64,000 nucleotides of DNA from Candidatus Magasanikiibacteriota bacterium (GTDB lineage Bacteria > Patescibacteriota > Patescibacteriia > Magasanikbacterales > GWA2-37-8): positions 1,162 to 65,161 of the forward strand of contig JACPGS010000007.1 in NCBI GenBank assembly GCA_016189025.1. The letters run 5' to 3'. Shown here one piece after another: positions 1 through 64,000 of this stretch. Made by a program: the position numbers and the translations under genes. The notes under the pieces were generated by a model that was not told where the DNA came from, ran no database searches, and saw only the letters and a program-made list of their open reading frames with translations. How positions within the stretch are numbered: the first letter of the stretch is position 1; each line of letters opens with the position of its first letter.

Positions 1-1152
1 CGACCGATTCAGGATGGTCTGCGAATGGCGCAGCGACCCGACCGAGCGGTAGCGCACGCCGCGGTACGCGGGATGCTTAAGGATATTGCCGGAAAACAGC
101 GGCCGGGTCTGAATGCGATGATCTTCCAGATAGCGCACCAGGGTATTGCGGTCAAACGGCGCCTCTGATTTAATCGTTACCGGAAACGCCAGCCAGTTAA
201 CCCGCGTGCTTGGGAGCGTTTCCGGCAGATAAAACCATTCGGGATACTGCGCTAAGAAATTATAAATCCGCTTAAAAGCGCGGCGACGTAAGGCCAAGAA
301 TCCGGACAAGCGATCCAGTTGCGCCAGGCCAAAAGCCGCCTGCATCTCGGTGGGGCGGAAATTATAGCCCAGGCCGACAAAAACAAAAGCGCTGTCGTAG
401 GGCCGGCCGTCTAACTTAAAGGTAGCGAGCCGCGAGCGGATTTTTTGATCGTGGCGGGAAATGCCGCGGCCCCAGTCGCGCAACACCCGGGCGCGCTCGC
501 AGAGCGCCTGGTCATTAGTCATCAGCATGCCGCCGGCGCCGCCGGCAGTAATCACGTGCGAAGCGTAAAAGCTGGTGGTAACAATATCGCTCCAGCGTCC
601 CGAGGGCGCCCCGTTAATGGTGCCGCCGATGGTGTCGCAGCTGTCTTCAATCAAAAGCAGCCGGCGCCGGCGGCAGAGGGCGCGCAATCGCGGCAAGTCC
701 GCAAAATTGCCAATTAAATGCGGCACCATTAAGGCCGCAGTAGTTTTGGTAATCGCCCGCTCCACCGCCGCCACATCAATTACGTAAGAAGGAGTTACGT
801 CCACAAATACCGGCGTAAACCCCAGCTGGACAATAGGGCTCGCCGTAGTATTAAAAGTACAGGCCGGGGTAATCACTTCAGCGCCGCGCGGCAGATTACT
901 CGCCGCGAGCGCCAATAAATTGGCCGAGGAGCCGGAATTAACGAACAAGCCATAGCGCTTGCCGAAGAGCCGGGCGACTTTAGTTTCAAACGCCGCTGTA
1001 ATCTTGCCGGTGGTCAGCCAGCGCTGCCGGAGCGCTTGCTCTACCGCCCGCCCCTCGTGCTCGCCAAACGCATCGCCGCCGTTCGGCGCATACCACAGCC
1101 AGTCTTGGCCGGGCACAAAACGTTTGCGGGCGATGAGCGAGGGCAGGGGCAT
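1..1152 (-). CDS. DegT/DnrJ/EryC1/StrS-family PLP-dependent sugar aminotransferase/3-dehydrase (RfbH/DdhC-like); C-terminus runs off the left edge
   Basis: Manual reverse-strand translation from ATG at 1152..1150 gives MPLPSLIARKRFVPGQDWLWYAPNGGDAFGEHEGRAVEQALRQRWLTTGKITAAFETKVARLFGKRYGLFVNSGSSANLLALAASNLPRGAEVITPACTFNTT..., typical of the DegT/RfbH family. It is not in the ORF track because the stop lies outside the window. Confidence 0.75.
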   Translation of the reverse strand, partial: MPLPSLIARKRFVPGQDWLWYAPNGGDAFGEHEGRAVEQALRQRWLTTGKITAAFETKVARLFGKRYGLFVNSGSSANLLALAASNLPRGAEVITPACTFNTTASPIVQLGFTPVFVDVTPSYVIDVAAVERAITKTTAALMVPHLIGNFADLPRLRALCRRRRLLLIEDSCDTIGGTINGAPSGRWSDIVTTSFYASHVITAGGAGGMLMTNDQALCERARVLRDWGRGISRHDQKIRSRLATFKLDGRPYDSAFVFVGLGYNFRPTEMQAAFGLAQLDRLSGFLALRRRAFKRIYNFLAQYPEWFYLPETLPSTRVNWLAFPVTIKSEAPFDRNTLVRYLEDHRIQTRPLFSGNILKHPAYRGVRYRSVGSLRHSQTILNRS

Positions 1153-1155
1153 AAG

Positions 1156-2214
1156 TCAATGCAGTTCAATCTTCCCGCCCTCGGTTTCAATCGGCACTAC
1201 TCGCATCCACAGTTTGCTGCGCCACCAGTCTTCGTTTGCCCGATACCAGTCAATGGTCTGGCGGAGCCCCTCGCGAAAACTCACCTCGGGTTGCCAGCCC
1301 AGCACCCGCTGGATTTTGCCGGTGTCGGCAGTATGGCGGAACACCTGTCCAGGCCGATCGCCGACGTTTAACGCGTATGAAGTAAAATTAATCTCCGATG
1401 CCGCCCCGCCCGCCATCTCCTGCAGAATCAGCTCGGCAATTTGGCGGATGGCAATGCCGGCGCCGGCGCCGACATTAAACACTTCGCCCACCACCAAACC
1501 GGCGGGCGCCAGTGCCGCTAGTTCAATCGCCCGCGCCAAATCCGACACATAACTGAAGTCGCGCTGGCTCTCCCCCGTGCCATGCACCGTCAACGGCTCG
1601 CCCAAAATGCAGCTGGTGATAAAGCGCGGAATCACTTTCTCCAGGTGCTGACGCGGCCCGAACATATTAAAGGGCCGGATAATCACCGCCGGAATTTTAT
1701 AGGTAAGATAGTAAGCCATCACCAGCCGGTCGGCGCCGGCCTTGGCCGCGGCATAAGGACTCTGGGGAATTAAGGGATGGTCCTCGTTCATCAAAGGCTG
1801 CAGCGCCGTGCCGTATACCTCGGAAGTGGAAATGTGAATAAAACGCTCCACGGTGTCGCGGTGCGCCGCCACCGCATTGGCCACCCGCTGGGTGCCAATC
1901 ACGTCGGACTCAAAAAACGGACTGTCGTCGTGAATGGAGCGCGTGACATGCGTTTCCGCGGCAAAATGAATAACGATGTGCGATTGCGCCACTAATTGCT
2001 CTACCACCTTGGCATTGCGCACGTCGCCGTAAATAAAACGAAAGTTAGGCGCGCTGGCAATACGGCTGGGGATATTGCGAAAATCACCGGCATAAGTCAA
2101 AGCATCCAGCACTAAGTAGCGCCACTCGGGATGGCGGGTAAAAAAATAATCCAAAACATAGCTGCCGATAAATCCGGCGGCGCCGGTCATCAAAACGGTT
2201 TTAGTCGGCTCCAT
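1156..2214 (-). CDS. NAD-dependent nucleotide-sugar 4,6-dehydratase/epimerase (RfbB / dTDP-glucose 4,6-dehydratase-like)
   Basis: 352 aa. It has a GAAGFIGS Rossmann motif, LDALTYAG, HFAAETHV and the HISTSEVYG catalytic region of extended SDR sugar dehydratases. Confidence 0.75.
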   Translation of the reverse strand: MEPTKTVLMTGAAGFIGSYVLDYFFTRHPEWRYLVLDALTYAGDFRNIPSRIASAPNFRFIYGDVRNAKVVEQLVAQSHIVIHFAAETHVTRSIHDDSPFFESDVIGTQRVANAVAAHRDTVERFIHISTSEVYGTALQPLMNEDHPLIPQSPYAAAKAGADRLVMAYYLTYKIPAVIIRPFNMFGPRQHLEKVIPRFITSCILGEPLTVHGTGESQRDFSYVSDLARAIELAALAPAGLVVGEVFNVGAGAGIAIRQIAELILQEMAGGAASEINFTSYALNVGDRPGQVFRHTADTGKIQRVLGWQPEVSFREGLRQTIDWYRANEDWWRSKLWMRVVPIETEGGKIELH

Positions 2215-2218
2215 AAAA

Positions 2219-4030
2219 TTATTGGGGAAGATAATTTACGCTATAAATAGCATAAAAATCATCGGCATATTCCGGCCGCAAGCCGGTCTGATTATACCGC
2301 TCCCCGCCCGCTGGGTCAAGCTCTTTATTGTGGACGACATAGGTAACATTATAGCGGCGCAACGATTCGGCCGGGCGCACTTTTACTTCGGCAACATAGC
2401 GCTTAAATAAATCAATAAAATACTGCTCTCCGCGCCAGGAAACGGCCGTCGCCAATTCGCCGCACGGCCGCCCCAGGCGCGGCAGCTGCAGCAGCCAGCA
2501 AATTTTAACGGCGCGGTTATGCGTGCGATACTGATGCACGGCATTACCGACGCCGGCGTAAGTCTGAAAATCCCGCTCCAGATATTCCGGCGTCAATTCT
2601 TTAAATAGACTAGCGACCAAATAGCGGTCCTCTGCCTCGCGCGACGACAACAGATGCAAAATGCCTCCATTGGCAAAGAGCACGTAATGTTTGGTGAGCG
2701 CCGGAATATAGCTGGAGAGAGGATCGGCAGGGCCGGTCAACACTACCTGGGGTTTGGGCGCGGCCTGCTCCAGCCATTGGAGGGCTGGCAAGGAGTGGCG
2801 AAACCGCTCGTAGAGCGCTGCGGTATCATTGCGGGAGCGGAAAAACGACCAGTAGTGGCGGGCCAGGTAGCCCAGGCCAAGAATACTAAACACGAATAAT
2901 GCCAGCAGCAAATAACGCCGGGCACGATTTAAAACCCGCCAACCATCCCGATCTTTTATCGCTAATGCCAGGTAAGCCACCAATGCTAACGGCTGCCAGA
3001 CGGTCATAAAGCGGGAAATGTGCCCGGGCAATTCCAGGTCTTTGCCGGTAATGATGTTGCTGAAAGTTACTCCGATTAAAGCCAACCCGCTGCCAAGAAA
3101 AGTATAGAACGCGGTTCGCGCTAGCGAATTATCTCGCCAGTGATTGAAGAAGCGGTAGGTCAGCCACCATAGCCCTACCAGCGCCGCCACGCCAAAACTG
3201 GTATAAACCGCCTCGGCCATCGGCAGGCGGGTCTGCACCAAACCAATGCGCTCCATAGTTTCCCAGTAATAAGGATGCTGCAGTTGTCGGACGGTATAAA
3301 TAATCATCGGCAACGACAAAACAATCACTCCGGCTGCCATTAGCAACAGGCGCCGGAGGAGCAGCGTGCGCTGCCGCCGCGTGAACAAAAAAATTAAACC
3401 GGCCAGCACTAACCAGGCCAGCGCTACCTGGGCCAGGTAGGTATAAACGTAAAAAGTACCGGCGGCGGACAAAACAAAAAATACCTGCCGCGCCCGCGCG
3501 GTTGGTTGCTTAAACCACACAATAAACGACAGCAGTAGTAGTAGCCAAAAGGGAAATACGGTCTGCATGGAAACCGGCGTAATGATAATAAAGTATCCTT
3601 GGGCAAAGGTTAGCAACGCCCCGAGAGCGCTTCCCCATTTAGACACCCCCAACTGCGACAAAATCAAATAGGAGAAACAGATAAATACGGCAGACCAAAT
3701 CGCAACGTTGAGGAGGATAGTCGCGGCGAGCGGCAGCCCGGCAAACAAAGGCAGGGCGGCCAGCCAGTCGGCCACAAAAAACGCCGGCGCCGGATCGCGG
3801 TTATGCTCCTTAAAATACGGATTGCCGATAAAAGGAAACCCGTCCTTAATTTCGCGCAGCCGCGCGTTATAATAAGTGGAGCCGTAAGTGTGATGCGCCA
3901 GCAAGGCTAAAATTTCGCCGCGCGACCACTGGCGCACCTGGTAGGCCGCCACTATTCCCGGCAGGGCGGCCAGCAGGATAGCGACTGCCGATAAGCCGAT
4001 TAAAAATTTAAGGTGTGATTTCATAATCAT
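2219..4030 (-). CDS. polytopic membrane protein with a large C-terminal soluble domain (putative glycan polymerase/transferase; function unknown)
   Basis: 603 aa with about 10 hydrophobic segments followed by a soluble ~250-aa tail. It sits at the 3' end of the glycan locus. No confident family match from sequence alone. Confidence 0.4.
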   Translation of the reverse strand: MIMKSHLKFLIGLSAVAILLAALPGIVAAYQVRQWSRGEILALLAHHTYGSTYYNARLREIKDGFPFIGNPYFKEHNRDPAPAFFVADWLAALPLFAGLPLAATILLNVAIWSAVFICFSYLILSQLGVSKWGSALGALLTFAQGYFIIITPVSMQTVFPFWLLLLLSFIVWFKQPTARARQVFFVLSAAGTFYVYTYLAQVALAWLVLAGLIFLFTRRQRTLLLRRLLLMAAGVIVLSLPMIIYTVRQLQHPYYWETMERIGLVQTRLPMAEAVYTSFGVAALVGLWWLTYRFFNHWRDNSLARTAFYTFLGSGLALIGVTFSNIITGKDLELPGHISRFMTVWQPLALVAYLALAIKDRDGWRVLNRARRYLLLALFVFSILGLGYLARHYWSFFRSRNDTAALYERFRHSLPALQWLEQAAPKPQVVLTGPADPLSSYIPALTKHYVLFANGGILHLLSSREAEDRYLVASLFKELTPEYLERDFQTYAGVGNAVHQYRTHNRAVKICWLLQLPRLGRPCGELATAVSWRGEQYFIDLFKRYVAEVKVRPAESLRRYNVTYVVHNKELDPAGGERYNQTGLRPEYADDFYAIYSVNYLPQ

Positions 4031-4217
4031 GAGACTGCAGAAGAATAGAAATGACTAGTTAGCATCAGGGCGCGACAGACGAGTGTCTTTGGGCGCGCAC
4101 CCCGATTAAATCGGGGGAGCACCCAAAGAGTGTCTGCCGCGACCAACCAAGTAAATTTTAGCAATAGCGACAGCGACCAGGCGGAAAATGACATAGTTGA
4201 CATTCTTCTACAGTCTT
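4031..4217 (+). mobile_element. MITE-like intergenic repeat, family 1, copy A (forward)
   Basis: Left end GAGACTGCAGAAGAAT, right end ATTCTTCTACAGTCTT. Core hairpin GGCGCGACAGACGAGTGTCTTTGGGCGCGC - CCCGATTAAATCGGGG - GAGCACCCAAAGAGTGTCTGCCGCGACC, plus the TTAGCAATAGCGACAGCGACCAGGCGG box. Confidence 0.85.
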
Positions 4218-4227
4218 AATAAAAACT

Positions 4228-5115
4228 CTATTTCTTGCGCGCCAGCAAAAAAAAGTTATCGCGCAGATTAAGCGAGAGCGAACGCCGGCCCCAGGCTGAC
4301 TGCTGGGCCCGGCGCGCCAGCGACGGCCAGGGCCAGTATGGTTGCCAGCGGGCGATCGTTGCCAATAGATAAGCAACCGTAAATCGCTTACCGATTTTTT
4401 CTGCCGGCAATACGGCAAATCCTAAAGCAGATAACAGCGCCGACAGATTCCGCGGATTAAAATAAACCAGGTGTTCCGGCGGCACTAACTGGTGCCAGAA
4501 ACGCCCGAGGAGCAACGCATACCAGCTGCCGGCGTCCGGAGTATTGATCGCCAGAATTCCTCCTGGCTTCAGCAAAACTAAAACCCGCTCCAGAGCAGCC
4601 TGGGGGTTAGGCAGATGCTCAATCACATCCCACAGGGTAATAACATCAAAATAATTTTCGGCCCCGGTCACCGTATCCAGGGTGCCGGTTTGGACGTCTA
4701 ACCCCTGCGCCCGCCCCCGCCCGGCGGCATAATCCGAAGGTTCCACACCACTCCCCTGCCAGCCGCGCTCGCCGGCTAATTTAACAAAATATCCGGTCGC
4801 GGCGCCCACATCCAACAGCCGCCCCCGCGCCGGCAGCAGGCGCTCTAAGCGATCCAAATATTGTAAAAAGGTACCCCGCATCGCCGCTTTGTCGGCATCG
4901 TAATCAGAATAGCCAAAACCATGGCGGCCGCCGGCAAAATACTGCTCGCCATAGAGCCCGGACCAATCGGGCTCCGGCCAGGGAAAGACAAAACGAGCGG
5001 CACAGTCCTGGCAGCGGTAAATCCGGCAGTTATTTTTAACAACAAAAAATTTACTACGGCCACTGCCGCAGACCGGACAAGGGGAAATTATTGGTTGCTC
5101 CAAATCATCTGCCAT
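4228..5115 (-). CDS. class I SAM-dependent methyltransferase with N-terminal Cys4 zinc-ribbon
   Basis: Likely start is MADDLEQPIISPCPVCGS...CQDC at 5115. It carries LLDVGAATGYF (motif I) and LKPGGIL. The track ORF extends upstream into the neighbouring gene. Confidence 0.7.
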   Translation of the reverse strand: MADDLEQPIISPCPVCGSGRSKFFVVKNNCRIYRCQDCAARFVFPWPEPDWSGLYGEQYFAGGRHGFGYSDYDADKAAMRGTFLQYLDRLERLLPARGRLLDVGAATGYFVKLAGERGWQGSGVEPSDYAAGRGRAQGLDVQTGTLDTVTGAENYFDVITLWDVIEHLPNPQAALERVLVLLKPGGILAINTPDAGSWYALLLGRFWHQLVPPEHLVYFNPRNLSALLSALGFAVLPAEKIGKRFTVAYLLATIARWQPYWPWPSLARRAQQSAWGRRSLSLNLRDNFFLLARKK

Positions 5116-5795
5116 GGCGCTAAAATGGCTTCGCGAATAATATGGCCGGAAATTTTGGATTCGCCGGTGCGGCGATTGCGGAAAGTAATCGGCAGTTCGG
5201 CAAACCGCGCCGCCGCCCGCCACAGGCGGTATTTGAGCTCAATCTGAAAAGCATAACCCGAGGCGCTGAATTGCCTTAAGTCAAGCTGGCGCAAGAGCCT
5301 GGTGGCAAGGGCATTAAACCCGCCGGTGCAGTCCGCCACCGGCAGCCGGGTAATGGAACGCGCATACCAATTGCCGCCGCGGCTTAAGAGGCGCCGCCAG
5401 CTTTCCCAGCCGATTAATTTGCCACCCGGCACGTAGCGCGAACCAACGACCACATCAGCGTTCGCGCGCGCCGCGATTAAACCGGGCAGCGCCGCCGGAT
5501 CGTGCGACAAATCCGCATCCATCATTACTATCGTCTCTACTTCTGGATCGCGCAAAACTTCAGCGAAAGCATGGCGATAAGCCGGTCCCAGGCCCTCCTT
5601 GCGCTCGCGCCGCAATACGGAAAGACGCGGAAATTGGGAACGCAAGGAGAGCGCCAGCCCGGCGGTGCCGTCCGGCGAATTATCGTCTACTATCAGTACG
5701 CGCGCTTCCGGGAGAGAACTAAAAATTCCGCTAAGCAGCGGCGGCAAATTCTCGCGTTCGTTATAGGTGGGAACGACAACGGTAACTGGCGACAC
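5088..5795 (-). CDS. GT2 polyprenyl-phosphate sugar synthase (Dpm1-like dolichol/undecaprenyl-phosphate mannosyl/glucosyl-transferase)
   Basis: VVVPTYNERENL, IVDDNSPDGT, MDADLSHDP and a VVGSRY motif are typical of the Dpm1/GtrB family. Confidence 0.8.
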   Translation of the reverse strand: MSPVTVVVPTYNERENLPPLLSGIFSSLPEARVLIVDDNSPDGTAGLALSLRSQFPRLSVLRRERKEGLGPAYRHAFAEVLRDPEVETIVMMDADLSHDPAALPGLIAARANADVVVGSRYVPGGKLIGWESWRRLLSRGGNWYARSITRLPVADCTGGFNALATRLLRQLDLRQFSASGYAFQIELKYRLWRAAARFAELPITFRNRRTGESKISGHIIREAILAPWQMIWSNQ

Positions 5796-5798
5796 AAA

Positions 5799-6944
5799 TT
5801 ATTTATTCACCGCGGCTAAAATGATGGCGGCCCGCGCCTGCCAGCTAAACTGCCGGCTCAACCGGCGCGAATTTTCCGCCAGTATAGCACAACGCGCCCG
5901 GTCTGCCAACAAATTGGCAAGGCTTCTAGCTAGGCTGGCCGGGTCATCGGGCCTAAACCACGCCGTGGTTTCTTCTGAGAGCACCTCGCGCAGCGCCGGG
6001 ACGTCCGCGGCAATAATCGGCCGCCCGGCGGCCAGATATTCAAACAGTTTAAGCGGCGAGGTATAGCGCGCGCCAATGTCAGTGTGCGCGCTGTTCGGCA
6101 GCACTAATACATCGGCGGCTGCTAGCCACCGCGGGATACGCTCCGGGCTCTGCCAGGGCACAATAGTCAGCTGGGGATTACTGTAGCGCTGCTGAAAAAC
6201 AGCTGCTTCAGCCGCGCTCCCGCCCACTAAATAAATCTGTGCCTTGCTGGCAACCGGTAAATGAGTGGCCGCAGCAGCCAAAGTATCTGCCCCTTTCCAA
6301 GAATAAAGATGGCCGGTGTAAACAACAATCGGCTGGTCCAGGGGCAAACCCAGTTCCCGGCGACATTCGGCCTGGCTGGGCAATCCCGCAAACATTTCTA
6401 AATCAACCGCGTCGCGGGCAATGGTGATTTTGCCAGCGGGGATTCCTATCTTCACTAGCGCTTCTTTCAGGCCGGCGCTAATCACAATAATTCCCTGGCA
6501 GCGCTCCCAGGTGCGCCGGTGGAACCCGGTTATCCGCTGCGGCAGGGTGTGGAGCTCCAGATATACCGGCTGGAGGCGGCGCGCCAGGAACCAGGCAATG
6601 ATGCTATCGCGAGTATAATAAATGCCAGGCGGGGCTGTCGCCAAATACCGTCGCGCCGCGCGGTAAAAAGTATAGCTCAAAATGAAAAAGCCTACCCTCC
6701 CCCACCCCCCGCTCGTTACCAAATCAAGCGCCGGCAGGCGGACAAGGGGAAACCTGGGCGCCGCCTGAAAAAATTCAAACGGATCAACGGCGGAATCAAC
6801 GCGCCGATCAGGCACCAGCATAGTCAACGGCGCCCCGGCCGCGGTCAGCGCCGCCGCGGTCTTGATAATCTGCCACCCATGCGCCCGGTCGCTGGGCAGG
6901 CGGATGGTGGCGAGGTAGTAAAAGGGCCGGGGCATAGGAGGCAA
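5799..6944 (-). CDS. GT4 glycosyltransferase (Glycos_transf_1)
   Basis: 381 aa. The C-terminal half has VVYTGHLYSWKG, LVGGS and LVLPNSAHTDIGARYTSPLKLFEYLAAGRPIIAADVP, typical of GT4. Confidence 0.7.
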   Translation of the reverse strand: MPPMPRPFYYLATIRLPSDRAHGWQIIKTAAALTAAGAPLTMLVPDRRVDSAVDPFEFFQAAPRFPLVRLPALDLVTSGGWGRVGFFILSYTFYRAARRYLATAPPGIYYTRDSIIAWFLARRLQPVYLELHTLPQRITGFHRRTWERCQGIIVISAGLKEALVKIGIPAGKITIARDAVDLEMFAGLPSQAECRRELGLPLDQPIVVYTGHLYSWKGADTLAAAATHLPVASKAQIYLVGGSAAEAAVFQQRYSNPQLTIVPWQSPERIPRWLAAADVLVLPNSAHTDIGARYTSPLKLFEYLAAGRPIIAADVPALREVLSEETTAWFRPDDPASLARSLANLLADRARCAILAENSRRLSRQFSWQARAAIILAAVNK

Positions 6945-7139
6945 GATCTCAAAATTAATAAATAAAATATATGGCTGTGGATAATTTTTTGGCTAACTTG
7001 TGCTATTTATCGTTTATGGAATCAAAATGCAATTGACAAACCTCCTATTTTCTGATAATGTAGAAATACATAAACCTGTATTCCGAACTGTCACCGGACG
7101 GTGGCGTGGCTGGGACATCCAGCATAGGAACGTGGTTGA

Positions 7140-7166
7140 AAAGAGCCCTTCGGGGCTGTTTTTTGT
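7140..7166 (-). terminator. hairpin AGCCC-TTCG-GGGCT with flanking T/A runs, immediately after the DUF3800 gene stop
   Basis: The sequence aaaagagcccttcggggctgttttttg is a tetraloop hairpin with U-tracts on both strands. Confidence 0.5.
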
Positions 7167-7792
7167 TATTTAAACTTCCATTCGTCCTGGATATGATTTT
7201 TAATTATTTTCTTATACACTACAGCGTCGGTCTTGAAATCCTCATACGAACGATGAATACTACCAGCAATCATATCGGCCATTTGAATGAGCACATTCTC
7301 CCTTGAATCCACTAACTTGCAATGCTGCACAATACGTCGCTCATCACTATTTAATTGTGAACGTAGATAACTCACAAAGCTTCTCCGAAAAACACGATCC
7401 CCGCTGCCGTCTACCTTTATCTTCGCATCCAGAATTTTTCCATCACTATATTGCAACACCAACTTAATGGCATAACTATAAAACGACCTCTTATTTGTTC
7501 GCAGCTCCTCACTTCGAATAATAGACTTATCAATAACTAAACTCCGCACCGCAAATGAGAAAGGTAAAATTGTTCTCAAGAATTGTTCGCGGACAGTCTT
7601 GCGTGATTTCGCGAATTTAAACTCTACCGTATCGGGGAAACCCAGTCGGCGCCGCAGTTCCTTGATGGCCACGGCCGCCTTTTCTGCTTCTAGTGGATCG
7701 CGAAAAATAATCAAGGAAATGATAAAGTACCGGCTCGAACCCCGGTCTAGCTTAAATCCCGGATCACCAGAATCATCTATGAATACGAGCAT
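7166..7792 (-). CDS. DUF3800-family protein
   Basis: 208 aa with N-terminal MLVFIDDSGDPGF and later IQMADMIAGSI, resembling DUF3800 signature motifs. Local GC is about 38-40%, versus about 60% in the flanks. Confidence 0.5.
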   Translation of the reverse strand: MLVFIDDSGDPGFKLDRGSSRYFIISLIIFRDPLEAEKAAVAIKELRRRLGFPDTVEFKFAKSRKTVREQFLRTILPFSFAVRSLVIDKSIIRSEELRTNKRSFYSYAIKLVLQYSDGKILDAKIKVDGSGDRVFRRSFVSYLRSQLNSDERRIVQHCKLVDSRENVLIQMADMIAGSIHRSYEDFKTDAVVYKKIIKNHIQDEWKFK

Positions 7793-7817
7793 AAATTTTC
7801 CTCTTTAGCAACTAACT

Positions 7818-8075
7818 CTACTTTTTTCTCCCCCACCACCGCCGCACTATCGGCAAAGACAGCGTGGAGAGCAAATAACCGGCAGCAGGAACAAGCGCCT
7901 TAAGGAAAGAATTGGGGTCGTGGATCATCAGGAGCCAAATGGCGGCGACAATATACGTCAGCGCGGCAAGGAACAGCCGGCGGGTCCAGCTGGTTTCCCA
8001 GGCTTTATCCAGCTCCACCCGCGCGTTGCGCGCTTTGATGTCAGCGATGTCTTGAAATAATTCTTCTATATTCAT
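7818..8075 (-). CDS. small membrane protein (2 TM), hypothetical
   Basis: 85 aa. The hydrophobic segments are LFLAALTYIVAAIWLLMI and LVPAAGYLLSTLSLPIV. Confidence 0.4.
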   Translation of the reverse strand: MNIEELFQDIADIKARNARVELDKAWETSWTRRLFLAALTYIVAAIWLLMIHDPNSFLKALVPAAGYLLSTLSLPIVRRWWGRKK

Positions 8076-8080
8076 ACCAA

Positions 8081-8731
8081 TTACTCCTTCACTTGGTAGA
8101 GCGCCAAATGGAATAAATCCAGGGGCGCCGGGAGGGGAAGTTTTTTCAGCTTTAATAGTTCAAACCTGGAAGCGCGGATAATACGCTCTACGCCGCGGGC
8201 ATTGTGATAATGCACGCCGGCGCCAGGGCCGTGCTCCATCGAATAAGTTCCCTTGAGCACAAAGCGCAGGGTTTTGTACCAGGCCGACTCCACCGGCTCG
8301 CTGGTAATCAGGTAGCCGCCGGGCTTAAGAACGCGCCGGAATTCGGCGAGAGGCGGCAGCAAGTCGGCGATGTGCTCCAGCGTATCCAAAGTAACAATAG
8401 CGTCAAAGGAATGGCTGGGGAATTGCAGGGCATTCAGGTCCTGCACGGCAAAGTGCGCCGGCGCGAGCTTTTGCTTAAGTTCCCCGACTGACGGGTTCAG
8501 ATCAATCCCCCAAATCTCGCCGCCGGTCCAGCCCGATTTCAGTACTAGCTCAATAAATGCTCCCTGGCCGCAGCCGACGTCTAAAAAATTCCTCGCTTCA
8601 GTTTGCCGCAGAAAATCACGGGCAATCGTCAGGCGCCGATGGAATAACCAGCGCACCAGCGGATTGGCCGATTGATACTCGGGCACGATTTCGTGGAGTC
8701 CGATGTCAAATTTTTGGCGCGTGTCCAGCAT
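8081..8731 (-). CDS. class I SAM-dependent methyltransferase
   Basis: FLDVGCGQGAF (motif I), LKPGGYL and an IVTLDTLEHI-type post-I motif. Confidence 0.7.
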   Translation of the reverse strand: MLDTRQKFDIGLHEIVPEYQSANPLVRWLFHRRLTIARDFLRQTEARNFLDVGCGQGAFIELVLKSGWTGGEIWGIDLNPSVGELKQKLAPAHFAVQDLNALQFPSHSFDAIVTLDTLEHIADLLPPLAEFRRVLKPGGYLITSEPVESAWYKTLRFVLKGTYSMEHGPGAGVHYHNARGVERIIRASRFELLKLKKLPLPAPLDLFHLALYQVKE

Positions 8732-8734
8732 ATT

Positions 8735-8924
8735 GAGACTGTAGAAGAATTGAAAAATCAGTTAGCATCGGGGCGTGGCAGACGAGTGTCTTTGGGCGCG
8801 CATCCCCCGCGTCGGCGGGGGGAGCACCCAAAGAGTGTCTGCCACGCCCGACCAGGTTAAACTTAGCAATAGCGATAGCGACCAGTTAAATAGCAGTATT
8901 TCCGGCATTCTTCTACAGTCTCAA
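8735..8924 (+). mobile_element. MITE-like repeat, family 1, copy B (forward)
   Basis: Perfect 16-bp TIR GAGACTGTAGAAGAAT / ATTCTTCTACAGTCTC. The core has apical loop TCCCCCGCGTCGGCGGGGGG. Confidence 0.85.
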
Positions 8925-8940
8925 TATTGAAAAGGTTGGC

Positions 8941-10179
8941 TTATTTTGTAATATTTTGAAAATGACGGGTGATAATGCCGGAGCGTTGCAGATAATCAGT
9001 AAAAAATTTGACTAATTCCTGCGCTACTAACTGGTGGCCGCGGACGTTCAGGTGGCCGTTAAAATACTGGCCGCGCCAGTTATAGAGCGGGGTGGTGGAA
9101 GCCTGTCGGTAGTGGCCGGCAAAGGCCGGCGTCAAATCTACCAACGGCCACTGGCCCTCTTTAGCCTGCTCGGCTAACCAACTATTAGGTAATCGCAAAT
9201 CCCAGCCTGGCTCCCGCAAAGCCGGAAGTTCTTGCTGGAGTGCTGACCATAACCCGTGATCTACCTGCTCGGCTTGCGGCAGGTATGCTACTACAAAAGC
9301 ACTCCCATCAGCAACCGCCCGCTCCGCTGCCTGCTGCAGCAACTGGCGGGTAAATTTATACACCGTGCGGTGCGCCTCGGGCAGCGGATTATGAAAAATA
9401 AAAAAAGTGGGATGCACCCCGTTTTGGCTGGCTCCCATCACCCCGCGATCGTGCAAACCCGCCCGCACCGCTAAATCCGCAAGCCAGGGCACCTCGCGCA
9501 CCCGCCGATCTACTACCTGCGCCAAACGCGAGGTTTGCAGCAAGCGGAATTTAAGATCGCGGCGCCCGGCGTTGAGATTCGCCTGCGCTTCGGGAATATC
9601 CTGCCAGTCGGCGGGATTAGAGGAGAGAAAACGATCGCGGTATTTCAGGTAATACTGGTTATTCTCAAAATCATTGGGAAAGAAAAAGTATACTACCACG
9701 TCGGGACGATATTTGCGCACATACTGCTGATAGCGCAATAATTCTTCCCCCGTGCCCTGGCTGCCCACGGCAAAATTCATTACTTCAAAATTAATTTGCG
9801 GAGAGCGGGCATTAAGGTCGCGCTCCAGGAGAGCGGCAAAAGTGGAGGTAACGTCCACCTGCAGCGCCTCGGTAAAGGAATCGCCGAGGAAGGCCAGGCG
9901 CAAGGTAGAGGTCGGATGATCAATAGTATAATCGCGGCCGACAAATCCTTCGCGGTTAGTCTGTACCAATACCGGCGTGTTGGTTTCCGGCTCGGGAATC
10001 ATGGCATTAAGATTGCGGCGATGGATAGTATAGCCGCGCTCGTCCGCGGTATAGTAAGCATCAAGCGGCGTGCGCCGGGGCGGGACTAATAATCGAGCTG
10101 CTACTTCCAATAAAAGTAAAGAAGAAACGATGCCGAACAGAGCCAATAATAATTTTCCCAGGAAAGCGCGGGGCTTCAT
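8941..10179 (-). CDS. SGNH/GDSL-family hydrolase with N-terminal signal anchor (putative polysaccharide esterase/acyl-transfer accessory)
   Basis: Probable start MKPRAFLGKLLLALFGIVSSLLLLEVAA at 10179. It contains the FLGDSFTE (GDS) block. Confidence 0.55.
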   Translation of the reverse strand: MKPRAFLGKLLLALFGIVSSLLLLEVAARLLVPPRRTPLDAYYTADERGYTIHRRNLNAMIPEPETNTPVLVQTNREGFVGRDYTIDHPTSTLRLAFLGDSFTEALQVDVTSTFAALLERDLNARSPQINFEVMNFAVGSQGTGEELLRYQQYVRKYRPDVVVYFFFPNDFENNQYYLKYRDRFLSSNPADWQDIPEAQANLNAGRRDLKFRLLQTSRLAQVVDRRVREVPWLADLAVRAGLHDRGVMGASQNGVHPTFFIFHNPLPEAHRTVYKFTRQLLQQAAERAVADGSAFVVAYLPQAEQVDHGLWSALQQELPALREPGWDLRLPNSWLAEQAKEGQWPLVDLTPAFAGHYRQASTTPLYNWRGQYFNGHLNVRGHQLVAQELVKFFTDYLQRSGIITRHFQNITK

Positions 10180-10184
10180 AATTT

Positions 10185-11888
10185 CTACTTTGATGACAGT
10201 TGATAAACCAAAACCGTAGGGCCGAGCTGGGGCAGTCGCCATAACAGCGGCGGGAGCCACTGGCGCACGGTGTGCGCTTCGCCGCCGATAAATAGAGCGC
10301 CCCGGCCATCGGGACTATCGCTGCCGGCCAAATCATCGCTTCCCTTAAATTCTTTTACTAAAGTAGCGCGCGCGGGGAGACCGGCGAGGTCGGGGGGCAA
10401 GGAGGCCCAGGAGTCAACTACCAAGTATGGCGCCCGCCCTGATTGCGTCAGTCCGGTAATGAGCTGGGAGCGCTGCTCGCTGTTATTAACATAAAATAAA
10501 TTATGGGTATAAAGGAGCGGCCAGGGAGCTGCTACGCCGGGAGAAGCAAGCGCCCGCTCGGCAGAGCGCAAAGACTGGGGCGCCACCTGCTGTTGAATTT
10601 GCAGAGCCCGAAGGCTAGGCGACAAACGCAGCCGTTCGGAATATATCAGCACCCCGGCGTTTTCCGGCAAATGCTGTACCAGCCATTGCACGGCTGCCAC
10701 TCGCGTATCATTGCGCCAAATTAAGCGATGATAAGGAATAAACAGCCAGGCGCTGTAAACCGCTAAAAAAATCGGAATTGCCAGCGCGCTTCCCCTTTGC
10801 CACCGCCTACTCCCCTCTCCTAAAACCCCTACGCCATAGCCCGCAAGGAGCGCGAAGAGTGGCAAGAGAGGCAGCAGATAGCGCGGGATATTCCAAAAGA
10901 ACGCATACATAATGACCGCAATACTGCCGATGACCAGCAGGGCGCCTAATCCCCAGCGCCAGGAACGCCGCCCCAGCATCAATAATCCGACTAGGGAAAA
11001 AATAACGAGCGGCAGTTCGTAGCGCCCCAGGGTGCTGGCGTAATAAGTTAAGAAACGGCTGATTTCCTTCGGCTCCCCCGGAGCGCTATAGGTATGGGCA
11101 AGCACCTGTTCCACAAACGGCTGGGGATGGACCGCGATAAAAGCCAGGGCGACGGCTAAAAATCCGCCGCCAAAATACAACAGGGCAATACGACGGGCGC
11201 CGGGGAGGCGCGGCGTACTCCACCACACCGTAAGCAAAACCAGGGGGAAATAAAACACCAAATAACCGGCGCCAAAGGAAAGGCCTAATAATACTCCGGG
11301 TAAGGCCATCCGCCACCGCTTGATTCCCTCGGGCAACCAAGCCGCGACCCAGGCCAGGAGACTTAAAAAAATTGCCGGCACCCAATGGCGCGCCGTGGGG
11401 GCAAGAGTTACATCCAGGAAGCTGGTTGCCAAAAAAAGCGCGGCAGCGGCGGCCGCCAAATAATTCTTAAAAATCTGCCGCCCCAAACGATAAACCAGAT
11501 AAACCCCGGCCACGCTCAAAACTACATTCAGGGAGCGCGCCGTGAGCCAGAGCGCAGACGGATCGGCGGCGATCATCGCCTTAAATTGAACTAGCGCCGG
11601 CAATCCGGCAGCTAAAAATTTTACTCCCAGCGCCACCACAAAAATCAGCAGGTAAAGATAGCTCAAGAGCGGGGGGTAATAGAGCAAATCATTAAAGGCC
11701 GCCCAATGGAACACCGGCAGGAGGGTGGGGATTTCTAACATCTTCAGCGCGCCGTAAATGTGCGCTTCTTCGTCGCCCAAAAGGTGAAAGGGCAATCCGT
11801 AACCAATGCCGGGCAGCCGCAGCAGAAAAGCAACCGCCAGTATGATTACCAGCCACCACTGTTTTTTTAAGCTATTAAACCAGGACAT
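10185..11888 (-). CDS. GT-C fold membrane glycosyltransferase (GT39/GT83, PMT/ArnT-like)
   Basis: 567 aa with about 12 TM segments. The first extracytoplasmic loop has GDEEAHIYGALKM (DE motif). Confidence 0.55.
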   Translation of the reverse strand: MSWFNSLKKQWWLVIILAVAFLLRLPGIGYGLPFHLLGDEEAHIYGALKMLEIPTLLPVFHWAAFNDLLYYPPLLSYLYLLIFVVALGVKFLAAGLPALVQFKAMIAADPSALWLTARSLNVVLSVAGVYLVYRLGRQIFKNYLAAAAAALFLATSFLDVTLAPTARHWVPAIFLSLLAWVAAWLPEGIKRWRMALPGVLLGLSFGAGYLVFYFPLVLLTVWWSTPRLPGARRIALLYFGGGFLAVALAFIAVHPQPFVEQVLAHTYSAPGEPKEISRFLTYYASTLGRYELPLVIFSLVGLLMLGRRSWRWGLGALLVIGSIAVIMYAFFWNIPRYLLPLLPLFALLAGYGVGVLGEGSRRWQRGSALAIPIFLAVYSAWLFIPYHRLIWRNDTRVAAVQWLVQHLPENAGVLIYSERLRLSPSLRALQIQQQVAPQSLRSAERALASPGVAAPWPLLYTHNLFYVNNSEQRSQLITGLTQSGRAPYLVVDSWASLPPDLAGLPARATLVKEFKGSDDLAGSDSPDGRGALFIGGEAHTVRQWLPPLLWRLPQLGPTVLVYQLSSK

Positions 11889-12077
11889 ACCAAAATATTA
11901 AAGACTAAGGCCGATACCGTCCGCATTTTCGCAGCGACAGCTTGTTTGAGCCAGCGCTCGGCTCGTTGCCATGGCTGCGGTCTGCAGAGCCGAGCGCGTG
12001 CCCCGAGCGATGCAGCGAGGGGCGGCGAGTTCTGGCGCCAGAAAATGCGGATGGTGAGGCCGATATACTTGGTATTC

Positions 12078-12767
12078 TTAATAAAAACGATACTTAAATA
12101 AGGTCCAAATGGCAATTAAGCCGTCGCGCCAGTTGATTTTTTTGCCTTGAGCTTTGGTGCGGGGGGTATAACTGATGGGAACCTCAACAATTTTTTTTCC
12201 CGCCCGCGCCAGTTGCGCCGTCACTTCTGGGCAGAACGCAAAATCATCGGCCCGCAACGGGAGGCTCAATAATACCTCGCGCCGGAAGCATTTGTAGCCG
12301 GTCGGCTCGTCGGTGAGCGTTGTCTGGTATAATAAATTAGTGAGCGCAGTTAAAAATAATCCCCCGAAAAAGAAAAGCCAGCCGCTCTTTTTTGCTTCGC
12401 GCCAGCGCCGCCCCAATAAGCGCGAGCCGTAAACCGCCTCGGCGCCGGTAACGCGCGCCGCCGCCATAATGGCAACATAATCCGCCGGATCGTACTCCAG
12501 GTCCGCATCCTGGATAATTACCCACTCGCCGGTGGCGCGGGAAAGACCCGAGCGCACCGCCGCCCCTTTGCCGCGATTGCGCGGATGCCTGATGACCAAA
12601 CAATCATGGGCTCCGGCAAGGACAGCGGCGGTTCCGTCGGTAGAGCCGTCGTCAACCACAATCACCTCTTTGACAACATCAGGGATTTCAACCGCCCCCA
12701 CGCGCCGCAGCACCTCGGCAATCGTCGCCTGCTCATTGTAGACTGGAATAATGATTGACAGTTTCAT
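12078..12767 (-). CDS. GT2 polyprenyl-phosphate sugar synthase (Dpm1/GtrB-like) with C-terminal TM
   Basis: MKLSIIIPVYNE, VVDDGSTDGT, IQDADLEYDP, GSR. Confidence 0.8.
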   Translation of the reverse strand: MKLSIIIPVYNEQATIAEVLRRVGAVEIPDVVKEVIVVDDGSTDGTAAVLAGAHDCLVIRHPRNRGKGAAVRSGLSRATGEWVIIQDADLEYDPADYVAIMAAARVTGAEAVYGSRLLGRRWREAKKSGWLFFFGGLFLTALTNLLYQTTLTDEPTGYKCFRREVLLSLPLRADDFAFCPEVTAQLARAGKKIVEVPISYTPRTKAQGKKINWRDGLIAIWTLFKYRFY

Positions 12768-12774
12768 AATTTTT

Positions 12775-12848
12775 GAGACTGTAGAAAATACCGGCAATAC
12801 CCACTGTTTAACTGGTCGCTATCGCTATTGCTAAAACTCACTTGGTTG
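12775..12848 (-). repeat. MITE family 1, truncated copy C (right arm only, reverse orientation)
   Basis: GAGACTGTAGAAAAT...CTGGTCGCTATCGCTATTGCTAAAACTCACTTGGTTG matches the reverse complement of the TTAGCAATAGCGACAGCGACCAGG...ATTCTTCTACAGTCTC arm. The hairpin core is absent. Confidence 0.7.
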
Positions 12849-12851
12849 TTA

Positions 12852-14717
12852 CTACAATTTCTTAATAAACTTCTCATACCACAACTGCCACATTACCACT
12901 GACCAAATGGTATTAAGATGGTAGCCGCCGGCTAAATGCTCGCGCCAAATCTGGCGGACCGCGTCGCCGTTAAACCATTCAGCGGCCAGGCGATCCGGAG
13001 AGAGAATGCTGTTCACGGTACTCCGGAGCGACTCCTGGCGCAGCCATTTGGCGGTGGGGGTAAACCAGCCGCGCTTGGGCTGGCGTTTAACTGCCGGCGG
13101 CAGATATGAATCTATTGCCTGGCGCCACAAGTGTTTGCCGACAAACGAACCCGGGATCGTACGGCCTACTTTAATCTGCCACCGGCTGGGAATTTTTGCC
13201 GCCAGCTCCACCAAGCGAATATCCAAAATCGGCACCCGCGGCTCCAGCCCCGAAGACATTGTCAGCTTATTGCTGCGCAAGAGCGATTCGTCGGGCAGCC
13301 AGCTGCCCCGATCCAACTGCTGAAACCAGCGGACAAAATCTTGCTTAATATAGGGAGGCAAAGGAAACTGCGCTGCCAATAAACTGCTAGCGGCGCCGGA
13401 ATGATACTGCTCGCGATTAAGCAGCGGCGCCAGCGCCTGCTCTTTTTGGCACAAAAAAGCCACCGCGCGCGCCATGGTCGGCGGTAATCCCAATTTATCG
13501 GCTGTTTTCTGATAACCGCAAGCCGAGAACAAGCGCCGGACTATCGTTTGCGCCCCGCCCGGCAGTTTCTGGAAACGCTCAATCAGCGCGCTGTAGTAAT
13601 AGCGCGGATAGCCGCCGAATAATTCATCGCCGCCGTCGCCGCCCAGTACCACCGCGACCGATTGTTTGGCCAAGCGCGCCAGCAAAAAAATCGCGGCGGC
13701 GGTGGCGTTGGCGTTAGGTTCATCCAAATGCCAGACAATCGCCGGCAGTTCCCGCGCCAGATCATCCGGCCCTACTAATAATTCGTGATGATCGGCGCCG
13801 TACCAGCGCGCAGTCTGCCGCGCCAGGCGAAAATCCGTATTAAATTTTTCCTCATCGCGGCTGGCGCGGAAACCCACGGAATAAGTTTTAATTTTGCCTC
13901 CTCCGCGCTCGGCCACCGCTCCCAACACGGCCGTGGAATCAAGGCCGCCGCTTAAAAATATCCCTACCGGCCGATCGGAAACCAGCTGGTCGCGGACAGC
14001 GTTACGGAACAGATCGCGCAAGCGGCCAACGGTTTCGGCCGGATCGGTAAGCGTTGACCAATCGGTAATTTGCCAATAACGCTCCACTTTAATCCCCTCC
14101 CCTTCCTGCCAGCGCAAATAATGCGCGGGCGGCAATTTTTTGATGCCAAGGAACATGGTGTGGGGCGCCGGCACGTAGAGAAGTTCAAAAAATAAACTAA
14201 AGGCCTCTCGGTCCACGGCACGGGGGATATCGTGCGCCAAAATCGCCTTAATTTCCGAAGAAAAAATCAGCCGCTGGCCGTCCCAAAAATAATACAGGGG
14301 ATTGACTCCGCCCGGATCGCGCGCTAACCACAGCTCGCGCGACCGGGCATCCCAGATGGCAAAAGCAAAAATGCCGTTGAATTTAGCCAGGCAGTCGCGG
14401 CCGTATTCGCGGTAGGCATAGAGCGCTACTTCGGTATCGGAAGCGGAACGAAATTGATATTTGGGCTCCAGGGCGCGGCGCAATTCCTGAAAGTTATACA
14501 GCTCGCCGTTGTAGACAATACAAATTTCGCCGGCCGCGTCCCACATCGGTTGAGCCCCGCGCTCCGACAAATCAATAATGGCGAGCCGGTTATGGCCGAG
14601 GCTAATCCCCTCCCCCACCCAGCAATTAGTCTGATCCGGGCCGCGGTGGCGCGTCCGCCGGTTCATCTCCTCAATTTTCTGCCGATCGGCGAAAGTAAAA
14701 CCGTTAATGGCGCACAT
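12852..14717 (-). CDS. asnB: asparagine synthetase (glutamine-hydrolysing) / AsnB-family amidotransferase
   Basis: Begins MCAINGF (Cys2 nucleophile). Has the LSGGLDSTAV PP-loop, 621 aa. Confidence 0.85.
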   Translation of the reverse strand: MCAINGFTFADRQKIEEMNRRTRHRGPDQTNCWVGEGISLGHNRLAIIDLSERGAQPMWDAAGEICIVYNGELYNFQELRRALEPKYQFRSASDTEVALYAYREYGRDCLAKFNGIFAFAIWDARSRELWLARDPGGVNPLYYFWDGQRLIFSSEIKAILAHDIPRAVDREAFSLFFELLYVPAPHTMFLGIKKLPPAHYLRWQEGEGIKVERYWQITDWSTLTDPAETVGRLRDLFRNAVRDQLVSDRPVGIFLSGGLDSTAVLGAVAERGGGKIKTYSVGFRASRDEEKFNTDFRLARQTARWYGADHHELLVGPDDLARELPAIVWHLDEPNANATAAAIFLLARLAKQSVAVVLGGDGGDELFGGYPRYYYSALIERFQKLPGGAQTIVRRLFSACGYQKTADKLGLPPTMARAVAFLCQKEQALAPLLNREQYHSGAASSLLAAQFPLPPYIKQDFVRWFQQLDRGSWLPDESLLRSNKLTMSSGLEPRVPILDIRLVELAAKIPSRWQIKVGRTIPGSFVGKHLWRQAIDSYLPPAVKRQPKRGWFTPTAKWLRQESLRSTVNSILSPDRLAAEWFNGDAVRQIWREHLAGGYHLNTIWSVVMWQLWYEKFIKKL

Positions 14718-14721
14718 AACA

Positions 14722-15726
14722 TTAGACCATCGGCAATTTCACCCCTAGCCTGGCGCAGTCGGCCTCTACCATCAGGCGCACCAGCGCTCGAAACGAAGTG
14801 CGCGGCTGCCAGCCCAGTTTTTCCCGGGCTTTGCCGGGGTCGCCCACCAGGCGGCGGGTATCGGTAGGGCGGAAAAACTGGGAATCAATCACCACATAAT
14901 CAGACGCCTGGAGACCCGCCAGGCGAAACGCTTCGTCCACAAACTCCTGCACTGCATGCGACTCGCCGGTGGCGATGACATAATCGTCCGGCTTGTCCTG
15001 CTGCAGCGAGAGCCACATCGCTTCCACAAAATCCTGCGCATAGCCCCAGTCTTTTTCCGCGGCGAGGTTCCCCAGCCGCAATTCGCGGCGGGTGCCGGCC
15101 AGAATCTCCGCCACCCCCCGGGCAATTTTGCGGGTAACAAAATTTTCGGCGCGCCGGGGCGATTCGTGATTAAACATAATGCCGGTGCAAGCGAACAACT
15201 GATAGTTCTCGCGATAATTGATGGTCATAAAATGAGCAAAAGTTTTGGCGCAGGCATAGGGACTAGTAGGAAACACCGGCGTGGTTTCCCGCTGCGGCAC
15301 TTCCGCCGGCGCGGCGCCGAACATTTCGGCGCTGGAGGCCTGAAAAAAACGCATCGGCTTTTTGCTGGCGCGCATCCACTCCAGCAAGCGCACCGTCCCC
15401 AGGCCCACGATATTAGCGGTATATTCGGGAATCTCAAAGCTGATTGCCACGTGGCTTTGCGCTCCCAAATTGTAAAGTTCATCCGGATCAGCCAGCGTCA
15501 GAATGCGAAACAAGCTGCTGCTGTCGGTCAGGTCGCCGTAATGCAGTTGGAGTTGGCCGGAAGTTTCCGCCGCTGCCAGGTGAGCCAGGCGCTCGCGCGG
15601 ATTATGGCTGGAGCGGGCAATCAGCCCGTGCACTTGATAGCCTTTGCCTAATAATAATTCTGCCAGGTAACTGCCGTCCTGGCCGGCAATGCCGGTAATG
15701 AAGGCGCGCTTGGGCATATTTAGCAA
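14722..15726 (-). CDS. gmd: GDP-mannose 4,6-dehydratase
   Basis: KRAFITGIAGQDGSYLAELLLGKGYQVHGLIARSS, LHYGDLTDSSSL and NLGAQSHV are hallmark Gmd blocks. The true start is probably MPKRAF at 15717. Confidence 0.85.
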   Translation of the reverse strand: MLNMPKRAFITGIAGQDGSYLAELLLGKGYQVHGLIARSSHNPRERLAHLAAAETSGQLQLHYGDLTDSSSLFRILTLADPDELYNLGAQSHVAISFEIPEYTANIVGLGTVRLLEWMRASKKPMRFFQASSAEMFGAAPAEVPQRETTPVFPTSPYACAKTFAHFMTINYRENYQLFACTGIMFNHESPRRAENFVTRKIARGVAEILAGTRRELRLGNLAAEKDWGYAQDFVEAMWLSLQQDKPDDYVIATGESHAVQEFVDEAFRLAGLQASDYVVIDSQFFRPTDTRRLVGDPGKAREKLGWQPRTSFRALVRLMVEADCARLGVKLPMV

Positions 15727-15743
15727 TCAGCTAATCAGCAGAT

Positions 15744-16989
15744 TCAGCGATCAGCTGATAGTAATAATTGTTCTAATTCGGTACGCACTATGTTATCCAG
15801 CACTTCCTGGCTGAATAATTTAGTAGCCAGGGCAACCGCGGCCTGCGACAGTTGCTGCCGCAGGGAAAAAGACTGCAAACGCTCCAAAGATGCCACAAAC
15901 TCTTCCGGAGTTACGCCGGTTAAAACTGATTCATTAGGACGGAACGGATAGCCGGCCAGCCCCCGGCCGTGGGTAATGGTGGGGAACCCCCCGGCCGTGG
16001 GTAATGGTGGGGAACCCGCGCGCCAGCGGCTCAAAAATTTTCTGCTGCATGCCGGCGCCGGAAAGCGAGGGAATCATCGCAATATCCATCGGCTGCAGGG
16101 CGGCATTAAGGTCATCCACATATCCCTCATAATGCACGTTATCGCGAATAAATGATTGCAAATCCGCCGGGAATTTCATGCCGAAGATGTGGAACTGAAA
16201 AGCATCGCCAAATTTCTTAAACACCCGCGGCGCCACCTGGCGCACCACAAACTCCAGCGCCTGCCGGTTATGCGATACGTGGTAGGTGGAACCCATAAAA
16301 AATACTTTCAACGGCTGGCGATTCCCCGGCGGCGTATGGGTACCGATAGTATGAGAAAATCCGCGCAAGGGCAAATTCACGGCATGCCGCGCCCCCCAGC
16401 GCTGGTACTGCTGCTCTTCATCCGGCGTAATGGAAAACAGCACGCCCGCCCGCCGGCCGCTGATATACTCGGTATAAAATTTAGGCAAAGAGCGCAAATA
16501 ATTAAACAGCGTGCGGCCGTCTTCCTCCAAAAAATGGCGCGCTTCAAAATTAATGGAGCGCACCACGATCGGGGTGGCGCGGGGAATCAGCCGGAACAGC
16601 GGCCAAAGATAAGTATAATCGCACCAGACAATATCTGGCTGAAAGCGCTTGACTGCTTCGCGCACCGTATCTCGCATCCGCGGCTCCACATACTCCAAGG
16701 TGGCCGGGTCCAGGCGCCCGGGATGCGGCAGAGTATAGCGCAGCCGCTCTAACTGTTCGCGCCAACCACCGCCGATATAGCGGTAAGGCACCAGGGTCAA
16801 GGGCACCCCGCTGGCTTTCCATTTAGCGCGAATTTCCTCCGGGTCCTGCCAGGTATAGAGCTTACCGATTACTTCAATCTCATATCCTAAGCGGGGCAAT
16901 TGGCGCAGATTCTCGGCCCGATCCTGCTCGCAGGCGCCGCTCGCCGGCTCGGGAAAACGGGGAGTGATGACGAGGATGCGTTTGGACAC
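15744..16989 (-). pseudogene. GT4-like glycosyltransferase split into two frames by a 28-bp tandem duplication (frameshift)
   Basis: ORFs 15934..16989 and 15744..16034 both encode GFPTITHGRG at their junction. The DNA at 15971..16026 is CCCCGGCCGTGGGTAATGGTGGGGAACC repeated twice (28 bp each). Confidence 0.5.
15971..16026. repeat. perfect 28-bp tandem duplication inside the glycosyltransferase ORF
   Basis: ccccggccgtgggtaatggtggggaacc occurs twice in a row. The length is not a multiple of 3. Confidence 0.9.
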
Positions 16990-17013
16990 AATATTATCGG
17001 AATGACAAAAACC

Positions 17014-17706
17014 CTAAGCAAATAAATTATATTTTACAATTGCCCAAATAGCGCTAAAGCCGTCGCGCACGCCGATTTTTTTACCCTCGGCATAGGTGCG
17101 TCCATAATAAGAAATGCCGACCTCATACACCCGCAGGCGGTGCTTGGCGACCCGCGCCGTAATCTCGGGCTCAATGGTAAACCGGTTGGCCGTCAGCTCT
17201 GGCGCAATGGTAGCGAGCGCGGCGCGGGTAAATGCTTTGTAGCAGGTTTCCATATCGGTGAGGTTGAGATTGGTGCAGAGGTTGGAAAGCCAGGTTAAAA
17301 ACTTGTTGCCGACGTAATGCCAAAACAGCAACACCCGATGCGGGCGGCTCCCCACAAAGCGCGAACCATAAACAACATCGGCCACGCCCTGTACTAAAGG
17401 CGCCAACAGATCGCGATACTCGCGGGGGTCATATTCCAAATCCGCGTCCTGCACAATAATAAAGTCACCGGTGGCCTCGCGAAACCCGCGGCGCAAGGCT
17501 GCTCCCTTGCCGGAATTTTTCTCCTGAAAAAAAATTTTGTGCTGGCCGGCCAGCCGCTGCAGAATCTCCCGCGTGCCGTCGGTGGAGCCATCGTCTACAA
17601 TCACTAGTTCTTTTTCCATGCCAGCATCTACTTCGGCTACTGCTGCAATCACCGGCAGAATAGTAGCGGCTTCGTTGTATACCGGAATCACTACGGAAAG
17701 TTTCAT
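17014..17706 (-). CDS. GT2 polyprenyl-phosphate sugar synthase (Dpm1/GtrB-like)
   Basis: MKLSVVIPVYNE, VDDGSTDGT, VQDADLEYDP. Confidence 0.8.
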   Translation of the reverse strand: MKLSVVIPVYNEAATILPVIAAVAEVDAGMEKELVIVDDGSTDGTREILQRLAGQHKIFFQEKNSGKGAALRRGFREATGDFIIVQDADLEYDPREYRDLLAPLVQGVADVVYGSRFVGSRPHRVLLFWHYVGNKFLTWLSNLCTNLNLTDMETCYKAFTRAALATIAPELTANRFTIEPEITARVAKHRLRVYEVGISYYGRTYAEGKKIGVRDGFSAIWAIVKYNLFA

Positions 17707-17708
17707 AC

Positions 17709-18881
17709 TTACTCCTCAAAATAATCAATAATTTTCCCAATCACCGTATCCAAATTATGATGCGCGCGAACAAAACCAATCGCTGCTTGATTAGGCAACT
17801 TTTCCGGCTTTAGTATACCATTCTGCCACATTTTTTCAATGGTTTGGGCCAGGGCCGCCGCGTCTCCGGCGGGGAAGGTCCACACTACTCCCGCGCGCTC
17901 GGCATCAGCATAGGCAGGGCTAGAAGTGATAACGTAGCGGCCGGCGGCGAGCGCCTCCAACACTACCTTATCCGCGCTGCCGGTGCGGCTGGGGTGGATA
18001 AGAAGATGATAACGATGATAAATACTGGGCATCTCCAGATAATCCTTCCGCTCACTGCGGAAACCTACTGCCCTGCCCCGGCTTGGTCGCTCGGTCGCGG
18101 CAGACACTCTAGGTGCTCGCGGAGCTGCGCGCCTAGAGAACTCGTCTGCGGCTCCCTCGCTCATTCGTAATTCAAAGTTATTAGTCATTTCCTCTAAATA
18201 CTTTTGATAATGCTTATCGGCTGCCGTAATTGGACTGCCGACAATGGTAAAACGTAAATGGGGAAAATCAGGCACCTGCTGGAGTTGGATTAAGGCTTGG
18301 AAGATAATTTCGTAATTCTTCACTGCACTAATCCGGCCGACCGCTAAAAGCCACAATTCATGAGGATCGGCAATCTCTTCCGGTCCCGCCGCGAATAATT
18401 CCACCGGAATCCCGTGCCCCACCACCTCCACCTTGGCGCTCGGCAAGCGAAAACTCTCCGGCGAGGCGGTGAAAATTTTGTCCGCTCGCTTTTCCGCCTG
18501 CTTCAACCACCAGTTAACTGATTTATGCACATACCAAAGGAGAATTTTTTTCTGATGTTTCCGCCACCACCAACCGCCGAGCACCACATATTCCGGATTC
18601 ATGTGAACGAAAACACCATCATAATCATTTTGATACTGCCGGATCAAGCGACGAAAACGGAAATAATAAACCAAACGCCGTAGTAGTTTAGGGAGTCTTA
18701 ACATCTTTTCCTTTCCCAGCGACAATACGGTAACATTATTCGGCAACTCAAATTCACCTTGTTCCAAACAAATCACAATCAAGCGCTCGGTGCGCGCCGA
18801 GAGGCGGCGCAGCCATTCAAGAAAAAACCCCAGCGCCGGATCGGCGCGGTCTACTTTTTGAGTAATCACCAATAAACGCAT
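17709..18881 (-). CDS. GT4 glycosyltransferase carrying an in-frame insertion of a MITE family-1 core
   Basis: GT4 C-terminal motifs are IHPSRTGSADKVVLEALAAGRYVITS. An insert of about 35 aa, AADEFSRRAAPRAPRVSAATERPSRGRAVGFRSER, is encoded by the repeat core. Confidence 0.7.
   Translation of the reverse strand: MRLLVITQKVDRADPALGFFLEWLRRLSARTERLIVICLEQGEFELPNNVTVLSLGKEKMLRLPKLLRRLVYYFRFRRLIRQYQNDYDGVFVHMNPEYVVLGGWWWRKHQKKILLWYVHKSVNWWLKQAEKRADKIFTASPESFRLPSAKVEVVGHGIPVELFAAGPEEIADPHELWLLAVGRISAVKNYEIIFQALIQLQQVPDFPHLRFTIVGSPITAADKHYQKYLEEMTNNFELRMSEGAADEFSRRAAPRAPRVSAATERPSRGRAVGFRSERKDYLEMPSIYHRYHLLIHPSRTGSADKVVLEALAAGRYVITSSPAYADAERAGVVWTFPAGDAAALAQTIEKMWQNGILKPEKLPNQAAIGFVRAHHNLDTVIGKIIDYFEE
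18084..18168 (-). repeat. MITE family-1 hairpin core inserted in-frame within a GT4 CDS (copy K)
   Basis: CTTGGTCGCTCGGTCGCGGCAGACACTCTAGGTGCTCGCGGAGCTGCGCGCCTAGAGAACTCGTCTGCGGCTCCCTCGCTCATT aligns with the intergenic copies, for example 52440..52540. The reading frame is preserved. Confidence 0.75.
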
Positions 18882-18885
18882 AAAT

Positions 18886-20118
18886 CTACCACCAACGCCC
18901 CAGGCGTTCGCTGACAGTGCCAAAATTCAACAGCACATCAGCGGCGGTGAGCGCCAAAAGAGAAACGGCAACGCCCACCGCCGGCGCGCGGCGCCACCAA
19001 CCCGGGGTTTCGCGCGCCCAGACTACCAATAGTCCGGCACCCAAAGCCAACCATGGATAAAGCGGAAAGCGATAACGCGACTGCACAACGGTAAACAATA
19101 ACGGCAAGGGGGCAGTAAGAGCCAAAGCCAGCAGATATTTCAGGAGCGGCTGGGGTGATTGGCGCCAAAATAGTGCCAGCCCGGCACCGCCGCTTAAGAA
19201 TAAAATGGCGATGCTTAACGTCGAAAAGGCAACAAAAATAAGCTGACTTAAACCGTACTGATAAAACCAAAATCCCATCGGCCGGATCAAACTCCCGTAG
19301 CGAATTAGTCGCAGGGCAGTAAGTTTAAGGAAAACTAAAGGATGAGCGGTCAAAAACGACCAAAACTCGCGGCTGGCTTCGGCCGAGAGTCCGCCATAGC
19401 CATACTGCTCGCCGTAAACACGCACCGGATTTAGTCCACCGGAGAGTTGCCCGCCGTCCGCCGCCAAAGTATTGCCGATCCATAGATTAAAAGCGCCGAT
19501 CAGAGTAGTGGGGATAAACTCATGAAACACCAGGTAATTGCGCACGGTCCAGGGGACCAGGGGAATAATCAGGCCAAGAAAAAACGGAATCAACGCCCGA
19601 TAACGGCGGGTGGCAATAAACGCTGCTAAAAATACCGGTACGAACAGCACTACCGTAGGGCGGGTGAGAATCGCCAGGGCGCTGACGACGCCAAGGACAA
19701 GAGCTGAACTAAGCCGCGCCTGACTCCGCCACCACTCTACAAAAAGATACACTACCAGCACGGCCAAGAAAAGAAACAGCGTTTCGGTTAAAAGCATTGC
19801 CGAGATTTCAATTAAATCTGGATGCAGCCCAAACAGAGCGGCGGTGATAATCCCCACCAGTTTCCCCCGCTCGCCCCACACGCGCCGCGCGATTAGATAT
19901 AAGAGGAGAGCGGAAAACGCGTGCAGCAGGGATTGGACTACCCAAACCGGCTGGTAGCGATGGCCAAACAGAGCATAAACTGCAGCCAGCCAAAATTCAT
20001 ACCCCGGCCCGGCGCGGGTAATCGCTAAATCGCGGGTAAACCCCTGGCTGCGATCTTCCCGAAAGCCATCACCGCTGACCAGATTCCAGGCAATAGAATC
20101 ATAAGCTTTGGCGTCCAC
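18886..20118 (-). CDS. GT-C fold membrane glycosyltransferase (ArnT/PMT-like, GT39/83); the N-terminal TM helix is encoded upstream, beyond an in-frame TGA
   Basis: Begins (GTG) DAKAYDSIAWNLVSGDGF, which matches the ArnT DE..Y...SGD motif. The same frame at 20230..20149 encodes MFQSWRRLINNNRLLAIIIAASFLLSLGYSF, then TGA. Confidence 0.55.
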   Translation of the reverse strand: MDAKAYDSIAWNLVSGDGFREDRSQGFTRDLAITRAGPGYEFWLAAVYALFGHRYQPVWVVQSLLHAFSALLLYLIARRVWGERGKLVGIITAALFGLHPDLIEISAMLLTETLFLFLAVLVVYLFVEWWRSQARLSSALVLGVVSALAILTRPTVVLFVPVFLAAFIATRRYRALIPFFLGLIIPLVPWTVRNYLVFHEFIPTTLIGAFNLWIGNTLAADGGQLSGGLNPVRVYGEQYGYGGLSAEASREFWSFLTAHPLVFLKLTALRLIRYGSLIRPMGFWFYQYGLSQLIFVAFSTLSIAILFLSGGAGLALFWRQSPQPLLKYLLALALTAPLPLLFTVVQSRYRFPLYPWLALGAGLLVVWARETPGWWRRAPAVGVAVSLLALTAADVLLNFGTVSERLGRWW

Positions 20119-20234
20119 CGCCGGCGGAATGCGGAATCAAAATGAGTAGCCAAGCGATAACAAAAAAGACGCGGCAATAATTATTGCCAGCAGCCGATTA
20201 TTGTTAATTAAACGCCGCCAAGACTGAAACATAG

Positions 20235-20422
20235 TAGATTGCAGCAGAATAGGAACAACTAATTAGCATCAGGGCGCGGCAGACGAGTATCTTTGGGCGC
20301 GCAGCCCCGCGTAAGCGGGGGGAGCACCCAAAGAGTGTCTGCCGCGACCAACCAGGCAATCCTAGCAATAGCGATAGCGACTAGGCGGATAACGATATAG
20401 TTGGTATCCTTCTCCAGTTTCA
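20235..20422 (+). mobile_element. MITE-like repeat, family 1, copy D (forward; degenerate TIRs)
   Basis: TAGATTGCAGCAGAAT ... core with loop GCCCCGCGTAAGCGGGGGG ... TAGCAATAGCGATAGCGACTAGGCGG ... ATCCTTCTCCAGTTTC. Confidence 0.8.
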
Positions 20423-21415
20423 TTAAATCGCACGTAATGCTTTAACCCACTGCTCTTGATTATTGATCGGCAAAATTTGTACTGATTCCCCGGGCAGCAC
20501 CTCATAATTCGCCACGCCCACGTCATTCATAATCACGCGAGTACCCGCGGCCATCGCCTCCATTACGGCTAGACCATAACCTTCACTTAAACTGGGGAGC
20601 AGCAGGGCGTCAACTGTTTTAAGATAGCTCCACGGGTCAGCGGTCCACCCTTCCAGCTTGACATTATTCTCCAGCCGCAATTTTTTAATCAAACGGCGTA
20701 TCCGCGCTTCCGCGCGCCCGGCCCCGGCCAAAAGCAACAGCGCCCGCGGCCGCTCGCGTACCACGGCGGCGAATGTTTTAACCAGCCAAGGCACGTTCTT
20801 TACCGGATCTAAGCGCCCTAGCCACAAAAAAATAGGGCCAAACCCGGGATATTTTTCGCGCGCGGAAAATCGCGGTGCCCAAGCGCGAATCGCTGCCGTA
20901 TCCACCGCAATCGGCTGCACCGTAATTTTATCTGCCGCCACTCCCAAGGAGAGTACGCCGCGCTTTACCCGCTCCCCCACTGCCCGCACCCAAGTAGCGC
21001 GGCGCAAGACGAACTTGCCCAAGTGCCAGCGCAACTGCTCCCCTAGGCTGCCGTGGCGATAATAAGCCGACAGATAAAAATCGCCATGCGCCTGCACCGT
21101 AAGCGCGGCGCCGGTTTCGTATTTCAAAAACCAACCTATCAGCCCGGTTCCAAACGGATCCTGGGCGGTAATCGCGGGAATCTGCCGCTCCTGAATCAGC
21201 CGCTTGCCGCTGGCAAGAAGCCGAAAAAATTGCTGCGGTTTGTTGCCGCCGGTGGATTGCACGTGCACCGTGGGGCTTAAATCCAAGGCCGCCCGCTCCG
21301 GCGCGGGAATAATAATAAATAATTCATCCGTCTCTCCATATTGCCGCATCCGCCCGGCGGCGCGCGAGTGCGGATCCAAAATAGAGCGATCCAGGCTAAT
21401 CATTAGTTGACGCAT
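20423..21415 (-). CDS. GT4 glycosyltransferase
   Basis: FLWLGRLDPVKN, LLLAGAG and LLLPSLSEGYGLAVMEAMAAGTRVI are typical of GT4. Confidence 0.7.
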   Translation of the reverse strand: MRQLMISLDRSILDPHSRAAGRMRQYGETDELFIIIPAPERAALDLSPTVHVQSTGGNKPQQFFRLLASGKRLIQERQIPAITAQDPFGTGLIGWFLKYETGAALTVQAHGDFYLSAYYRHGSLGEQLRWHLGKFVLRRATWVRAVGERVKRGVLSLGVAADKITVQPIAVDTAAIRAWAPRFSAREKYPGFGPIFLWLGRLDPVKNVPWLVKTFAAVVRERPRALLLLAGAGRAEARIRRLIKKLRLENNVKLEGWTADPWSYLKTVDALLLPSLSEGYGLAVMEAMAAGTRVIMNDVGVANYEVLPGESVQILPINNQEQWVKALRAI

Positions 21416-21482
21416 AGTTTATCCACACAAATACACTTGACAAATTTCTGCTTTCATTTATAATAATAATATTCCTACGAAA

Positions 21483-21527
21483 AAAACCCTTATGCGGTTC
21501 TGTCCGCATCGGGGGTTTTTTCTTTTT
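21483..21527 (-). terminator. bidirectional rho-independent terminator hairpin ATGCGG-N6-CCGCAT flanked by A7 / T6
   Basis: aaaaaaacccttatgcggttctgtccgcatcgggggttttttc. It overlaps the 3' end of the NYN gene. Confidence 0.55.
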
Positions 21528-22017
21528 GGGCCTGTAATACGGTTTTTTGATCGTTAATATAAGCAATGGCTACCCCTGTTCTTTTAAGCAAAATTGAGCA
21601 TCGCCGTGTTTCATAGGGCGAAAGTATAACCTGAATTTTTTGTTTTTCCCCTAAGAAAGCGACCAGGCTGGCATAATCGCCGTCGCTGGAAACCAAAATT
21701 GCCTTATTAAAGGTATTTTCATAGGCATCCCTCATTACTCGCACTACAAGATCCGCGTCGCAATTGCCTTTTATCTTGCCGTTGTCGTCGTAGGTTACTT
21801 CTTTAAAAACTAGGGTAAACCCTATTTCTTGCAGATAGGTATACAAATTTTTATATTTCGGAACCAACCCCAAAAATAAATAGGCCTGTTCTACCCTATA
21901 TTTTTCGCGAAGCCAAATGCGTAATCTGCCGTAGTCTAGCTGCCAACCCAGTTGCTTGGCGCCGTTGTGCAAATTCGCGCCGTCAATGTAGGCAAAATTT
22001 CTATCGGTTAATTTCAT
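21490..22017 (-). CDS. NYN/LabA-like (PIN-fold) domain protein
   Basis: AYIDGANLH, GNCDADLVVRVMRD and LVSSDGDYASLV are NYN-domain acidic motifs. It sits in a block with lower GC. Confidence 0.6.
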   Translation of the reverse strand: MKLTDRNFAYIDGANLHNGAKQLGWQLDYGRLRIWLREKYRVEQAYLFLGLVPKYKNLYTYLQEIGFTLVFKEVTYDDNGKIKGNCDADLVVRVMRDAYENTFNKAILVSSDGDYASLVAFLGEKQKIQVILSPYETRRCSILLKRTGVAIAYINDQKTVLQAQKEKTPDADRTA

Positions 22018-22039
22018 AATTAAAATCAAGCTGGCGTCA

Positions 22040-23224
22040 TCAACTGGCGCAAACCTGCTGCAGGGCCTGCCTAGTCAGGGCAATCATGTTATCACCTGAT
22101 AAACCCTTATTGGGTAATAATTGCTGTCTATTTTTAATAATTATCTCTCTTGTTTTGTTATCAGTAGTAAGCTTTAGTATTCCTGAAATCATTACCTCTT
22201 TTTCGTCCGGCTTAAAAAGCAAGCCGTCAGGGAATTGATAGCGACGTTGTAACAGTTCAACATGCGCGACAATGTTGCTCGCAAACACCGGACAACCCAC
22301 TAACCACGATTCTAATATCACATGCGGTAAACCTTCATAACGACTATTAAGAACCAGCAGACCGGATTTGGCCATTTCGCGCAACGCTTGATCATGCGAC
22401 AAAGGGCCGAGCATCTGTACGGCGGATTCTAATTGTAACTGTTGAATTAAAGATTGAATCCGTCCACGTTCTGGTCCATCTCCAATAATGACCAACTGAT
22501 AACTACTGTCCCGACGAAGTAGTTCTGGCATTATTTCTACCATGGTCATTACTCCTTTCCACGGCATGAGCCGACCAATAATAATTATCCTCTTTAGATT
22601 TTTTGGCGAGGAGGCTAATTCAGTTAGAAGTTCGGTCGGTAAAAATACCTCATTATATATAACCCGCACTCGCTCCGGATTAACCCCCCACCCGATCACC
22701 AATTCTTCCAGATATTCACTTGGTACAATGACCAAACTAGCATGTTTAGTGACCGCTATTTCTTTATTCCGTAAAGATCCAATTTTACCACGATACTGAC
22801 GTTTTTGGAAGTCGTCAATCCCCTCTTTTACTAGCCCCAGCACCTGCCCCTGCTCCCAGGCATAATCGCCCACCACCTTCACTGCCAGCTTTTTCTTTCT
22901 CGGACGTAGCAGGCAAGCCAACCGCGCTGGCCAGCCAGCGTTAACAGGCCCCATTGCATACACAATATCTGTCCGCCAAATGAGTACCCACAAGAGCAAA
23001 AAGTATTCACCATAGCGAAACAGCATATTTTTAAAATGAACCCGATATAGTTTAACTTTCGGATCAAGCACGCCCTTATCTGATTGCTTATTCAAGGATA
23101 CAATTTTTACCTTTATTCCTTGCTTTACCAATTCATTCGCCAGCGTAACGCAGTACGTCGCCGGCCCACCGGATTCGGGCGGAAAAATATCAGCGGCAAT
23201 AAGTAACCTCATATAATAGATCAA
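22040..23224 (-). CDS. GT4 glycosyltransferase
   Basis: IIIGRLMPWKG, LVIIGDGPE and LVLNSRYEGLPHVILESWLVGCPVFASN. Confidence 0.7.
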   Translation of the reverse strand: MIYYMRLLIAADIFPPESGGPATYCVTLANELVKQGIKVKIVSLNKQSDKGVLDPKVKLYRVHFKNMLFRYGEYFLLLWVLIWRTDIVYAMGPVNAGWPARLACLLRPRKKKLAVKVVGDYAWEQGQVLGLVKEGIDDFQKRQYRGKIGSLRNKEIAVTKHASLVIVPSEYLEELVIGWGVNPERVRVIYNEVFLPTELLTELASSPKNLKRIIIIGRLMPWKGVMTMVEIMPELLRRDSSYQLVIIGDGPERGRIQSLIQQLQLESAVQMLGPLSHDQALREMAKSGLLVLNSRYEGLPHVILESWLVGCPVFASNIVAHVELLQRRYQFPDGLLFKPDEKEVMISGILKLTTDNKTREIIIKNRQQLLPNKGLSGDNMIALTRQALQQVCAS

Positions 23225-23922
23225 TCATCTATGCTCTTCCAAAATAGCTTGTCCAGCACCACTCCGGTGTTAGCATCAATATATAACTCTTCGCCGTTAG
23301 CCTCATCGCGAGAATCCGATAAGATATTGGAAACCCCCCAGATATAAGTATTATATCGAACATGCCAATTAAACCACGCCTCCCGCCCTTTAATTCCCCC
23401 GCTCAATCCAGCGGCTTCGGCAATGGCGAGCGCCTGCTGTTTGTCAATGGGAAATTTGCACTCTCTAGGTTCCCTCACACAATCCGGCAAACCAAATACG
23501 TCGCGTTCAACAATCAATTGTCCGCTACTATCGAGCGCAAATTCAATAAGCTGATCTTTGACAAAAGGTCGGTCGGGAATAGTAAAAGAATAAACCATTA
23601 AATAATAGGGCTTTTGTAAAAACTGCAAACAAAAAGAGGGATTTTTGATACAGTGTTCATTCGCCGGATAAAGCCTGCTTTTCTGCGTACTAAAAGTGAC
23701 GTACTGGCGAAAAAATTTTTCATCAATTTTGGAAATAATAAAACGATCGGCTTTCGCTATAATAGCTGCCGGCATTGGTTCATGCTTCTCTTCGCGGAAG
23801 CTCCTAGTACTGAATAATGGTGGGCGTAAAATATCGTACCAATACAAACCGAATACGAACCCAATAACCAAAACAATAAATAGTACCACTGCCCTTAACA
23901 ATAACTTAATGCGCAGAGTCAT
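23221..23922 (-). CDS. hypothetical membrane-anchored protein
   Basis: 233 aa with a single N-terminal TM (LLLRAVVLFIVLVIGFVFGLYW). No recognisable family. Low-GC context. Confidence 0.35.
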   Translation of the reverse strand: MTLRIKLLLRAVVLFIVLVIGFVFGLYWYDILRPPLFSTRSFREEKHEPMPAAIIAKADRFIISKIDEKFFRQYVTFSTQKSRLYPANEHCIKNPSFCLQFLQKPYYLMVYSFTIPDRPFVKDQLIEFALDSSGQLIVERDVFGLPDCVREPRECKFPIDKQQALAIAEAAGLSGGIKGREAWFNWHVRYNTYIWGVSNILSDSRDEANGEELYIDANTGVVLDKLFWKSIDD

Positions 23923-25115
23923 AATTGGGAAAAAATTACTTGCATATCTCTGGCGATGCCTTGCCAGATATACTTCTCGGCGATGAGCTTTCGACTATTC
24001 TCCCGCAACCGCTCGGCTAATAATTTATCGTCGAAAATCTTTTTAATCTTCTCCGCAATGTCTTTAGGGTCGCCGACTTGGCAGAATAAACCGGTCTCTC
24101 CGTCTTGCAAAAAATCCGGAATACCGCCGACTGGCGTCGCCACCACCGGCAGACCAGCGGCCATTGCTTCCAAAAAAGCGCTGCCCAGGCCCTCGGAACG
24201 GCTGGGCCGACAGAATACATCGCTGTCCCACAAATACTTAGGCAATTCATCGTGCGATAAACTTCCTAAAAAATGCACTCGCTCGGCTAAATGCAATTGC
24301 TTGGCCAAACTCTTCAATTTGCCTTCTAGGGGACCGCTGCCAGCGATCAATAAATGAACGGATGGCGGTAAAAACTGCATGGCTTTTATGAGATCGGCTA
24401 CCCCATTCTTTTTTACCAAACGCGAGGCGGTAATTACTAAAGAAACATCATTCCGAGCAAAGGGAGCGCTAGCGACCGTAGTCGAGGAATCTCTTAATTT
24501 AGCGAGAAGGATTCCTCCACTCCCCCGACTTAGTCGGGGTCGGTCGGAATGACAGTTGAACCGCTCAATATCTACACCGTTGGGAACCACCTCCACCGGA
24601 CATTTCGCGCCGAGTTGGCGCGCCCAGGCCGCCAAATAATTGCTAATCGCCTGAATCCGATCGGCCCGCTGAAAAATTTGTTTGAAATACGGCCAGCACC
24701 ACCAGACATGTTTATAAATCTGCCACCGACTATCGCCCTCTTGCAGGGTCAGCAAAAAGGGAACGGCCGGATTTCTTTTTTTATAACGCAAAGCAGCGAA
24801 TCCCCCGTAGCTTGCCATAATCGCCCACACCAAATCAAACCGGCCTAACTTCCTGGCTTCCTGCCAACCAACTTTAACGAGCCGGTACTTATCCCAGTGA
24901 TTGTCCTCTCCGATGCGGTGCACCTCAATATTTCCGATACGTTCAATCTCCGGCAATTTTGCATCTAACCGCGCGGTGAGCATCACAAACTCAAACTCGC
25001 CGCCGAGTCGATCGGTAATTTCTTTTACGGCAAACTCGGCGCCGCCCACCAGTGGCAAATAGGCAGTGGAAAAAATCAGAACCCTTTTAGCGGGCAAAGG
25101 CGACATAGTTACCAC
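23919..25115 (-). CDS. GT4 glycosyltransferase carrying an in-frame family-2 repeat insertion
   Basis: Has PLVGGAEFAV and LLIAGSGPLEGKLKSLAK...FCRPSRSEGLGSAFLEAMAAGLPVVATPVGG. The extra segment HSDRPRLSRGSGGILLAKLRDSSTTVASAP is encoded by the repeat at 24485..24560. Confidence 0.7.
   Translation of the reverse strand: MVTMSPLPAKRVLIFSTAYLPLVGGAEFAVKEITDRLGGEFEFVMLTARLDAKLPEIERIGNIEVHRIGEDNHWDKYRLVKVGWQEARKLGRFDLVWAIMASYGGFAALRYKKRNPAVPFLLTLQEGDSRWQIYKHVWWCWPYFKQIFQRADRIQAISNYLAAWARQLGAKCPVEVVPNGVDIERFNCHSDRPRLSRGSGGILLAKLRDSSTTVASAPFARNDVSLVITASRLVKKNGVADLIKAMQFLPPSVHLLIAGSGPLEGKLKSLAKQLHLAERVHFLGSLSHDELPKYLWDSDVFCRPSRSEGLGSAFLEAMAAGLPVVATPVGGIPDFLQDGETGLFCQVGDPKDIAEKIKKIFDDKLLAERLRENSRKLIAEKYIWQGIARDMQVIFSQL
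24485..24560 (-). repeat. family-2 palindromic repeat (core CCCCGACTAAGTCGGGG) inserted in-frame in a GT4 CDS
   Basis: Its reverse complement, ...CCGACCGACCCCGACTAAGTCGGGGGAG..., matches the intergenic copies at 40678..40785 and 56508..56571. Confidence 0.65.
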
Positions 25116-26800
25116 GCGACCGCGCCGGAAGAATCGGCCGTAACGCGATAAACCTTAAACGCCACCTGGCCGTCGGAGCGGCTGATTAACGCCGGCTGAA
25201 AACCAGCGGCCACCAGACGCTGTTCGGTCTGGTCCGCGGCAGGAGTGCGAAATTTTGGCAAATCCAGCGGCGCGTACTCGGTGGCTTTAATAAAATAAAA
25301 CGCTTCCAGATTAAGCTGCGACAATAACTCTGCTTCATTCAAAGAAAACGCCGGGAAATTATTATAAAATCGCCGGCGCTCAAACAGCCAGACGCGCGAG
25401 AACCAGTTAATGTTCCCGTCAAACAAAATAACACGGCTATGGGCAGCGCGCTCCTGCCGCTCGGCGGCGCTGGCTACCAATAAATAACGCCGGAGACTGT
25501 TCTTTTTGATTTTTAAGCTCTGTTGGGGATCAAAATAGGTTAAACTTCGGTCCATCACAGCAATCTGATCTAAATACCGATCCAACTGCGCTACTCCAAA
25601 GTTAATTGGCTGCTCCGATTCTCGCCACCAACCCGGGGCGCCAAACCCTTTGGGCAATAAGTTAGAATTGGCTACAAATACCATCAAATAGACCGACAAA
25701 ATTGCTACTCCTCCTAACCACCAAGAGCGGCGCCACTTCTTTTGGCAATACTGCCGCCCTAAATCAATTAAAAACACTGCAACTACCGGCGCTAAAAATA
25801 TGCCGTATAAATTGCGTGCGCCAATCAAAGTGTCTTCAATCACCAGCCAAACCACTGCTAAACCGGTCAGCAGCAATCCCGGCCGGCGCCGCGCCAGCGT
25901 AAAACTAGCGGCCAATAAAACCAATAAGGCATAGGGAAACGACAAACCATAAATTGCCGCCCGGCCGTTTACCAATATACCCTCCCACCACTCGGGGGCA
26001 ATACCCCCCAGTTTCCAAGGGCTGGACTGCCCCAACAGACGCACCAACTGTAAGCTGAAATGGCCGGTCGCCTGATACATCATCAAATTGTAAATTATTA
26101 CTGGCGCCAACAACAGCAGCGCTAACCCTGCCGCATAATAAAGCTGGCGCCGACGAAAAAGCTCGCGCCGTCTTAACGCTAAATAAACAAAAAAGGCGGG
26201 AATAATAAAAAGAGCGGTAAACTTAGTTTCCAACATTAATCCGACCGCCAGGCCTAATTTCCACCATTCCCGCGCCGGATTATCCAAAAAACGTAAGAAA
26301 TAATACCAGGCCAGAGAGATAAAAAATAACACACCGGCCTCTAAAAAAGTGGTTCTCCCCTGCCAGATAAAATGGGAATTGAGGGCCAACAATAAAGCGG
26401 CGAGGAGCGCGGTGGGGCGATCAAAACAGCGCTTGACCCAGGCATAAGTAAGGACAATCGTCCCCAGTGACATTAACCCAAAGGGTAATTTGGCGAGCCA
26501 CAAGCTAGGGTGCCAGCGCAAAAAAGCATGCTGAATTAAAAACAAAAGCAGCGGGTGATCGTGCCAGGATAAATTAGCCCACCAGGGGAAGCGACTAAAC
26601 CACTGCAGCGGCGTGGACTGCGACTCGTCGTCGCCGAACATGTGATCAACTAATCCGATAGAGCGCGTGCTGTAAATGGCGTCGTCGCCGATCATATCTA
26701 CGGTCGTAATCCGGAATAACAAAAAAAACGCGGCTAGCGCCAAAATGAGGAGCAACCGCTTGTCGTACCGTTCGATCATTCTGGTTAGGGGGCTAATCAC
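25109..26800 (-). CDS. GT-C fold membrane glycosyltransferase (PMT/ArnT-like, GT39/83)
   Basis: 563 aa and multi-TM. The first loop has GDDAIYSTRSIG (D-D/E motif). Confidence 0.55.
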   Translation of the reverse strand: MISPLTRMIERYDKRLLLILALAAFFLLFRITTVDMIGDDAIYSTRSIGLVDHMFGDDESQSTPLQWFSRFPWWANLSWHDHPLLLFLIQHAFLRWHPSLWLAKLPFGLMSLGTIVLTYAWVKRCFDRPTALLAALLLALNSHFIWQGRTTFLEAGVLFFISLAWYYFLRFLDNPAREWWKLGLAVGLMLETKFTALFIIPAFFVYLALRRRELFRRRQLYYAAGLALLLLAPVIIYNLMMYQATGHFSLQLVRLLGQSSPWKLGGIAPEWWEGILVNGRAAIYGLSFPYALLVLLAASFTLARRRPGLLLTGLAVVWLVIEDTLIGARNLYGIFLAPVVAVFLIDLGRQYCQKKWRRSWWLGGVAILSVYLMVFVANSNLLPKGFGAPGWWRESEQPINFGVAQLDRYLDQIAVMDRSLTYFDPQQSLKIKKNSLRRYLLVASAAERQERAAHSRVILFDGNINWFSRVWLFERRRFYNNFPAFSLNEAELLSQLNLEAFYFIKATEYAPLDLPKFRTPAADQTEQRLVAAGFQPALISRSDGQVAFKVYRVTADSSGAVAW

Positions 26801-26811
26801 AGACTAAAAAA

Positions 26812-27753
26812 TCACTTACCTAAACGTTGACGGAAGTCGGCAATGGTTTTCTGCAAACCCTTCTCTAACCCGACGGTCGGCTGCCAACCGAGCAGGGTTT
26901 TTGCTTTAGTGATGTCGGGGCAGCGGCGGCGGGGGTCGTCCTGGGGTAAGGGCAAGTAAGTAATAATACTAGAGGAACCAGTGAGAGCAATAATTTTTTG
27001 GGCGAGTTCGGTAACGGTTTTCTCTTCCGGGTTACCTACATTAATCGGGCCGGTAATCTCCGGCGGGGAATTCATCATTTTAATTAGTCCCGCCACCATA
27101 TCTTCCACATAACAAAAACTCCGCGTTTGCGAACCGCTGCCGTAAATAGTAATCGGCTTGTCCTGTAAGCCCTGGAAAATAAAATTAGAAATCACCCGGC
27201 CATCATTAAAGGCCATCCGCGGGCCATAAGTATTGAAAATCCGCACGATCTTTATTCCGGTGCCGTGCGTCCGATGATAATCAAAACAAATGCTTTCGGC
27301 ATAACGCTTGCCCTCGTCATAACACGCGCGCGGGCCAAAAGGATTAACATTGCCGTGATATTCCTCGGTTTGCGGATGCACTTCCGGATCGCCATACACT
27401 TCGGAGGTAGAGGCCTGCAAAAAGCGCGCCTGATGCCGGCGGGCGATTCCCAACATATTCATTACCCCGATGGTACTAGTCTTGATAGTATGAACCGGAT
27501 TAAGTTGATAATGAGGGGGAGAGGCGGGACAAGCCAGGTTATAAATCTGGTCTACGGATTTATCAAGATAGAGCGGTTCTACAATATCGTGCTTAATAAA
27601 AATAAACTTCGGGTTGGCCATTAACGAAACGATATTTTGTTCAGCGCCGGTAAACAAATTGTCAACGCAAACAACTTCATCGCCGTGGACGATGAGCTGA
27701 TCGCAAAGATGAGACCCGATAAATCCGGCGCCGCCGGTTACTAAAATCCGCAT
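26812..27753 (-). CDS. uxs: UDP-glucuronate decarboxylase (UDP-xylose synthase)
   Basis: [45 protein letters not shown]. Confidence 0.85.
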
Positions 27754-27814
27754 AGTTGCTTAAAAACAATAGCTATAGTATGCTATACCAAGCCAAAAAT
27801 GTCAACGCCAGATT

Positions 27815-29005
27815 ATGCCTAAGAAAAAAATTTTATACGTCATCACCCAAGGGCAGTGGGGCGGCGCGCAGCGGTATGTATATGATCTGGCCAGTTACCT
27901 CGCGCTGGAATTTGATATTACCGTGGCGGTAGGTGAACCGGACGGCCAAAAAGATTTACCGGCGAAATTGCCGACGGCGAACATTAAACTGGTCCAGCTG
28001 AAACATTTGGTAAGGCGCATTTCGCCGTACCACGACCTGCTGGCAGTAAGGGAGTTGGCACAGCTGTTCCGATTGCTACGGCCTGACATTATCCACCTCA
28101 ACAGCTCCAAAGCCGGCATTATCGGCTCACTGGCTAAATCACTGGCAGGAAGGAGCTTGCCGCGCACTACTCAATTCATCTACACTGTCCACGGCTGGGT
28201 GTTCAACGAACCGCTGGGAAGAGCGCGCCAATGGCTCTACTGGTGGCTGGAAAAATACACTGCCCCGGCCAAGAATCATTTTATTGTGCTCTCTGGCCGG
28301 GAAGCGCAGCAGGCCAAACAGGAATTAAACATTTCCCCGGCAAAAATTTCCGTTATTCCGATCGGGATTGCTGTTCCCGATTCTCCCTTAAGCCGCGCCA
28401 CCGCGCGCCAGGCAATAAATAAACTATGGCGCTTCCCGCTGGAATCCGGTGCGGAGGAGCGGACTTGGCTAATCGCCGTCATCGCCAATCTTTACCCGGC
28501 CAAAGGATTGCGCTATTTGCTGGCAGCGCTGGGTAGGATACAAAACAAAATCCAGCCCTGGCGGCTGGTAATTTTTGGCGAGGGGCCGGAGCGCGTCCCG
28601 CTCTCGGTGCTGGTTCAGCAATATAATCTGACTAACCAGGTGCTGCTCCCCGGGGCTGTTCCCGACGCGGCCCGGCTCCTCCCGGGCGCCGACGTTTTTG
28701 TGCTCCCCTCGCTGAAAGAAGGCCTGCCTTATACTATTTTAGAAGCACAGGCCGCGGGCGTGCCGATTATTAGCTCGGCGGTAGGCGGCATTCCGGAAGT
28801 CATTACTGACCGCCAAACCGGCCTCCTGGTTGCCCCGGGCGACCCCCGTGCGCTCTCTGAGGCTCTCCAGTTTGCTCATGATCATCCAGAGGAAATGCGC
28901 TGCTATGCTGCTGCCACGGCAACGCCCAAAGAACCCTACCGTCTAGAAGCGATGGTAAAAGCTACCGCGGCGCTGTACCGGTTGCCCCGGCCGCCGCGCG
29001 GATGA
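27815..29005 (+). CDS. GT4 glycosyltransferase
   Basis: WGGAQRYV, LVIFGEGPER and FVLPSLKEGLPYTILEAQAAGVPIISSAVGGIPEV. Confidence 0.7.
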   Translation: MPKKKILYVITQGQWGGAQRYVYDLASYLALEFDITVAVGEPDGQKDLPAKLPTANIKLVQLKHLVRRISPYHDLLAVRELAQLFRLLRPDIIHLNSSKAGIIGSLAKSLAGRSLPRTTQFIYTVHGWVFNEPLGRARQWLYWWLEKYTAPAKNHFIVLSGREAQQAKQELNISPAKISVIPIGIAVPDSPLSRATARQAINKLWRFPLESGAEERTWLIAVIANLYPAKGLRYLLAALGRIQNKIQPWRLVIFGEGPERVPLSVLVQQYNLTNQVLLPGAVPDAARLLPGADVFVLPSLKEGLPYTILEAQAAGVPIISSAVGGIPEVITDRQTGLLVAPGDPRALSEALQFAHDHPEEMRCYAAATATPKEPYRLEAMVKATAALYRLPRPPRG

Positions 29006-31034
29006 GATTAGCCACCTGAATTCCCTGGTCGTCAAATGCCAGACCAGCTTCCCTAGCGCGCTCCAACACCGCGAGCGCGTTTTTAGTTTGCCCCAAAAAA
29101 TAATAGAGATAAGCCAGGCGCCAGTAGTTTTCTCCGATCCGCGCATTATCGCTGATGGCGCTTTCCAATAAAGTAACGGCCTCTGGCCCCTTGCCCAGCT
29201 GGGCTTTGATGCCGGAGAGCGCGTAAATAAGCTGCTGGCGCCGCGGCGAAAATTGACGCGCCGTTTCCAAATACTGCTCGGCTTCCAGCCAGTAGCGCGG
29301 ATCGCCGCTCCCTACCGCGGCAAATTGCCCTAGTTGCGCCAGCGTCATGTGATTGCGAATGTCACGCGGGTGCAGGGTAACGTTGGTTTGAAGCTCGCCG
29401 TAAATTAACCGCACCATTTCCAAGGCCCGGTCGCGGCCCAGCGCTTCGGCTTGGCTGCTCCCGAGCAGACTGATGATGGAGCGGGCAATGTCGCTCCGGA
29501 TATCGTCAATATGCGGCGAAGAGAATTGTAGGTCCGTGCGTAAAACGCCAAGGGCCGCCAGCGGATCGCGCGCCAGCATCTCCAAAAGCGCAAGCGTTTT
29601 TTGGTTGGCGCGCGCCGGTTGCAGGTTAAAAATAAAAATAACTACCAAAGCGGCGACGGCCGCTCCCCCTACCCAGGCAACCGGGGCCTGGGCGCCGGAG
29701 GGCGGCGCCGCGGAAAAACGGCGCCGCGGCTCGGCCGGCTCCGGATTAACGGCCGGGGCAACCCCGGCGCCTTCTACCAGCGCCAGCCAGAACATAAAAT
29801 ACAAATAAGAAGTGGGATTTTCAAAAACGGTGATATTCTGAAGCAAATGGGCGATTAAAAACGCCCCGCCGGCGAGCGTTACGGAAATGGTTTCGGTACG
29901 CACCCGGCGGCGCAGTAAAATCAAGAGCGCGGTAATAAAAATGGCCAGATAACTGACAATCCCCACTGCCCCCTGCACGGTAAGAGTATTGAGAATAATG
30001 TTGTGGGCATTGTCAAACCAGGTTTCGCCGGGCCCAAATTCCAGAGAGCGCGGATTATAATGCTGATTAAAAGCGTAAAAATAATTATTCGGCCCCCAGC
30101 CGAACACCGGCCGCTCGCGCCAGGATTCCACGGCAATCTGCCAAGCGATCAGCCGGGTGCTGCCGGTGCCGCTGTAGAGGGAAGAGTTGAGCAGGCGCCC
30201 CAGGGTAGGAATATTGCGGACAAAATCCGTGCGGCGATAATAATAGAAGATGCCGAGAATTACCACGGCCAATACCGCCGCTCCGCCGCAGAGCTGGCGC
30301 AGGCGCGGCCGGCCACTGGCTAAAATCGCTCCCCCCACGGTTAAACTGGCAATGCCGACAATCCAGCCCAAGAGCGAGCCGCGCGTGCCGCTGTAAAACA
30401 TTCCTAAAAAAGCCAATACTCCCAATGCCCCCGCTACCCCCCGCCACACATTATTGCGCTCGCGGAATACCAAGAGCAGTGCCACAAAGAACAAAAACAG
30501 TCCGTAGCCGCCGACGTAAATCGGGTTGCCGAGGGTGCTGGCCGTGCGGTCGCTGCCTTGGTTCAACAGCAGATCCGGGTTGCCTACCTGCAACAGGGCA
30601 ATGATCATGACGATTGATCCGGCCGCCAAAAATCCCCACAGCGCTAAACGCCACTCGCCCCAGGAGCGGAATACCCCCCGGCAGATAAAAAAATACACCA
30701 GATAGTGCAGAATGGTGAATAAACCAAGCATCCGCTCGTGGTTATCCCAAAAACTGTGATAGGCGTCAACCCCCAGGATGGTAGAAACAGTAAAGCTGGC
30801 GCCCCAGGCTAAGAGCGCCCAGCTTAAAGGCGAGAGCCGGGGGCGATAGCGCTCCCAATCGTGAACTAACAGCGCGATATAAAACGCCAGGGCAAAGATA
30901 ATGAGCGTGCGCAGCAGCAGCACTTTGGGGACAATAAAAGGGAAAATAAACGAGGACGGCACGACGACGAGCGGCACGAAAAAAGTGGCATAGATAAACC
31001 CTTTCACGATTCGCTCCAGAGTAGAAGTTGACAT
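28962..31034 (-). CDS. O-antigen ligase/polymerase-like (Wzy_C) polytopic membrane protein with C-terminal TPR domain
   Basis: MFYSGTRGSLLGWIVG (Wzy_C-like motif), more than 10 TM segments, and a C-terminal TPR-like region. Confidence 0.5.
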   Translation of the reverse strand: MSTSTLERIVKGFIYATFFVPLVVVPSSFIFPFIVPKVLLLRTLIIFALAFYIALLVHDWERYRPRLSPLSWALLAWGASFTVSTILGVDAYHSFWDNHERMLGLFTILHYLVYFFICRGVFRSWGEWRLALWGFLAAGSIVMIIALLQVGNPDLLLNQGSDRTASTLGNPIYVGGYGLFLFFVALLLVFRERNNVWRGVAGALGVLAFLGMFYSGTRGSLLGWIVGIASLTVGGAILASGRPRLRQLCGGAAVLAVVILGIFYYYRRTDFVRNIPTLGRLLNSSLYSGTGSTRLIAWQIAVESWRERPVFGWGPNNYFYAFNQHYNPRSLEFGPGETWFDNAHNIILNTLTVQGAVGIVSYLAIFITALLILLRRRVRTETISVTLAGGAFLIAHLLQNITVFENPTSYLYFMFWLALVEGAGVAPAVNPEPAEPRRRFSAAPPSGAQAPVAWVGGAAVAALVVIFIFNLQPARANQKTLALLEMLARDPLAALGVLRTDLQFSSPHIDDIRSDIARSIISLLGSSQAEALGRDRALEMVRLIYGELQTNVTLHPRDIRNHMTLAQLGQFAAVGSGDPRYWLEAEQYLETARQFSPRRQQLIYALSGIKAQLGKGPEAVTLLESAISDNARIGENYWRLAYLYYFLGQTKNALAVLERAREAGLAFDDQGIQVANLIRAAAGATGTAPR

Positions 31035-31052
31035 AATTACCGACTATGCTAA

Positions 31053-31745
31053 TTATTTGCTCTTTAAAATTTCCTCTAATTCTTTAATGATTTGCTGATA
31101 CCCCACATAGCGGGGAAAATTAGCGGTAAGCGTGCGGTAATCGGAGAGCGCCTCGGCGTAGAATCCGCGCCGGCGCAGATATTCGGCCCGGGCGATAATG
31201 AGCGGGGTGGGATTAAGCATTTTATTTAGGCCGGAATTTAATACCGCTACCACCTGTTCTTTGGGGCGATGCAGGCGATAATCTAACATTTCGGCCAGCG
31301 CCAGGTAGCTGCTCTCGTCCGCCGGAGAAATCTCAATCGCTTTGCGGAAATAACGCTCGGCCTTGGAAAAATCTTCCAGGCGTTCCGCCAGTTTGGCGGC
31401 GTTCAGATAAAACAAGATATTTTGTTCGCCGTATTTGACGATCCCTTTTTCGTACACGGCAAGCGAACGGCGGAAATAGGGCAAGGGAGAAGTGGTAGTC
31501 GCCAGCTCGCCGATACTCTTCCAGGCCAGCCCGGCATCAAAATAGCGGCGCACCTTTTCGGGGTCGGCCGCAATCTCGGCCTCGGCAGTCTTGGCTTCGC
31601 TGAATAACTTCAGCAATTCCGCGTTGCCAGTAATTGCCCGTTGCAGGGGCCGATCGCCGCTCTGCCGCCACACGATAGCGCTCGTTATCCCGATGAGGGC
31701 AATGACGCCGCTGATAATAAGTAGAAAACGCGTTTTCATAATCAT
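31053..31745 (-). CDS. TPR-repeat protein with N-terminal membrane anchor
   Basis: 230 aa. After one TM come repeated A..Y..A.....A helical pairs. Confidence 0.45.
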   Translation of the reverse strand: MIMKTRFLLIISGVIALIGITSAIVWRQSGDRPLQRAITGNAELLKLFSEAKTAEAEIAADPEKVRRYFDAGLAWKSIGELATTTSPLPYFRRSLAVYEKGIVKYGEQNILFYLNAAKLAERLEDFSKAERYFRKAIEISPADESSYLALAEMLDYRLHRPKEQVVAVLNSGLNKMLNPTPLIIARAEYLRRRGFYAEALSDYRTLTANFPRYVGYQQIIKELEEILKSK

Positions 31746-31842
31746 TATTGCCTGTTATTTTATTTAGGATGGTAGGAAAGTAGGAGATGTAAAAAACTCT
31801 CTCGTTCGCCTACCATCCCTACGCGCCTACTATCCTACCGGC

Positions 31843-34086
31843 CTAATCTAACTGATACTCCTTAATAAACTTTTCCACCTCGCCATGGAGCGGCGGGAAC
31901 AGTTTCCGGATCGTTTCCGCCAGCTCGCGCGCCTTTATTTTGTCGCCCTGGACCGCGTAAGCAGCCGCCAGGCGCACGTACCACAGGGGATTCTCCGGCT
32001 CGGCGTTCAATAATTTCTGATAGCCTGCTATTACTCTACCATATTCTTTCGCGGTCGCCAATAGATCCAGCCAATGCAGGGTCTGATCGCGATTCAGCAG
32101 GTAGCCGAGGGCCGGCGCGCGATCAATCTCGGCCAGGGCGCGGACGCGATCGCCAGCCGCTTCGTAACCTAATCCTAAAAAGAAGTGGCTGATGCCGATT
32201 GAGGGATCAATATCCACCGCCTCTTGCAAAATCTCAATTCCTTGACGGAAACTCCCCGCCAATAAATAACGGCGCGCTGCTAAAAATAAAATATCCTGCT
32301 TGCGCGGTGAAAGAGCGCGCGCTGCTTCCAGGTACTTTCCCGCCTCTTCCCAGTAGCGCGGGTCAACCTGTTCGCCGAGCACCAGATAAATCTGCCCGGC
32401 CCAGATGGGGTAGCCGGCGGCCCCGGGGTGGCGGCGCGCGGCAAAGCCCAAGGCTTCGGCCAACCGGAGTGCGGTAGCAACCGTAGAGGAACTATTAAGG
32501 CGCACACCGGCCTGATCCAGGCGGACAAACTGCTCGGCGACAAATATCAATCCTTCATCCTGTTTGGGGGTGGTTAAAACCAAGGCGGAGGCCGCGGCTG
32601 AAGTCCACTGATTAGCGTCCGGCGCCGTGGCGGCCCGCTGCATCGCGCGTGCCGCGCGCCAGGGAACCAAATGCCATGCCCCTAACGAGTAAACCAGACC
32701 GGCCAAAAGTATTACGCTAGCCAAACCAACAATCGCGCCGGGCAATTTTCTCCCGTTGGCTAAACTGGCTGCCGGCTGCCGAGCCACGATACCGGATTGA
32801 CTGCCGAGCCAGGCCAAAATAAACCAAAACAACAGCAGCGAATTGCTGGTTTCAAATAAAAATAATAAGGAGACAAAATATCCCGCCAGCGTGACCGATA
32901 AAATAACGATTGCCCCGCGCAAAACCGCCTCCTGCTTTACTTTTCTAATCGCCCGCGCCAGCGCACTGCCATAAAGCGCCAGGTAAGCAAGTAAACCAGC
33001 TGCTCCGCTCCCCACCGCCACCTCCAGGGGAAAATTGTGCGGCTTATCCCAGACCGTTTCGGCAAATCCATACTGCAAAAAACGGGGACGGTAATATTTT
33101 AAAAACACCGGCTCAAAATTCCCCCAGCCCCAGCCCAAAAGAGGCCGCTCGCGCACTCCTTCTAGCGCGCTCCCCCAGGCGAGTAAGCGCGTTTCGCCCG
33201 TACCAGTAGTAAAACTGCGCCAATCAAACAAACGCGGTAAGAGAGAGAAACGCGCCGTGACAGTCGGTACGCCAGCCAGCCAAGCACCGCCTACCAGAAG
33301 CAAGATTATCGCCGCGAGCGCGGCAAGGCACCAACGCCGCGCCATAGGCAAAACCATCGCCCCGGCAATAAGCCCCATGATTAGCGCGATCAAAAAGCCG
33401 AGCAGTGGACCGCGACTGCCGCTGAAAAACAAGGCACTGATAATTAAAAATGCTCCGGCTACCACCAGGCTGCGCTTGGTTACTGACCAATTTCGCCAAT
33501 CGGCTGCCAAAGCTGCCAAGGCAATGCCTAGAGCCAACAACAGATACTCGGCGGCAAACGCCCGATTGCCGATAATACCCCCACCGGCAATACTTTGCCA
33601 GCTGGCAGGCAGGCGCGACTGTCCAAACATCGTTAAGGCTACCAGCGCGGCGACTATGGTCATCAGGACCAAAGCCCGCCCACGTTCCGGCTCGCGCGAG
33701 AGCAGGTATCGCCGCGCCAAGGCGTACCAGGCGCCAAAATGCCACCAGGTGAATACTCCGCTCGCGCGCGACAGATTGCCCCAAAAACTAAAAACCGGGT
33801 CACCCCCTAAAAGAGCGGTGGCCGTAATCACTGTCAAAAATGCCGCCACTGCCCAGTCCAGCCCGGTTAACCGCCTGACTATCCACCAAATGTCATTCCC
33901 GCGCCAGCGGGAATCCAGTCGCAGCCACCGCCAGCAATGCAAAAATAACGCTACCTCTACCACCGCTTGGAATAAAATCGTCTTGCCCAAATGCCAGCCA
34001 AAAAGCAACCCGGGCGTAATCGCCAGAGGGAGTAACAGCGTAAGGTAAAGCAGCCAAACAATAAAGCGGGAAATACGATCAGACAT
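31843..34086 (-). CDS. O-antigen ligase/polymerase-like (Wzy_C) membrane protein with C-terminal TPR domain (paralog of 28962..31034)
   Basis: FFSGSRGPLLGFLIALIMG motif. TPR-like tail (YLLNRDQTLHWLDLLATAKEYGRVIAGYQKLLNAEPENPLWYVRLAAAYAVQGD). Confidence 0.5.
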   Translation of the reverse strand: MSDRISRFIVWLLYLTLLLPLAITPGLLFGWHLGKTILFQAVVEVALFLHCWRWLRLDSRWRGNDIWWIVRRLTGLDWAVAAFLTVITATALLGGDPVFSFWGNLSRASGVFTWWHFGAWYALARRYLLSREPERGRALVLMTIVAALVALTMFGQSRLPASWQSIAGGGIIGNRAFAAEYLLLALGIALAALAADWRNWSVTKRSLVVAGAFLIISALFFSGSRGPLLGFLIALIMGLIAGAMVLPMARRWCLAALAAIILLLVGGAWLAGVPTVTARFSLLPRLFDWRSFTTGTGETRLLAWGSALEGVRERPLLGWGWGNFEPVFLKYYRPRFLQYGFAETVWDKPHNFPLEVAVGSGAAGLLAYLALYGSALARAIRKVKQEAVLRGAIVILSVTLAGYFVSLLFLFETSNSLLLFWFILAWLGSQSGIVARQPAASLANGRKLPGAIVGLASVILLAGLVYSLGAWHLVPWRAARAMQRAATAPDANQWTSAAASALVLTTPKQDEGLIFVAEQFVRLDQAGVRLNSSSTVATALRLAEALGFAARRHPGAAGYPIWAGQIYLVLGEQVDPRYWEEAGKYLEAARALSPRKQDILFLAARRYLLAGSFRQGIEILQEAVDIDPSIGISHFFLGLGYEAAGDRVRALAEIDRAPALGYLLNRDQTLHWLDLLATAKEYGRVIAGYQKLLNAEPENPLWYVRLAAAYAVQGDKIKARELAETIRKLFPPLHGEVEKFIKEYQLD

Positions 34087-34145
34087 AACAGCAGAGTAAG
34101 CCCGGTGTAAGCAATAATGAGCGAGGGAAATGAGCGAGGGAGTGG

Positions 34146-34225
34146 TAGACGGGTTCCCTACGCGCGCACCCCCGCGTAGGCGGGGGGAGCACGGAGGGTG
34201 TCTACCACGACCGAGCGACCAGGTT
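34146..34225 (+). repeat. divergent MITE family-1 core (copy J, core only)
   Basis: GTGGTAGACGGGTTCCCTACGCGCGCACCCCCGCGTAGGCGGGGGGAGCACGGAGGGTGTCTACCACGACCGAGCGACCAGG. The hairpin architecture is retained with a GCGT-type apical loop. Confidence 0.6.
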
Positions 34226-34272
34226 AGGGCATTTGGTATTCAGGGGTGTTACGATTGTACCACCGGCGCGGC

Positions 34273-34318
34273 AAAAAACAACCCCCCGCCAGCGCGCGCT
34301 GGCGGGGGGTGTTTTGCC
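34273..34318 (-). terminator. strong rho-independent terminator downstream of the large surface-protein gene
   Basis: 12-bp GC stem CCCCCCGCCAGCG-CGC-GCTGGCGGGGGG, with a U-run on the minus strand (ttgttttttg). Confidence 0.7.
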
Positions 34319-34478
34319 TGTTTAAGGGCTTTGCTAGTTGGCAAACTTCCTTAAACGGATCCAGTTATCCTTAACCTGGCTTGACTAAAATAGGAGGAGG
34401 ATCCCTTCACTGCGTTCAGGGCAAGCTCTTCGATCGCCCTGCCTTAAGCCGGGACTCCCTCCGGATGACAACCTATAA

Positions 34479-37400
34479 TTAGTAAGTGAGGGTCTTGGAC
34501 TGGAGCGGCAGGTCGGAGCCCATGGCAGTTACGTTCGTAGAGACGCCATCACCCCAGGTAACCTGGCCGCTGCCGATGCGCACCGAGAGACTGGGATTCG
34601 GATTGGTCGTCGTCTTGGTGGCGGCATCGGTGGTGTCCAAGGTGACGTGAATCGCCTTGGAAGCGCCCGAGGAAATCTGAAGATCGGTGAAGTTGGCATC
34701 GGTAATTGAAGAATTGCCATTGGCAGTGGTACCAGTACCAGTGCCTTGAGCAAAGGTCATGGAATATGCATAGTTGGTGGTAGCCAACAGGTTGGCGGTA
34801 GCCACGGAATCTTTGTATACCGTCAGGGCGCGCGTTGCCGCCACTCCCGCCGCCTGCGAGATGGTGGTGCCTAAGTTGAAGTTCATCAGCTGCACCGTGG
34901 CAGTGTGGCCTTCCACGTTCGCCTTGTTGGTAATCGTAAAGATTCCAACGGTCTGCGCGCTGTTCGGCGAGGAAGCGCTGGCGGTGGCGAGGAAGCTGGC
35001 ATCCCAGCCCACGGTGAGCTTGGCGCGGTACAAGGTAGTAGTGGGAGCGTGGGCGCCCAGGCTCAAACCGTATTGATTGGCGTTCGTCAGGAACGAAACG
35101 GTCGGGGAAATCGACACGCCGGATTGCATACCGGTCGCCGTGAACGGCGTAATGCTGCCCACATTGAAGGCCGAAAGAATTACGGGTTCAACGGTCTGGC
35201 CGGTAGTCGCGGCGCCGAGTTCGCCAAAGGTGGTAAAGTCAGCTATCAGCTTAATCTTCTTGGTGGCGCCCTTCGGAATCTCCAGATTAAGACCAGTGAA
35301 GGTGGCGTGCGAATAAGTGGTGGAAGCAGCCGAGGTGCCGGCAACAGAATCGCTGAAAGCAGACACGGTGCCGCCGATCTGGGTGCCGGTAACGTCATCC
35401 ACCAGCTTGACGTTCTTCATGGTGCCGGTGGCGCCGGTGGAGAAGCGCGCGCTTACCACGAATTGGGTAATCTTAATCGGCTCGGTGGTGCTCGCTTGCA
35501 GAGCAAACTTGGCAATGGTCTGATTCAGATCGCCCATCAGGTAGTTGTTGGCTACCGGCGAGTCTGAATCTACCGAGGCCATAAAGCTGCCTGCCGCGGC
35601 AATTTCCACATTCTGGAGCCGGACGGCCTGGCCGGTAAGGCTGGCGCTGGAGCCGGTAGTCTTGCCAGTAGCGGTCACACCGGTGAGGTTCAGGAGAGCC
35701 GTGGCGGAAAGCGTGGAAGACTTCACGTCCGCATACACATCCACCGTGTACTGGGCGCCGTTAGTAATAGTTACTGCCGGCGACACGTTAAAGGTGAAGG
35801 TGTTAACCGTGGAACAGGTGGTGGACGGGTTAGGCAAGGTCTGCCCCAGTTGCGTGCCAGCCGAATTCTTCAGCGTCAGGTTCTGCAGATAGGTGCCGGT
35901 ACAAGTATTGGCAGTGCGGTCGGCCAGGGTTATCTGCGAGACTTCTACATCTTCACCTGCCCCGGCGGTAATGACGAACGAGGCTACTTTGACGCTGCTG
36001 GCATTTACCGTGCCAGTCGGGTTAGCAGAAGATTTATCACCGAACGCTCCATTCATCGCCAGACTTACCGTGCCCGCCCGCACCGTCAGGGTGTTGGCGT
36101 TCTGGTTCACCGTGGTAAGGGAGGTAAGCGAGGTCATGCCCTGGGCATTGTTGCTGGTGCCGACCAGGCCGACCACAAAGGTTTCGCCGGCGACTACGGT
36201 GTCGTTGGTGGTGTCGGCGTCTACCGTTACGGTAACGGTTTTGCCGGCTTTAATCACAAAGCTGCTGCCAAACGATCCCCAGCCGCTGTTGGAGGCGCCG
36301 TTGGCAGTTAAGCTGGAGATGGTGGAGCCCACTTGCGAGCCGTCTATCTTCAGGCGGACATTGGCTAATATGTTGTCTACCGAACCAGCTGAAGTGGAAG
36401 ACACATTCAGGCTGGTGATTTTAACGTTTTCACCATTGGCTTTCCACAGGAATTTAGCCAGGGTAATGGTGGTAGCCGCATCGGCAATGTTGCCGCTCGG
36501 CGAATCGGCGGGCACAGTCTGGGTAAGCGTGCCAACGTTAATGGAGTAATCCACCGCGGTGCTGCCGGTAACGGGCTGAATCACCGTAAAGGTGTCGGTG
36601 CCGTTAGACTTGAGGAAGACGTTATAGCCCTTATCGTAGACCACGAAGTCGCCCGCGTTCTGCAAACTGGCGCGGAAAGTGCGGTTGGTACCGCCAACGA
36701 TGTCCAGCTTGAAGCTTATATTCTTAACCTGGCCCTTAGTTACCAGGTAGGGCGCGGCGCTCAAGTCAAAGGTGATGGATTTGTCCGTCGCCATTTCTGG
36801 TACGGTAGAACCAATCTGCTTGCCGCCTTCCCACAGACTAAAATTGGCGAGGTCGCCGACGCTGACTGAACCGACGATGGTTAAGGTCAGTTTGCGCACT
36901 TCGGTGTCCTGGTCGCCGTTGGTGAGGGAAAACCGCCAGGCCTCAAAGCCCGTGGTACCCGGATCAACTGTGCCGTTCGCCGAAGGAGACTGGGTAGCCA
37001 GCAGCAGGTAACCGAGGTCAGAAACCAGCGCCGTGGTAAAGGTGTTACCCGTTACCGGATAGCTCCCGCCCACCGAGGTGGAATTGGAAACTACCGCCTC
37101 CTTGTTCTCTACCGCAAAGCTAAGGGTCTTGCCGGCAGACGTATTGTTGCGCAGGTCAAGTTTAACCGTTATGCTCTTACTGGAGCCCTTGGCAACGGTA
37201 AAGAGGCCGGCGCTCTTGGTGAAGGTAATATAGCTGTTGGATACGGTCGGGTTGCTGCCGGCCATAATATCTCCGTCGTACAGGTACATATTGCTGATAT
37301 CTGTATCGGCAGAAACGCCACCCCGCTTCAGCTTGACGCTGGTAACTTTCACATCGCCATCGCTGCCGGCGGCAAAGGCCAACTTCATTACCGAAATCAT

Positions 37401-38270
37401 GCCCTGACCACCGGTATTGCCGCTCGTATCCGAGTCGGTAACCACGGTCGCCGCAAACGGAGTGTCCGCCGCGAGCGATACGTTAAGCGCGCCGCCCGGA
37501 GTGGATGTGGCAGTTGTTGGCCCTCCCACGACTACTACCCCACCGCTCTGGGTTTTGTCGGTCCAGGCCTTTACTTCGGCCGAAACCGCTTCACCGGTGG
37601 AAACACCGATAACTGCCGAATCCGGCACGGTGCGGACGTACTTAGAGAGGAAGCCGTTCGCGGTCATGCCGCTCTCGGAAACCTCGCGCAGTTTGCCCTC
37701 GGAATCAACATACCAGGTTTTACCGGCATTCTTGACGAGCATGCCGGGGTGCACCTTGGCCTCGGAAATAGCCGGGCCGCGGTTCACGTAGTTCGGCCAG
37801 TCGCGATCGTCAATAGTGTAAGCCTTGAAGTTGGTGCCGTAGAGCACTTTGGCCGCTTCCATAGTGATGGGCGCTAAGGTGTTACCCGGCTCAAGTACAT
37901 AGAGCTGATCCGAAGCAACGCGCTTCACGACCAAGGTGCCCGGGCGGAAGTTAACTCCCACCGGGAAGCCACTCGGCGCCATCAGGGTGTCAAAACACTC
38001 CTGGGTAACGGTAATATAGCCGCCGTAGTTAAGCCGCCAGGTCTTGAACTGATCGCCGCTCCAGAAATAGAGGTACTTGCCATCATTGTTAATGGCGTAG
38101 ATAGGGGGTTTGCCTTTCACTTTAATCATGTCACCCGCGTTAAGGGTGGGGCAAGCGGCGGCGAGCGCTGCCGAAGGCAGCAAGGCCGAAACGCCTACCG
38201 ACCACATGATGGTGGTGAAAGTTACCCCGATTGAGGTAATTTTCTTAAGCAATTTAAAGATATTGGACAT
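34479..38270 (-). CDS. large Thr/Ser/Gly-rich repeat-domain cell-surface protein (S-layer/adhesin-like; candidate glycoprotein)
   Basis: 1263 aa with an N-terminal signal/TM. Ig-like modules of about 100 aa recur, for example MKLAFAAGSDGDVKVTSVKL, AKFLWKANGENVKITSLNV, VASFVITAGAGEDVEVSQITL and AKFALQASTTEPIKITQFVV. Confidence 0.6.
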   Translation of the reverse strand: MSNIFKLLKKITSIGVTFTTIMWSVGVSALLPSAALAAACPTLNAGDMIKVKGKPPIYAINNDGKYLYFWSGDQFKTWRLNYGGYITVTQECFDTLMAPSGFPVGVNFRPGTLVVKRVASDQLYVLEPGNTLAPITMEAAKVLYGTNFKAYTIDDRDWPNYVNRGPAISEAKVHPGMLVKNAGKTWYVDSEGKLREVSESGMTANGFLSKYVRTVPDSAVIGVSTGEAVSAEVKAWTDKTQSGGVVVVGGPTTATSTPGGALNVSLAADTPFAATVVTDSDTSGNTGGQGMISVMKLAFAAGSDGDVKVTSVKLKRGGVSADTDISNMYLYDGDIMAGSNPTVSNSYITFTKSAGLFTVAKGSSKSITVKLDLRNNTSAGKTLSFAVENKEAVVSNSTSVGGSYPVTGNTFTTALVSDLGYLLLATQSPSANGTVDPGTTGFEAWRFSLTNGDQDTEVRKLTLTIVGSVSVGDLANFSLWEGGKQIGSTVPEMATDKSITFDLSAAPYLVTKGQVKNISFKLDIVGGTNRTFRASLQNAGDFVVYDKGYNVFLKSNGTDTFTVIQPVTGSTAVDYSINVGTLTQTVPADSPSGNIADAATTITLAKFLWKANGENVKITSLNVSSTSAGSVDNILANVRLKIDGSQVGSTISSLTANGASNSGWGSFGSSFVIKAGKTVTVTVDADTTNDTVVAGETFVVGLVGTSNNAQGMTSLTSLTTVNQNANTLTVRAGTVSLAMNGAFGDKSSANPTGTVNASSVKVASFVITAGAGEDVEVSQITLADRTANTCTGTYLQNLTLKNSAGTQLGQTLPNPSTTCSTVNTFTFNVSPAVTITNGAQYTVDVYADVKSSTLSATALLNLTGVTATGKTTGSSASLTGQAVRLQNVEIAAAGSFMASVDSDSPVANNYLMGDLNQTIAKFALQASTTEPIKITQFVVSARFSTGATGTMKNVKLVDDVTGTQIGGTVSAFSDSVAGTSAASTTYSHATFTGLNLEIPKGATKKIKLIADFTTFGELGAATTGQTVEPVILSAFNVGSITPFTATGMQSGVSISPTVSFLTNANQYGLSLGAHAPTTTLYRAKLTVGWDASFLATASASSPNSAQTVGIFTITNKANVEGHTATVQLMNFNLGTTISQAAGVAATRALTVYKDSVATANLLATTNYAYSMTFAQGTGTGTTANGNSSITDANFTDLQISSGASKAIHVTLDTTDAATKTTTNPNPSLSVRIGSGQVTWGDGVSTNVTAMGSDLPLQSKTLTY

Positions 38271-38443
38271 AATTTAATTAAGTAATTATGGTGCCGGGTC
38301 AGCGGAAGGTTTCCGCCTTCTCCGGCGCACAAGTGATCAGGCAAGTCCGATATGGACTCTCGACCTTGCGGCGCTGATCAGATTGACAATTTTTCCCTCT
38401 CCCTGCTGTCCGGAAACATTCCGGACAGCAGGGAATAGAAAAA

Positions 38444-39769
38444 CTAACGGCTGACCGGATGGCGGTTGATAGCGGCGCCCGCCCCGCCCCCGACCGGCAA
38501 AGTAGTGGTGGGCAGAGTACTGGACATAGTGGTAACCGGCGCGACCGGCAAGGGCAGCGTAGTGGAAGCGCTGATCGCTTCTTTAACTACTGCTACTGCC
38601 GGCAATACCTCCTGAATCTTGCTGACCGCGGCGTCGCTGATACGCTCCGCCTGGGTGCCGGCGTCGGAAGCTTGCTTAAGCTTATCCACCGCTTGCGCTA
38701 AATCATCTTGCTTTAACCAGCTGGAGGCTTCGGTTACCTGTTTGGTCACTTCGGCCGTAGCAACCTCGTTCTGCAATACCGCTTTAATGGTTTGGTTGGC
38801 GACATCGGTGATTTTGTCTTTTAATTCGGTGGATTTAGTGGTGTCGCCTCCCGCAGTTTTAGTGCTACTTACCAGCTCTTTCGCCTCGCTTTGCGCGGTC
38901 TGCACCATGGTCTTTGCCCCGTCCACGCTCTGCTGGGTTGCCGCGGCGTCTTGCGCCACAGTCCGCAGGGTGGCAGTTAATTCCTGCTTGACCTCCTCTT
39001 TAGAAACACTCCGATCGCCGCCCAGGTGCTTGGCCACCATCGCTTCCGCCGCCTTTACTGCTACGTCCTTAACCAAATTCTTGGTGGTATTCACTTCCTG
39101 CGACAGAGCCTGATCAGCCGTATCGCGGCTAATCAATAAATTCTCTTTCACTTCTTGCAACACGGCCCTAATCTCTTCGGTATTCTGTTTAACATCTTTC
39201 ACGGCCTGGGCCGGCAGACCGTTAACCGGCCGCTGTTTGACCGCTTCCAGTTTATTTTCCACCGTGGTAATTTCACTGGTTAAATCGGCCATCGCTACCC
39301 GCACCTTGTCAGTTTTGGCGGGCGCCGTTTCCGAACGAACCAATTTTTTAGTTTCCACGGCGCGGCGTTTGGCAAATTCCATATGCAAACGGGTGGCCGC
39401 GTCTTTTTTTCCGATAATCGTCGCCACTGCCACCTGGGTTTTTTCCGCGGCGCGCTTCACCGGATAAAGGGCGTCGCCCGGCAGAGTTTCATAGGCCGCA
39501 TCCACCGCGCCGGCGCCGCTCGCCAGCACTGCCACCACTACTAACAGCACCAAAGCCGGGCGCAACACCTGGTACACCAAACTTTCCGGCAGATAATGGG
39601 ACAGGCGCGACCACAGATTTTCTAAAACATTAACCCGCTCCCGGGGCCTGGCCGGCAGCGTATTTTTAATCTGCGACAATAACAGGGCGCGGTTTTGCTG
39701 CACCCATTCCGCCCGGGGACTAGCTTCCCCCTGGCGCAGACGTTTAAGTTGTTCCACTATCTCGCGCAT
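38444..39769 (-). CDS. single-pass membrane protein with extracytoplasmic coiled-coil/Ala-Thr-Lys-rich domain; putative anti-sigma factor
   Basis: Cytoplasmic N-terminus, one TM (LVLLVVVAVLASGAGAV) and a long helical ectodomain. It lies directly downstream of the ECF sigma gene, separated only by a MITE. Confidence 0.35.
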   Translation of the reverse strand: MREIVEQLKRLRQGEASPRAEWVQQNRALLLSQIKNTLPARPRERVNVLENLWSRLSHYLPESLVYQVLRPALVLLVVVAVLASGAGAVDAAYETLPGDALYPVKRAAEKTQVAVATIIGKKDAATRLHMEFAKRRAVETKKLVRSETAPAKTDKVRVAMADLTSEITTVENKLEAVKQRPVNGLPAQAVKDVKQNTEEIRAVLQEVKENLLISRDTADQALSQEVNTTKNLVKDVAVKAAEAMVAKHLGGDRSVSKEEVKQELTATLRTVAQDAAATQQSVDGAKTMVQTAQSEAKELVSSTKTAGGDTTKSTELKDKITDVANQTIKAVLQNEVATAEVTKQVTEASSWLKQDDLAQAVDKLKQASDAGTQAERISDAAVSKIQEVLPAVAVVKEAISASTTLPLPVAPVTTMSSTLPTTTLPVGGGAGAAINRHPVSR

Positions 39770-39804
39770 AATTCCTTTTGCTTACTCTGATCATTACTAA
39801 ACTG

Positions 39805-39982
39805 AAATTGTTGCAGAAGAATCCAAACTATTTCACCTGATTCGCCTGGTCGCTGTCGCTATTGCTGGGACTGCCTGATTGGTCGCGGCAGACACTCTTT
39901 GGGTGCTCCCCCGATTTAATCGGGGTGCGCGCCCAAAGACACTCGTCTGCCGCTCCCTGATGCTAACTGGTTTCTTCAAATT
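39805..39982 (-). mobile_element. MITE-like repeat, family 1, copy E (reverse)
   Basis: TTGCAGAAGAAT...CCTGGTCGCTGTCGCTATTGCT...GGTCGCGGCAGACACTCTTTGGGTGCTCCCCCGATTTAATCGGGGTGCGCGCCCAAAGACACTCGTCTGCCGC... Confidence 0.85.
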
Positions 39983-39990
39983 ATCTCAAA

Positions 39991-40542
39991 CTAACCTAAT
40001 TTCTGCCGCAACCGTTTCAGCGCCCGGTGAATCATTACTCGCACCGTCAGGCCGCGCTTGCCGGTGATCTCGGCAATTTCCTCAATGCTTAATTCATCAA
40101 TATAGCGCAAGGTTATTACTTCCTGATATTCCTGCTTCAGCTGTTTCAGAGCATTGACGATAACGCCGGCGTCCAACGAAGTATGAAGCTCGGCATACCA
40201 CCGTCCCCCATCGCCCGGTTCAATCGCTTCACGCCGCGCTGCTAATGCTTCAATCTTTTGGCTGCCGGCCCGCTTCCGGTACCAGTCAATAATAGAGTTT
40301 CGCGCAATGCGATAGAGCAGGCCGCTGAAACTTTTGATGGCCTTGCCTTCCTGGAAGTACTGCCAGGCTTTCAAAAATACCTCCGAAGCAATATCTTCGG
40401 CCTCTTCGCGACTGCTCACCTTAAAAAAAACAAAGCGATAAATTTGCTGGATGTATTTATCGTAAAGAGCGGCGTAGGCTTCCGGATCCGCGGCGGTTTT
40501 TACCTGATACAATAGTTCCTGGTCTGAAGGCGTTTTAGACAT
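39991..40542 (-). CDS. ECF-type RNA polymerase sigma factor (sigma-70 regions 2 and 4)
   Basis: YDKYIQQIYRFVFFKV, DIASEVFLKAW, DELSIEEIAEITGKRGLTVRVMIHRALKRLR. Confidence 0.8.
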   Translation of the reverse strand: MSKTPSDQELLYQVKTAADPEAYAALYDKYIQQIYRFVFFKVSSREEAEDIASEVFLKAWQYFQEGKAIKSFSGLLYRIARNSIIDWYRKRAGSQKIEALAARREAIEPGDGGRWYAELHTSLDAGVIVNALKQLKQEYQEVITLRYIDELSIEEIAEITGKRGLTVRVMIHRALKRLRQKLG

Positions 40543-40677
40543 TATAGAAGACGGTTAAAAACAGAAAATGTTACACCCCCTGGTTGCAAAGGATAGCCAC
40601 TATCATAGCAAAATCAGCTGAAAATAGCAACCTTTAAACTACCGACTAGGCTGATTAGCAGGCTTAATAATAGGCCA

Positions 40678-40785
40678 AAATATCAATTTTCTTAAGCGGT
40701 CATCGCGGTCGCCTAAGGCGACCGACCGACCCCGACTAAGTCGGGGGAGGGGGTTTGACCGCGAAAAAATTGATATGTTTTAGCC
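40678..40785 (+). repeat. family-2 repeat, full copy with inverted termini AATATCAATTTT / AAAATTGATATG
   Basis: Nested hairpins GTCGCCTAAGGCGAC and CCCCGACTAAGTCGGGGG. Shares the GACCGC...AATTGATATRTTTTAGCC tail with 56508..56571. Confidence 0.65.
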
Positions 40786-40826
40786 TTATATATAGAGAGC
40801 GTTTTAATTAGCACTATTGATTCACT

Positions 40827-41006
40827 AAAATTTGTATAGACTAGTCTATACAAATTTTATCATTTTTGCCTAAAATTAGCAAAAACTCCTTAAACATTAC
40901 TTTTATATATTTGTATACAACAGTGTATACAAATTATTGATTAAAAATAACCCCTTGACAGCTTAGCCAATTTTTGCTAAAATTTGTATACACTAATGTA
41001 TACAAA
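40827..41006 (+). promoter_or_regulatory. three operator-like palindromes TTTGTATA(C/G)A-N4-T(G/C)TATACAAA plus a consensus sigma-70 promoter (TTGACA 40955..40960, N17, TAAAAT 40978..40983)
   Basis: Palindromes at 40827..40858 (perfect, 32 bp), 40909..40934 and 40981..41006. The last overlaps the -10/+1 region of the downstream HTH gene. Confidence 0.6.
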
Positions 41007-41009
41007 CTT

Positions 41010-41345
41010 ATGGCAATGACGAAAAATACTGAAGAAAAAAAGGAGATTATCCGTGTTTCTATCTCGGAAGCAGCCCGGCTGTTCGGCGTTAACAGCCAAA
41101 CTATCCGGCGCGCCATTAAAAATCAGGAAATTACTTATGTAGTAGTGTCCGGACGGTATAAACTTAATTTTGAAAGCCTGGTGCGCTGGTCGCAAATCCA
41201 TACTACCGTAAAGAACAAACTGGCGCATCGCGGCATTGGCCAGTTTGTGGATAAGTGGAAAATTAAAAATCCGCTGTATTCCCCCAATCCTAAATCAATT
41301 ACTCCAAAGTCTCCCGCCCCGCCAATTACTTCAGGGAACCTTTAA
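41010..41345 (+). CDS. small helix-turn-helix DNA-binding protein (excisionase/MerR-superfamily HTH_17-like)
   Basis: MAMTKNTEEKKEIIRVSISEAARLFGVNSQTIRRAIKN. The start is chosen downstream of the promoter. Context is AT-rich. Confidence 0.5.
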   Translation: MAMTKNTEEKKEIIRVSISEAARLFGVNSQTIRRAIKNQEITYVVVSGRYKLNFESLVRWSQIHTTVKNKLAHRGIGQFVDKWKIKNPLYSPNPKSITPKSPAPPITSGNL

Positions 41346-41400
41346 TCCTCCTCTCACCGGGAGGATTTTAGTTTGACCGCAATACTTAGCCTGCTATAAT

Positions 41401-41590
41401 GAAACTGCAGAAGAATATCAACTATTTCGTTATCTACCTGGTCGCTATCGCTATTGCTGGTAACTGCCTGGTTGGTCGCGGCAGACACTCTTTGGGTGCT
41501 CCTCCCGACTAAAGTCGGGACTGCGCGCCCAAAGATACTCGTCTGCCGCTCCCTAATGCTAACTGGTATTTTTAATTCTTCTACAGCCTC
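41401..41590 (-). mobile_element. MITE-like repeat, family 1, copy F (reverse)
   Basis: AAACTGCAGAAGAAT ... core with apical loop CCCGACTAAAGTCGGGA ... ATTCTTCTACAGCCTC. Confidence 0.85.
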
Positions 41591-41604
41591 ATAATACAAA
41601 AAGT

Positions 41605-43326
41605 ATGCGGGTAGGACTATTTTTACAGCAACATTACCGCCAGCGTTACCGCCCGGTCTTCCGCCATGCCCGGCAATTATTTATTTTTGACCTGGTTTTG
41701 CTGGCGGCGGCTCTTGCTTTAGGCGGGGCAACCCTATATTTTTTAATCTGGAAGCCAAACCCGGCTGATAAAATTCAACTTACCCTGGAATTAGCCGGCG
41801 GACGTATTCGGAGCGGCGATTTAATAAATTTCACGGTTAATTACCAAAATCAAAACCAGACTACTATTCGCGACGCTCGCCTCCGGCTGATGATGCCTGC
41901 CTCGTTCATTGCCGCCGCTACTGCTGACCAGGAAATTAATCTGGGAGATTTAGCGCCCCAGGCAAAGGCAAGCCTGGATTTCTCGGGCCGTCTGTGGGCT
42001 ACCCCCGGACTAACCGAACGCCTGACCGCCATCATCTCCTTTTCCCCTGATAAAAATACGGCGGAGAGAGTACAAAAAACCTCTTCCGTTGAGGTAAAGC
42101 TCCCGGCCAGCGCTTTAACCGCCACCCTGGATATTGCCAGCGCCACTTTCGGCGGGGTAGCGCTTCCCTTCACGGTCACTCTTACCAATAATACTGATGC
42201 TGTTTCGCCGCCGCTCCAATTATTAGTAACGCCGCGCCAGGAAACGCTAATTGCCGCCACCACCTTTGCTCCCTTGCCTCCCGGCCAGCCAAAGACTATC
42301 ACCGGCGCTTACTCTCCCGCCCGCGGCCCGGCCGCTAATATCCCTCTCACTCTTACCACCCAAGTAATAACCAAGGGAACAGCCGTCACCCAAAATATTC
42401 TCTCTCCCTCCCTTAAGCGTTTAGCCCCGGCGGTCTCCTTGACTATCCAGGTAAAAGAACGGCCGCCCCGGGCTGAAGCGGCCGGAGAACTGCCGCTGGA
42501 GGTTAGCTGGAAAAACTTAAGCCCTTATCGCTTACTAAAGAGCCGGCTGCTGCTGGCATTTTCGCCGCCCCTGGTAGATCTTAAAACCACGGCAATCAAT
42601 AACCGTCTGCCCACCGAAAACAACAAGCTCCTCTTCACTGCGGAAGAGAGGACTGTTTTGCAGCAGGTAAAACCAGGGGGAAGCGATCAATTTACTATTC
42701 CGCTTCAACTATTATCTACTTTCTCGGCCTTAAATCTTACTACTGCTACCTTTACTATTACGCCTGTTCTGCAGGCGACCTTGGCCGAGGTGCCCCAGGA
42801 AACTTTTGTCGCGACCGGCACTCCTTTAGCTATCCCGATTCTGACCGAACTGAAATTGTCCCCGGAGGTGCGCTATTATACGGATGAGGGCGACCAGCTG
42901 GGGCGCGGCCCCCTGCCGCCTCGGGTCGGCAAAACTACCAAGTACTGGATAATGGCGCGCCTGGCGAACACCGTTAGCCCGGTGTCAGAAGTAAAATTCC
43001 AGGCTGCGCTTGCTCCCAGCGTCACTTTTACCGGCCGCCAAAGCGTTACTTTGGGCGCCCCGTTTACTTACGATACAGCAACGCGGGTCGTTTCCTGGCA
43101 GCATCCAGAGCTTCCCCCGCAAAGCATAACCGGACTTTATTTTGAAGTAGCGCTTACTCCTACGCCGGAAATGGCAGGGAAAGCGCCAACCTTGGTAGAA
43201 ACTATCCGAATTAGGGGAAGCGACGCGGTGGTAAAACAAGAACTGCAGCAGGAGTTTCCTGCTCTGACTAATGAGCTTCCTCCCGCTGATCGCGGCAGAC
43301 GCGCCTCTCCGCTCGTCAACCTATAG
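41605..43326 (+). CDS. membrane-anchored repeat-domain extracytoplasmic protein (hypothetical)
   Basis: 573 aa with an N-terminal TM (LFIFDLVLLAAALALGGATLYFLIW). Thr/Leu/Pro-rich modules of about 90 aa follow. Confidence 0.4.
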   Translation: MRVGLFLQQHYRQRYRPVFRHARQLFIFDLVLLAAALALGGATLYFLIWKPNPADKIQLTLELAGGRIRSGDLINFTVNYQNQNQTTIRDARLRLMMPASFIAAATADQEINLGDLAPQAKASLDFSGRLWATPGLTERLTAIISFSPDKNTAERVQKTSSVEVKLPASALTATLDIASATFGGVALPFTVTLTNNTDAVSPPLQLLVTPRQETLIAATTFAPLPPGQPKTITGAYSPARGPAANIPLTLTTQVITKGTAVTQNILSPSLKRLAPAVSLTIQVKERPPRAEAAGELPLEVSWKNLSPYRLLKSRLLLAFSPPLVDLKTTAINNRLPTENNKLLFTAEERTVLQQVKPGGSDQFTIPLQLLSTFSALNLTTATFTITPVLQATLAEVPQETFVATGTPLAIPILTELKLSPEVRYYTDEGDQLGRGPLPPRVGKTTKYWIMARLANTVSPVSEVKFQAALAPSVTFTGRQSVTLGAPFTYDTATRVVSWQHPELPPQSITGLYFEVALTPTPEMAGKAPTLVETIRIRGSDAVVKQELQQEFPALTNELPPADRGRRASPLVNL

Positions 43327-43486
43327 TCCTCCACTGGATACGTTAGAAAACAGAAAACCGCCTCTTGACGGCAGAGACGGCCTCGGTGGACCTGACGGGA
43401 TTTGCACCCGTTTACCCGGGATATCAATCCGGGGTGTTAACTACATACACCACAGGCCCGCACAGGTCCAACGATAATTGTACAAC

Positions 43487-43516
43487 CAAAAAGTGCCCCT
43501 GACAAGGGCACTTTTT
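43487..43516. terminator. bidirectional rho-independent terminator between convergent genes
   Basis: aaaaAGTGCCCctgacaaGGGCACTtttt. Confidence 0.7.
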
Positions 43517-43650
43517 GTGATATCCCGGTTTATTGATGCCACCCGTAAGGTACGGATAACACCCCGAATTGCTTCAATTATACTATATTCAGGAATTTAG
43601 TCAACACTTGTTATCCACAGCTGCTCCAGAACATCGCTTAGACTCTAAAA

Positions 43651-44796
43651 CTACACCCTACGCTTCAGCTCATCTGCTTTATCAATTTTCTCCCAGGGGA
43701 ATTCGGCGCGGCCGAAGTGGCCGTACACGGCTGTGGCGCGGTAAAGGGGGCGCAATAAATCAAGAGATTCAATGATTTTGCCCGGCCGGAAATCAAACAC
43801 TTCGCCGACTACCGCCGTTAGCTTAGCGTCGGGAACTTTGCCGGTGCCGAAAGTATTAACGTGCAGGCTGGTGGGTTCGGCCCGGCCGATGACATAGGCC
43901 ACCTGCAGTTCGCAGCGCTCGGCGAGGCCGGCGGCGACGATATTTTTAGCCACATAACGGGCCATATAGGCGCCGGAGCGGTCTACTTTGGAAGGGTCTT
44001 TGCCGGAAAAGCAGCCCCCGCCATGGCGGCCCATGCCGCCGTAAGTATCAACGATAATTTTGCGCCCCGTTAGTCCAGTGTCGCCCTGGGGGCCGCCGAC
44101 TACAAAGCGGCCGGTCATGTTGATAAAAAATTGGGTTTCGTTATCCAGGTACCCGGCGCAAACCGGCTTGATCACTTGTTCGGTAATCTCGCGACGCAGC
44201 TGTTCCAGCTCCACTGTTTCGTGGTGCTGGGCCGCAATAATCACGTTGCGCACTCGTTTGGGCTTGCCGTCAACATACTCCACCGCTACCTGGGTTTTGC
44301 CGTCGGGACGCAAATAGGGCAGAGTGTCATTTTTTCGCACTACTGCCAGTTGTTCGGCTAAACGATGCGCCAGGGTAATCGGGAGCGGCATTAACTCCGG
44401 CGTCTCGGCGGTGGCATAGCCAAACATCAGCCCCTGGTCGCCGGCGCCCTGGCTCATTACCGTGGGACGATTCACTCCCTGGGCAATGTCCGGCGATTGT
44501 TCGTGGATAGAAACTAAAATGCCGGCGTGATCCGCGTCAATTCCGTAATCCGGATTGGTATAGCCAATATCAAACAGCACTCCCCGCGCCAGCTTCTGCA
44601 CGTCCACGTACCCCTTGGTGGTTACTTCGCCGCCGACGATTACCAGGCCGGTGGTGGTAAAACATTCCACGGCCACATGCGACTGGGGATCCTGCTCCAA
44701 AAGATTATCCAGCACCGCATCGGAAATCTGGTCGCAGATTTTATCCGGGTGCCCTTCGGTAACTGATTCGGAGGTAAAAAGATAATTATCAGACAT
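43651..44796 (-). CDS. metK: S-adenosylmethionine synthetase
   Basis: [41 protein letters not shown]. Confidence 0.9.
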
Positions 44797-44869
44797 AAAA
44801 CAGATTCAAAATTCAGATTAGAAATAGTTTAGCAAACTGCTGGTAGATTTACAAGAGGGAATGGACTCC

Positions 44870-46072
44870 TTAGCGCCGAACCAGCGCCAGCAGCCGCCAC
44901 AGGGTAAAACCGCCGAAAATAAGGACTATCGGCACAATGGCGAGCGCTGGGCGACGCAGGGCAAAGGCTCCCGGGGAAACATCGCCGGCGCGGCGGGCGC
45001 GTTGATACACCAAAACCAGAGCCAAGGCTTCCAGGCCGACAAAAATGCCGCCTACTACCTCCAAAATCCCGATAAAGCTCCGGGCGCCTAAAGCATAAGC
45101 CAAGAGCGGCACCCCGCCGACTACCAAAAGCGCCCCGAGCCGGGGCAAACGCCAATCCCAGCGCAGGGAATCAATTACCGCGGTGCCAAGGGCCAAGGCC
45201 GCTCCGGCCATTGAAAGCGCCGGCAGCAAATTAAGCAGGCGGGCGAGTAAAGGCGACAGAACCCCACCCAGCCCGACCGTAGCTACCTCGGGGGTGGCGC
45301 CCCCTAAAACGCGGGCAGTGCTGACGGCAAATAATAAATATAAAACCAGCGGCAACAGGGTACCAAGCACCACGGCCTGGCGCAACCGACCGGGCTCCCC
45401 TGGAATTATCGCTTCAGCTTCGGCAATCGCCGGCGCCGCCCGCAGAGAAAAAACCGCCACGCCGTATAAAAGCAGCAGCGCCGAAAACGGCGCCGGGGAC
45501 GCGGGCAAAGACGGCGCCGCCGGACGGGTAAACAGTAACAGTGATAACCCCAATAACAGCGCCATCACCAGGCTGCTTAAAAATTTTTCCAGTCCCGCTA
45601 CTCGCCGCAGACCGCCGGAAAGACAAAGAACCACCAAAAACCAAAATCCCAGACTCCAAACGTGCGCCTTCCCACCCCAAATTGCCTGCAACACCTCACC
45701 TTCACCCACCAGATAAGCAAGCAATGCCCCCAGCGAGGTAACCAAGAAAGTTAACGAGAGTAGCCGTTTGGCCGCTACGCCGACATACTTGCCGCCTAAG
45801 CCCGGTAGCTGCAATGGTTCCCGGGTGCGCGCCACCACTTCGCCGAGCAACAGATGCAGGCCGAGTACGGCGATTCCCAGAATAATTAACGCCAAAGCGG
45901 CGCGGACCATTCCGAACCGCGCAAAGGCATAGGGAAGGCCGTAAACCCCGGCGCCAATGGCCGTGCCGGTTAACAAAAACACAGCGCGGGATAAGCTGCC
46001 GCGCGGCGCGGGATTACCAGATACAGCAGGGCGGCCGCCCAAGGCGGCCGCCCGAGTAATCGCAGCTGACAT
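44870..46072 (-). CDS. amino acid permease, aromatic/hydroxy amino acid (Trp/Tyr permease, HAAAP) family-like
   Basis: LLTGTAIGAGVYGLPYAF is an N-terminal signature. About 11 TM segments. Confidence 0.5.
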   Translation of the reverse strand: MSAAITRAAALGGRPAVSGNPAPRGSLSRAVFLLTGTAIGAGVYGLPYAFARFGMVRAALALIILGIAVLGLHLLLGEVVARTREPLQLPGLGGKYVGVAAKRLLSLTFLVTSLGALLAYLVGEGEVLQAIWGGKAHVWSLGFWFLVVLCLSGGLRRVAGLEKFLSSLVMALLLGLSLLLFTRPAAPSLPASPAPFSALLLLYGVAVFSLRAAPAIAEAEAIIPGEPGRLRQAVVLGTLLPLVLYLLFAVSTARVLGGATPEVATVGLGGVLSPLLARLLNLLPALSMAGAALALGTAVIDSLRWDWRLPRLGALLVVGGVPLLAYALGARSFIGILEVVGGIFVGLEALALVLVYQRARRAGDVSPGAFALRRPALAIVPIVLIFGGFTLWRLLALVRR

Positions 46073-46100
46073 GAACAGAGTGGAAAATTGATGCCGCCGG

Positions 46101-48902
46101 TTATTCCGCCAGAATGGTCAGAGCGCGGGTGGGGGCCAGACGGAAGAAATTGCCGCGCCGATAAGCGCTGACAATCAGCTTCTCCAGATCATTCACCTTG
46201 AACTGATCAAATTTTTCGCCCCCCGTTTCCAGCACTTTCTTTAACTCCTGCTCAAAGGGGCCGGGAGTTACCAACCCCAGCGCTTCGGCCAATTCATCCA
46301 GTTGTTCGCCCAGCTTCCCCAGTCCTTCTATTAAATCAACATTAACCTCGGCGGTGCGCCGCTTGCCCGCGAGGGTGCGCACTTCTGCCAATTGCTGCTG
46401 CGCTTCGGCGAGCAGGGAACGGACTTCCGATAAATCCTCGCCGGCGCGTTCGCGCGCGGTCAGGCGCCGCGTAAAGCGCGTCAAATCAGCGCTGGCCTTA
46501 TTCAAAAAGCGCTGAACATTGGCAACCGCCCGGATTGCTTCAGCCAGCGACTCGGCCTGACCCAGCTTGTCCAGAACATTCTCTTCCAGATAATCAGCCA
46601 CTTCGCTAACCGGCACGGCGCCGCCCCTTACTTCCCCTAACGCTGCCTTAGCTTCGGCAATTAGGGTAGCCATTTGGCCCAGCTCCTCCACTACTTCCAG
46701 CTTAAAGCGCCGGCTGACTGCCACCGCCTCTTTGCGCGCGGCATCCGCGGTTTGCAGCCGGGCCGACAGCACTTTTACAATCCGCGGCAGGCGCGACAGC
46801 TGCTCCAGCTCGGGCAATAATTCATTTAATTGCGCTGCCACTTCTGGCAACTGTTCGGTGAGGTCTTTTACCTCATCGTAAGTTTTGGCGTTTTTCACCC
46901 GTTTGGCTAAATCCCGCGCCGTGGCAATAACTTCTTTAACCTTGGGGTCCACCGTAATTTTGTCTTTTTCCAATTTTTTAATTTTATTCTCCAGGGTGGT
47001 GAGATAACGCTCAAACTGGCGAATCCCCCGCTGCATATCGCGCAGCGCCCGGCGCTGGAATTCCTGGTCACGGCCGCGTTCATCAATCTCCCCCTCCTTT
47101 TCCAGGGCATCCTGGTAGGCATCGCGCAGCAGCTCTACCTCTTCGCGGAAAACATTCATCGTTTCAAAACTGGTGGAATCTTTAGGAGTGAAGGCACTTA
47201 TTTTATCCTGAAGCGCCGCGATTTTGGCTAACATCGCCTCGTCTTTAACTTTCTTAAAGAATTTCTCCATAGTCTTTAATTCCCGCGCCATCCCCCGCTT
47301 TTCCGAATTAAGCTGGCGCACCTGCTGGCGAGTTAATTCGGTAATAATCGGCTTGGGCTCTGGTTCAGGTTTTGGTTCTGGCTTGGGCTCTGGCGGCGGC
47401 ACTACCTGACTGCAGGTTTGCCCGGGCACGGCGCACCATCCGCTTTTCGCCCCGGTTTTATCGGTGCACCAGGTGCCGCCTTTGTTCAGACAAACGGTAA
47501 TCGGATCTTCGGTCTTGGGACACTGATCAGCGGTTTTAACTACGGTGCCATTGGGGCAGGTATATACGGCCGGGCAATCAGCCGTAGCAGCGACTTTTGA
47601 GCCGTCGGCACAAGTCCTGGTGTCAGGGGTAGCGGACCCTTTCTTGGGACAGCCGGAAAGCCGCGCCGCAAAACTCTTGCCGTCCGGGCAGGTCATTTGC
47701 CCGGAGGGGGGCATGGCCATACAAGGTTCTGCGCTGCACCAGCCAGAGCTAGCAGCAGTAGCCGCGCTGGCGGAAGTACACCAGTTTTTTCCGGCGGCTT
47801 GACAGCTAGACTGCGTGGTAGGCATGGTGGGGCAAGTAGCAGGGGAGGTAACTACTGAATTATCCCAACAGCGCATCTGACCCGATTGGGTGGGGGTATA
47901 GCAAGTTTGGATTCCCATCATGCAGGACCCCCCGTAGCTAGCCCCACCAGTAGCAGCGCACCACTTGCCATAGTATTCCTCGCATTCTGTTTGCGCGCTG
48001 GGCCAGGTATAGGTAGGGGTGGGAGTGGGCGTAGGAGTGGGCGTAGTTGACGGACAGCTTTCCGTTGCCGAGGAGGTGCAATAACCGCTGGAGCCGGACG
48101 CTCCGCCCGAACTGGCGCACCATTTGCGGCTTTTGGCTACGCAGGTGGCTTGGTCATAAATCGGACAAGCTCCCGGCGGCGTGGCGCACCAGCCGCTACT
48201 GCCAGAGCTGCCGCTAGTCGTACCGCCCGAACCGGACGTATAAGCGCACCACTCGCCGCCCTGAGTGGAACAATCTGCCGAGGTATAGGCCGGACAAGGG
48301 CTGCTGCCAGTGGAACAATAACCGGACACGCCATCGGAATTCTTGCACCATTTACCCCCGGAACTGGTACAAGTAGTTTGAGCATCAGAAACCGGACACT
48401 GCTGCCCGGTAGCAGCGCACCAATCCGAGCCGCCGCTGGTGCCGCTGCACCACTGCCGGCCTTTGGCTTCGCAGGTGGCTTTGTCGTTCACTGGGCAGCT
48501 GCTGCCGGAGCCGCTGGCGCACCAGCCGGTGGCGCCGCTCATTCCCGGGCACCACTCTCCCCCCTGGGCGCTGCAGCTCGCCGAATCATAAGCCGGACAA
48601 GAACCGGTGCTGTACGAGCAATAGGAGGACCCGCTGGAGCTGGGGCACCATTTATATCCCTGGCTGGTGCAGGTGGTTTGGGGATCGGTGGTGGTACCAG
48701 TTCCCGAGGTGCCGGTACCGGAAGTGCCACCGGAAGTGCCGGAAGTGCCGGTATAAGTACCGGTGCCGGAAGAGCCAGTGCCGCTGTCAGTAGTTTGGGC
48801 TACGGCATAACCTACTAAAATAGTAGCGCCGGCTAGCATAATCAGCGTGGGGCCGATTAACAATAGCCAGCGCCAATGCCGGGGAGTGGTAGTGGATTGC
48901 AT
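46101..48902 (-). CDS. secreted/membrane-anchored Cys-rich repeat protein with a C-terminal long coiled-coil domain
   Basis: 933 aa. A Gly/Thr/Ser-rich region is followed by at least 7 repeats of W-C-x5-15-G-(W/Y)-C-x4-8-C-P, for example QGGEWCPGMSGATGWCASGSGSSCP. Then come a PEPKPEPKPEPEPKP linker and about 400 aa of helix. Confidence 0.55.
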   Translation of the reverse strand: MQSTTTPRHWRWLLLIGPTLIMLAGATILVGYAVAQTTDSGTGSSGTGTYTGTSGTSGGTSGTGTSGTGTTTDPQTTCTSQGYKWCPSSSGSSYCSYSTGSCPAYDSASCSAQGGEWCPGMSGATGWCASGSGSSCPVNDKATCEAKGRQWCSGTSGGSDWCAATGQQCPVSDAQTTCTSSGGKWCKNSDGVSGYCSTGSSPCPAYTSADCSTQGGEWCAYTSGSGGTTSGSSGSSGWCATPPGACPIYDQATCVAKSRKWCASSGGASGSSGYCTSSATESCPSTTPTPTPTPTPTYTWPSAQTECEEYYGKWCAATGGASYGGSCMMGIQTCYTPTQSGQMRCWDNSVVTSPATCPTMPTTQSSCQAAGKNWCTSASAATAASSGWCSAEPCMAMPPSGQMTCPDGKSFAARLSGCPKKGSATPDTRTCADGSKVAATADCPAVYTCPNGTVVKTADQCPKTEDPITVCLNKGGTWCTDKTGAKSGWCAVPGQTCSQVVPPPEPKPEPKPEPEPKPIITELTRQQVRQLNSEKRGMARELKTMEKFFKKVKDEAMLAKIAALQDKISAFTPKDSTSFETMNVFREEVELLRDAYQDALEKEGEIDERGRDQEFQRRALRDMQRGIRQFERYLTTLENKIKKLEKDKITVDPKVKEVIATARDLAKRVKNAKTYDEVKDLTEQLPEVAAQLNELLPELEQLSRLPRIVKVLSARLQTADAARKEAVAVSRRFKLEVVEELGQMATLIAEAKAALGEVRGGAVPVSEVADYLEENVLDKLGQAESLAEAIRAVANVQRFLNKASADLTRFTRRLTARERAGEDLSEVRSLLAEAQQQLAEVRTLAGKRRTAEVNVDLIEGLGKLGEQLDELAEALGLVTPGPFEQELKKVLETGGEKFDQFKVNDLEKLIVSAYRRGNFFRLAPTRALTILAE

Positions 48903-48962
48903 AGAGCTTCCTCCTAAAAATAAATAAAATTAATACGAATTAAATTTTCGCTTCCGGAGAAT

Positions 48963-48991
48963 ATTATAGCATATCCTAACCCAAGTGATAA
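48963..48991 (-). promoter_or_regulatory. sigma-70-like promoter (TTATCA-N17-TATAAT) with AGGAGG Shine-Dalgarno, for the Cys-rich protein gene
   Basis: On the minus strand the sequence reads ttatcacttgggttaggatatgctataat...ttaggaggaagctctATG. Confidence 0.55.
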
Positions 48992-48996
48992 ATAAA

Positions 48997-49025
48997 AACA
49001 CGCCCCGTCAAGGGGGCGTGTGGAT
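48997..49025 (-). terminator. rho-independent terminator after the DsbA-like gene
   Basis: CACGCCCC-gtcaa-GGGGCGTG, followed on the minus strand by tttttattt. Confidence 0.6.
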
Positions 49026-49045
49026 AACCTGATTTACTGCTTGCT

Positions 49046-49885
49046 TTACCTTAACTTAGCCTCCACCGCTGCTTTAAGCTGCTCATACGAAACCGCGCCG
49101 GAAATCAACTGGGCATTGCCGTTGGCGTCCACCAAAAATGACCCGGGCGTGCCCTGCACCCCCGCCGCGGCCCCGGCATTCAGCTGCTCGCGCACTGGAG
49201 TGGCATATTTGCCAGAATCCAGGCAGGCCTTAAACCTGCTTTCGCTTAACCCTAATTCCCGCGCTAAAGGTGCCAGGGCATCCAGGGCAAAACCAGTGCC
49301 ATTGGCAGTGGTACGTTCAAAAATTTTATCTACATATCGCCAAAAAGCGTCGTTGCCACCCAGTTCGGCCGCGCACTCCGAGGCTTCAGCTTCTTTTTGG
49401 GCATTAGCATGGAACGATAAAGGATAATGCCGATACACCCACTTTACCTTACCGTCGTACTCCTGCAACAAGCGCTGCACCGTGGAGTGGAAACGCTGGC
49501 AGAATGGGCATTCCAGGTCCGAATATTCAATTAAAGTGAGCCGGGCGTTGCGGCTGCCGCGCACATGGTCGCTGGCAGCTAAAGGAGGCACCGGGCCGGT
49601 GGGTAGCTCCGGGGGAGCGGCAACGCCTGCCCCTCCTAGGGCCTGACCCGTGGGAGCATTACCAGCCAAACTATCGGACGCGCCCAGGCTAAACTGAGCA
49701 TTACCGCGCAGCATCAGCCCTAATAAAACAAAAAAACCGATGGTGCAGAGCACCAGAATGCCGCCGACTACGCCAACGAGGAGCGCCTGCTTGGGCGACA
49801 GCGCATTGAAAACCGACTGACCCGCCGGCGGGCGTTCCGGCGCGTCAAAATCCGGATCGTGAGGGAGAGGAGACATAAAGTTCAA
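49046..49885 (-). CDS. DsbA-family thiol:disulfide oxidoreductase (thioredoxin fold, CPFC active site), membrane-anchored
   Basis: YSDLECPFCQRFH, N-terminal TM (LLVGVVGGILVLCTIGFFVLLGL). Confidence 0.7.
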   Translation of the reverse strand: MNFMSPLPHDPDFDAPERPPAGQSVFNALSPKQALLVGVVGGILVLCTIGFFVLLGLMLRGNAQFSLGASDSLAGNAPTGQALGGAGVAAPPELPTGPVPPLAASDHVRGSRNARLTLIEYSDLECPFCQRFHSTVQRLLQEYDGKVKWVYRHYPLSFHANAQKEAEASECAAELGGNDAFWRYVDKIFERTTANGTGFALDALAPLARELGLSESRFKACLDSGKYATPVREQLNAGAAAGVQGTPGSFLVDANGNAQLISGAVSYEQLKAAVEAKLR

Positions 49886-49967
49886 AGGTAAAAAATGAAA
49901 GGTGCCAAGTCAAATCAGTATACTACAGCGCTGCGGCAAAGTCTATATAGACTTCATGTGGATAAAC

Positions 49968-50040
49968 TGAAACTGTAGAAGAATTGAAAAACGACAGCGA
50001 CCAGGCGGAAAATGATATAGTCGGTATTATTCTACAGTCT
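49968..50040 (+). repeat. MITE family 1, internally deleted copy G (TIRs plus right arm, no hairpin core)
   Basis: AAACTGTAGAAGAATTGAAAAA-CGACAGCGACCAGGCGGAAAATGATATAGTCGGTATTATTCTACAGTCT. Confidence 0.75.
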
Positions 50041-50044
50041 AAAG

Positions 50045-52369
50045 CTAACGTTCCGGGGCCAGGCGGCGCAGGCGCAAACTGTTGCCGACCACGCTGACGC
50101 TGGAAAAAGCCATCGCCGCCGCGGCAATCAGCGGATTCAACAAACCAAAAGCGGCGAGCGGCAGAGCCGCGGCATTATAGAAAAAAGCCCAGAATAAATT
50201 CTGCTTAATGATGCGGAAGGTGGCGCGCGACAGGATAATCGCTTCTACTGCTTTCAAGGGACTCCCCTTGACCAAAACAATACTGCCGGCTTCAATGGCA
50301 ATGTCCGTGCCGGTGCCGAGCGCTACCCCAAGATCTGCCTGGGTCAGAGCCGGCGCATCGTTAATGCCGTCGCCGACAAAGGCCACCCGCTGGCCTTTGG
50401 CCTGTAACTGCTGCACTTGCCGGGCTTTATCGGCCGGTAATACCTCGGCGAGGATAGTTTTGAACCCTAGCGCCTCGCCCACGGCGCGCGCCGTGCGCGC
50501 ATTGTCGCCGGTCATTAAAATCGGCTCCACTCCCATTCCCTTGAGTTTGGCTACGGCTTCTCCCGCATCAGACTTAGGAGTATCCGCCACCGCAATCAAA
50601 CCCATGAGCTCGGCCGGCTGGCCGGCAGATTGCTGAATTTGCTGATTGCTTACGGCTAACATCATTACGGTCTTACCTTTAGTTTCCAGAGCCTGAATTT
50701 GCGCTTCCGCCGCGGCGTCTAAAGTAACTCCGCGTTCGGCTAATAATGCCCGCGTGCCAATCAGCACCGCGCGCCTAGCCTCGCCCCCCTGCACTTCGGC
50801 GGTTACCCCTTTACCCGGTACGGCCTGGAAGGTGGCTACCGGCAGTAGTTTAACTTTATCCGCCGTACCGCGCTCCACTATGGCGCGCGCCAAAGGGTGC
50901 TCGGAATGAGCTTCTACGGATGCTGCTAATTGCAACAAAAGCTGGCGGCTGATTGCTGAATCTGCTGATTGCTGAATCTGCTGATTGCTAACAACTACAT
51001 CGGTCACCCGCGGCTTGCCTTCGGTGAGCGTGCCGGTTTTGTCAAACACCACCGCATCAATCCGTTTGGCTTTTTCCAGCGCTTCGCCGTTTTTAATGAG
51101 AATCCCCCGCCGCGCCCCCAGCCCGGTGCCGACCATAATGGCAGTGGGAGTAGCTAACCCCAGGGCGCAGGGGCAGGCAATTACCAGCACCGCTACCGCC
51201 GGAATCAGGCTGGCAGTAACGTCGCCCGTCTTCAGCCCCCAGGCCACCGCGGTAACCGCGGCAATCACCAGCACCACCGGCACAAAAATGCCGGAAATTT
51301 TATCTGCTAATTTTTGAATGGGCGCTTTCTTTTCCTGGGCTTCGGCCACCAGTTTTACAATCTGGGCCAAAACCGTATTCTCTCCTACCTTAGTGGCGGC
51401 AATTACCAGCGACCCATTGGTATTAATAGTAGCGCCGTATACTAAATCGCCTGCTTGCTTATCTGCGGGAATGGACTCGCCGGTCAGCATCGATTCGTCC
51501 AGCGCCGCCGCGCCCCGGATAATTTTGCCGTCGGTGGGAATTTTTTCGCCTGGTTTCACCATCAGCCAATCTCCTACGCTGATTGCTTCAATCGGCACTT
51601 CTTCGGTTTCCCCGGTCTCGTCGGATGCTGCTTTTTCCTTAATCCGCCGCGCAGTTTTGGCTCCTAACGCCAATAATTTAGCAATCGCCGCGCTGGCCGC
51701 GCCGGTACTTCTAGCTTCAAAAAATTTACCGAGCAGAATTAAAGCGGTAATGATAGCGCCGATTTCAAAATAAAGATTGGGGTGTTGGGTTGCCATCGCC
51801 CACACACTATAACCAAGTGCGGCAAGTGTTCCTAACGAAATCAGGGTATCCATCCCCGGCGCCAGATGGCGCACTTCGCGGGTCATGCCGCGGTGAAACT
51901 GCTGCCCGACGTAAAGAATAACAATCGCCGCCAGCGCCGCCGAGAGCCATAAAGAAAGCGGATAACCATAAAGCAATTGCCCAAATTCCCAGCCGGACAT
52001 GCCGATAATGGCAGCGGGAGTGGCTAAAACCAGCGCCACGACGGCCCGGCGTTTGGCAACGCCGACTTCGGCCTGCAGATGAGCGGTGTGATCAACCGGG
52101 GCCGCGCTATCCGGCCCGGCGGCGTGATGACCGGCATGAGCGGGGGCAGCAGTAGGCGCCGGAGCAGCCACCTCGTATCCCTCGCCGCGCACGGCCTGAT
52201 GCAAGGCGTGTTCGTCGGCTTTAGTTTCATCGTAAGTAACCGTCGCGGTCTTGAACGCAAAATTAACACTGGCATCGCTCACCCCCGGCACCTTTTTCAG
52301 GGCTCCTTCGTTGCGCGCCACGCACGAAGCGCAGTGCATGCCCTGAATGCCAAAAGTAATTTTTTTCAT
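50045..52369 (-). CDS. copA: copper-translocating P1B-type ATPase
   Basis: N-terminal HMA (GMHCASC), CPC (ACPCALGLATP), DKTGTLT, GDGINDAP. The probable start is MKKITFGIQGM at 52369. The longer track ORF reads through a MITE. Confidence 0.9.
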   Translation of the reverse strand: MKKITFGIQGMHCASCVARNEGALKKVPGVSDASVNFAFKTATVTYDETKADEHALHQAVRGEGYEVAAPAPTAAPAHAGHHAAGPDSAAPVDHTAHLQAEVGVAKRRAVVALVLATPAAIIGMSGWEFGQLLYGYPLSLWLSAALAAIVILYVGQQFHRGMTREVRHLAPGMDTLISLGTLAALGYSVWAMATQHPNLYFEIGAIITALILLGKFFEARSTGAASAAIAKLLALGAKTARRIKEKAASDETGETEEVPIEAISVGDWLMVKPGEKIPTDGKIIRGAAALDESMLTGESIPADKQAGDLVYGATINTNGSLVIAATKVGENTVLAQIVKLVAEAQEKKAPIQKLADKISGIFVPVVLVIAAVTAVAWGLKTGDVTASLIPAVAVLVIACPCALGLATPTAIMVGTGLGARRGILIKNGEALEKAKRIDAVVFDKTGTLTEGKPRVTDVVVSNQQIQQSADSAISRQLLLQLAASVEAHSEHPLARAIVERGTADKVKLLPVATFQAVPGKGVTAEVQGGEARRAVLIGTRALLAERGVTLDAAAEAQIQALETKGKTVMMLAVSNQQIQQSAGQPAELMGLIAVADTPKSDAGEAVAKLKGMGVEPILMTGDNARTARAVGEALGFKTILAEVLPADKARQVQQLQAKGQRVAFVGDGINDAPALTQADLGVALGTGTDIAIEAGSIVLVKGSPLKAVEAIILSRATFRIIKQNLFWAFFYNAAALPLAAFGLLNPLIAAAAMAFSSVSVVGNSLRLRRLAPER

Positions 52370-52382
52370 ATCCAGATTGAGG

Positions 52383-52556
52383 TTGTTGAAGAATATGACA
52401 TTGTTATCCGCCTGGTCGCTGTCGCTATTGCTAAAATTTACTTGGTTGGTCGCGGCAGACACTCTTTGGGTGCTCCCCCGATTTAATCGGGGTGCGCACC
52501 CAAAGACACTCGTCTGCCGCTCCCTGATGCTAACTGATTATTCCTATTCTTCTAGA
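52383..52556 (-). mobile_element. MITE-like repeat, family 1, copy H (reverse)
   Basis: GTTGAAGAAT ... core with loop CCCGATTTAATCGGGG ... ATTCTTCTAG. Confidence 0.85.
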
Positions 52557-52598
52557 ATATTAATATCGTAAGCGTTCTTCTGAAGACTTCAGATTAAG

Positions 52599-52723
52599 TA
52601 GGACTTACGCGTTTGGCTGCAGTTCAAGGCGGCAGCGAGCACCGGAGCGAGACGTAGCCAAAGCCTACGGCGAGCGAGGAGCGTAGCGACAACGCCGAAA
52701 TGCACCAAACGCGTAAGTCCTAT
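52599..52723. repeat. long inverted repeat: 18-bp perfect arms TAGGACTTACGCGTTTGG / CCAAACGCGTAAGTCCTA around an ~89-bp GC-rich spacer
   Basis: It lies between MITE H and the 3' end of the HMA-permease gene. The spacer has internal repeats (GGCGGCAGCGAGC / GGCGAGCGAGG / CGTAGCC). Confidence 0.5.
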
Positions 52724-52727
52724 TAAG

Positions 52728-54368
52728 CTATGAACTGCTCTTCGGCAGCACCGTAAAACTCCCCTGCACCATGCCCATGCTGCAGCTAAAGGCAATGCGG
52801 CCCTGGCGGGGCGGGGTAAATTCAATCAGATTCGGGCCGCGCGTTAAATAGCGCTGGATATTTAATTCGCGGGAGACCAATACCGAGGTGCAGCCCGCGG
52901 CCCGGGTACCGTCCACTTCCCAGCGCACTGGCGTGCCCTGGCGCACCACAAAATTAGCCGGCGTAAATCCGGTCGGCTCCACGCTCATTTTAATTACCTG
53001 CTTGCCGCTAATAATTTTTCCGCTTAATTCCTGCGCCTCCGCGTTAGCGCTGCCCACCGGCAACAGATGCGCCAGCGGGTAACCGGCGATATTAAAGGCA
53101 TTCTGAAAATTCCACAGGCCTAAAATTACCACCAAAGCGCCGGAAAATTGCACAAACCACCGCCCAGCCCGGCCTTTCAAACCGCTGGAAGCAAACCCCA
53201 AAATCAGCAAAGCCGGCGCCGTGCCCAGGGCAAAGGCCAACAGTACCGTGGCCGCGGCGGTAAAACTGCCGGTAGTTAAGGCATAGAGTTGCAGCGCCTG
53301 GGTAAAGCCGCAGGGAATAAAGAAAGTGGCGGCGCCCAAAGCAAACGGCGTGCCCCAATGATTTTTCCCTTCTACTGCCAATAGCCGATGGGAAATGCTT
53401 TTGGGCATCCGGGGCAACAGTTCGCGGAGCCACACCGGCGCCCAGCCCAGCATTTCTAACCCCATCATAAACATATAGAGCGCGGCGAGCAGGGTGATGA
53501 ACGCGGTAACCAAGGGAGAGGGAACCAGAACGCGCCCGACTACTCCCAAGAGCCCGCCCAGTAAGGCGTAGCTCGCCACCCGCCCGGCGACAAACAACAA
53601 AACCGGAGTAAAGCGCCCCGACCACCCGGCCCCGGCATATCGTTCGTTAAATTTAGCCGCCGCCGAAAGCAGCAGGCCGCCGGTAACCGCAATGCAGGAA
53701 GAGCTGGCCGCGACCAGCCCCACCAAAAATACCGCGCCAAAAGTCATTGTGGAGCCAGTGCCAAAGTTTGACTGCCACAGACCCAGGCGCGACAATAATG
53801 TATACAATAGAAAGATTAAGGCCGTGAGCCCCAGAAATCTGATGAATGATACCCGGTGCGCCGGCTGACTACGGGGCGCCGGAGCAGACGAAACCGAACG
53901 ATTAGCCGCGACGGAACGCACCCGATAATGAGTAGCGCCGAGCGCTTGCGCCAAATTTTGCTGAAGTAAATTAGTGTCGGCCGGAGTGCCGGGCGCCAGC
54001 GTCAGGTGCGCTACCCCGCGCCCCGCATTAACCTCTACTTTAGCCACGCCGGGGAGCTTCCCCCAGGCGCGCTCAATCGTTACTTCGCAGCTGCGGCAGG
54101 TCATGCCGTCGATCGCTACCGTCAGGGCGCGCGGGCTCGCCACCGCCTCGGCTGCTACTGCCGCGGCCTGCCAGCCGGCTTGGCGCAACGCTTCGCTCAC
54201 TGTCGCTGCCGTCAAATTAGCGTGGCCGATTACCCGCACCAAAGATTTAGCGACGTTAACATCTACCTGCCTGACGCCGGCTAAATGAATTAAACGCTCA
54301 CGCAACCGCTCGCCAGCGCCGGATTCCAGCGCCGGCTGCAGAGAAAATTTATAGGCTACTGGTTCCAT
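52728..54368 (-). CDS. HMA-domain membrane protein (two HMA domains + TauE/SafE- or DsbD_2-like permease + C-terminal cupredoxin-like domain); copper homeostasis
   Basis: GMTCRSCEVTIE (HMA), about 7 TM segments with Gly-rich helices, and a C-terminal beta-rich domain ending in SCSMGM. Confidence 0.5.
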   Translation of the reverse strand: MEPVAYKFSLQPALESGAGERLRERLIHLAGVRQVDVNVAKSLVRVIGHANLTAATVSEALRQAGWQAAAVAAEAVASPRALTVAIDGMTCRSCEVTIERAWGKLPGVAKVEVNAGRGVAHLTLAPGTPADTNLLQQNLAQALGATHYRVRSVAANRSVSSAPAPRSQPAHRVSFIRFLGLTALIFLLYTLLSRLGLWQSNFGTGSTMTFGAVFLVGLVAASSSCIAVTGGLLLSAAAKFNERYAGAGWSGRFTPVLLFVAGRVASYALLGGLLGVVGRVLVPSPLVTAFITLLAALYMFMMGLEMLGWAPVWLRELLPRMPKSISHRLLAVEGKNHWGTPFALGAATFFIPCGFTQALQLYALTTGSFTAAATVLLAFALGTAPALLILGFASSGLKGRAGRWFVQFSGALVVILGLWNFQNAFNIAGYPLAHLLPVGSANAEAQELSGKIISGKQVIKMSVEPTGFTPANFVVRQGTPVRWEVDGTRAAGCTSVLVSRELNIQRYLTRGPNLIEFTPPRQGRIAFSCSMGMVQGSFTVLPKSSS

Positions 54369-54398
54369 AGGAAGCCACTATAGCATAAATTTATAATC

Positions 54399-54428
54399 TT
54401 GACAAATAACCGCCCCCGTGTTAGAATC
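54399..54428 (+). promoter_or_regulatory. consensus sigma-70 promoter TTGACA-N17-TAGAAT
   Basis: cttgacaaataaccgcccccgtgttagaatcattatcATG. The ATG is at 54435. Confidence 0.6.
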
Positions 54429-54434
54429 ATTATC

Positions 54435-54887
54435 ATGAACAAACCCTCAAGAAAAAGAGTCTCTGGGCTACTGGCCGGCGGCCTGATTATTTTAGTAGCG
54501 CTGATTTATGTTTGTTCCCCTGGCCTGACCGGAATGAGCGCAATGATAACGGGCAGCCATGCCTCCCCCTGCCAAAATTACTCGGGGGATGCCTCCCTTA
54601 ATAATGCTATGAGCATGGTGAATTGTCTTAATGCTCATCTGCCCGCGGCCGGCGCGATTGCCCAAGACTTTACTACGGCGGCAGCGCTGCTGCTGTTGCT
54701 GGTTTCGGCGGCCATCGGTTATTGGCTGAAACGGGATATTTTATCATCCTGGTTCCGCTCCGCTTTAACGCGCGGCCAATATTGGTACCGTCGCTATCGC
54801 CTGGCCATCAAATCGCTCTGGGAAAGAAAATTATTGCGCTTCCTGAATCTTTTGGGTAATTACACGGCAGTCGCTTTGGCAGTATAG
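54435..54887 (+). CDS. hypothetical membrane protein (2 TM, Cys-containing loop)
   Basis: MNKPSRKRVSGLLAGGLIILVALIYV...HASPCQ...VNCLNAH... Confidence 0.4.
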   Translation: MNKPSRKRVSGLLAGGLIILVALIYVCSPGLTGMSAMITGSHASPCQNYSGDASLNNAMSMVNCLNAHLPAAGAIAQDFTTAAALLLLLVSAAIGYWLKRDILSSWFRSALTRGQYWYRRYRLAIKSLWERKLLRFLNLLGNYTAVALAV

Positions 54888-54989
54888 TTTTCCCCCTCGC
54901 CGTACCGGCGTTTAATTTAAGATGGGGAAACTGATAGTCCAAAGCGATTTTTTGTTGTAAAAATTTTATTTATCCTACCATTAGCACTA

Positions 54990-55964
54990 TTGATATTTAA
55001 TTCTATGTTAGACCCAACAGCAAAAAAGTATCTGCTTTACGGAATCGGATCGGGCGCTGCCGTGGTAGCGATCGCCGTGGTGTTTCTGCTCGGCGTAATC
55101 TACGGACCAGACTTGCGCGGACGTCTTACCAATAAAACAGCCGGCATCGCCAACGTTGCCGCGAGTCCTGGCATAACCGCGCCCCCGGCTGCTACGGAAG
55201 CCGAGGTGGCTCGCCTCGCCGAATCGGTAATCCCTTCGGCCGGTATTGAGCTGCCGGTGAGCTGGGGTGATTTGGGCAGGCAATTGGTGGCAAACGGAGT
55301 AATTGACCGCAATCAATTCCTGGCCCTTTACCAGGGCCGAGGCGGCCTACTGCCGGACGAGCAAAAATTATTGGACGGGAATAACAACGGCCGGCTGAAA
55401 ATCACCCCGGAAAACTCCGGCTTCCTGCTGAATTTGCTCTGGGCCCTGGGGCTAGGCAATAAAAATCCCATTCTGGATACCGGGCCGATGGTGGACAAAC
55501 GCTACGGCGGCGCCGGCAACTTTGCCTCTACCGGCGGCTGGTCGCTGGCTAAAGGCAAGGCGATGGATCATTACAGTAAACATGGATTCATTAAACTTAA
55601 CCCCACGCAACAAGCGCTGGTGGAGCGGGTCTCCCAAGGGATTTATCGACCCTGCTGCAATAATGCCACGTACTTCCCGGACTGCAACCACGGCATGGCG
55701 ATGCTGGGGCTGTTGGAATTGATGGCGGCGAAAGGGGTGAGCGAAGCCGAAATGTATAAAACGGCGCTGCAGGTGAATGCTTACTGGTTCCCCGATACTT
55801 ATCTGACGCTCGCTAAATACGAGGCCACCAACAACACGGCCTGGGAGCAGGTTGACCCAAAAAAATTGTTAAGCGCCGAGTATTCCAGCGCCGGCGGTTT
55901 CCGCGCCATTCAATCGCGGGTGCAGCCGGTGCAGCAGGGCGGCGGCGGCGGGTGCGGGGTGTAA
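54990..55964 (+). CDS. hypothetical membrane-anchored extracytoplasmic protein
   Basis: 324 aa with an N-terminal TM. Has YRPCCNNATYFPDCNHGM and a C-terminal GGGGGCGV. No family assignment. Confidence 0.35.
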   Translation: MIFNSMLDPTAKKYLLYGIGSGAAVVAIAVVFLLGVIYGPDLRGRLTNKTAGIANVAASPGITAPPAATEAEVARLAESVIPSAGIELPVSWGDLGRQLVANGVIDRNQFLALYQGRGGLLPDEQKLLDGNNNGRLKITPENSGFLLNLLWALGLGNKNPILDTGPMVDKRYGGAGNFASTGGWSLAKGKAMDHYSKHGFIKLNPTQQALVERVSQGIYRPCCNNATYFPDCNHGMAMLGLLELMAAKGVSEAEMYKTALQVNAYWFPDTYLTLAKYEATNNTAWEQVDPKKLLSAEYSSAGGFRAIQSRVQPVQQGGGGGCGV

Positions 55965-55977
55965 CCTAACGCTTATT

Positions 55978-56508
55978 ATGGAAAACGAATCACAAATTGA
56001 GTTAAGTAGAAAAGAGCGGAAAGAATTGCGCCGCGAACAACGCCTTGAAGAAAGGCAAAAAAATGCCGGGCAACGCGTTATAAGGCGTGCCGTAAAAATC
56101 GCCCTGATAGCGATTATAACAGCCGGCAGTATCGCGGCTTTTGGTTGGTATATCGCTACTCGCCCGCCTATTCCTAAAGAGGAAATACTTTCCCGCCGCG
56201 GTTTACACTGGCACCCGGCACTGGCAATTTTCGTCAAAGGAGAAAAACAGACAATACCCGCGAACCTTGGCATTGGCGCGGTGCATAATCCTATGCACAC
56301 TCACGATTCAAGCGGTGTGATTCATCTGGAGTTTCCCGGCGTTGTTCGCAAAGATAACCTGAAGCTCGGCCGCTTTTTTGAAGTGTGGGGCAAGGACCTG
56401 ATGGAGTTCGGCTCCGTGGTCAAAATGACAGTCAACGGCGAGGAAAATGCCGAGCTGCAAAGCTACCTGATGAAAGACGGCGATAAAATCGAATTACGAT
56501 ATGAATAG
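55978..56508 (+). CDS. hypothetical membrane-anchored protein
   Basis: 176 aa. A charged N-terminus is followed by TM IALIAIITAGSIAAFGWYIA. Confidence 0.35.
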   Translation: MENESQIELSRKERKELRREQRLEERQKNAGQRVIRRAVKIALIAIITAGSIAAFGWYIATRPPIPKEEILSRRGLHWHPALAIFVKGEKQTIPANLGIGAVHNPMHTHDSSGVIHLEFPGVVRKDNLKLGRFFEVWGKDLMEFGSVVKMTVNGEENAELQSYLMKDGDKIELRYE

Positions 56509-56571
56509 AAATCTATTCGCCCCGACTAAGTCGGAACGCGACGACCGCTAGCCAATTGATATATTTTAGCC
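56508..56571 (+). repeat. family-2 repeat, short copy
   Basis: GCCCCGACTAAGTCGGAACGCGACGACCGCTAGCCAATTGATATATTTTAGCC. Confidence 0.6.
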
Positions 56572-56582
56572 GATTTATCCTT

Positions 56583-57455
56583 ATGGACTTGATCTCTGGA
56601 ACTTCGCTAGTCGCCGCCTTTATTGCCGGCGTGGCGGCGCTGTTTGCGCCCTGCTGCATTACCGTGCTCTTGCCTTCTTACCTGGGTTCTATCTTCCGGG
56701 AGCGCCGTCGCGTGTTGGTGATGACCTTTATCTTCTTTTTGGGAGTGCTTTTGGTATTTTTGCCGCTGGGGCTGGGGTCGGCCGCTTTCGGACAATTGTT
56801 AACCAAATATCACAACACCATCTTTCTCGTCGGCGGCATCTTTCTGTTGGTGCTGGGGCTGACGCTGGTCTTCGGCATCCACTTCTCTTTACCGTGGCGC
56901 GTTAATCCCGCCCTCAAGAGCCATCACCCGGCCTCGGTTTTTGTGTTAGGAATATTCGCCGGCATTGCCACCACCTGCTGCGCGCCGGTGTTGGCCGGCG
57001 TGTTAGCGCTCGCCGCGCTGCCCGGCTCCCTGTTTTGGGGGGTGATGTACACCTTAAGCTATGTGCTGGGGATGGTAGCGCCGCTGTTCTTTTTGTCCGC
57101 GGTGCTGGATAAAACGCAGGCTACCAAAAAATTGATGGCGCTGAAGCGGCCGCTACAATATTCCCTGGGACCGGTTAAAGTAAACCTGACGCTGTCCGAA
57201 GCAATTTCGGGCCTGGTATTTATTGCCATGGGCATTCTCACCATCAGTCTGGCGTTTACCAATCAACTGACAATGCGCTCGGGTTTCCAGGTAAGCGTAA
57301 ACATCTATCTGACTAAGCTCCTGAATGCCCTCCAGGGTGTGGTCACTTTGCTGCCCGAGTACGGCTGGGCCCTGCTCTTTATCGGGCTGCTCGTTGCCTT
57401 ACTGATTAAAATAATTTTTATTCTTAAGAAAGAATCCTATGAGCAAAAACAATAA
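56583..57455 (+). CDS. CcdA/DsbD-family transmembrane thiol-disulfide (electron) transporter
   Basis: FAPCCITVLLPSYLG in TM1, a second Cys pair IATTCCAPVLAG, and 6+ TM segments. Confidence 0.55.
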   Translation: MDLISGTSLVAAFIAGVAALFAPCCITVLLPSYLGSIFRERRRVLVMTFIFFLGVLLVFLPLGLGSAAFGQLLTKYHNTIFLVGGIFLLVLGLTLVFGIHFSLPWRVNPALKSHHPASVFVLGIFAGIATTCCAPVLAGVLALAALPGSLFWGVMYTLSYVLGMVAPLFFLSAVLDKTQATKKLMALKRPLQYSLGPVKVNLTLSEAISGLVFIAMGILTISLAFTNQLTMRSGFQVSVNIYLTKLLNALQGVVTLLPEYGWALLFIGLLVALLIKIIFILKKESYEQKQ

Positions 57456-58125
57456 ACCAGGGGACCAGAAAACTAACGCCATTGTCTTGGGAATTATCGC
57501 CGGGATTACCGTGGTGATTGTAGCGGCGATCGGAATGTTTTCCCGCGGGGGAAACCCCGAAAGCAGCGCCAGGGAGGGGAGCAGCGCCCCGCCGGCCGCC
57601 GCCGATAGTATGGCCGATCATCATGGCGGCGGCGCCCCGCCCCCGCCGGCAGTTCCCCTGGACGCCCTGGTGGGGAAACCCCTGCCGGATTTTACCCTGG
57701 CGGACCGCGACGGCAAAATTTACAATAAAGAAACGCTCCGAGGGAAAACCGCCGTGTTGTTCTTTAACGAGGGGCTGATGTGCTACCCGGCCTGCTGGCA
57801 GCAGATTGCCGGGCTCGCTGCCGACCCCCGGCTGCAGCGCGCCGATGCGGTAATGTTGTCCGTGGTAATTGACCCGCCAGGGGAATGGCAGCGGGCGATA
57901 AATAAAATGCCGGAGTTGGGGAAAGCAAACGTGCTCTTTGATGCTAATTCCACTGTTTCCCGGCAGCTCGGCATGCTCACCGCCCCCTCTTCCATGCACT
58001 ACGGATCTTTCCCCGGCCATACCTACCTGGTGATTGATAAAGAAGGCGTGATAAAACATGTTTATGACGACCCCCGAATGGCGCTGCATAACGATCAACT
58101 GGTAGAGGAGCTGAAAAAGCTGTAA
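57439..58125 (+). CDS. membrane-anchored thioredoxin-fold redoxin (TlpA/SCO-like, C-x3-C)
   Basis: N-terminal TM. GKTAVLFFNEGLMCYPAC lies in a redoxin-like fold. Confidence 0.5.
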   Translation: MSKNNKPGDQKTNAIVLGIIAGITVVIVAAIGMFSRGGNPESSAREGSSAPPAAADSMADHHGGGAPPPPAVPLDALVGKPLPDFTLADRDGKIYNKETLRGKTAVLFFNEGLMCYPACWQQIAGLAADPRLQRADAVMLSVVIDPPGEWQRAINKMPELGKANVLFDANSTVSRQLGMLTAPSSMHYGSFPGHTYLVIDKEGVIKHVYDDPRMALHNDQLVEELKKL

Positions 58126-58134
58126 ACTATTCCC

Positions 58135-58896
58135 ATGATCCCCTATTTCTCGCTGACTGCCATTAACATCGGCCCGGTGCGCCTGCATCTCTGGGGGCTG
58201 ATGGTGGCGCTGGCCTTTGGCGCTGCCCTGGGTGTGGCAGCGCGGCGGGCCAAACGCGCCGGATTGAATACTGCAGTCTTGTTGGATTTAGCGGTCTGGA
58301 TTATAATCGCCGCCTTCCTGGGAGCGCGTTTGGCCCATGTATTTTTGTATAATTGGTCCTATTTTTCCCTCTCTCCCTGGGAGATCATTAAAATCTGGCA
58401 GGGTGGGCTATCATCGTTCGGCGGATTTATCGGCGCGGCAGCCGCAGCGGTAATTTACGCGCGCCGGAACCAGCTGAACTTTTGGCACTATGCTGATGCT
58501 ATTATGTACGGCTTCCCCTTGGGCTTAGGGGTAGGCCGGCTGGGATGCTTTATTACTCATATGCACCCGGGCAGATTGAGCAATTCCCTCCTGGCCGTGG
58601 CTTACCCGGGCGGAGCGCGGCTGGACCTGGGGCTACTGGAATCGCTGTTCGGTTTCCTGCTGTTCGGAGTTTATTTTTTCTGGCTGCGCCAAACGCCCCG
58701 AAAAATATTTCTGCCTCTGACTATGCTGATTTACGGCAGCGTCAGATTTATGCTGGACTTCAACCGCGCTACCGACATAATCGGCGCCGATGCCCGTTAC
58801 GCCGGTTTAACGCCGGCCCAGTACGGATCGCTGTTATTGGTGCTGGGATCCGTTTATTTACTGATTGCCCATCCCTGGGCTAAAGCATCAGACTGA
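58135..58896 (+). CDS. lgt: prolipoprotein diacylglyceryl transferase
   Basis: Lgt blocks LHLWGLMVALAFG, FLGARLAHV, GGLSSFGG and GVGRLGCF. Confidence 0.85.
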   Translation: MIPYFSLTAINIGPVRLHLWGLMVALAFGAALGVAARRAKRAGLNTAVLLDLAVWIIIAAFLGARLAHVFLYNWSYFSLSPWEIIKIWQGGLSSFGGFIGAAAAAVIYARRNQLNFWHYADAIMYGFPLGLGVGRLGCFITHMHPGRLSNSLLAVAYPGGARLDLGLLESLFGFLLFGVYFFWLRQTPRKIFLPLTMLIYGSVRFMLDFNRATDIIGADARYAGLTPAQYGSLLLVLGSVYLLIAHPWAKASD

Positions 58897-58909
58897 AAAT
58901 ACTAACCTT

Positions 58910-59293
58910 ATGCCTTACTGTTACCAAAAATCAGTCCCCTATCAGTACCAAGAAGCGCTCGCCAAAACTAAACAAGCCCTGGCAGCCGAAGGATTTGGCG
59001 TGCTGACGGAAATTGACGTCAAGGCTGCCCTGAAAGCCAAATTGAACGCTGACTTTGACAATTATGCCATTCTCGGCGCCTGCCACCCGGCGCTGGCTTA
59101 TCAGGCCTTAAATACCGAAAAAACTATCGGCGTGCTGATGCCGTGCAATGTTATTGTCTACGAAGATCAGGGCCAGGTACAGGTAGCGGCAATCCGGCCG
59201 ACCATCTCCCTGGAGCGAATCAATAATCCGGCGCTCTTGCCGCTTGCCCAAGCAGCCGAAGCAAAACTGAAACAAGCAATAGATAACATCTAA
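58910..59293 (+). CDS. DUF302-domain protein
   Basis: EGFGVLTEIDVKAALKAKL...YAILGACHP...VLMPCNVIVYE. Confidence 0.55.
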   Translation: MPYCYQKSVPYQYQEALAKTKQALAAEGFGVLTEIDVKAALKAKLNADFDNYAILGACHPALAYQALNTEKTIGVLMPCNVIVYEDQGQVQVAAIRPTISLERINNPALLPLAQAAEAKLKQAIDNI

Positions 59294-59320
59294 CCTGTTA
59301 ATCATTACTTAATAACCTGA

Positions 59321-59508
59321 GGCTGTAGAAAAATTAAAAAACCAGTTAGCATCAGGGCGCGGCAGACGAGTGTCTTTGGGCGCGCAGTCCCGACTTTAGT
59401 CGGGAGGAGCACCCAAAGAGTGTCTGCCGCGACCAACCAAGTGAGTTTTAGCAATAGCGACAGCGACCAGGCGGATAATGATAAAGTGAGTGTGCTTCTA
59501 CAGTTTCA
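59321..59508 (+). mobile_element. MITE-like repeat, family 1, copy I (forward)
   Basis: GGCTGTAGAAAAAT ... core with loop TCCCGACTTTAGTCGGGA ... TTAGCAATAGCGACAGCGACCAGGCGG ... GCTTCTACAGTTTC. Confidence 0.85.
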
Positions 59509-59523
59509 AACCTTGAATTTGAT

Positions 59524-60141
59524 ATGGATGGGGAAAGCGTAAAAAAACTCTATGCCCTGGGCAGCGCCCGCTGGTATGATTGGTTCAAGAAGATTTGGAA
59601 TAAACTGGTGGCAGCGGAAGCGGAAAAAGAGCTGGGGCAATTTCTCCAACAGAATGTTACCGCCGCCGCCAGCATCCTGGAGCTGGGCTGCGGCACGGCC
59701 TTGAATTTAGAAAAAATATCAGCCCTCGGCCTGACTTTTAAAAAATACCTGGGGCTGGATTTTTCGCCCGACATGCTGCGGGTTGCGCAACATAAATTTG
59801 CCGGCCGGCCTAATGTGGAATTCAGGCAGCAAGACATTACGCAGCTGGATGACATCGCCGAAAAATTTGACCTCATCATCTGTACCTGGGTATTGTCGCA
59901 TCTTCCGTCACCGTCCGTTTTGGTAAATCGCGCGGCGGACCGGCTGGCGCCCGGCGGCAGATTCTTCCTGATTTTCTTTGCAACGCCGCGCTGGTACGTG
60001 CGCTGGTGGCTGTCGCCTCTCGCTAGATATGTATTTAGGGCAAAATTTGTTTCCGCCGCGGAAGTAAGAAAAATTAACAAGATAAAAAATGTGCACCGCT
60101 ATTCAGCAGATCTGGCGACCGTAATGGAAATCGCTAACTAA
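59524..60141 (+). CDS. class I SAM-dependent methyltransferase
   Basis: ILELGCGTALN (motif I), LAPGGRF. Confidence 0.7.
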   Translation: MDGESVKKLYALGSARWYDWFKKIWNKLVAAEAEKELGQFLQQNVTAAASILELGCGTALNLEKISALGLTFKKYLGLDFSPDMLRVAQHKFAGRPNVEFRQQDITQLDDIAEKFDLIICTWVLSHLPSPSVLVNRAADRLAPGGRFFLIFFATPRWYVRWWLSPLARYVFRAKFVSAAEVRKINKIKNVHRYSADLATVMEIAN

Positions 60142-60193
60142 AGGTGAAAGGAGGTGGACAATAGACAGCGCCTGGAGCGCGGCGCGGGTGGTG

Positions 60194-60267
60194 TGCACGC
60201 CAAGGGAGTCGAACCCCTGACCTTCTCGGTGTAAACGAGACGCTCTAACCAGCTGAGCTAGGCGTGC
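60194..60267 (-). tRNA. tRNA-Val (anticodon TAC)
   Basis: Folded by hand from the minus strand: GCACGCC-TA-GCTC-AGCTGGTTA-GAGC-G-TCTCG-TTTACAC-CGAGA-AGGTC-AGGGG-TTCGACT-CCCTT-GGCGTGC-A (74 nt). All four stems pair. 3' CCA is not encoded. Confidence 0.8.
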
Positions 60268-60427
60268 GCTGGGTGATGGCGTATTTTAAGCTGTTTTCCC
60301 TACGGTTGTCAATGCTATTCCTTTAGACCCGTTGAAAAACTATTTTTGAGACACAGTTGTTATCCTTGCGAAACCTGTCTTCTGGATTCCCGCGTACGCG
60401 GGAATGACAGGTGAATTTTTCAACGTT

Positions 60428-61438
60428 CTATTCCTTCGGCATTGCTTTAACATCTTCGGCCATTGCCGGTTTCCCCTGCTTCGCCAGCCACTCCCACCAC
60501 TCGGCGCCCCATAAATACGCTCGCGGCACCCCCAAACGCCGAGCATAAACGATATTCTGCCGGAGCCGGTGCAAATTCATTGAGCGCGCCTGCTCGGTGA
60601 GCGGCGTAGCGGTAGTTACCCCGTGCGGAATCCAGGGCTCGGCCTGCAATTCGGTAATAAAAGTGCTGGCGCGGTCGCGCCCGGTTAAACGCAGCTTGGC
60701 GCGGTAAAACGCCGGCGGCAGCCAGTCGTAATTCCAATAACCGATAAGACGATTCCAGACTACGCGATACAGGGTGGTGCCAAAATAATCAGTAGCGCGG
60801 GCGGTGCGGCGCCAGGGGGAAAGTTCGCCGGAGTCCGAGGTAAGAATCGGGTGCGCCGGATCAAGGCGTTTAACCAGCGCCAGCTCGCCAGTAAAATCTT
60901 TCGGCAAAAAAGGCGGACAAATGCCAAAACCTAAAAACGGTTCGTTTTCTACCTGCCACATTTCCAGGGCCGGATGATTGCGATAACGCTTCACGATAAC
61001 TTCCACCGAGCGGTAGAGCGCAGCGATGCGCTCCTGGTGCGATAAATCCTTTGCCCACTCCGGCAGGTGGCACTCGGGCCAGCGGGGAGTTTTTTGCCCA
61101 ACCGCGAGCATAACTTTGGCGCCCGCGCGGGCAGCGCGATTCATCAAATCATCTAAATCCGTCCACTGATACTCGCCGCGGCGCGGCTCAATGCTGGCCC
61201 ACTGGGCCGAGAGGCGGAGACGGCGGAACCGGTATTCATCAAGAAGTTTCTGAAAAACAGTCGCCGGGTCTAGCCCCAACCACCGCGCCTGCTCGGCGCT
61301 GAAACTAACGCCGATCACCATATCCTGCCGCGGCGGGAACCGGTCAAACCATTGGTAATAGGCGTAAATACCGAACAGAACGATGACAACGATCGTACTA
61401 ACAACGAGCAGACGATTAGGCGAAGTCATAAAACTCAC
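60428..61438 (-). CDS. membrane-anchored TIM-barrel glycoside hydrolase (GH5/GH113-like, NEP catalytic motif)
   Basis: N-terminal TM. WQVENEP is a candidate acid/base motif. 336 aa. Confidence 0.4.
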   Translation of the reverse strand: MSFMTSPNRLLVVSTIVVIVLFGIYAYYQWFDRFPPRQDMVIGVSFSAEQARWLGLDPATVFQKLLDEYRFRRLRLSAQWASIEPRRGEYQWTDLDDLMNRAARAGAKVMLAVGQKTPRWPECHLPEWAKDLSHQERIAALYRSVEVIVKRYRNHPALEMWQVENEPFLGFGICPPFLPKDFTGELALVKRLDPAHPILTSDSGELSPWRRTARATDYFGTTLYRVVWNRLIGYWNYDWLPPAFYRAKLRLTGRDRASTFITELQAEPWIPHGVTTATPLTEQARSMNLHRLRQNIVYARRLGVPRAYLWGAEWWEWLAKQGKPAMAEDVKAMPKE

Positions 61439-62355
61439 CTCACCAACATTATAATCCCAGCCGCAATTAAGGCCACCGCCAGCACCTCTTGCCGCAATTC
61501 CCCGCGCGCGTACTGTTCGCGGAACAGGGTCGGGCGGAAACGAGAGATAACGGCCACTAAGATAATCAGCAGCGCTTCGCGCACGCCGCTTAAAGCGCCT
61601 ACCAACCCTACTGACCCAAGCGAAATTGCGTACTGCAGCAGTATCACTGCCCCGACCCCTAAACTCTGATTAACAATCATCAGCGCCAAGTGGCCGGGCT
61701 GGCTTTGACGCCCCGCGCGGGAAGCTGCCGGGCGGGAAAACCAGCCGCGAATTTCGGCGCGCACGGCCGGGTGAAACAACAGCAAAACGCCGAATAGCCC
61801 CATAATCCCACGGCTCCAGACAAAACCAGAGTAAAAACCGATAGCGCCATAAAGATAACGCGAAGCGACGTGAGAGGTGGCATACAGCGCGCCGGCGAGG
61901 ATAATCCACAGCATGCCGCGGTGCCAGCCGTTGTGGCGCCGGCTGCGTTCAGAGGCAATTAAAAGCGAACCGGCGACGAGCAATGCCACGGCCCAGTACT
62001 GCCAGGTGCTAAGTTCTTCGCCGAGGAATAACCGGCCAAACCACACCGCAAATACTGCCACTGATGCCCCAACCAACGGCCCGGCATGGCTCACTTCACT
62101 TTCCTGGTAGCCCCGATACATGGTCCACAGGGCAAAAGTAAAGGCCAGGGCAGAAATGGCTGCCGCCAGTCCTTCTCCCAGAGCAGCCGGAAAGCGCACG
62201 CCGAACGGAACTAGAACTAAAACCAGCAAAACCGGAAAAGTGGAAAACCAGGTAAACAAAGCCGGCGTCACCCGCCGCTTGGAAATTAAAAATTTATCCA
62301 GCACCGCCACGGCGGCGAGAATGGCATAACCAACCAGAGCAAATTGCAGCCACAT
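61435..62355 (-). CDS. EamA/DMT-family transporter
   Basis: 10 TM segments in two halves. The start overlaps the downstream gene by 4 nt. Confidence 0.5.
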   Translation of the reverse strand: MWLQFALVGYAILAAVAVLDKFLISKRRVTPALFTWFSTFPVLLVLVLVPFGVRFPAALGEGLAAAISALAFTFALWTMYRGYQESEVSHAGPLVGASVAVFAVWFGRLFLGEELSTWQYWAVALLVAGSLLIASERSRRHNGWHRGMLWIILAGALYATSHVASRYLYGAIGFYSGFVWSRGIMGLFGVLLLFHPAVRAEIRGWFSRPAASRAGRQSQPGHLALMIVNQSLGVGAVILLQYAISLGSVGLVGALSGVREALLIILVAVISRFRPTLFREQYARGELRQEVLAVALIAAGIIMLVR

Positions 62356-62535
62356 AATTTGTCATCCCCGCGCCAGCGGGTATCCAATTCCTACATTTTA
62401 CCATAAAAAAACAACGGCCGCTATGCCGTTATTAAAGGCGAGTCGGGCGGTCGAGCGTTTTCCTCCCGACCGCCCCTGTTGCTAGCACCCTAGTTGCTAA
62501 CCGCCGAAGCGGCAGGCAACATTGGCTATTATCTA

Positions 62536-63369
62536 CTACTTCTCTAGTCTCCGAAAGTGCGCCCGGAGCTTCTTAAGAGCGCGCTGTTCGACCTGCCGGA
62601 TGCGCTCACGGGTTACTTCTTGCTGGCTGCCGAGTGTCTTTAAAGTAGCCGGTTCCTCAACCAAGTGCCGCCGCCTCACAATCTCCCGCTCCCGCGGATT
62701 GAGTGCCCGCAAACCGATCTGTAGCTGCCGGGCGGCGAATGCGTTCTCCTCGGCCGCTAATAGCAACTCCTCCGGCGAAGCCGCCTCGGACGGCAACACA
62801 TCAGAGAGCGTCCGTTTTGTATCCACCGGAGTAGCGAGCGAGATTTCCGGATGCCCCATCCGCTCTGCCATCTCCTCTACCACGGAAAGCGGCATATCCA
62901 ACCACTCGGCGATTCCCCTGGCATCAGCCAAGAGCCCGTCTTTCTCCAGCTGCCGGCGCGCCCGCGAGATGTGAAAAAACAAGCGGCGCTGCTCGTGGGT
63001 GGTGCCTAGTTTCACCAGCCGGAAATTTCGGATGATGAAACGCAGAATGAAAGCGCGAATCCACCACGCCGCGTAAGTGGAGAGCTGTGTGCCGTGGTTC
63101 GGATCAAACTTTTCCACTGCCCGCAACAGGCCCAGGTTACCCTCGCTTACCAGGTCTTCCCAAGGAAAACCATAGCCCCGATACTGCCCCGCAATCTTGA
63201 TTACCAACCGAAGATTGCTGGTAACCAACCGATTGCGCGCCGGCTGGTTTCCGGCCCTGGCCTGCACGGCAAGCCTGCGCTCTTCTTCTGATGAATTAAG
63301 CAACGGATACTGACTGACCTCGCGAACATAAGCTCCCCACACGGAGGAGCTTTCCCTTGGCTGACGCAT
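62536..63369 (-). CDS. sigma-70 family RNA polymerase sigma factor, RpoH-like (heat-shock sigma-32-like)
   Basis: Region 2 (GNLGLLRAVEKFDP...LSTYAAWWIRAFI), an RpoH-box-like QRRLFFHISR, and region 4 (EREIVRRRHL...TLKTLGSQQEVTRERIRQVEQRALKKLR). Confidence 0.65.
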   Translation of the reverse strand: MRQPRESSSVWGAYVREVSQYPLLNSSEEERRLAVQARAGNQPARNRLVTSNLRLVIKIAGQYRGYGFPWEDLVSEGNLGLLRAVEKFDPNHGTQLSTYAAWWIRAFILRFIIRNFRLVKLGTTHEQRRLFFHISRARRQLEKDGLLADARGIAEWLDMPLSVVEEMAERMGHPEISLATPVDTKRTLSDVLPSEAASPEELLLAAEENAFAARQLQIGLRALNPREREIVRRRHLVEEPATLKTLGSQQEVTRERIRQVEQRALKKLRAHFRRLEK

Positions 63370-63846
63370 GGTTCCCCCCTTTTTCTAGGGTGTGTGAAAA
63401 GAGCGGCGCGGACTATTCCGCGTTTCTCTGTTCTAGTTGCCACTAATCCTAAGTGAAACTAGGCTAGTTGTCAAGCCGAGAACGGCTTACAGCCAGAGCT
63501 AACGCAATGAGTAAATTTTAGGCGATTACTCACTCCGTTAGAAATGACTGTCTATAAAGAACTTCGGAGGGAGGGCGGCCAGCTGCTGCTGGCCGCCCTC
63601 CCGGGACTCCCCCCGAGAGGTGGGGTGGAGGTGGAGAGCCGAATCCCGACGGAAGTCGGGAGGCTCTACTCGAAATGGCGCGACTTCAATTGCCCGGTTC
63701 GGTGGGCGGGGTGGACGGCCGGCGCGCGGGGCGCGAAGGCCGGGGCGTGCCGAGCCCGGTGCTGGGCGCCGGCGGGCAGACGTAGGGCGGCGGACGGGGG
63801 GTGGAGTTAGGCTGGGGCGTGGGTTCGGGCATGGCTCCCTCCTCGC

Positions 63847-64000
63847 CTAGGCCGCCGCCACGCGCGGGGTGAGAACGCGACCCGCCGACAGCGCGAGTAC
63901 GAACTCGCACGCCGACTGCGCTTCCTCCTTGTTGCCAAGGAGCGCAGCGAGGTCGTCGCCTGTGATGCCCTGCTTGGTGAGCGCCCGCTGCAGCCTCTCG
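63847..64000 (-). CDS. 3' end of a gene with very high GC3 (partial, function unknown) in a compositionally distinct segment
   Basis: Reverse-strand translation gives ...ERLQRALTKQGITGDDLAALLGNKEEAQSACEFVLALSAGRVLTPRVAAA*. GC is about 72% from about 63540 to the end. Confidence 0.3.
   Translation of the reverse strand, partial: ERLQRALTKQGITGDDLAALLGNKEEAQSACEFVLALSAGRVLTPRVAAA

Follow-up and report, generated by a model that had tools for sequence, protein, structure and literature searches.

The closest described counterparts of the locus analysed here are the S-layer glycosylation (slg) loci of Gram-positive bacteria, wsaA-wsaP beside sgsE in Geobacillus stearothermophilus and wsfA-wsfH in Paenibacillus alvei (PMC2943079). 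Wzy_C proteins of the WsaB/WsfB type, which carry a TPR motif or have a TPR protein encoded next to them, are the predicted protein O-oligosaccharyltransferases (O-OTases) of such loci: WsfB has a C-terminal TPR motif, and wsaB is immediately preceded by the gene of a small TPR protein, WsaA. The slg clusters have their S-layer genes, sgsE and sgtA, nearby as separately transcribed units, and P. alvei uses a branching step through lipid-phosphate-glucose, its cluster having no flippase (PMC2943079).

Three other groups of systems share parts with this locus. In the three-component systems (GtrA/GtrB/GtrC, CsbB/GtcA/YfhO, ArnC/ArnEF/ArnT, GacI/GacK/GacL) a polyprenyl-phosphate-monosaccharide made by a GT2 is used by a GT-C outside the membrane, the genes are adjacent, and several independent modules can decorate one glycan (PMC7389260, PMC11127046). 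Protein O-mannosyltransferases (GT39; yeast Pmt1/2/4, actinobacterial Pmt with Ppm1) and the streptococcal GtrB/PgtC2 and Pgf systems, in which GtrB and a GT-C enzyme glycosylate proteins in Ser/Thr-rich regions (PMC12041528), form the second group. The third is the mycobacterial envelope GT-C network (PimE, MptA/B, AftA-D, Emb and Rv3779, with PpgS).

The window, a stretch of 64,000 nucleotides from Candidatus Magasanikbacteria, an ultra-small groundwater bacterium, had been described preliminarily as a candidate protein O-glycosylation or lipid-linked glycan system next to a giant Thr/Ser-rich surface protein. Identical proteins carry the annotation Candidatus Magasanikbacteria. Our preferred reading, to which we assign a probability of about 0.45, is that positions 1 to ~43,300 form a single conserved module for the cell surface of a monoderm CPR bacterium: the gene of an S-layer-type protein, with an ECF sigma/anti-sigma pair of its own, joined to an slg-like glycosylation locus whose acceptor, carrier lipid and sugars are proposed below.

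Organization and conservation of the locus

The unit spans ~43 kb and comprises the giant Ig-like surface protein and the adjoining glycosylation-type genes. Every gene named in the preliminary description was found in its place, with significant family matches (Pfam, NCBIfam). Two genes are disrupted in the present assembly, the GT-C at 18886 by an in-frame TGA and the GT4 listed at 15934 by a frameshift.

The glycan genes and the large protein stay together across Patescibacteria (84 loci), linked over evolutionary time. The recurring order is HTH/DUF11-like genes (divergent, on the ECF sigma side), ECF sigma, anti-sigma, a ~1,250-aa Ig-like-repeat protein, a terminator, Wzy_C-TPR ligases and a GT4 block. 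The ECF sigma gene lies upstream of the large protein in 50 of 57 loci, a Wzy_C homologue directly downstream (within 2 kb) in 30/44, and glycosylation genes ~9-10 kb or less downstream in 19/22. The succession ECF, anti-sigma, surface protein, second Wzy_C, TPR, first Wzy_C, GT4(-), UDP-xylose synthase and three GT4s is kept down to 32-40% identity of the large protein. Of all the genes, the Wzy_C-TPR ligases, which the preliminary description had treated as an appendix, show the tightest linkage to the surface protein.

Family searches of the window found no phosphoglycosyltransferase to initiate synthesis, no exporter of the Wzx or ABC type and no GtrA-type flippase, and none is a common neighbour among 130 related loci. 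LCP-family ligase, pyruvyl transferase and teichoic-acid-type genes are likewise absent from the window and from the common neighbours.

The surface protein and its regulatory neighbours

34281..34310, (-) strand: strong intrinsic-terminator-like hairpin 3' of the surface-protein gene (13-bp stem, 11 GC pairs, then a T-run)
34479..38270, (-) strand: secreted protein of 1263 aa, in which a conserved N-terminal domain precedes about six or seven Ig-like domains of ~155 aa each
38444..39769, (-) strand: membrane anti-sigma-like protein (weak DUF5667 match; position conserved in related loci)
39991..40542, (-) strand: ECF sigma factor (Sigma70_r2 and Sigma70_r4_2)
40974-41345, (+) strand: divergent HTH_17-like gene, within 40974..43326
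41605-43326, (+) strand: 573-aa DUF11-like membrane protein beside it

The 1263-aa protein has no Pfam match; its family comprises 635 clusters at E<=1e-30, mostly of ~1,150-1,350 aa. The AF2 model of a homologue (P0097) is all-beta with a pLDDT of 83.8, and in Foldseek it matches multi-Ig proteins, including an archaeal S-layer. This model, together with the internal repeats of ~155 aa found in the protein itself, supports the Ig-like repeats proposed earlier. Its size, composition, predicted fold and family abundance make it a candidate S-layer or major surface protein. In some homologues PG_binding_1 replaces the N-terminal domain, so this end is probably a wall-binding module. The HTH_17-like and DUF11-like pair is also present in loci L054, L055 and L057 and in many metagenome loci.

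As for the Thr/Ser-rich character, the composition stands, with 24% Ser+Thr compared to 9.8% in the other proteins, but the enrichment is spread over the beta domains: no 20-aa window reaches 55% S/T, and there is no mucin-like or dense Ser/Thr tract. A short PTTATSTP linker lies in a low-confidence region of the model. Classic mucin-like tracts occur in another secreted protein 8 kb away (46101-48902).

Wzy_C-TPR proteins

28962..31034, (-) strand: Wzy_C ligase with C-terminal TPR, paralogue 1 (Wzy_C 3e-15 and TPR; motif HNx9GxxG at residue 344)
31053..31745, (-) strand: membrane-anchored TPR protein (TPR families), conserved between both ligase genes in many loci
31843..34086, (-) strand: Wzy_C ligase with C-terminal TPR, paralogue 2 (Wzy_C 2e-17; RfaL 1.5e-11)

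The assignment of both paralogues as Wzy/WaaL-like proteins with TPR holds. The family profile matches WaaL (7tpg, 8e-13) and an O-oligosaccharyltransferase (9rmk, 7e-12) equally well; the PglL_A and Wzy_C_2 Pfam signatures are absent from both proteins. R225, R300 and H350 are invariant in the family, the motif H[NSQ]x9Gxx[GTY] is present in 47 of 56 homologues, and every one of the 56 ends in a soluble C-terminal tail of 150 aa or more. These features point to a predicted ligase character.

GT2 synthases and GT-C transferases

5088..5795, (-) strand: GT2 a, polyprenyl-phosphate sugar synthase (PF00535 1e-25; best NCBIfam AglJ, PpgS, ArnC)
12078..12797, (-) strand: GT2 b, polyprenyl-phosphate sugar synthase (PF00535 4e-32; AglJ/PpgS/ArnC-like; 46% identical to GT2 c)
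17014..17706, (-) strand: GT2 c, polyprenyl-phosphate sugar synthase (PF00535 6e-35; PDB DPMS 5mlz 3e-18, ArnC 2e-13, GtrB 1e-8)
2219..4030, (-) strand: GT-C A, from a family (~600 aa) without a Pfam model, in which every named relative belongs to Patescibacteria
10185..11888, (-) strand: GT-C B, PMT_2 superfamily (homologues carry PF13231, PMT_2; invariant D39-E40 after TM1)
18886..20232, (-) strand: GT-C C, PMT_2 1e-11 (listed ORF 18886-20118; in-frame TGA at 20139-20137)
25109..26800, (-) strand: GT-C D, most PMT-like of the four (PMT_2 5e-20; PMT, PF02366, 37.9 bits, above cut-off)

The three Dpm1/GtrB-like synthases were confirmed (PF00535 1e-25 to 6e-35): they are most closely related to synthases of Dol-P- and Und-P-sugars (P. 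furiosus DPMS 5mlz, ArnC, GtrB, AglJ, PpgS), and none of the three has a TM helix.

At least three GT-Cs, maybe four, had been proposed, and four were found: C and D by Pfam PMT_2, B by its homologues and the D-E pair, and A by a predicted AftA/ArnT-like GT-C fold, the best structural match being the glycan arabinosyltransferase AftA. B and A have no Pfam match of their own; B and C each align with the profile of D in hhalign at 98% probability (6e-15 for B). An acidic D-[DE] pair follows TM1 in B and D, where D has an invariant D39 within a GD[DE] motif, and C has an invariant Asp there. The in-frame TGA of C sits where the homologues have Tyr; TGA is a genuine stop in 8 of 43 genes.

A PMT-specific signal is seen in one GT-C of the four, D, whose profile matches yeast Pmt1 (7e-6) and Pmt4 (4e-4) better than ArnT (0.096). 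Profile searches with B and C gave no PMT-specific match, and by Pfam the PMT_4TMC domain is absent from all four.

The repeated pairing of GT2 and GT-C genes is real and not a chance arrangement, as judged from adjacency statistics and natural fusion proteins. In 32 of 52 cases the gene directly next to the GT-C B homologue is a GT2, compared to 15.7 +/- 2.9 in gene-order shuffles; one homologue of B (P0004) is itself a GT2+PMT_2 fusion, and long ORFs in loci L005 and L024 are further GT2-GT-C fusions.

GT4, donor-sugar and modifying enzymes

1..1155, (-) strand: PLP/PMP enzyme of the DegT family, truncated at the start of the window (PF01041 8e-84)
1156..2214, (-) strand: NDP-hexose 4,6-dehydratase, RfbB-like SDR (PF16363 2.5e-66; TIGR01181 303 bits, below the cut-off of 365)
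4228..5223, (-) strand: SAM methyltransferase (Methyltransf_23 3e-30; true start probably later than the listed ORF start)
5799..6944, (-) strand: GT4 (Glycos_transf_1 and Glyco_trans_1_4; conserved in related loci)
8081..8731, (-) strand: SAM methyltransferase (Methyltransf_11 6e-20)
8941..10260, (-) strand: membrane-anchored SGNH/GDSL hydrolase or acyltransferase (Lipase_GDSL_2 3e-9)
12852..14717, (-) strand: AsnB-type glutamine amidotransferase (Asn_synthase 1e-81; TIGR01536 429 bits, above cut-off; recurs in related clusters)
14722..15726, (-) strand: GDP-mannose 4,6-dehydratase, Gmd (PF16363 6.5e-125)
15762..16989, (-) strand: GT4 (Pfam), the one listed at 15934, frameshifted near 15985-16001 in the assembly
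17709..18923, (-) strand: GT4 (Pfam), conserved beside GT2 c in related loci
20423..21415, (-) strand: GT4 (Pfam), recurring GT4 block
22040..23224, (-) strand: GT4 (Pfam), recurring GT4 block
23919..25115, (-) strand: GT4 (Glycos_transf_1 1e-43), recurring GT4 block
26812..27753, (-) strand: UDP-glucuronate decarboxylase (UDP-xylose synthase, UXS; 3e-125 to human UXS1 structures)
27815..29005, (+) strand: divergent GT4 (Pfam and synteny), with which the GT block begins in many genomes

Seven GT4 genes were counted, not the eight reported earlier for positions 1-27753, and the one at 27815-29005 lies on the (+) strand outside that interval. The frameshift in 15762..16989 is seen in tblastn with homologues as an alignment split over two frames. 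The GT4s match lipid-anchor glycosyltransferases no better than other GT4 families. Gmd, the UDP-xylose synthase, the RfbB-like dehydratase, AsnB and the two methyltransferases are present as described.

The DegT-family gene had been called an aminotransferase. Its best NCBIfam match is RfbH (337 bits, below cut-off), and in the PDB it is nearer the 3-dehydrases E1 (3bcx, 1.7e-73) and ColD (2e-48), both above perosamine synthase. In its SFYASH motif there is a His where, as we take it, aminotransferases carry Lys. It is thus probably an NDP-4-keto-6-deoxyhexose 3-dehydrase of the E1/ColD type. The SGNH/GDSL protein, whose gene also adjoins that of GT-C B in locus L002, is a possible glycan O-acetylation enzyme.

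Discussion

The layout matches slg loci more closely than it does PMT-type mannosylation. As in slg loci, a large surface-protein gene, apparently transcribed alone, adjoins a glycan locus with cytoplasmic GTs and NDP-sugar genes; a Wzy_C membrane protein is the predicted protein O-oligosaccharyltransferase, TPR is fused to it (as in WsfB) or encoded in a small neighbouring gene (as with WsaA), and, as with the lipid-phosphate-glucose branching of P. alvei, the cluster is without a flippase gene. The slg clusters differ in having a WsaP/WsfP-type phosphoglycosyltransferase and a Wzm/Wzt exporter, both absent here, and one branching pair, compared to three GT2 synthases and four GT-Cs. The present locus has two Wzy_C-TPR paralogues (one to four in related loci), an ECF sigma/anti-sigma pair directly upstream of the protein gene, and a CPR host, and glycosylation of its surface protein is a prediction.

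The lipid-linked extracytoplasmic glycosylation suggested previously is supported. In the proposed scheme, the donors made in the cytoplasm would be UDP-xylose, GDP-6-deoxyhexose derivatives, a 3,6-dideoxyhexose and amidated sugars, the work of UDP-xylose synthase, Gmd, the 4,6-dehydratase with the 3-dehydrase, and AsnB. At the inner membrane face the GT4s would assemble a polyprenyl-linked oligosaccharide, and after export the two Wzy_C ligases would transfer it to the acceptor, most likely Ser/Thr/Tyr of the adjacent 1263-aa protein; the TPR domains of the ligases are predicted to face outward, and the separate TPR protein may assist. The three TM-less Dpm1/Ppm1/PpgS-type GT2s would charge polyprenyl phosphate with single sugars, to be moved by the four GT-Cs outside the membrane for branching or decorating the glycan, while the direct target of GT-C D might instead be Ser/Thr-rich linkers in secreted proteins. 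The methyltransferases and the SGNH enzyme may finish the glycan.

A possible alternative, which we consider a serious rival, is that the product of the cluster is a glycopolymer or lipoglycan associated with the wall (a secondary cell wall polymer or a lipoglycan like LM/LAM) and not a protein glycan. The GT4s would then begin the chain inside, on a lipid of the membrane or on a polyprenyl carrier, and the GT-Cs would extend or branch the chain outside from polyprenyl-phosphate-sugars, like mycobacterial PimE/Mpt/Aft/Emb with donors made by Ppm1 and PpgS; the Wzy_C proteins would polymerise or ligate, and the large protein would be linked to the locus because it is anchored to, or assembled on, the polymer. 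GT4s, TM-less Ppm1/PpgS-like GT2s and multiple GT-Cs extending a glycan outside are the architecture of actinobacterial lipoglycan and arabinogalactan assembly, GT-C A is structurally nearest AftA, and S-layer-anchoring polymer loci adjoin S-layer genes in Firmicutes. A lipid-anchored route would need neither the phosphoglycosyltransferase nor the exporter that are missing here, PG_binding_1 in surface-protein homologues fits such anchoring, and UbiA+HAD genes in related loci are typical of pentofuranose three-component glycan systems (PMC11127046). However, LCP-family, pyruvyl transferase and teichoic-acid-type genes are lacking, the GT4s show no preference for lipid-anchor families, and the nearest neighbours of the large protein, ligase-type Wzy_C with TPR and a separate TPR protein, form the S-layer O-OTase pattern (PMC2943079). 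Compared with the mycobacterial network, phosphatidylinositol, galactan and arabinan genes are absent, sequence identity to the mycobacterial enzymes is only 10-12%, and the Wzy_C-TPR ligases and the surface-protein link have no mycobacterial counterpart.

The direct Ser/Thr glycosylation of the preliminary description, in which each Dpm1-like/GT-C pair is a PMT-type system that puts single sugars (mannose, xylose, deoxyhexose) on the surface protein and protein glycosylation falls to the GT-Cs rather than to the Wzy_C proteins, seems improbable. It draws on the PMT-leaning GT-C D, the acidic residues after TM1, the Dpm1-like donor synthases, the Ser+Thr content with the PTTATSTP linker, and the streptococcal GtrB/GT-C precedent; yet the other three GT-Cs show nothing PMT-specific, A resembling AftA/ArnT, and the seven GT4s and two ligases would be left roleless. 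PMT-type enzymes usually modify mucin-like, disordered Ser/Thr tracts, which the adjacent protein lacks and the 46101-48902 protein has, and we know of no polyprenyl-phosphate synthase specific for UDP-xylose or GDP-deoxyhexose. Three-component systems share the donor logic of the locus, but here the GT2s have no C-terminal TM helices like those of GtrB, ArnC and CsbB, being in this respect similar to mycobacterial Ppm1/PpgS or human DPM1, the window contains no flippase of the GtrA, SMR or Wzx type, and three to four modules, one with a GT-C family without Pfam model, are packed in one locus. Finally, a general exopolysaccharide or capsule cluster might merely lie beside an unrelated large adhesin gene: 14 of 44 loci have no Wzy_C gene after the large protein, the complete-looking locus L057 has unrelated genes there, and in a cultivated Saccharibacterium an EPS cluster is important for interaction with the host (PMC10633639). 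Because the gene order is kept across lineages at 32-40% identity of the large protein in genomes of ~1 Mb, chance adjacency is not credible, and we regard this explanation as very unlikely.

The preferred reading, an S-layer-type protein served by an slg-like locus, would suit a group in which groundwater cells have an S-layer and no outer membrane (bioRxiv 10.1101/2020.05.14.094862). Each component of the 43-kb block is an enzyme of an already known kind, and the layout recurs across the whole group.

Gene content and extent of the locus

When all long ORFs were scanned against Pfam and NCBIfam, the gene list of the preliminary description was confirmed, position by position, apart from the GT4 count and the DegT-family gene. 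The features at the centre of the analysis are as follows.

2219-4030: membrane glycosyltransferase GT-C A
5088-5795: GT2 a, predicted polyprenyl-phosphate sugar synthase
10185-11888: membrane glycosyltransferase GT-C B
12078-12797: GT2 b, predicted polyprenyl-phosphate sugar synthase
17014-17706: GT2 c, predicted polyprenyl-phosphate sugar synthase
18886-20232, minus strand: membrane glycosyltransferase GT-C C
25109-26800: membrane glycosyltransferase GT-C D
28962-31034: putative Wzy_C-TPR ligase, paralogue 1 (Wzy1)
31053-31745: TPR protein
31843-34086: putative Wzy_C-TPR ligase, paralogue 2
34479-38270, minus strand: 1263-aa Ig-like-repeat secreted protein (the big protein)

Seven GT4 genes were found where eight had been counted, at 5799, 15934, 17709, 20423, 22040, 23919 and 27815, the last on the plus strand. 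Their NCBIfam matches all lie far under the cut-offs and no specific pathway can be assigned to them. The GT4 at 15934 (15762-16989) carries a frameshift, with the break near 15985-16001 and the last ~80 residues of its homologues aligning in another frame. As proposed, the SDR gene at 26812 encodes a genuine UDP-xylose synthase (3e-125 to human UXS1). At the edge of the window, the DegT-family gene (1-1155, minus strand), previously taken for an aminotransferase, is nearest to the PMP-dependent 3-dehydrases E1 and ColD, and in our reading of its SFYASH motif a His replaces the Schiff-base Lys of the aminotransferases. In concert with either the neighbouring 4,6-dehydratase or Gmd, it probably leads to a 3,6-dideoxyhexose; the likeness to E1 and ColD points to such a sugar in the glycan, not an amino sugar.

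A DUF3800 gene (7166-7792) and an NYN-domain gene (21490-22029) lie inside the glycan cluster and are missing from nearly all related loci (NYN is found only in L034). The GC content dips to 0.43 at 22000-24000, around a neighbouring GT4 and a 233-aa membrane protein. Recent insertions or exchange are suggested by these features.

The profile search with GT-C B gave fifty genome loci, which show the same cluster type throughout Parcubacteria-type lineages. The recurring block consists of a 27815-type GT4 on the opposite strand, followed by GT4, GT4, GT4, GT-C B, GT2, GT4, GT-C C and GT2. The search with the big protein gave 84 loci, whose genes were labelled by phmmer searches with the proteins of the window. 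At most 3 kb upstream of the big protein, 50 of 57 loci have an ECF sigma gene; a Wzy_C homologue starts at most 2 kb downstream in 30 of 44, and some glycan gene is present within ~9–10 kb downstream in 19 of 22. The full order (HTH_17 and DUF11-like genes, divergent, then ECF, anti-sigma, big protein, Wzy_C-TPR, small TPR protein, Wzy_C-TPR, GT4(-), UXS and three GT4 genes) is kept down to 32–40% identity of the big protein. By this order, the functional unit reaches about 43.3 kb, well past the boundary of 27,753 originally drawn.

The divergent pair at 40974-43326 (plus strand) comprises a 123-aa HTH_17-like gene and a 573-aa DUF11-like membrane protein, and travels with the ECF/anti-sigma/big-protein module in distant genomes. 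The anti-sigma-like protein (38444-39769, minus strand) has a Ser/Thr/Pro-rich C-terminal tail (…ISASTTLPLPVAPVTTMSSTLPTTTLPVGGG…), presumably extracellular and another possible site of O-glycosylation. Farther along, at 49046-58896, lies a thiol-redox/copper block with a DsbA-like protein, a Cu-type P-type ATPase with HMA, an HMA-DsbD-cupredoxin fusion and a further DsbD_TM protein, followed by Lgt.

GT2 synthases and their coupling to the GT-C proteins

The three Dpm1/GtrB-like synthases reported earlier are all present (PF00535 at 1e-25 to 6e-35 in Pfam). They are 235, 239 and 230 aa long (a, b and c, respectively); two of them share 46% identity and the third is 28% identical to each. The D-x-D motif of the GT-A fold is read as DAD in all three sequences (e.g., MMDADLSHDP, IQDADLEYDP). 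The best NCBIfam matches are AglJ, PpgS, ArnC and a Dol-P-hexose transferase, and in the PDB they are the P. furiosus DPMS (5mlz, 3e-18), then ArnC and GtrB (5ekp). The closest relatives are thus lipid-phosphate sugar synthases and not polymerising or soluble-acceptor GT2 enzymes; all of these matches stay under the equivalog cut-offs, so that they support the class and not a particular sugar. The C-terminal TM helices of the GtrB/ArnC/CsbB subtype are absent from the three 230–239 aa proteins, which fit the Ppm1/PpgS/DPM1 subtype and not GtrB proper. Their predicted activity is the transfer of a sugar from an NDP-sugar to polyprenyl phosphate.

In the window, the GT2 at 12078 adjoins the GT-C at 10185, while those at 17014 and 5088 are each one gene away from the GT-C at 18886 and 2219, respectively. 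In the related loci the immediate neighbour of GT-C B is a GT2 in 32 of 52 cases, compared with 15.7 ± 2.9 (maximum 28) in 2000 within-locus shuffles of gene order. Natural GT2-PMT_2 fusions also occur (protein P0004, and long ORFs in loci L005 and L024). Synthase and transferase are accordingly encoded together, as in GtrABC-type systems. GT2 and GT-C enzymes decorate glycans in many systems (PMC7389260, PMC11127046), and in streptococci GtrB-type GT2 and GT-C enzymes glycosylate proteins directly (PMC12041528). In one Logan contig (L001 from SRR12113401, 323-3379) a 100% identical twin of GT-C B adjoins a Redoxin/AhpC-TSA gene and not a GT2, which indicates that the locus has been rearranged between closely related populations.

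No dedicated small flippase (GtrA, ArnE/F or Wzx-like) was found within the window. In 130 related loci, the conserved neighbours that carry no label were surveyed, and neither a phosphoglycosyltransferase nor a flippase nor an LCP ligase is common among them. By our reading of the sequences, some related clusters hold parts that are absent here: a GT-C-like membrane protein with a fused GtrA-like domain (6 loci), a fusion of HAD and a UbiA-type prenyl/phosphoribosyl transferase (4 loci), and a MOP flippase (4 loci); examples are L029:5149-7338, L051:14444-15697 and L014:12052-13584.

GT-C transferases

Four GT-C proteins are counted, which settles the earlier "at least three, possibly four". 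All are polytopic membrane proteins of the GT-C fold whose first extracytoplasmic loop carries acidic residue(s). GT-C D matches PMT_2 at 5e-20 (72.7 bits) and is the only one to pass the gathering score of PF02366 PMT (37.9 bits vs 22.7), which GT-C A, B and C (2219, 10185 and 18886) do not reach. GT-C C (18886-20118) matches PMT_2 at 1e-11. GT-C B has no Pfam match of its own; its homologues carry PMT_2, and D39-E40 behind TM1 are invariant. The family of GT-C A (~600 aa; named relatives exclusively Patescibacteria) shows no Pfam domain in any of the 50 members retrieved. PMT_4TMC (PF16192) is absent from all four proteins at E≤0.001. The NCBI records identical to GT-C A and B are the hypothetical proteins HYV42_01110 and HYV42_01150, respectively, of a Candidatus Magasanikbacteria MAG, which places the window in the CPR/Patescibacteria.

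Against the PDB, the profile of GT-C D matches Pmt1 (7e-6), another PMT (9i5k, 7e-5), Pmt4 (4e-4) and ArnT (0.096). The searches of PDB chains with the single sequences of GT-C D and C, and with the profiles of B and C, returned no match. In the structural ranking of GT-C A, AftA (the best match) and ArnT stand above Pmt4. The profiles of A and D show no detectable kinship in hhalign (25% probability), and the assignment of A is therefore a structural one.

The gene of GT-C C is split by an in-frame TGA (20139-20137, minus strand) at a position where the homologues have Tyr. The upstream piece starts with ATG at 20232 and encodes TM1, which for this reason is missing from the listed ORF. Recoding of the stop codon was considered and rejected, since TGA terminates 8 of 43 genes here; the gene is either a pseudogene or affected by an assembly error.

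Putative Wzy_C-TPR ligases

Both paralogues match Wzy_C (PF04932 at 3e-15 and 2e-17), with the conserved Arg and His of the outer loop; R225, R300 and H350 are invariant across the homologues. The ligase motif of the WaaL literature, H[NSQ]x9Gxx[GTY], is found in 47 of 56 homologues, and all 56 end in a soluble tail that is 150 aa or longer. The profile of the membrane part scores about the same against WaaL (7tpg, 8e-13) as against an "oligosaccharyltransferase" (9rmk, 7e-12). The PglL-specific signatures PglL_A and Wzy_C_2 are in neither protein, the Pfam matches being limited to Wzy_C and TPR families. From the number of helices behind the catalytic loop and the positive-inside rule, applied by hand to Wzy1 (candidate cytoplasmic stretches LLRRRVRTE and EPRRRFS), we infer an extracytoplasmic TPR domain.

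The big surface protein

The big protein (identical NCBI record: hypothetical protein HYV42_01250) begins with a signal/TM segment and contains internal repeats with a period of ~155 aa from about residue 250 on. Its family comprises 635 clusters at E≤1e-30 (1.84 billion representatives searched), the full-length members being mostly about 1,150–1,350 aa long. No Pfam domain is found in the family, save PG_binding_1, which substitutes for the N-terminal domain in some members. A closer alignment, a 1195-aa homologue and a 1199-aa fragment were used for the analyses, in place of broader alignments of 35 and 37 sequences. The AF2 model of the 1195-aa homologue (P0097, pLDDT 83.8) is a chain of all-beta sandwich domains behind a mixed N-terminal domain. 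In Foldseek it gives exclusively generic multi-Ig matches with TM-scores of 0.1–0.15 (PrgB Ig domains, alpha2-macroglobulin, integrin legs, the N. maritimus S-layer), so the modelled fold reads as an Ig-like string of beads and not as an S-layer signature. The repeats, the model and these matches together support the Ig-like repeat surface protein originally described.

Ser and Thr make up 24% of its residues, against 9.8% in the remaining window proteins, and charged residues and Cys are few. The protein is in this sense Thr/Ser-rich, as had been noted; a dense tract is absent, with no 20-aa window reaching 55% S/T. Directly after the gene lies a perfect 13-bp GC-rich hairpin (34281-34310) with T-runs on both strands, which would fit a highly expressed, separately terminated gene. 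Sequence and model suggest that the protein may be an S-layer protein; in groundwater CPR cells an S-layer has been seen by cryo-TEM, and an outer membrane is absent (bioRxiv 10.1101/2020.05.14.094862).

A second secreted protein of 933 aa (46101-48902, minus strand; no Pfam match, 4.7% Cys) has mucin-like tracts at residues 35–82 (TGSSGTGTYTGTSG...), 222–241 and 268–299 (TPTPTPTPTPT). Judged by these tracts, it would be a more typical substrate of PMT-type O-glycosylation than the big protein.

Interpretation of the locus

The general claim of the preliminary description is well supported: the glycosylation system is lipid-linked, in part extracytoplasmic, and connected with a major surface protein. 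The closest parallel is found in the slg loci of Gram-positive bacteria. In these, Wzy_C occurs in WsaB and WsfB, the predicted O-OTases (PMC2943079); a TPR motif is C-terminal in WsfB and PglL, and immediately before wsaB lies the gene of a small TPR protein, WsaA (PMC2943079). The S-layer genes sgsE and sgtA lie near the slg clusters and have their own transcripts, and in P. alvei a branching step uses lipid-P-glucose, the cluster having no flippase gene (PMC2943079). All four points are reproduced in the window. The difference is that slg loci carry an initiating phosphoglycosyltransferase and a Wzm/Wzt or Wzx exporter; both are absent from the window and uncommon in the 130 related loci, and may be encoded elsewhere in the genome. 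In our preferred model, to which we give a rough probability of 0.45, transfer of the glycan onto the surface protein would fall to the Wzy_C-TPR proteins, and single sugars would be added on the outer side of the membrane by the GT2/GT-C modules. The putative ligases resemble WsfB and WsaA/WsaB in the fused TPR, the neighbouring TPR protein and the adjoining surface-protein gene, and this type of organism has no outer membrane; indirectly, these features may point to a protein acceptor and not to lipid A-core or a growing glycan.

The main rival, a serious one at about one chance in three, holds that the locus makes a wall polymer or a lipoglycan and that the surface protein has a functional tie to this product. 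The set of GT4 enzymes, polyprenyl-phosphate sugar synthases without TM helices and several GT-C proteins is also the scheme by which mycobacteria assemble lipoglycan and arabinogalactan, and GT-C A is structurally closest to AftA; the TPR features shared with WsfB and WsaA/WsaB would speak for a protein acceptor. It is unlikely that the GT2/GT-C pairs themselves glycosylate the surface protein, as was proposed from the PMT-like appearance of these enzymes, whose predicted function would be modification of Ser/Thr in secreted proteins. The PF02366 match and the Pmt1 and Pmt4 profile matches support a PMT-style reading for at most GT-C D, and not for A, B and C. That the glycan cluster and the surface-protein gene adjoin by coincidence is very improbable, since the gene order persists down to distant homologues of the big protein in genomes of about 1 Mb. 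An LPS/O-antigen reading was set aside because these organisms have no outer membrane.

Returning to the preferred slg-like model, a wider joint reading can be framed tentatively, and we regard it as rather unlikely to hold in full. The ~1,250-aa family would be the S-layer protein, or major envelope protein, of a large part of Patescibacteria, O-glycosylated by a lineage-specific machinery in which Wzy_C-TPR ligases attach a lipid-linked glycan and several GT2/GT-C modules with TM-less synthases diversify it outside the cell, one GT-C belonging to a previously unrecognised family, from a locus without flippase or initiator and under dedicated ECF sigma/anti-sigma control. Every component is of an already known enzyme kind. 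What appears to be new is a supra-operon that extends across the CPR, with its multiplicity of modules, a GT-C family outside Pfam, a locus without initiator and flippase, and dedicated ECF control.

Significance

The CPR, or Patescibacteria, account for much of bacterial diversity and live attached to other cells, with genomes usually near 1 Mb, of which this locus occupies about 43 kb. In the literature searched, a CPR S-layer protein or its glycosylation genes are named nowhere, and searches for CPR S-layer glycosylation or Parcubacteria Wzy_C proteins gave nothing specific; the locus is a concrete, widely conserved candidate for both protein and genes. A further gain is a GT-C family that has no Pfam model and whose fold is assigned with confidence, and the GT2-GT-C fusions tie donor synthesis to transfer. 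Even with a wall polymer as its product, the locus would be the principal route by which these organisms make envelope glycan. With the surface protein as the acceptor, S-layer O-glycosylation of the Gram-positive type would extend to a deep bacterial lineage, and the ligase, its TPR partner and the sigma factor would be handles on host recognition. Should the joint reading be true, what hosts and phages meet on these episymbionts would be this glycoprotein coat.

Follow-up and report, generated by a model that had tools for sequence, protein, structure and literature searches.

In the small-genome, groundwater-type Candidatus Magasanikbacteria, the window analyzed here, a 64-kb stretch of one contig, contains miniature transposons of ~190 bp that form a dense family restricted to the lineage. 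Seven full copies (187-192 bp) and four partial copies, 11 in all, account for ~2.6% of the window. Taken as one statement, the best explanation is that these are probably old MITEs in which an internal hairpin has been retained as an RNA stem-loop. That the family consists of MITEs is very likely, given its small size, the lack of an ORF, the terminal inverted repeats (TIRs), the target-site duplications (TSDs), the dispersed copies, and the empty orthologous sites. The putative RNA stem-loop role is put forward tentatively. The hairpin-carrying family adds a further example to a type of element already known and does not establish a new type.

A profile made from the seven full copies was run on the window. 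It finds full copies on the plus strand at 4013-4230, 8717-8937, 20220-20434, and 59304-59520 and on the minus strand at 39789-39995, 41388-41607, and 52367-52576 (E values from 4e-62 to 4e-70). The partial copies lie at 12770-12848 (−), 18090-18206 (−), 34137-34226 (+), and 49990-50047 (+), with E values from 4e-14 to 4e-10. This count bears out the at least 11 copies of one element in 64 kb claimed by the initial annotation. A covariance model of the hairpin returns exactly nine hairpins at 67-115 bits, the next-best match scoring 17 bits. The contig is a metagenome assembly, and short-read phasing over identical runs of 26-32 nt can be unreliable, which raises the question of an assembly or chance artefact. 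However, the TIR GAGACTGTAGAAGAAT has nine matches at ≤2 mismatches versus none in 100 shuffles, the copies differ pairwise by 13-30% and have flanks unique to each, and the same junctions are present in independent Logan assemblies from three runs, the contigs of which break inside a conserved arm or box. In addition, an identical sigma factor is encoded on an NCBI contig (66,367 bp) of a Candidatus Magasanikbacteria MAG. Such an artefact is exceedingly improbable.

The elements end in ~16-bp TIRs, (T)GAGRCTGTAGAAGAAT ... ATTCTTCTACAGYYTC(A), and the end type of the family is defined as TGAGRCTGTAGAAGAAT-type ends. The TIRs have 0-2 mismatches over 16 bp in the copies at 4031, 8735, 41401, 59319, and 49969 and are degenerate in those at 20235, 39805, and 52383; GTAG, as read from the sequence, is present in each TIR. 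Each element has two conserved boxes, including a TTAGCAATAGCGACAGCGACCAGGCGG box, and a GC-rich, imperfect internal hairpin of 77-80 nt, which GTTAGCA adjoins and which has an apical hairpin of one of three types. The box, the long imperfect stem, the three apical types, and the occurrence of elements in both orientations are as first described. The full copies fall below the limit of about 300-500 bp for prokaryotic MITEs, and six-frame translation gave no frame that is both open and conserved across all copies, because differences in loop length (indels) shift every frame. In all seven full copies the hairpin is found at the same internal position and is therefore part of the ancestral MITE.

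With its outer and inner stems, separated by an unpaired spacer, and a terminal hairpin that varies, the layout superficially resembles that of integron attC recombination sites bounding gene cassettes, as does the GTTAGCA beside the hairpin. Sites of this type carry R''/R' core sites (RYYYAAC ... GTTRRRY), form same-orientation arrays of short cassettes, and are accompanied by an IntI, nearby or elsewhere in the genome. In the present family, however, the second TTAGCA is a direct repeat and not an inverse core site, copies in mixed orientations are spaced 1.6-19 kb apart, the intervening genes are syntenic chromosomal genes in relatives, TSDs are present, and the window has no integrase. The attC reading is effectively refuted.

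Among the full copies, 4030..4218 (+), with both TIRs intact (one mismatch each) and no clear TSD, fills the spacer between the stop of a methyltransferase gene (4228-5223, −) and the start of an ORF (2219-4030, −). Copy 8734..8923 (+), flanked by the stop of 8941-10260 (−) and the start of 8081-8731 (−), has perfect 16-bp TIRs, the TSD ATATT (ATAT if the termini are TG..CA), and compensatory changes that lengthen the outer stem. The stop codon of a GT gene (20423-21415, −) adjoins copy 20234..20422 (+), the TIRs of which are degenerate; it has no TSD, and its apical hairpin is CCCCGC-GTAA-GCGGGG. Copy 39803..39988 (−) has a deletion of ~8 nt in the left TIR, a 3-nt insertion in the right TIR, and the TSD AGTTT. 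As initially reported, it is positioned between an ECF sigma gene (39991-40542, −) and an anti-sigma gene (DUF5667; 38444-39769, −). Copy 41400..41591 (−), with the 5-bp TSD ATAAT (ATTAT in element orientation), interrupts the −10 box in the promoter of a DUF11 gene (41605-43326, +), i.e., TTGACC-16-TATAAT|element|ATAAT..ATG. Between an HMA/DsbD gene (52728-54368, −) and a Cu-ATPase gene lies copy 52383..52560 (−), in which the outer ends have decayed and 1/49 hairpin arm positions has changed. Copy 59318..59508 (+), with the TSD AACCT (or AACC), separates a DUF302 gene (58865-59293, +) from a methyltransferase gene (59524-60141, +). The copies were also said to flank low-GC cassettes, which is not supported: the low-GC region at 40.5-41.0 kb is a divergent promoter region with the same gene architecture in relatives, and a copy borders just one side of the low-GC stretch at 21.5-24 kb.

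The right-half fragment 12770..12848 (−) consists of linker 2, the TAGCAATAGCGA box, and the right TIR and begins 3 nt past the stop codon of an asparagine synthase gene; one Logan contig terminates within it. Copy 49968..50042 (+), 2 nt from the Cu-ATPase gene stop, retains both TIRs and the CGACAGCGACCAGGCGG part of the box without the hairpin and is an internal-deletion derivative, as proposed. The same origin was proposed for two copies that have only the hairpin (18084 and 34146); these instead form a diverged hairpin-only subfamily rather than being straightforward products of recent deletion; their stems have compensatory changes, and their flanks are unlike those of other copies. One of them (18083..18166, −) is 84 nt long, equal to 28 codons, and lies in frame in a GT4 glycosyltransferase gene (17709-18881, −). 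The 28 residues that it encodes are missing from GT4 orthologs and constitute the sole disordered loop in the AF2 model. In the other (34128..34222, +), both stems have compensatory changes. This copy follows a tandem AATGAGCGAGGGA duplication and is located 41 nt upstream of a Wzy-like gene (31843-34086, −); relatives have no such hairpin in the corresponding spacer.

TSDs were identified at four of the seven ends-bearing copies (ATTAT, AGTTT, ATATT, and AACCT), which corrects the earlier statement that no obvious TSD is seen. The exact termini are ambiguous, and with them the length of the duplication (5 bp vs 3-4 bp). For GAG...CTC termini, ATTAT and AGTTT are exact, and ATATT and AACCT have one extra A; for TG..CA termini, adjacent 3-4-bp repeats are present at 4/7 copies, three found by script and one (GTT at copy 39805) read by hand. 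In controls, P(k≥3) was 0.026 at random sites, and duplications appeared in 5/42 mismatched pairs. Moreover, syntenic relatives lack the element at two of the insertion sites. At the sigma/anti-sigma junction the genes are 221 nt apart here versus 7 nt in L085-L088 and 2 nt in L092/L093, and they overlap in L094/L095. The other empty site is the promoter spacer between an HTH gene and a gene for a 576-aa protein, which is 259 nt long here, with an element splitting TATAAT; in L092 this spacer is 58 nt and holds the intact promoter TTGCAG-17-TATAAT without an element. The TSDs and empty sites therefore indicate insertion as DNA. Together with the TIRs, the small size, the lack of a conserved ORF, and the copy number, they strengthen the MITE-like reading of the initial annotation.

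No transposase domain was found in the window ORFs scanned, nor does the window hold an autonomous element whose TIRs match. None of the 95 comparison loci contains the TIR (blastn included), no family copies were found in relatives or public collections, and a literature search found no description of MITEs in CPR/Patescibacteria.

Base changes are distributed unevenly along the element. The hairpin arms differ from the consensus at 5/343 positions (1.5%), the linkers at 73/317, and the TIRs at 39/227 (17-23% in TIRs and linkers; Fisher 7e-20 and 4e-12 for the contrast of the arms with linkers and TIRs). Linkers 1, 2, and 3 are 16-29% off consensus, and the unpaired internal-loop bases of the hairpin are largely conserved, too. 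The TIRs are conserved no better than the linkers (p=0.11), which is unusual for an active MITE family. Even in the copies with wrecked TIRs (39805 and 52383) there are 0-1 changes over 49 arm positions. In the hairpin alignment 96.7% of the cells are paired, and double-sided changes occur at 8/28 pairs, a number reached by 0/500 shuffles. Only the apical mini-hairpin varies, and it does so through compensatory changes. Selection on structure rather than sequence, as first suggested, thus fits the apical mini-hairpin and a few stem pairs but not the arms, which are near-invariant in sequence.

Uniform arms raise the possibility that the elements are the same MITEs, with a hairpin that has no host function and is kept uniform by concerted evolution, i.e., palindrome cleavage and repair from other copies, the compensatory changes being due to hairpin-templated repair. 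In DNA palindromes such changes can indeed arise from hairpin-templated repair without selection. Mosaicism is heavy, with 275/465 informative site pairs failing the four-gamete test (all four gametes present), and gene conversion or short-read assembly mis-phasing could therefore explain part of the pattern. In addition, copy 20235 and hairpin-only copy 34137, which have otherwise diverged, share 94% identity in the apical hairpin (family D10), and there is no orientation bias relative to transcription (four antisense and three sense copies). In this scenario, however, the conversion tracts have to end ~10-20 nt from the stem, on both sides and in every copy. The contrast between linkers and arms and the conservation of the unpaired internal-loop bases also argue against it, and part of the mosaicism may be a phasing effect of the assembly. 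We consider it a fairly unlikely account.

Alternatively, the hairpin could be the true mobile or recognized unit, REP/REPIN- or IS200/IS605-like and handled by a HUH enzyme of the Y1/RAYT type, that once landed in a TIR element and is now carried along by it. The hairpin-only copies without TIR context, one of them intragenic and the other in a 5′ region, point in this direction, and the arm sequence conservation is as expected from sequence-specific recognition of a folded strand; GTAG, a tetranucleotide typical of REPs, is in each TIR. Nevertheless, TSDs, variable left flanks, and inverted-repeat ends are properties of DDE and not of HUH single-strand transposition, no Y1/RAYT gene is present in the window, the hairpin has the same internal position in 7/7 full copies, and only two copies are hairpin-only, all of which makes this origin very unlikely. 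Rather unlikely, too, is that the hairpin is a sequence-specific module, i.e., a binding or cleavage site on folded DNA or RNA for one host or element-encoded protein. If it were, a MITE would have carried the hairpin to dozens of boundaries between genes in a CPR genome of ~1 Mb, so that operons for polysaccharides, metal resistance, and sigma/anti-sigma factors would share a single point of control, and the hairpin-only copies, including the one in frame, would be evidence of independent spread or persistence.

The fold also bears on whether the copies are independently transcribed genes for a structured small RNA, with the "TIRs" as the closing helix of the RNA. The whole element folds as one long hairpin with strong z-scores (−6.2 for the sense and −8.8 for the antisense strand), and the stem covaries. 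On the other hand, the hairpin is equally stable on both strands (−44 to −62 kcal/mol) and shows no orientation bias. The copies have no internal promoter or terminator pattern in common, mismatches between the TIRs are not compensated, and no element matched an Rfam family at gathering thresholds. In E-value mode (E up to 10), Rfam gave nothing for 4000-4250; for 34090-34340 it gave weak matches over the hairpin (E 1.8-3.2), far below the gathering score, and others on a neighboring terminator hairpin. Considering also the TSDs, the empty sites, and the hairpin in frame within a gene, small RNA genes are scarcely probable.

For MITEs with a retained hairpin, the following course is suggested. 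The elements would have been moved in trans, by cut-and-paste or copy-and-paste, by a DDE-type transposase encoded outside the window. The insertions lie in short AT-rich gene-boundary spacers (targets of the form ANNNT), by stop or start codons and once in a −10 box, with duplication of 5 bp (3-4 bp if the termini are TG...CA). The copies appear to be old, as TIRs and linkers have diverged by 15-30% and several ends are broken; most are therefore probably immobile. The hairpin arms have nevertheless stayed near-identical, with the apical mini-hairpin changing only by compensatory substitutions, possibly because the hairpin forms a very stable, orientation-independent stem-loop in read-through transcripts. 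Like REP, ERIC, and Correia elements, such a stem-loop would serve to protect mRNA, to process it, or to partition it where genes adjoin, and gene conversion between copies may add to the homogeneity. Against an RNA-level role, no U-tract follows the hairpin, and the copies are not biased in orientation (four antisense, three sense). Both the DDE type of the transposase and the co-transcription are points that we infer.

Neisseria has Correia elements (CREE/NEMIS), MITEs of 100-155 bp that carry TIRs and are very numerous in a small genome; they insert at gene boundaries and are co-transcribed with their neighbors, and RNase III cleaves the hairpins in the transcripts (PMC10969869). Some Correia copies alter promoters. 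In Correia elements the TIRs are 26 bp long and themselves form the RNA hairpin, and the duplication is TA; the Magasanikbacteria family, in contrast, has 16-bp TIRs, a 3-5-bp duplication, and a separate internal GC-rich hairpin that is the conserved part. Rickettsia palindromic elements (RPEs) are palindromic repeats of reduced genomes that occur in frame in protein genes, tolerated as surface peptide segments (PMC10969869). Similarly, the 84-nt hairpin gives the GT4 enzyme 28 residues as a disordered loop, although just 1/11 copies of the present family is intragenic. RPEs are AT-rich and are not known to have clear TIRs and TSDs. The ERIC/IRU and REP/BIME elements of enterobacteria and REPINs are likewise imperfect gene-boundary palindromes with a strongly conserved core, which act on mRNA stability from within transcripts in either orientation (for ERIC, with RNase E; PMC10969869). 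The Magasanikbacteria family differs from them in its classic TIRs and TSDs. REPs and REPINs are RAYT-mobilized and are not known to have TIRs or TSDs, and ERIC is not known to have a transposase. Membership among the RAYT-mobilized REP/REPIN elements was rejected, as TIRs and TSDs are present and the window has no Y1_Tnp-type domain. The likeness to Correia elements, RPEs, and ERIC is one of function and architecture only. Termini of the form 5′-TG...CA-3′ with 3-4-bp duplications are typical of the IS3 family, and some subgroups of IS5 combine GAG... ends with short duplications. No full-length IS or transposase with the ends of the family was found in the window; as a lead only, the ends suggest IS3/IS481- or IS5-type insertion sequences as possible parents.

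CPR/Patescibacteria genomes are tiny and gene-dense, and the window demonstrates that MITEs can be densely packed in a genome of this type. The places where insertion is tolerated include stop and start codons, a −10 box, a sigma/anti-sigma gap, and, in frame, an enzyme loop, and although the transposon ends decayed long ago, one internal hairpin is still preserved. Should this hairpin be functional, the family would illustrate in compact form how a mobile element can provide an RNA or DNA module, regulatory or structural, for repeated use. The repeats also break short-read assemblies of the Magasanikbacteria lineage, and the family profile and covariance model could be used for genome scaffolding and annotation.

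The repeats in the window form a real, well-defined and lineage-restricted family with an unusually well preserved internal hairpin, and that they are MITEs is very likely. Searches by blastn with the first copy and with an nhmmer profile built from the seven full copies recovered, in profile coordinates, full copies at 4013-4230(+), 8717-8937(+), 20220-20434(+), 39789-39995(-), 41388-41607(-), 52367-52576(-), and 59304-59520(+), together with four partial copies at 12770-12848(-), 18090-18206(-), 34137-34226(+), and 49990-50047(+). The TIR, GAGACTGTAGAAGAAT, has nine matches in the window at two or fewer mismatches and none in shuffled sequences. With filters off, a covariance model of the hairpin detects exactly nine hairpins in the window (67-115 bits), the next match scoring 17 bits. 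The elements occupy ~2.6% of the window, and all sequence features listed in the initial annotation were found there.

Read from left to right, the element opens with a 16-nt TIR-L, which a short linker joins to a TTAGCATCAGGG box; then come the 77-80-nt hairpin, a second linker, the TAGCAATAGCGACAGCGACCAGGCGG box, a third linker, and TIR-R. An asymmetric internal loop lies between the outer stem of the hairpin (GCGGCAGAC/GTCTGCCGC) and its inner stem (TCTTTGGG/CCCAAAGA); a GCGCA/GGAGC segment is partly paired, and the apex is a 6-7-bp mini-hairpin, of which there are three types. The whole element folds as a single long hairpin (z = -6.2 on one strand, -8.8 on the other), and the hairpin by itself has a folding energy of -44 to -62 kcal/mol on either strand. 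No open frame is conserved across the copies, and a concatenated six-frame translation of the element, used to look for gene calls overlapping the copies, gave no match among 5.8 billion proteins; the readings as small-peptide genes and as an sRNA gene family were both rejected. Rfam returned no family at gathering thresholds and, in E-value mode, no match on 4000-4250 and only weak sub-threshold ones on 34090-34340. A canonical intrinsic terminator was likewise rejected, since a consensus promoter/terminator scan found no pattern common to the copies, which share no such site, and no U-tract follows the hairpin.

The initial annotation saw no obvious target-site duplication (TSD), but four copies do have one. 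With the termini set as GAG...CTC, the flanks match exactly at c41401 (ATTAT/ATTAT; copies are named by their start in the window) and c39805 (AGTTT/AGTTT), and with one extra A each at c8735 (ATATT/A-ATATT) and c59319 (AACCT/A-AACCT). The target has the form ANNNT in all four. Setting the termini as TGAG...CTCA instead yields 3-4-bp adjacent repeats at the same four copies, three of them scored by script and the GTT at c39805 read by hand. By comparison, 2.6% of random sites have such repeats, as do five of 42 mismatched flank pairs, none of them at 4 bp.

Moreover, syntenic relatives keep the gene order EamA-GH-Aa_trans-(576 aa)-HTH-sigma-anti-sigma-(1230 aa)-Wzy, and two element sites are empty in relatives with that order. 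The gap between the sigma and anti-sigma genes is 7 nt, 2 nt or an overlap among four different relatives, compared with 221 nt in the window, where c39805 fills it. In the relative's contig L092, the spacer between the HTH gene and the gene for the 576-aa protein is 58 nt long and holds a terminator hairpin and a TTGCAG-17-TATAAT promoter; the same spacer in the window reads TTGACC-16-TATAAT, the 192-bp element, and then ATAAT-ACAAAAAGT-ATG. This layout places the element inside the -10 box, with ATAAT duplicated, so that transcripts from that promoter would have to traverse the element to reach the DUF11 gene. Element and hairpin are absent from all relatives searched. Given the TSDs and the empty sites in syntenic relatives, the element is a transposon. 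Its behavior is unlike that of an HUH-type element, as TIRs, TSDs, and variable flanks are present. In the relative's contig L085 (GCA_964478235.1), the 7-nt sigma/anti-sigma spacer CGAGACT (10543-10551) matches the first six bases of the TIR (GAGACT); its reading as a TIR footprint was rejected as probably a coincidence, since L092 and a third relative's contig, L094, lack it.

Most copies lie within 0-24 nt of the upstream gene's stop codon, occupying the entire spacer. This placement fits an AT-rich target preference together with purifying selection that, where genes are so dense, acts against other insertions. Four of the full copies are antisense to the flanking genes and three are sense. 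An attC/integron array was rejected on the grounds of mixed orientations, kilobase spacing, syntenic housekeeping-type genes between copies, and lack of an integrase in the window. The copies had also been described as flanking low-GC cassettes, a description that fails for both regions: 40.5-41.0 kb is a divergent promoter region of sigma and HTH genes, and 21.5-24 kb is flanked by a copy on just one side. A 33-nt palindrome (core TTTGTATAC-N5-GTATACAAA) occurs three times at 40825-41009, at intervals of 73-79 nt, in the 26%-GC divergent promoter region of the ECF sigma/HTH_17 genes; its third copy overlaps the start of the HTH ORF. The palindromes look like putative operators for that HTH protein, and none of the fetched relatives has the motif.

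Conservation is uneven along the element. Differences from the consensus number 5/343 in the two hairpin arms, 6/112 in the TTAGCA box, 20/196 in the second box, 39/227 in the TIRs, and 73/317 in the linkers. The arms are thus better kept than the linkers (Fisher, p = 7e-20) and the TIRs (p = 4e-12); conservation of the TIRs does not significantly exceed that of the linkers (p = 0.11). Whole copies share only 70-87% pairwise identity, and copies with wrecked TIRs, for example 39805 (8-nt deletion) and 52383, show 0-1 changes per 49 arm positions. The copies are thus old, with arms that were held constant after insertion, and most of them are probably immobile.

Variation within the hairpin is concentrated in the apical mini-hairpin, where the changes are compensatory. 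Once the two hairpin-only copies, which are diverged, are counted in, compensatory changes appear in both the outer and the inner stem: double-sided changes occur in 8 of 28 pairs with 96.7% of cells paired, a level reached by none of 500 shuffles and by no slid control. The earlier proposal of selection on structure rather than sequence therefore stands for the apical mini-hairpin and a few stem pairs but not for the arms, which are near-invariant in sequence. The main alternative to a functional stem-loop is that gene conversion made the hairpins uniform and that they have no function. Variants are distributed over the copies in a strongly mosaic fashion, with 275 of the 465 informative site pairs failing the four-gamete test, and c20235 has an apical hairpin 94% identical to that of the copy at 34137, which is diverged elsewhere. 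Both observations point to exchange between copies, to which short-read phasing could contribute. Gene conversion without function appears a fairly unlikely source of the uniformity.

Two hairpin-only copies, at 18083-18166(-) and 34128-34222(+), share ~100 nt with the MITE core, from GAGGGAG to GACCARG; the flanks beyond it are unrelated, and their stems carry several compensatory changes. The 84-nt copy at 18083-18166 lies in frame within a GT4 glycosyltransferase gene and was assessed by ortholog alignment and an AlphaFold2 model. Orthologs (51-60% identity) are 345-372 aa long versus 390 aa in the window and miss exactly the inserted segment, which paralogs in the window also lack. The model has a mean pLDDT of 85.8, and its sole low-confidence segment, residues 244-268, is the insertion, placed between helix 220-245 and strand 272-275; a PDB sequence search with the protein gave no match. 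The orthologs without the segment and the low-confidence loop in the model mark it as a tolerated loop insertion. In this respect, the in-frame hairpin resembles the Rickettsia palindromic elements, whose loop insertions are tolerated in proteins (reviewed in PMC10969869). The other hairpin-only copy is 41 nt upstream of a Wzy-like gene, and the matching spacer in relatives holds a terminator and promoter only. The 1263-aa gene is followed at 34270-34320 by a strong terminator hairpin that looks bidirectional (GGCAAAA..CCCCCCGCCAGCGCGCGCTGGCGGGGGG..TTTTGCC) and has an equivalent in L085. Elsewhere, a long single-copy hairpin of 166 nt occupies 11905-12070, with ORFs 10185-11888 and 12078-12797 on either side. 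It folds at -91.5 kcal/mol (z -5.4), is bounded by terminal inverted repeats of ~22 bp, and matches the hairpin model weakly (17 bits). Its GAGCGA/GCGAGTTCT strings recall the hairpin-only copies, and it could be either another kind of element or a third relative that has diverged greatly.

Collectively, the elements are DNA insertions with duplication at AT-rich gene-boundary sites, and their ends have decayed; the hairpin is under constraint and is tolerated in a protein loop. Mobilization would be in trans, by a DDE transposase. TG...CA ends with 3-4-bp duplications would presumably suggest the IS3 family. Once inserted, the elements would be co-transcribed with the flanking genes, and the hairpin would serve as a highly stable stem-loop that works in either orientation to protect, process or partition transcripts. 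Such a role is possible though tentative, and it is likened to that of the REP, ERIC, and Correia elements, whose stem-loops protect, process or partition transcripts (PMC10969869).

Beyond the window, an exact 23-mer of the 3′ arm had no match in GTDB representative genomes, a conserved 20-mer had three in JGI metagenome contigs (all by chance, without the element), the core and a TIR pair had none in IMG/VR, and blastn of the element against plasmid and phage collections gave none. Profile, covariance model, and blastn searches over 95 fetched loci, including ~180 kb of the closest relatives, matched only the organism's own Logan contigs. Literature searches on CPR MITEs and on TIR or core strings returned nothing relevant, and no previous report of MITEs in CPR bacteria came to light. 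The G+C content of the window is ~55%, and its genes include ones for polysaccharide synthesis, metal resistance, and ECF sigma/anti-sigma factors. MetK from the window shares 77-80% identity with Patescibacteria and Magasanikiibacteriota MAG proteins; the ECF sigma factor is identical to an NCBI protein from a Candidatus Magasanikbacteria MAG, the next homologs being only 62-65% identical. These identities indicate a CPR genome without close sequenced relatives. The organism is present in three sequencing runs (SRR12113422, SRR12113401, and SRR12113431), and its Logan contigs L001 and L089-L091 have a terminus within the element, either in the conserved 3′ arm or in the TAGCAATAGCGAC box. K-mer assembly of this genome is thus broken up by the family in each of the three independent runs.

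At ~46100-60430, ~14 kb separates glycoside-hydrolase and amino-acid-permease genes that are near neighbors in the syntenic contigs L085 and L092. This stretch, which resembles an inserted metal/redox island, carries three element copies and genes for a 933-aa protein, DsbA, a Cu-type P-ATPase, an HMA/DsbD protein, Lgt, DUF302, a methyltransferase, and tRNA-Val. MetK and tRNA-Ile (43385-44796) lie between DUF11 and permease genes that are adjacent in L092, and thus mark a local rearrangement relative to this closest syntenic contig. Finally, an Rfam DUF3800-IX RNA motif match (54 bits) at 7073-7141(+) adjoins a DUF3800 gene at 7166-7792(-) and is followed by a terminator-like hairpin at 7144-7157.

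What the first reader, a model, noticed from the sequence alone, without database searches (positions are those of the whole stretch)
15971..16026. Perfect 28-bp tandem duplication frameshifts a glycosyltransferase gene
CCCCGGCCGTGGGTAATGGTGGGGAACC occurs twice back-to-back. Both resulting ORFs encode GFPTITHGRG at the junction. One copy would restore a single glycosyltransferase ORF of about 406 aa (15744..16989 minus 28 bp). This could be a recent inactivating mutation, a reversible slipped-strand on/off switch for a surface-glycan enzyme, or an assembly artefact.
Basis: seen in the sequence. Interest (0 to 1): 0.55.

Follow-up and report, generated by a model that had tools for sequence, protein, structure and literature searches.

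The report
Duplication-split glycosyltransferase gene, not fixed
A perfect 28-base tandem duplication splits a conserved sugar-transferase gene in this groundwater bacterial genome, but five independent assemblies of the same population carry the intact one-copy gene, so it is a minority mutant allele or a scaffolding error and not a demonstrated switch.

Summary
CCCCCGGCCGTGGGTAATGGTGGGGAAC occurs twice back to back at 15960..16015, and the period-28 identity runs to 16017. About 7e-12 such repeats are expected by chance.

The duplication sits in a minus-strand GT-B/GT4 glycosyltransferase gene within a glycan-synthesis cluster of a Candidatus Magasanikbacteria MAG. It shifts the frame after Gly334. 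This gives a 351-aa product that lacks the last 71 residues, plus a 96-aa leftover ORF.

Removing one copy gives a 405-aa protein. That protein is identical to one encoded on Logan contigs from five sequencing runs. Those contigs match the window end to end apart from the missing 28 nt and, in the four that reach it, one synonymous SNP at 16384. All 80 orthologous loci examined are uninterrupted. A fixed pseudogene is therefore excluded.

Without reads I cannot separate two readings. One is a real sub-population loss-of-function allele (about 0.45). The other is an IDBA-UD scaffolding duplicate (about 0.40). A selected reversible on/off switch has no positive support (about 0.08). Interest is low.

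In passing, I found an approximately 85-nt palindromic repeat family with at least 9 copies. One copy is inserted in frame in the neighbouring glycosyltransferase gene.

The parts
15960..15987 (.). Copy 1 of the 28-nt unit CCCCCGGCCGTGGGTAATGGTGGGGAAC. On the minus strand it encodes part of GFPTITHGRG.
15988..16015 (.). Copy 2 of the unit, 100% identical. Deleting either copy restores the reading frame.
   Evidence: the one-copy contigs L001-L004 and L009 lack exactly 28 nt here
16016..16017 (.). A 2-nt (CC) extension of the period-28 identity. This is junction microhomology, so the exact duplication boundary is ambiguous by 2 nt.
15934..16989 (-). The 5' fragment ORF of 351 aa. Residues 1-334 are native GT-B glycosyltransferase sequence. 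They are followed by 17 out-of-frame residues and a premature stop. It is deposited as MBI2443838.1.
15744..16034 (-). The 3' leftover ORF of 96 aa with a TTG start and no Shine-Dalgarno-like sequence upstream. Its last 81 residues, from 15989 down, are the native C-terminus (residues 325-405). It is deposited as MBI2443837.1 (HYV42_01170) and has no Pfam hit on its own.
16384..16384 (.). A synonymous SNP at His202. The window has CAT and the four one-copy Logan contigs that reach this position, plus L005, have CAC. It is the only other difference between the MAG and the Logan contigs in about 14.8 kb compared. Contig L007 (SRR12113433) stops at 16385, as expected for an unresolved SNP bubble.
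12078..23224 (-). Context: a co-directional glycan-synthesis cluster. It contains a GT2, an asparagine synthase, a GDP-mannose 4,6-dehydratase, the split GT4, another GT2, a GT4 carrying the palindromic insert, a PMT_2-type membrane glycosyltransferase and further GT4 genes.

Best explanation
The two-copy form is a non-fixed loss-of-function allele of a conserved retaining-type GT-B (GT4-like) glycosyltransferase in a surface-glycan cluster of a groundwater Candidatus Magasanikbacteria population. A spontaneous 28-nt tandem duplication, with 2-nt junction microhomology typical of replication slippage, adds 28 nt (+1 frame). Translation leaves the native frame after Gly334 and stops 17 codons later. 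One beta-strand and the three C-terminal helices (residues 335-405) are lost, so the enzyme is presumably inactive in cells that carry it. This allele sits on a sub-population haplotype marked by the synonymous SNP at 16384, and the MAG assembler followed that haplotype. The dominant haplotype in the aquifer keeps the intact one-copy gene. Precise loss of one copy could revert the allele, but nothing indicates a programmed or selected switch. Shown: the duplication, the frameshift, the intact allele in the population, and the fold. Inferred: that reads contain the two-copy junction, its linkage to the SNP, and loss of activity.
For: The duplication and the frameshift are shown. The repaired protein equals Logan protein P0121 (405 aa) exactly. 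Five run assemblies carry one copy: SRR12113401, -390, -419, -385 and -422. They are otherwise identical to the window; the four contigs that reach 16384 differ there by one synonymous SNP. The MAG therefore differs from them at a second, nearby site. L007 from SRR12113433 ends exactly at that SNP, which indicates real microdiversity at the locus. It is the only SNP in about 14.8 kb compared and lies about 370 nt from the duplication. The 2-nt junction microhomology fits a slippage origin. There are no Ns anywhere in the window, whereas the documented IDBA-UD join error leaves Ns. Pfam places the protein in Glyco_trans_1_4 (51.5 bits, cut-off 27) and Glyco_trans_4_4 (35.2 bits, cut-off 29.7). 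The AlphaFold model has pLDDT 94.6 and a GT-B fold, and its best PDB matches are GT4 enzymes. The C-terminal 71 residues are conserved in homologues.
Against: The two-copy form is seen only in the deposited MAG. No Logan contig carries it. No contig begins at the repeat, as a k=31 graph would force if two copies dominated in a run. The look-up for that contig start was negative, and its control was positive. SRR12113422 gives the longest contigs and is 100% identical to the window over 8.4 kb, so it is the likely source run, yet it assembles as one copy. The MAG pipeline was MEGAHIT followed by IDBA-UD scaffolding, which has a documented habit of leaving duplicated sequence at joins. The unit length of 28 equals k-1 for k=29, which I recall (not checked here) is in MEGAHIT's default k list. 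The duplication also falls in the most conserved motif of the family, where assembly graphs tend to break.
Confidence: 0.45

Rival explanations
1. Scaffolding or assembly artefact. Two MEGAHIT contigs whose ends truly overlapped by 28 nt were joined end to end by the IDBA-UD scaffolder without trimming the overlap. This created a perfect tandem duplicate that exists in no cell. The real gene is the intact 405-aa one-copy form.
For: Every independent assembly that spans the site (five runs) has one copy and is otherwise identical to the window apart from one synonymous SNP. This includes SRR12113422, the run with the longest and 100%-identical contigs. No contig breaks at the repeat (with the control). 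MBI accession interpolation identifies the MAG as most probably NC_groundwater_394_Ag_B-0.1um_53_17. That MAG was assembled with MEGAHIT 1.2.9 and then scaffolded with IDBA-UD. Chen et al. 2020 report that IDBA-UD scaffolding leaves duplicate sequence at joins despite overlap (PMC7111523). The unit length of 28 equals 29-1, and 29 is, as I recall, a default MEGAHIT k. The site is the most conserved motif of a family that is abundant in this CPR-rich community, which is a typical graph break point.
Against: The documented error leaves Ns between the duplicates, and the window has none. At about 17x coverage, a contig end with only a 28-nt overlap requires a local coverage hole. The MAG also differs from all five run assemblies at a real SNP about 370 nt away, which suggests it follows a genuinely different haplotype. 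The 2-nt extension of identity is expected for slippage but has only about a 7% chance under blunt concatenation (inference).
Confidence: 0.4
2. Reversible on/off (phase-variation) switch. The population toggles this surface-glycan enzyme by gain and precise loss of the 28-nt copy, as pneumococci toggle capsule genes by spontaneous sequence duplication.
For: A tandem duplicate is inherently revertible by slipped-strand deletion (established knowledge). The target is a glycosyltransferase in a surface-glycan cluster, which is the classic kind of phase-variable gene. Both allelic states are recorded for one population: the MAG versus five runs. Precedent exists in reversible duplications in pneumococcal cap3A, cap8E and tts (cited in PMC4243769).
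Against: The ON state has no repeat tract, so ON-to-OFF switching would occur only at the ordinary de novo duplication rate. There are only two copies, not an expandable array. There is no recurrence in 80 orthologous loci and no perfect tandem duplication of 20 nt or more in 526 kb of those loci. The DNA has no special folding propensity (z = 0.17). The OFF allele has not been seen in any independent assembly. The linked SNP suggests a single mutational event on one lineage, not repeated switching.
Confidence: 0.08
3. Fixed pseudogene. The lineage has lost this enzyme for good, and the split is the species' normal state.
For: The deposited MAG annotates two separate proteins.
Against: Five run assemblies of the same population (differing from the window at one SNP at most) carry the intact gene. 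There are no secondary mutations. Outside the extra copy, the two fragments encode exactly the protein of the intact allele, and the only DNA difference is one synonymous SNP. All orthologues are intact.
Confidence: 0.02
4. The split gene still works, either through programmed ribosomal frameshifting across the duplicate or through assembly of the 351-aa and 96-aa products.
For: None beyond the two ORFs overlapping at the junction.
Against: There is no slippery-site or structure signal. The 96-aa ORF starts at TTG without a Shine-Dalgarno-like sequence. No homologue is split in this way. The intact allele coexists in the population.
Confidence: 0.02

Closest known systems
Pneumococcal capsule phase variation by spontaneous tandem sequence duplication (cap3A; cap8E and tts; Waite et al. 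2001 and 2003, as cited in PMC4243769)
   Same: A perfect tandem duplication of tens of bases inside the ORF of a surface-polysaccharide synthesis gene frameshifts it. Precise loss of one copy restores it.
   Different: In pneumococci, switching was shown experimentally, at high frequency, and with many independent duplications. Here there is one duplication in one assembly. There is no evidence of recurrence or reversion, and its presence in reads is not even confirmed.
Simple-sequence-repeat contingency loci in glycosyltransferase genes (for example the homopolymer or tetranucleotide tracts of Neisseria lgt, Haemophilus lic2A/lgtC and Campylobacter LOS genes; from my own knowledge)
   Same: The target class is the same (surface-glycan glycosyltransferase). 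The on/off outcome also comes from a frameshift caused by a change in repeat copy number.
   Different: Those loci carry multi-copy tracts of 1-7-nt units that are hypermutable in both directions and conserved across strains. Here the unit is 28 nt, the copy number is 1 or 2, and the intact allele has no repeat at all.
IDBA-UD scaffolding error that leaves duplicated sequence at a join (Chen et al. 2020, Genome Res, PMC7111523)
   Same: The same scaffolder was used for this data set. The error produces an exact duplicate of the overlapping contig ends and yields broken gene calls in deposited MAGs.
   Different: The described error has Ns between the duplicates, and here the copies abut with no N. 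The error cannot be confirmed without read mapping.
Retaining GT-B fold GT4 glycosyltransferases (M. hassiacum ManT 7qsg, PimA 2gej, BshA 6n1x, MshA 3c4q, PglA 8dqd)
   Same: The repaired protein has the two-Rossmann-domain GT-B fold (pLDDT 94.6). These enzymes are its best structural matches (Foldseek E-values about 1e-13 to 1e-11, TM 0.64-0.71). It also matches the Pfam Glyco_trans_1_4 and Glyco_trans_4_4 domains.
   Different: Sequence identity is only 10-17%. There is no PDB hit by sequence alone. The donor and acceptor are unknown. It belongs to a distinct subfamily, largely from CPR bacteria, with the motif GAGMQQKIFEPLxRGFPTIT.

Membership tests
GT-B fold glycosyltransferase, GT4-like (Pfam Glyco_trans_1_4 / Glyco_trans_4_4) | Pfam domain matches above the curated gathering scores | tested here: met
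   For the repaired protein, PF13692 scores 51.5 bits (cut-off 27), PF13579 scores 35.2 (cut-off 29.7) and PF13524 scores 30.4 (cut-off 25).
GT-B fold glycosyltransferase, GT4-like (Pfam Glyco_trans_1_4 / Glyco_trans_4_4) | Two Rossmann-like domains, with C-terminal helices returning to the N-domain, and structural similarity to solved GT4 enzymes | tested here: met
   The AlphaFold2 model has pLDDT 94.6 and pTM 0.91. The top Foldseek PDB hits are GT4 enzymes, with E-values about 1e-13 to 1e-11 for the named hits and 320 hits at E <= 0.001.
GT-B fold glycosyltransferase, GT4-like (Pfam Glyco_trans_1_4 / Glyco_trans_4_4) | Catalytic activity and sugar donor/acceptor specificity | not testable with these tools
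   There is no close characterised homologue. The best NCBIfam hit is far below its cut-off (36.6 bits against 316).
Phase-variable (contingency) locus | A hypermutable repeat tract is present in both the ON and the OFF states | tested here: not met
   The one-copy (ON) allele in L001-L004 and L009 contains the unit once and has no repeat. The OFF allele has exactly two copies.
Phase-variable (contingency) locus | ON and OFF alleles coexist within one clonal population | tested here: inconclusive
   One copy is found in five run assemblies and two copies only in the MAG. The two forms differ at a linked SNP. Read support for the two-copy allele is unknown.
Phase-variable (contingency) locus | Recurrence of the repeat or of frameshift variants across strains or orthologues | tested here: not met
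   All 80 orthologous loci are uninterrupted. No perfect tandem duplication of 20 nt or more occurs in 526 kb of those loci. All protein homologues are about 385-420 aa.
Phase-variable (contingency) locus | Measured high-frequency reversible switching | not testable with these tools
   This needs reads across the time series, or cultures.
Fixed pseudogene | The disruption is shared by all members of the population or lineage, usually with further decay | tested here: not met
   The intact allele is present in five runs. Outside the extra copy, the fragments encode exactly the intact protein.
Scaffolding-join duplicate (IDBA-UD type) | The assembly pipeline used the scaffolder known to make this error | tested here: met
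   He et al. 2021 used MEGAHIT 1.2.9 and then IDBA-UD scaffolding. The MAG is assigned to that study by accession interpolation and by Logan run numbers, which is probable but not proven. The error is described.
Scaffolding-join duplicate (IDBA-UD type) | The duplicate copies flank a run of N | tested here: not met
   There are no Ns in the window and the copies abut directly.
Scaffolding-join duplicate (IDBA-UD type) | No read supports the junction between the copies | not testable with these tools
The indirect evidence (one-copy Logan contigs and no contig break at the repeat) is compatible with this feature but not decisive.

The most novel reading that the evidence does not exclude
An episymbiotic CPR bacterium (Candidatus Magasanikbacteria) switches a surface-glycan glycosyltransferase off and on within its aquifer population by gain and precise loss of a 28-nt tandem copy. 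This would be an analogue of pneumococcal capsule phase variation in an uncultivated ultra-small bacterium whose surface glycans probably mediate host attachment or phage recognition.
Probability: 0.07. Interest if true: 0.5.

Novelty: new member of a known kind. Interest (0 to 1): 0.15.

Why it matters
The practical consequence is for annotation. MBI2443838.1 (351 aa, 'glycosyltransferase') and MBI2443837.1 (96 aa, 'hypothetical protein') are two halves of one 405-aa enzyme that is intact in the population, and they should not be treated as separate proteins or as gene loss. If the allele is real, it is one example of loss-of-function microdiversity in the surface-glycan cluster of a CPR bacterium. 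That fits the expected pressure from hosts or phages on such genes, but it does not establish it. If the allele is an artefact, it is a concrete case of a scaffolding duplicate without Ns reaching public databases. Neither outcome changes current understanding.

Tried and rejected
1. I looked up guessed partial products in the protein collection to detect Logan contigs that break at the repeat. Both positive controls were absent from that index, so the test was uninformative.

2. I repeated the idea with the look-up of encoding contigs. The control for 5'-truncated products worked. The predicted 81-aa product of a contig starting at the repeat is not on record.

3. Exact 23-mer flank scans of genome contigs and metagenome contigs found nothing. 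There are therefore no further alleles in those collections.

4. P0001, the truncated protein, has no gene-position record.

5. I searched papers for the SRR run numbers and the supplements for the locus tag, and found none. The assignment of the MAG to NC_groundwater_394 rests on MBI accession interpolation, GC and coverage naming, and the Logan run numbers.

6. A hairpin-driven mechanism is not supported. The DNA fold of the region is no better than shuffles (z = 0.17).

7. A second copy of the unit elsewhere that could cause misassembly does not exist. There is none with up to 3 mismatches.

8. A PDB search by sequence gave no hit, so I used a fold search instead.

9. Other perfect tandem repeats in the window (periods 12, 13 and 16 nt) do not point to a systematic join artefact. 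The 16-nt repeat at 50948 lies inside an intact 805-aa ORF, the 13-nt repeat at 34116 is intergenic, and I did not examine the two 12-nt repeats.

10. The 1263-aa protein look-up found no Logan record.

Full report
**Observation**

The + strand of the window reads ...GCCGGCCAG|CCCCCGGCCGTGGGTAATGGTGGGGAAC|CCCCCGGCCGTGGGTAATGGTGGGGAAC|CCGCGCG....
- Tandem Repeats Finder reports period 28, 2.1 copies and 100% matches at 15960-16017.
- A direct scan shows period-28 identity from 15960 to 15989, so the repeat spans 15960..16017 with a 2-nt boundary ambiguity.
- From the base composition, 7e-12 such runs are expected in the window.
- The unit occurs nowhere else, even allowing 3 mismatches.
- It is the only perfect tandem duplication with period of 20 nt or more in the 64 kb.
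Its stated coordinates are about 10 nt too high.

**What the duplication interrupts**

The gene lies on the minus strand.
- The ORF 15934..16989 (351 aa) and the ORF 15744..16034 (96 aa) overlap at the duplicate. Both contain GFPTITHGRG.
- Removing one copy gives a 1218-nt ORF of 405 codons plus a stop.
- The repaired protein matches Pfam Glyco_trans_1_4 at 51.5 bits (cut-off 27), Glyco_trans_4_4 at 35.2 bits and Glyco_trans_1_2 at 30.4 bits. The 96-aa piece alone matches nothing.
- With a 54-sequence alignment, AlphaFold2 gives a confident GT-B model (pLDDT 94.6, pTM 0.91).
- The best PDB neighbours of that model are retaining GT4 enzymes: ManT 7qsg, PimA 2gej, BshA, MshA and PglA. Their E-values run from about 1e-13 to 1e-11 and their TM scores from about 0.64 to 0.71.
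- There is no PDB hit by sequence alone.
- The frameshift occurs after Gly334. The 351-aa product then carries 17 foreign residues and lacks strand 346-348 and helices 352-361, 365-383 and 385-404.
- The lost segment, and the motif GAGMQQKIFEPLxRGFPTITxxRGxAxYxF in which the duplicate sits, are strongly conserved among homologues.
- Loss of activity is inferred from these facts. It was not tested.

**Gene context**

The gene lies in a co-directional cluster. The neighbours are a GT2, an asparagine synthase, a GDP-mannose 4,6-dehydratase, the split GT4, another GT2, another GT4, a PMT_2-type membrane glycosyltransferase and more GT4 genes. This is a cell-surface glycan or glycosylation cluster.

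**Origin of the sequence**

- The 351-aa and 96-aa products are NCBI proteins MBI2443838.1 and MBI2443837.1 (HYV42_01170). They come from a Candidatus Magasanikbacteria MAG contig of 66,367 nt.
- Homologous proteins from MAGs NC_groundwater_97, _181 and _703 have accessions MBI1956898, MBI2045846 and MBI2989764. Interpolation places MBI2443838 near MAG number 394-401.
- The study's supplementary table lists NC_groundwater_394_Ag_B-0.1um_53_17, a Magasanikbacteria MAG with 53% GC and 17x coverage, from the agricultural site, sampled 2018-06-06. The window has 54.3% GC.
- The MAG is therefore most probably from He et al. 2021 (PMC7906910). That study used MEGAHIT 1.2.9 with default parameters, followed by IDBA-UD scaffolding, with each filter assembled separately.
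- This assignment is an inference, not a database look-up.

**The intact allele exists in the same population**

- P0121 is encoded on contigs from four runs: SRR12113401, -390, -419 and -385. These contigs align to the window end to end with exactly one 28-nt gap and one mismatch.
- The mismatch is the same in all four. It is at window 16384, CAT versus CAC at His202, and is synonymous.
- A fifth run, SRR12113422, covers the site with contig L009 (16080..12819). That contig has one copy and no mismatch.
- SRR12113422 also yields the longest contig found, L010 of 8.4 kb. L010 is 100% identical to the window apart from 26 nt at one end that fall in a repeat. This run is therefore the likely, though unproven, source of the MAG.
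- Three further runs have contigs that stop before the site: L006, L007 and L008.
- L007 (SRR12113433) ends at 16385, directly beside the SNP. This is what an unresolved SNP bubble looks like in a k=31 graph (inference).

**How far Logan contigs can speak to two copies**

Logan contigs are built at k=31 (my recollection; not checked here), and the repeated string is 30 nt.
- A two-copy genome would therefore form a loop, and contigs would break at the repeat. Contigs could not span two copies.
- This explains why the absence of P0001 from Logan is not informative on its own.
- A break at the repeat would be informative, so I looked for one. 5'-truncated products are indexed (control). The 81-aa product expected from a contig starting at the repeat is not on record.
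- None of the seven contigs carrying the upstream GT2 gene ends at the repeat.
- Two copies therefore do not dominate in any run that Logan assembled with usable coverage. A minority two-copy allele could have been removed as a low-coverage bulge (inference).

**Orthologues**

- More than 100 homologues at 42-58% identity are all about 385-420 aa and align over 96-100% of the repaired protein.
- In 80 orthologous loci from GTDB representative genomes, tblastn gives a single uninterrupted HSP in every case. Five of those loci come from MAGs of the same study and pipeline.
- Those 526 kb contain no perfect tandem duplication with period of 20 nt or more.
- One copy is therefore ancestral, the split is not recurrent, and a fixed pseudogene is excluded.

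**Real allele or artefact**

Evidence for a real sub-population allele:
- The MAG differs from all five run assemblies at a genuine SNP about 370 nt away. This is the only SNP in about 14.8 kb compared.
- The junction has 2-nt microhomology.
- There are no Ns in the window.
- A de Bruijn assembler cannot invent junction k-mers.

Evidence for an artefact:
- The two-copy form is unique to the MAG, while the probable source run assembles as one copy.
- The scaffolder used is documented to leave duplicate sequence at joins where contig ends overlap, although in that description Ns separate the duplicates (PMC7111523).
- The unit length equals 29-1, and as I recall 29 is a default MEGAHIT k.
- The site is the most conserved motif of a family that is abundant in the community, and such motifs are typical graph break points.

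I rate these two readings as nearly even: 0.45 for a real allele and 0.40 for an artefact.

**The switch hypothesis**

Tandem duplicates are intrinsically revertible. Pneumococci use exactly this route in capsule genes (Waite et al. 2001 and 2003, cited in PMC4243769). Several findings here argue against a switch:
- The ON allele has no repeat tract.
- Only one duplication is known.
- There is no recurrence among orthologues.
- The DNA has no unusual folding propensity (z = 0.17).
- The linked SNP points to one event on one lineage.

I give a selected switch 0.08.

**Verdict**

- The gene is a conserved GT4-like glycosyltransferase that is intact in the population.
- The two-copy state is either a minority loss-of-function haplotype or a scaffolding duplicate.
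- A single k-mer count in the public reads would settle the question.
- Interest is low.

**Seen in passing**

- The window holds at least nine copies of an approximately 85-nt long-hairpin repeat with the consensus TTAGCATCAGGGAGCGGCAGACGAGTGTCTTTGGGCGCGCA...GGAGCACCCAAAGAGTGTCTGCCGCGACCAACCA. The alignment fold predicts 28 base pairs, and 7 of them show compensatory double changes.
- The repeat has no Rfam family and no exact core match in the JGI metagenome contigs.
- Eight copies are intergenic. One (about 18055-18165, minus strand) lies in frame inside the neighbouring GT4 ORF 17709..18923.
- Deleting the corresponding 38 residues restores a contiguous Pfam domain match. The match changes from profile positions 66-142 only to positions 4-142, and the score rises from 51.4 to 59.3 bits.
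- Logan contigs break inside these elements, for example at 18113 and at the start of L010.

Noticed in passing
window 4050-4144(+), 8771-8859(+), 18074-18165(-), 20253-20362(+), 34129-34231(+), 39881-39958(-), 41474-41571(-), 52448-52525(-), 59354-59434(+): A family of at least 9 copies of an approximately 85-nt long-hairpin (palindromic) repeat, with consensus ...GGGAGCGGCAGACGAGTGTCTTTGGGCGCGCA-loop-GGAGCACCCAAAGAGTGTCTGCCGCGACC.... RNAalifold predicts 28 pairs, and 7 of them show compensatory double changes. It has no Rfam family and no exact core match in the JGI metagenome contigs. It resembles a REP or MITE element. Logan k=31 contigs end inside copies.
   Followed up: partly
window about 18055-18168 (minus strand), inside ORF 17709..18923: One copy of the palindromic element lies in frame inside a GT4 glycosyltransferase ORF and adds 38 R/A/P-rich residues (254-291). 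Deleting them turns a split Pfam match (profile 66-142, 51.4 bits) into a contiguous one (profile 4-142, 59.3 bits). This recalls the in-frame Rickettsia palindromic elements (from my own knowledge). Whether the gene still functions is unknown.
   Followed up: partly
window 16384; contig ends at 16385 (L007), 16157/16080 (L005/L009), 14964 (L001, L002): The only SNP between the MAG and the Logan contigs in about 14.8 kb is synonymous and lies about 370 nt from the duplication. Several run assemblies break at non-repeat positions inside this gene cluster. In SRR12113422 there is a 76-nt stretch (16081-16156) covered by no retrieved contig. This suggests local strain microdiversity or low coverage.
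   Followed up: partly
window 34116-34141: A perfect 13-nt tandem duplication (AATGAGCGAGGGA, two copies) sits at the 5' edge of the intergenic palindromic-element copy. The same 13-mer begins the in-frame copy at 18165.
   Followed up: no
window 50948-50989: A perfect 16-nt unit (GCTGATTGCTGAATCT, 2.6 copies) lies inside an intact 805-aa minus-strand ORF (50045..52462). From the DKTGT-like motif nearby I read the ORF as a P-type ATPase, which I did not verify. The repeat does not break the frame.
   Followed up: no
window 7073-7141 (+): There is an Rfam match to DUF3800-IX RNA (RF02968) at 54.4 bits against a gathering score of 36.8. It lies in the gap between ORFs 5799..6944 and 7166..7792. 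Two tRNAs are at 43387-43459 and 60194-60267.
   Followed up: no
L025 833-871 (JACOYO010000001.1, NC_groundwater_181, same study): A perfect 19-nt tandem duplicate of a small hairpin (TTCCGCCCAGGGCGGATGC, two copies) lies in an intergenic gap of another MAG from the same pipeline. It disrupts no gene.
   Followed up: partly
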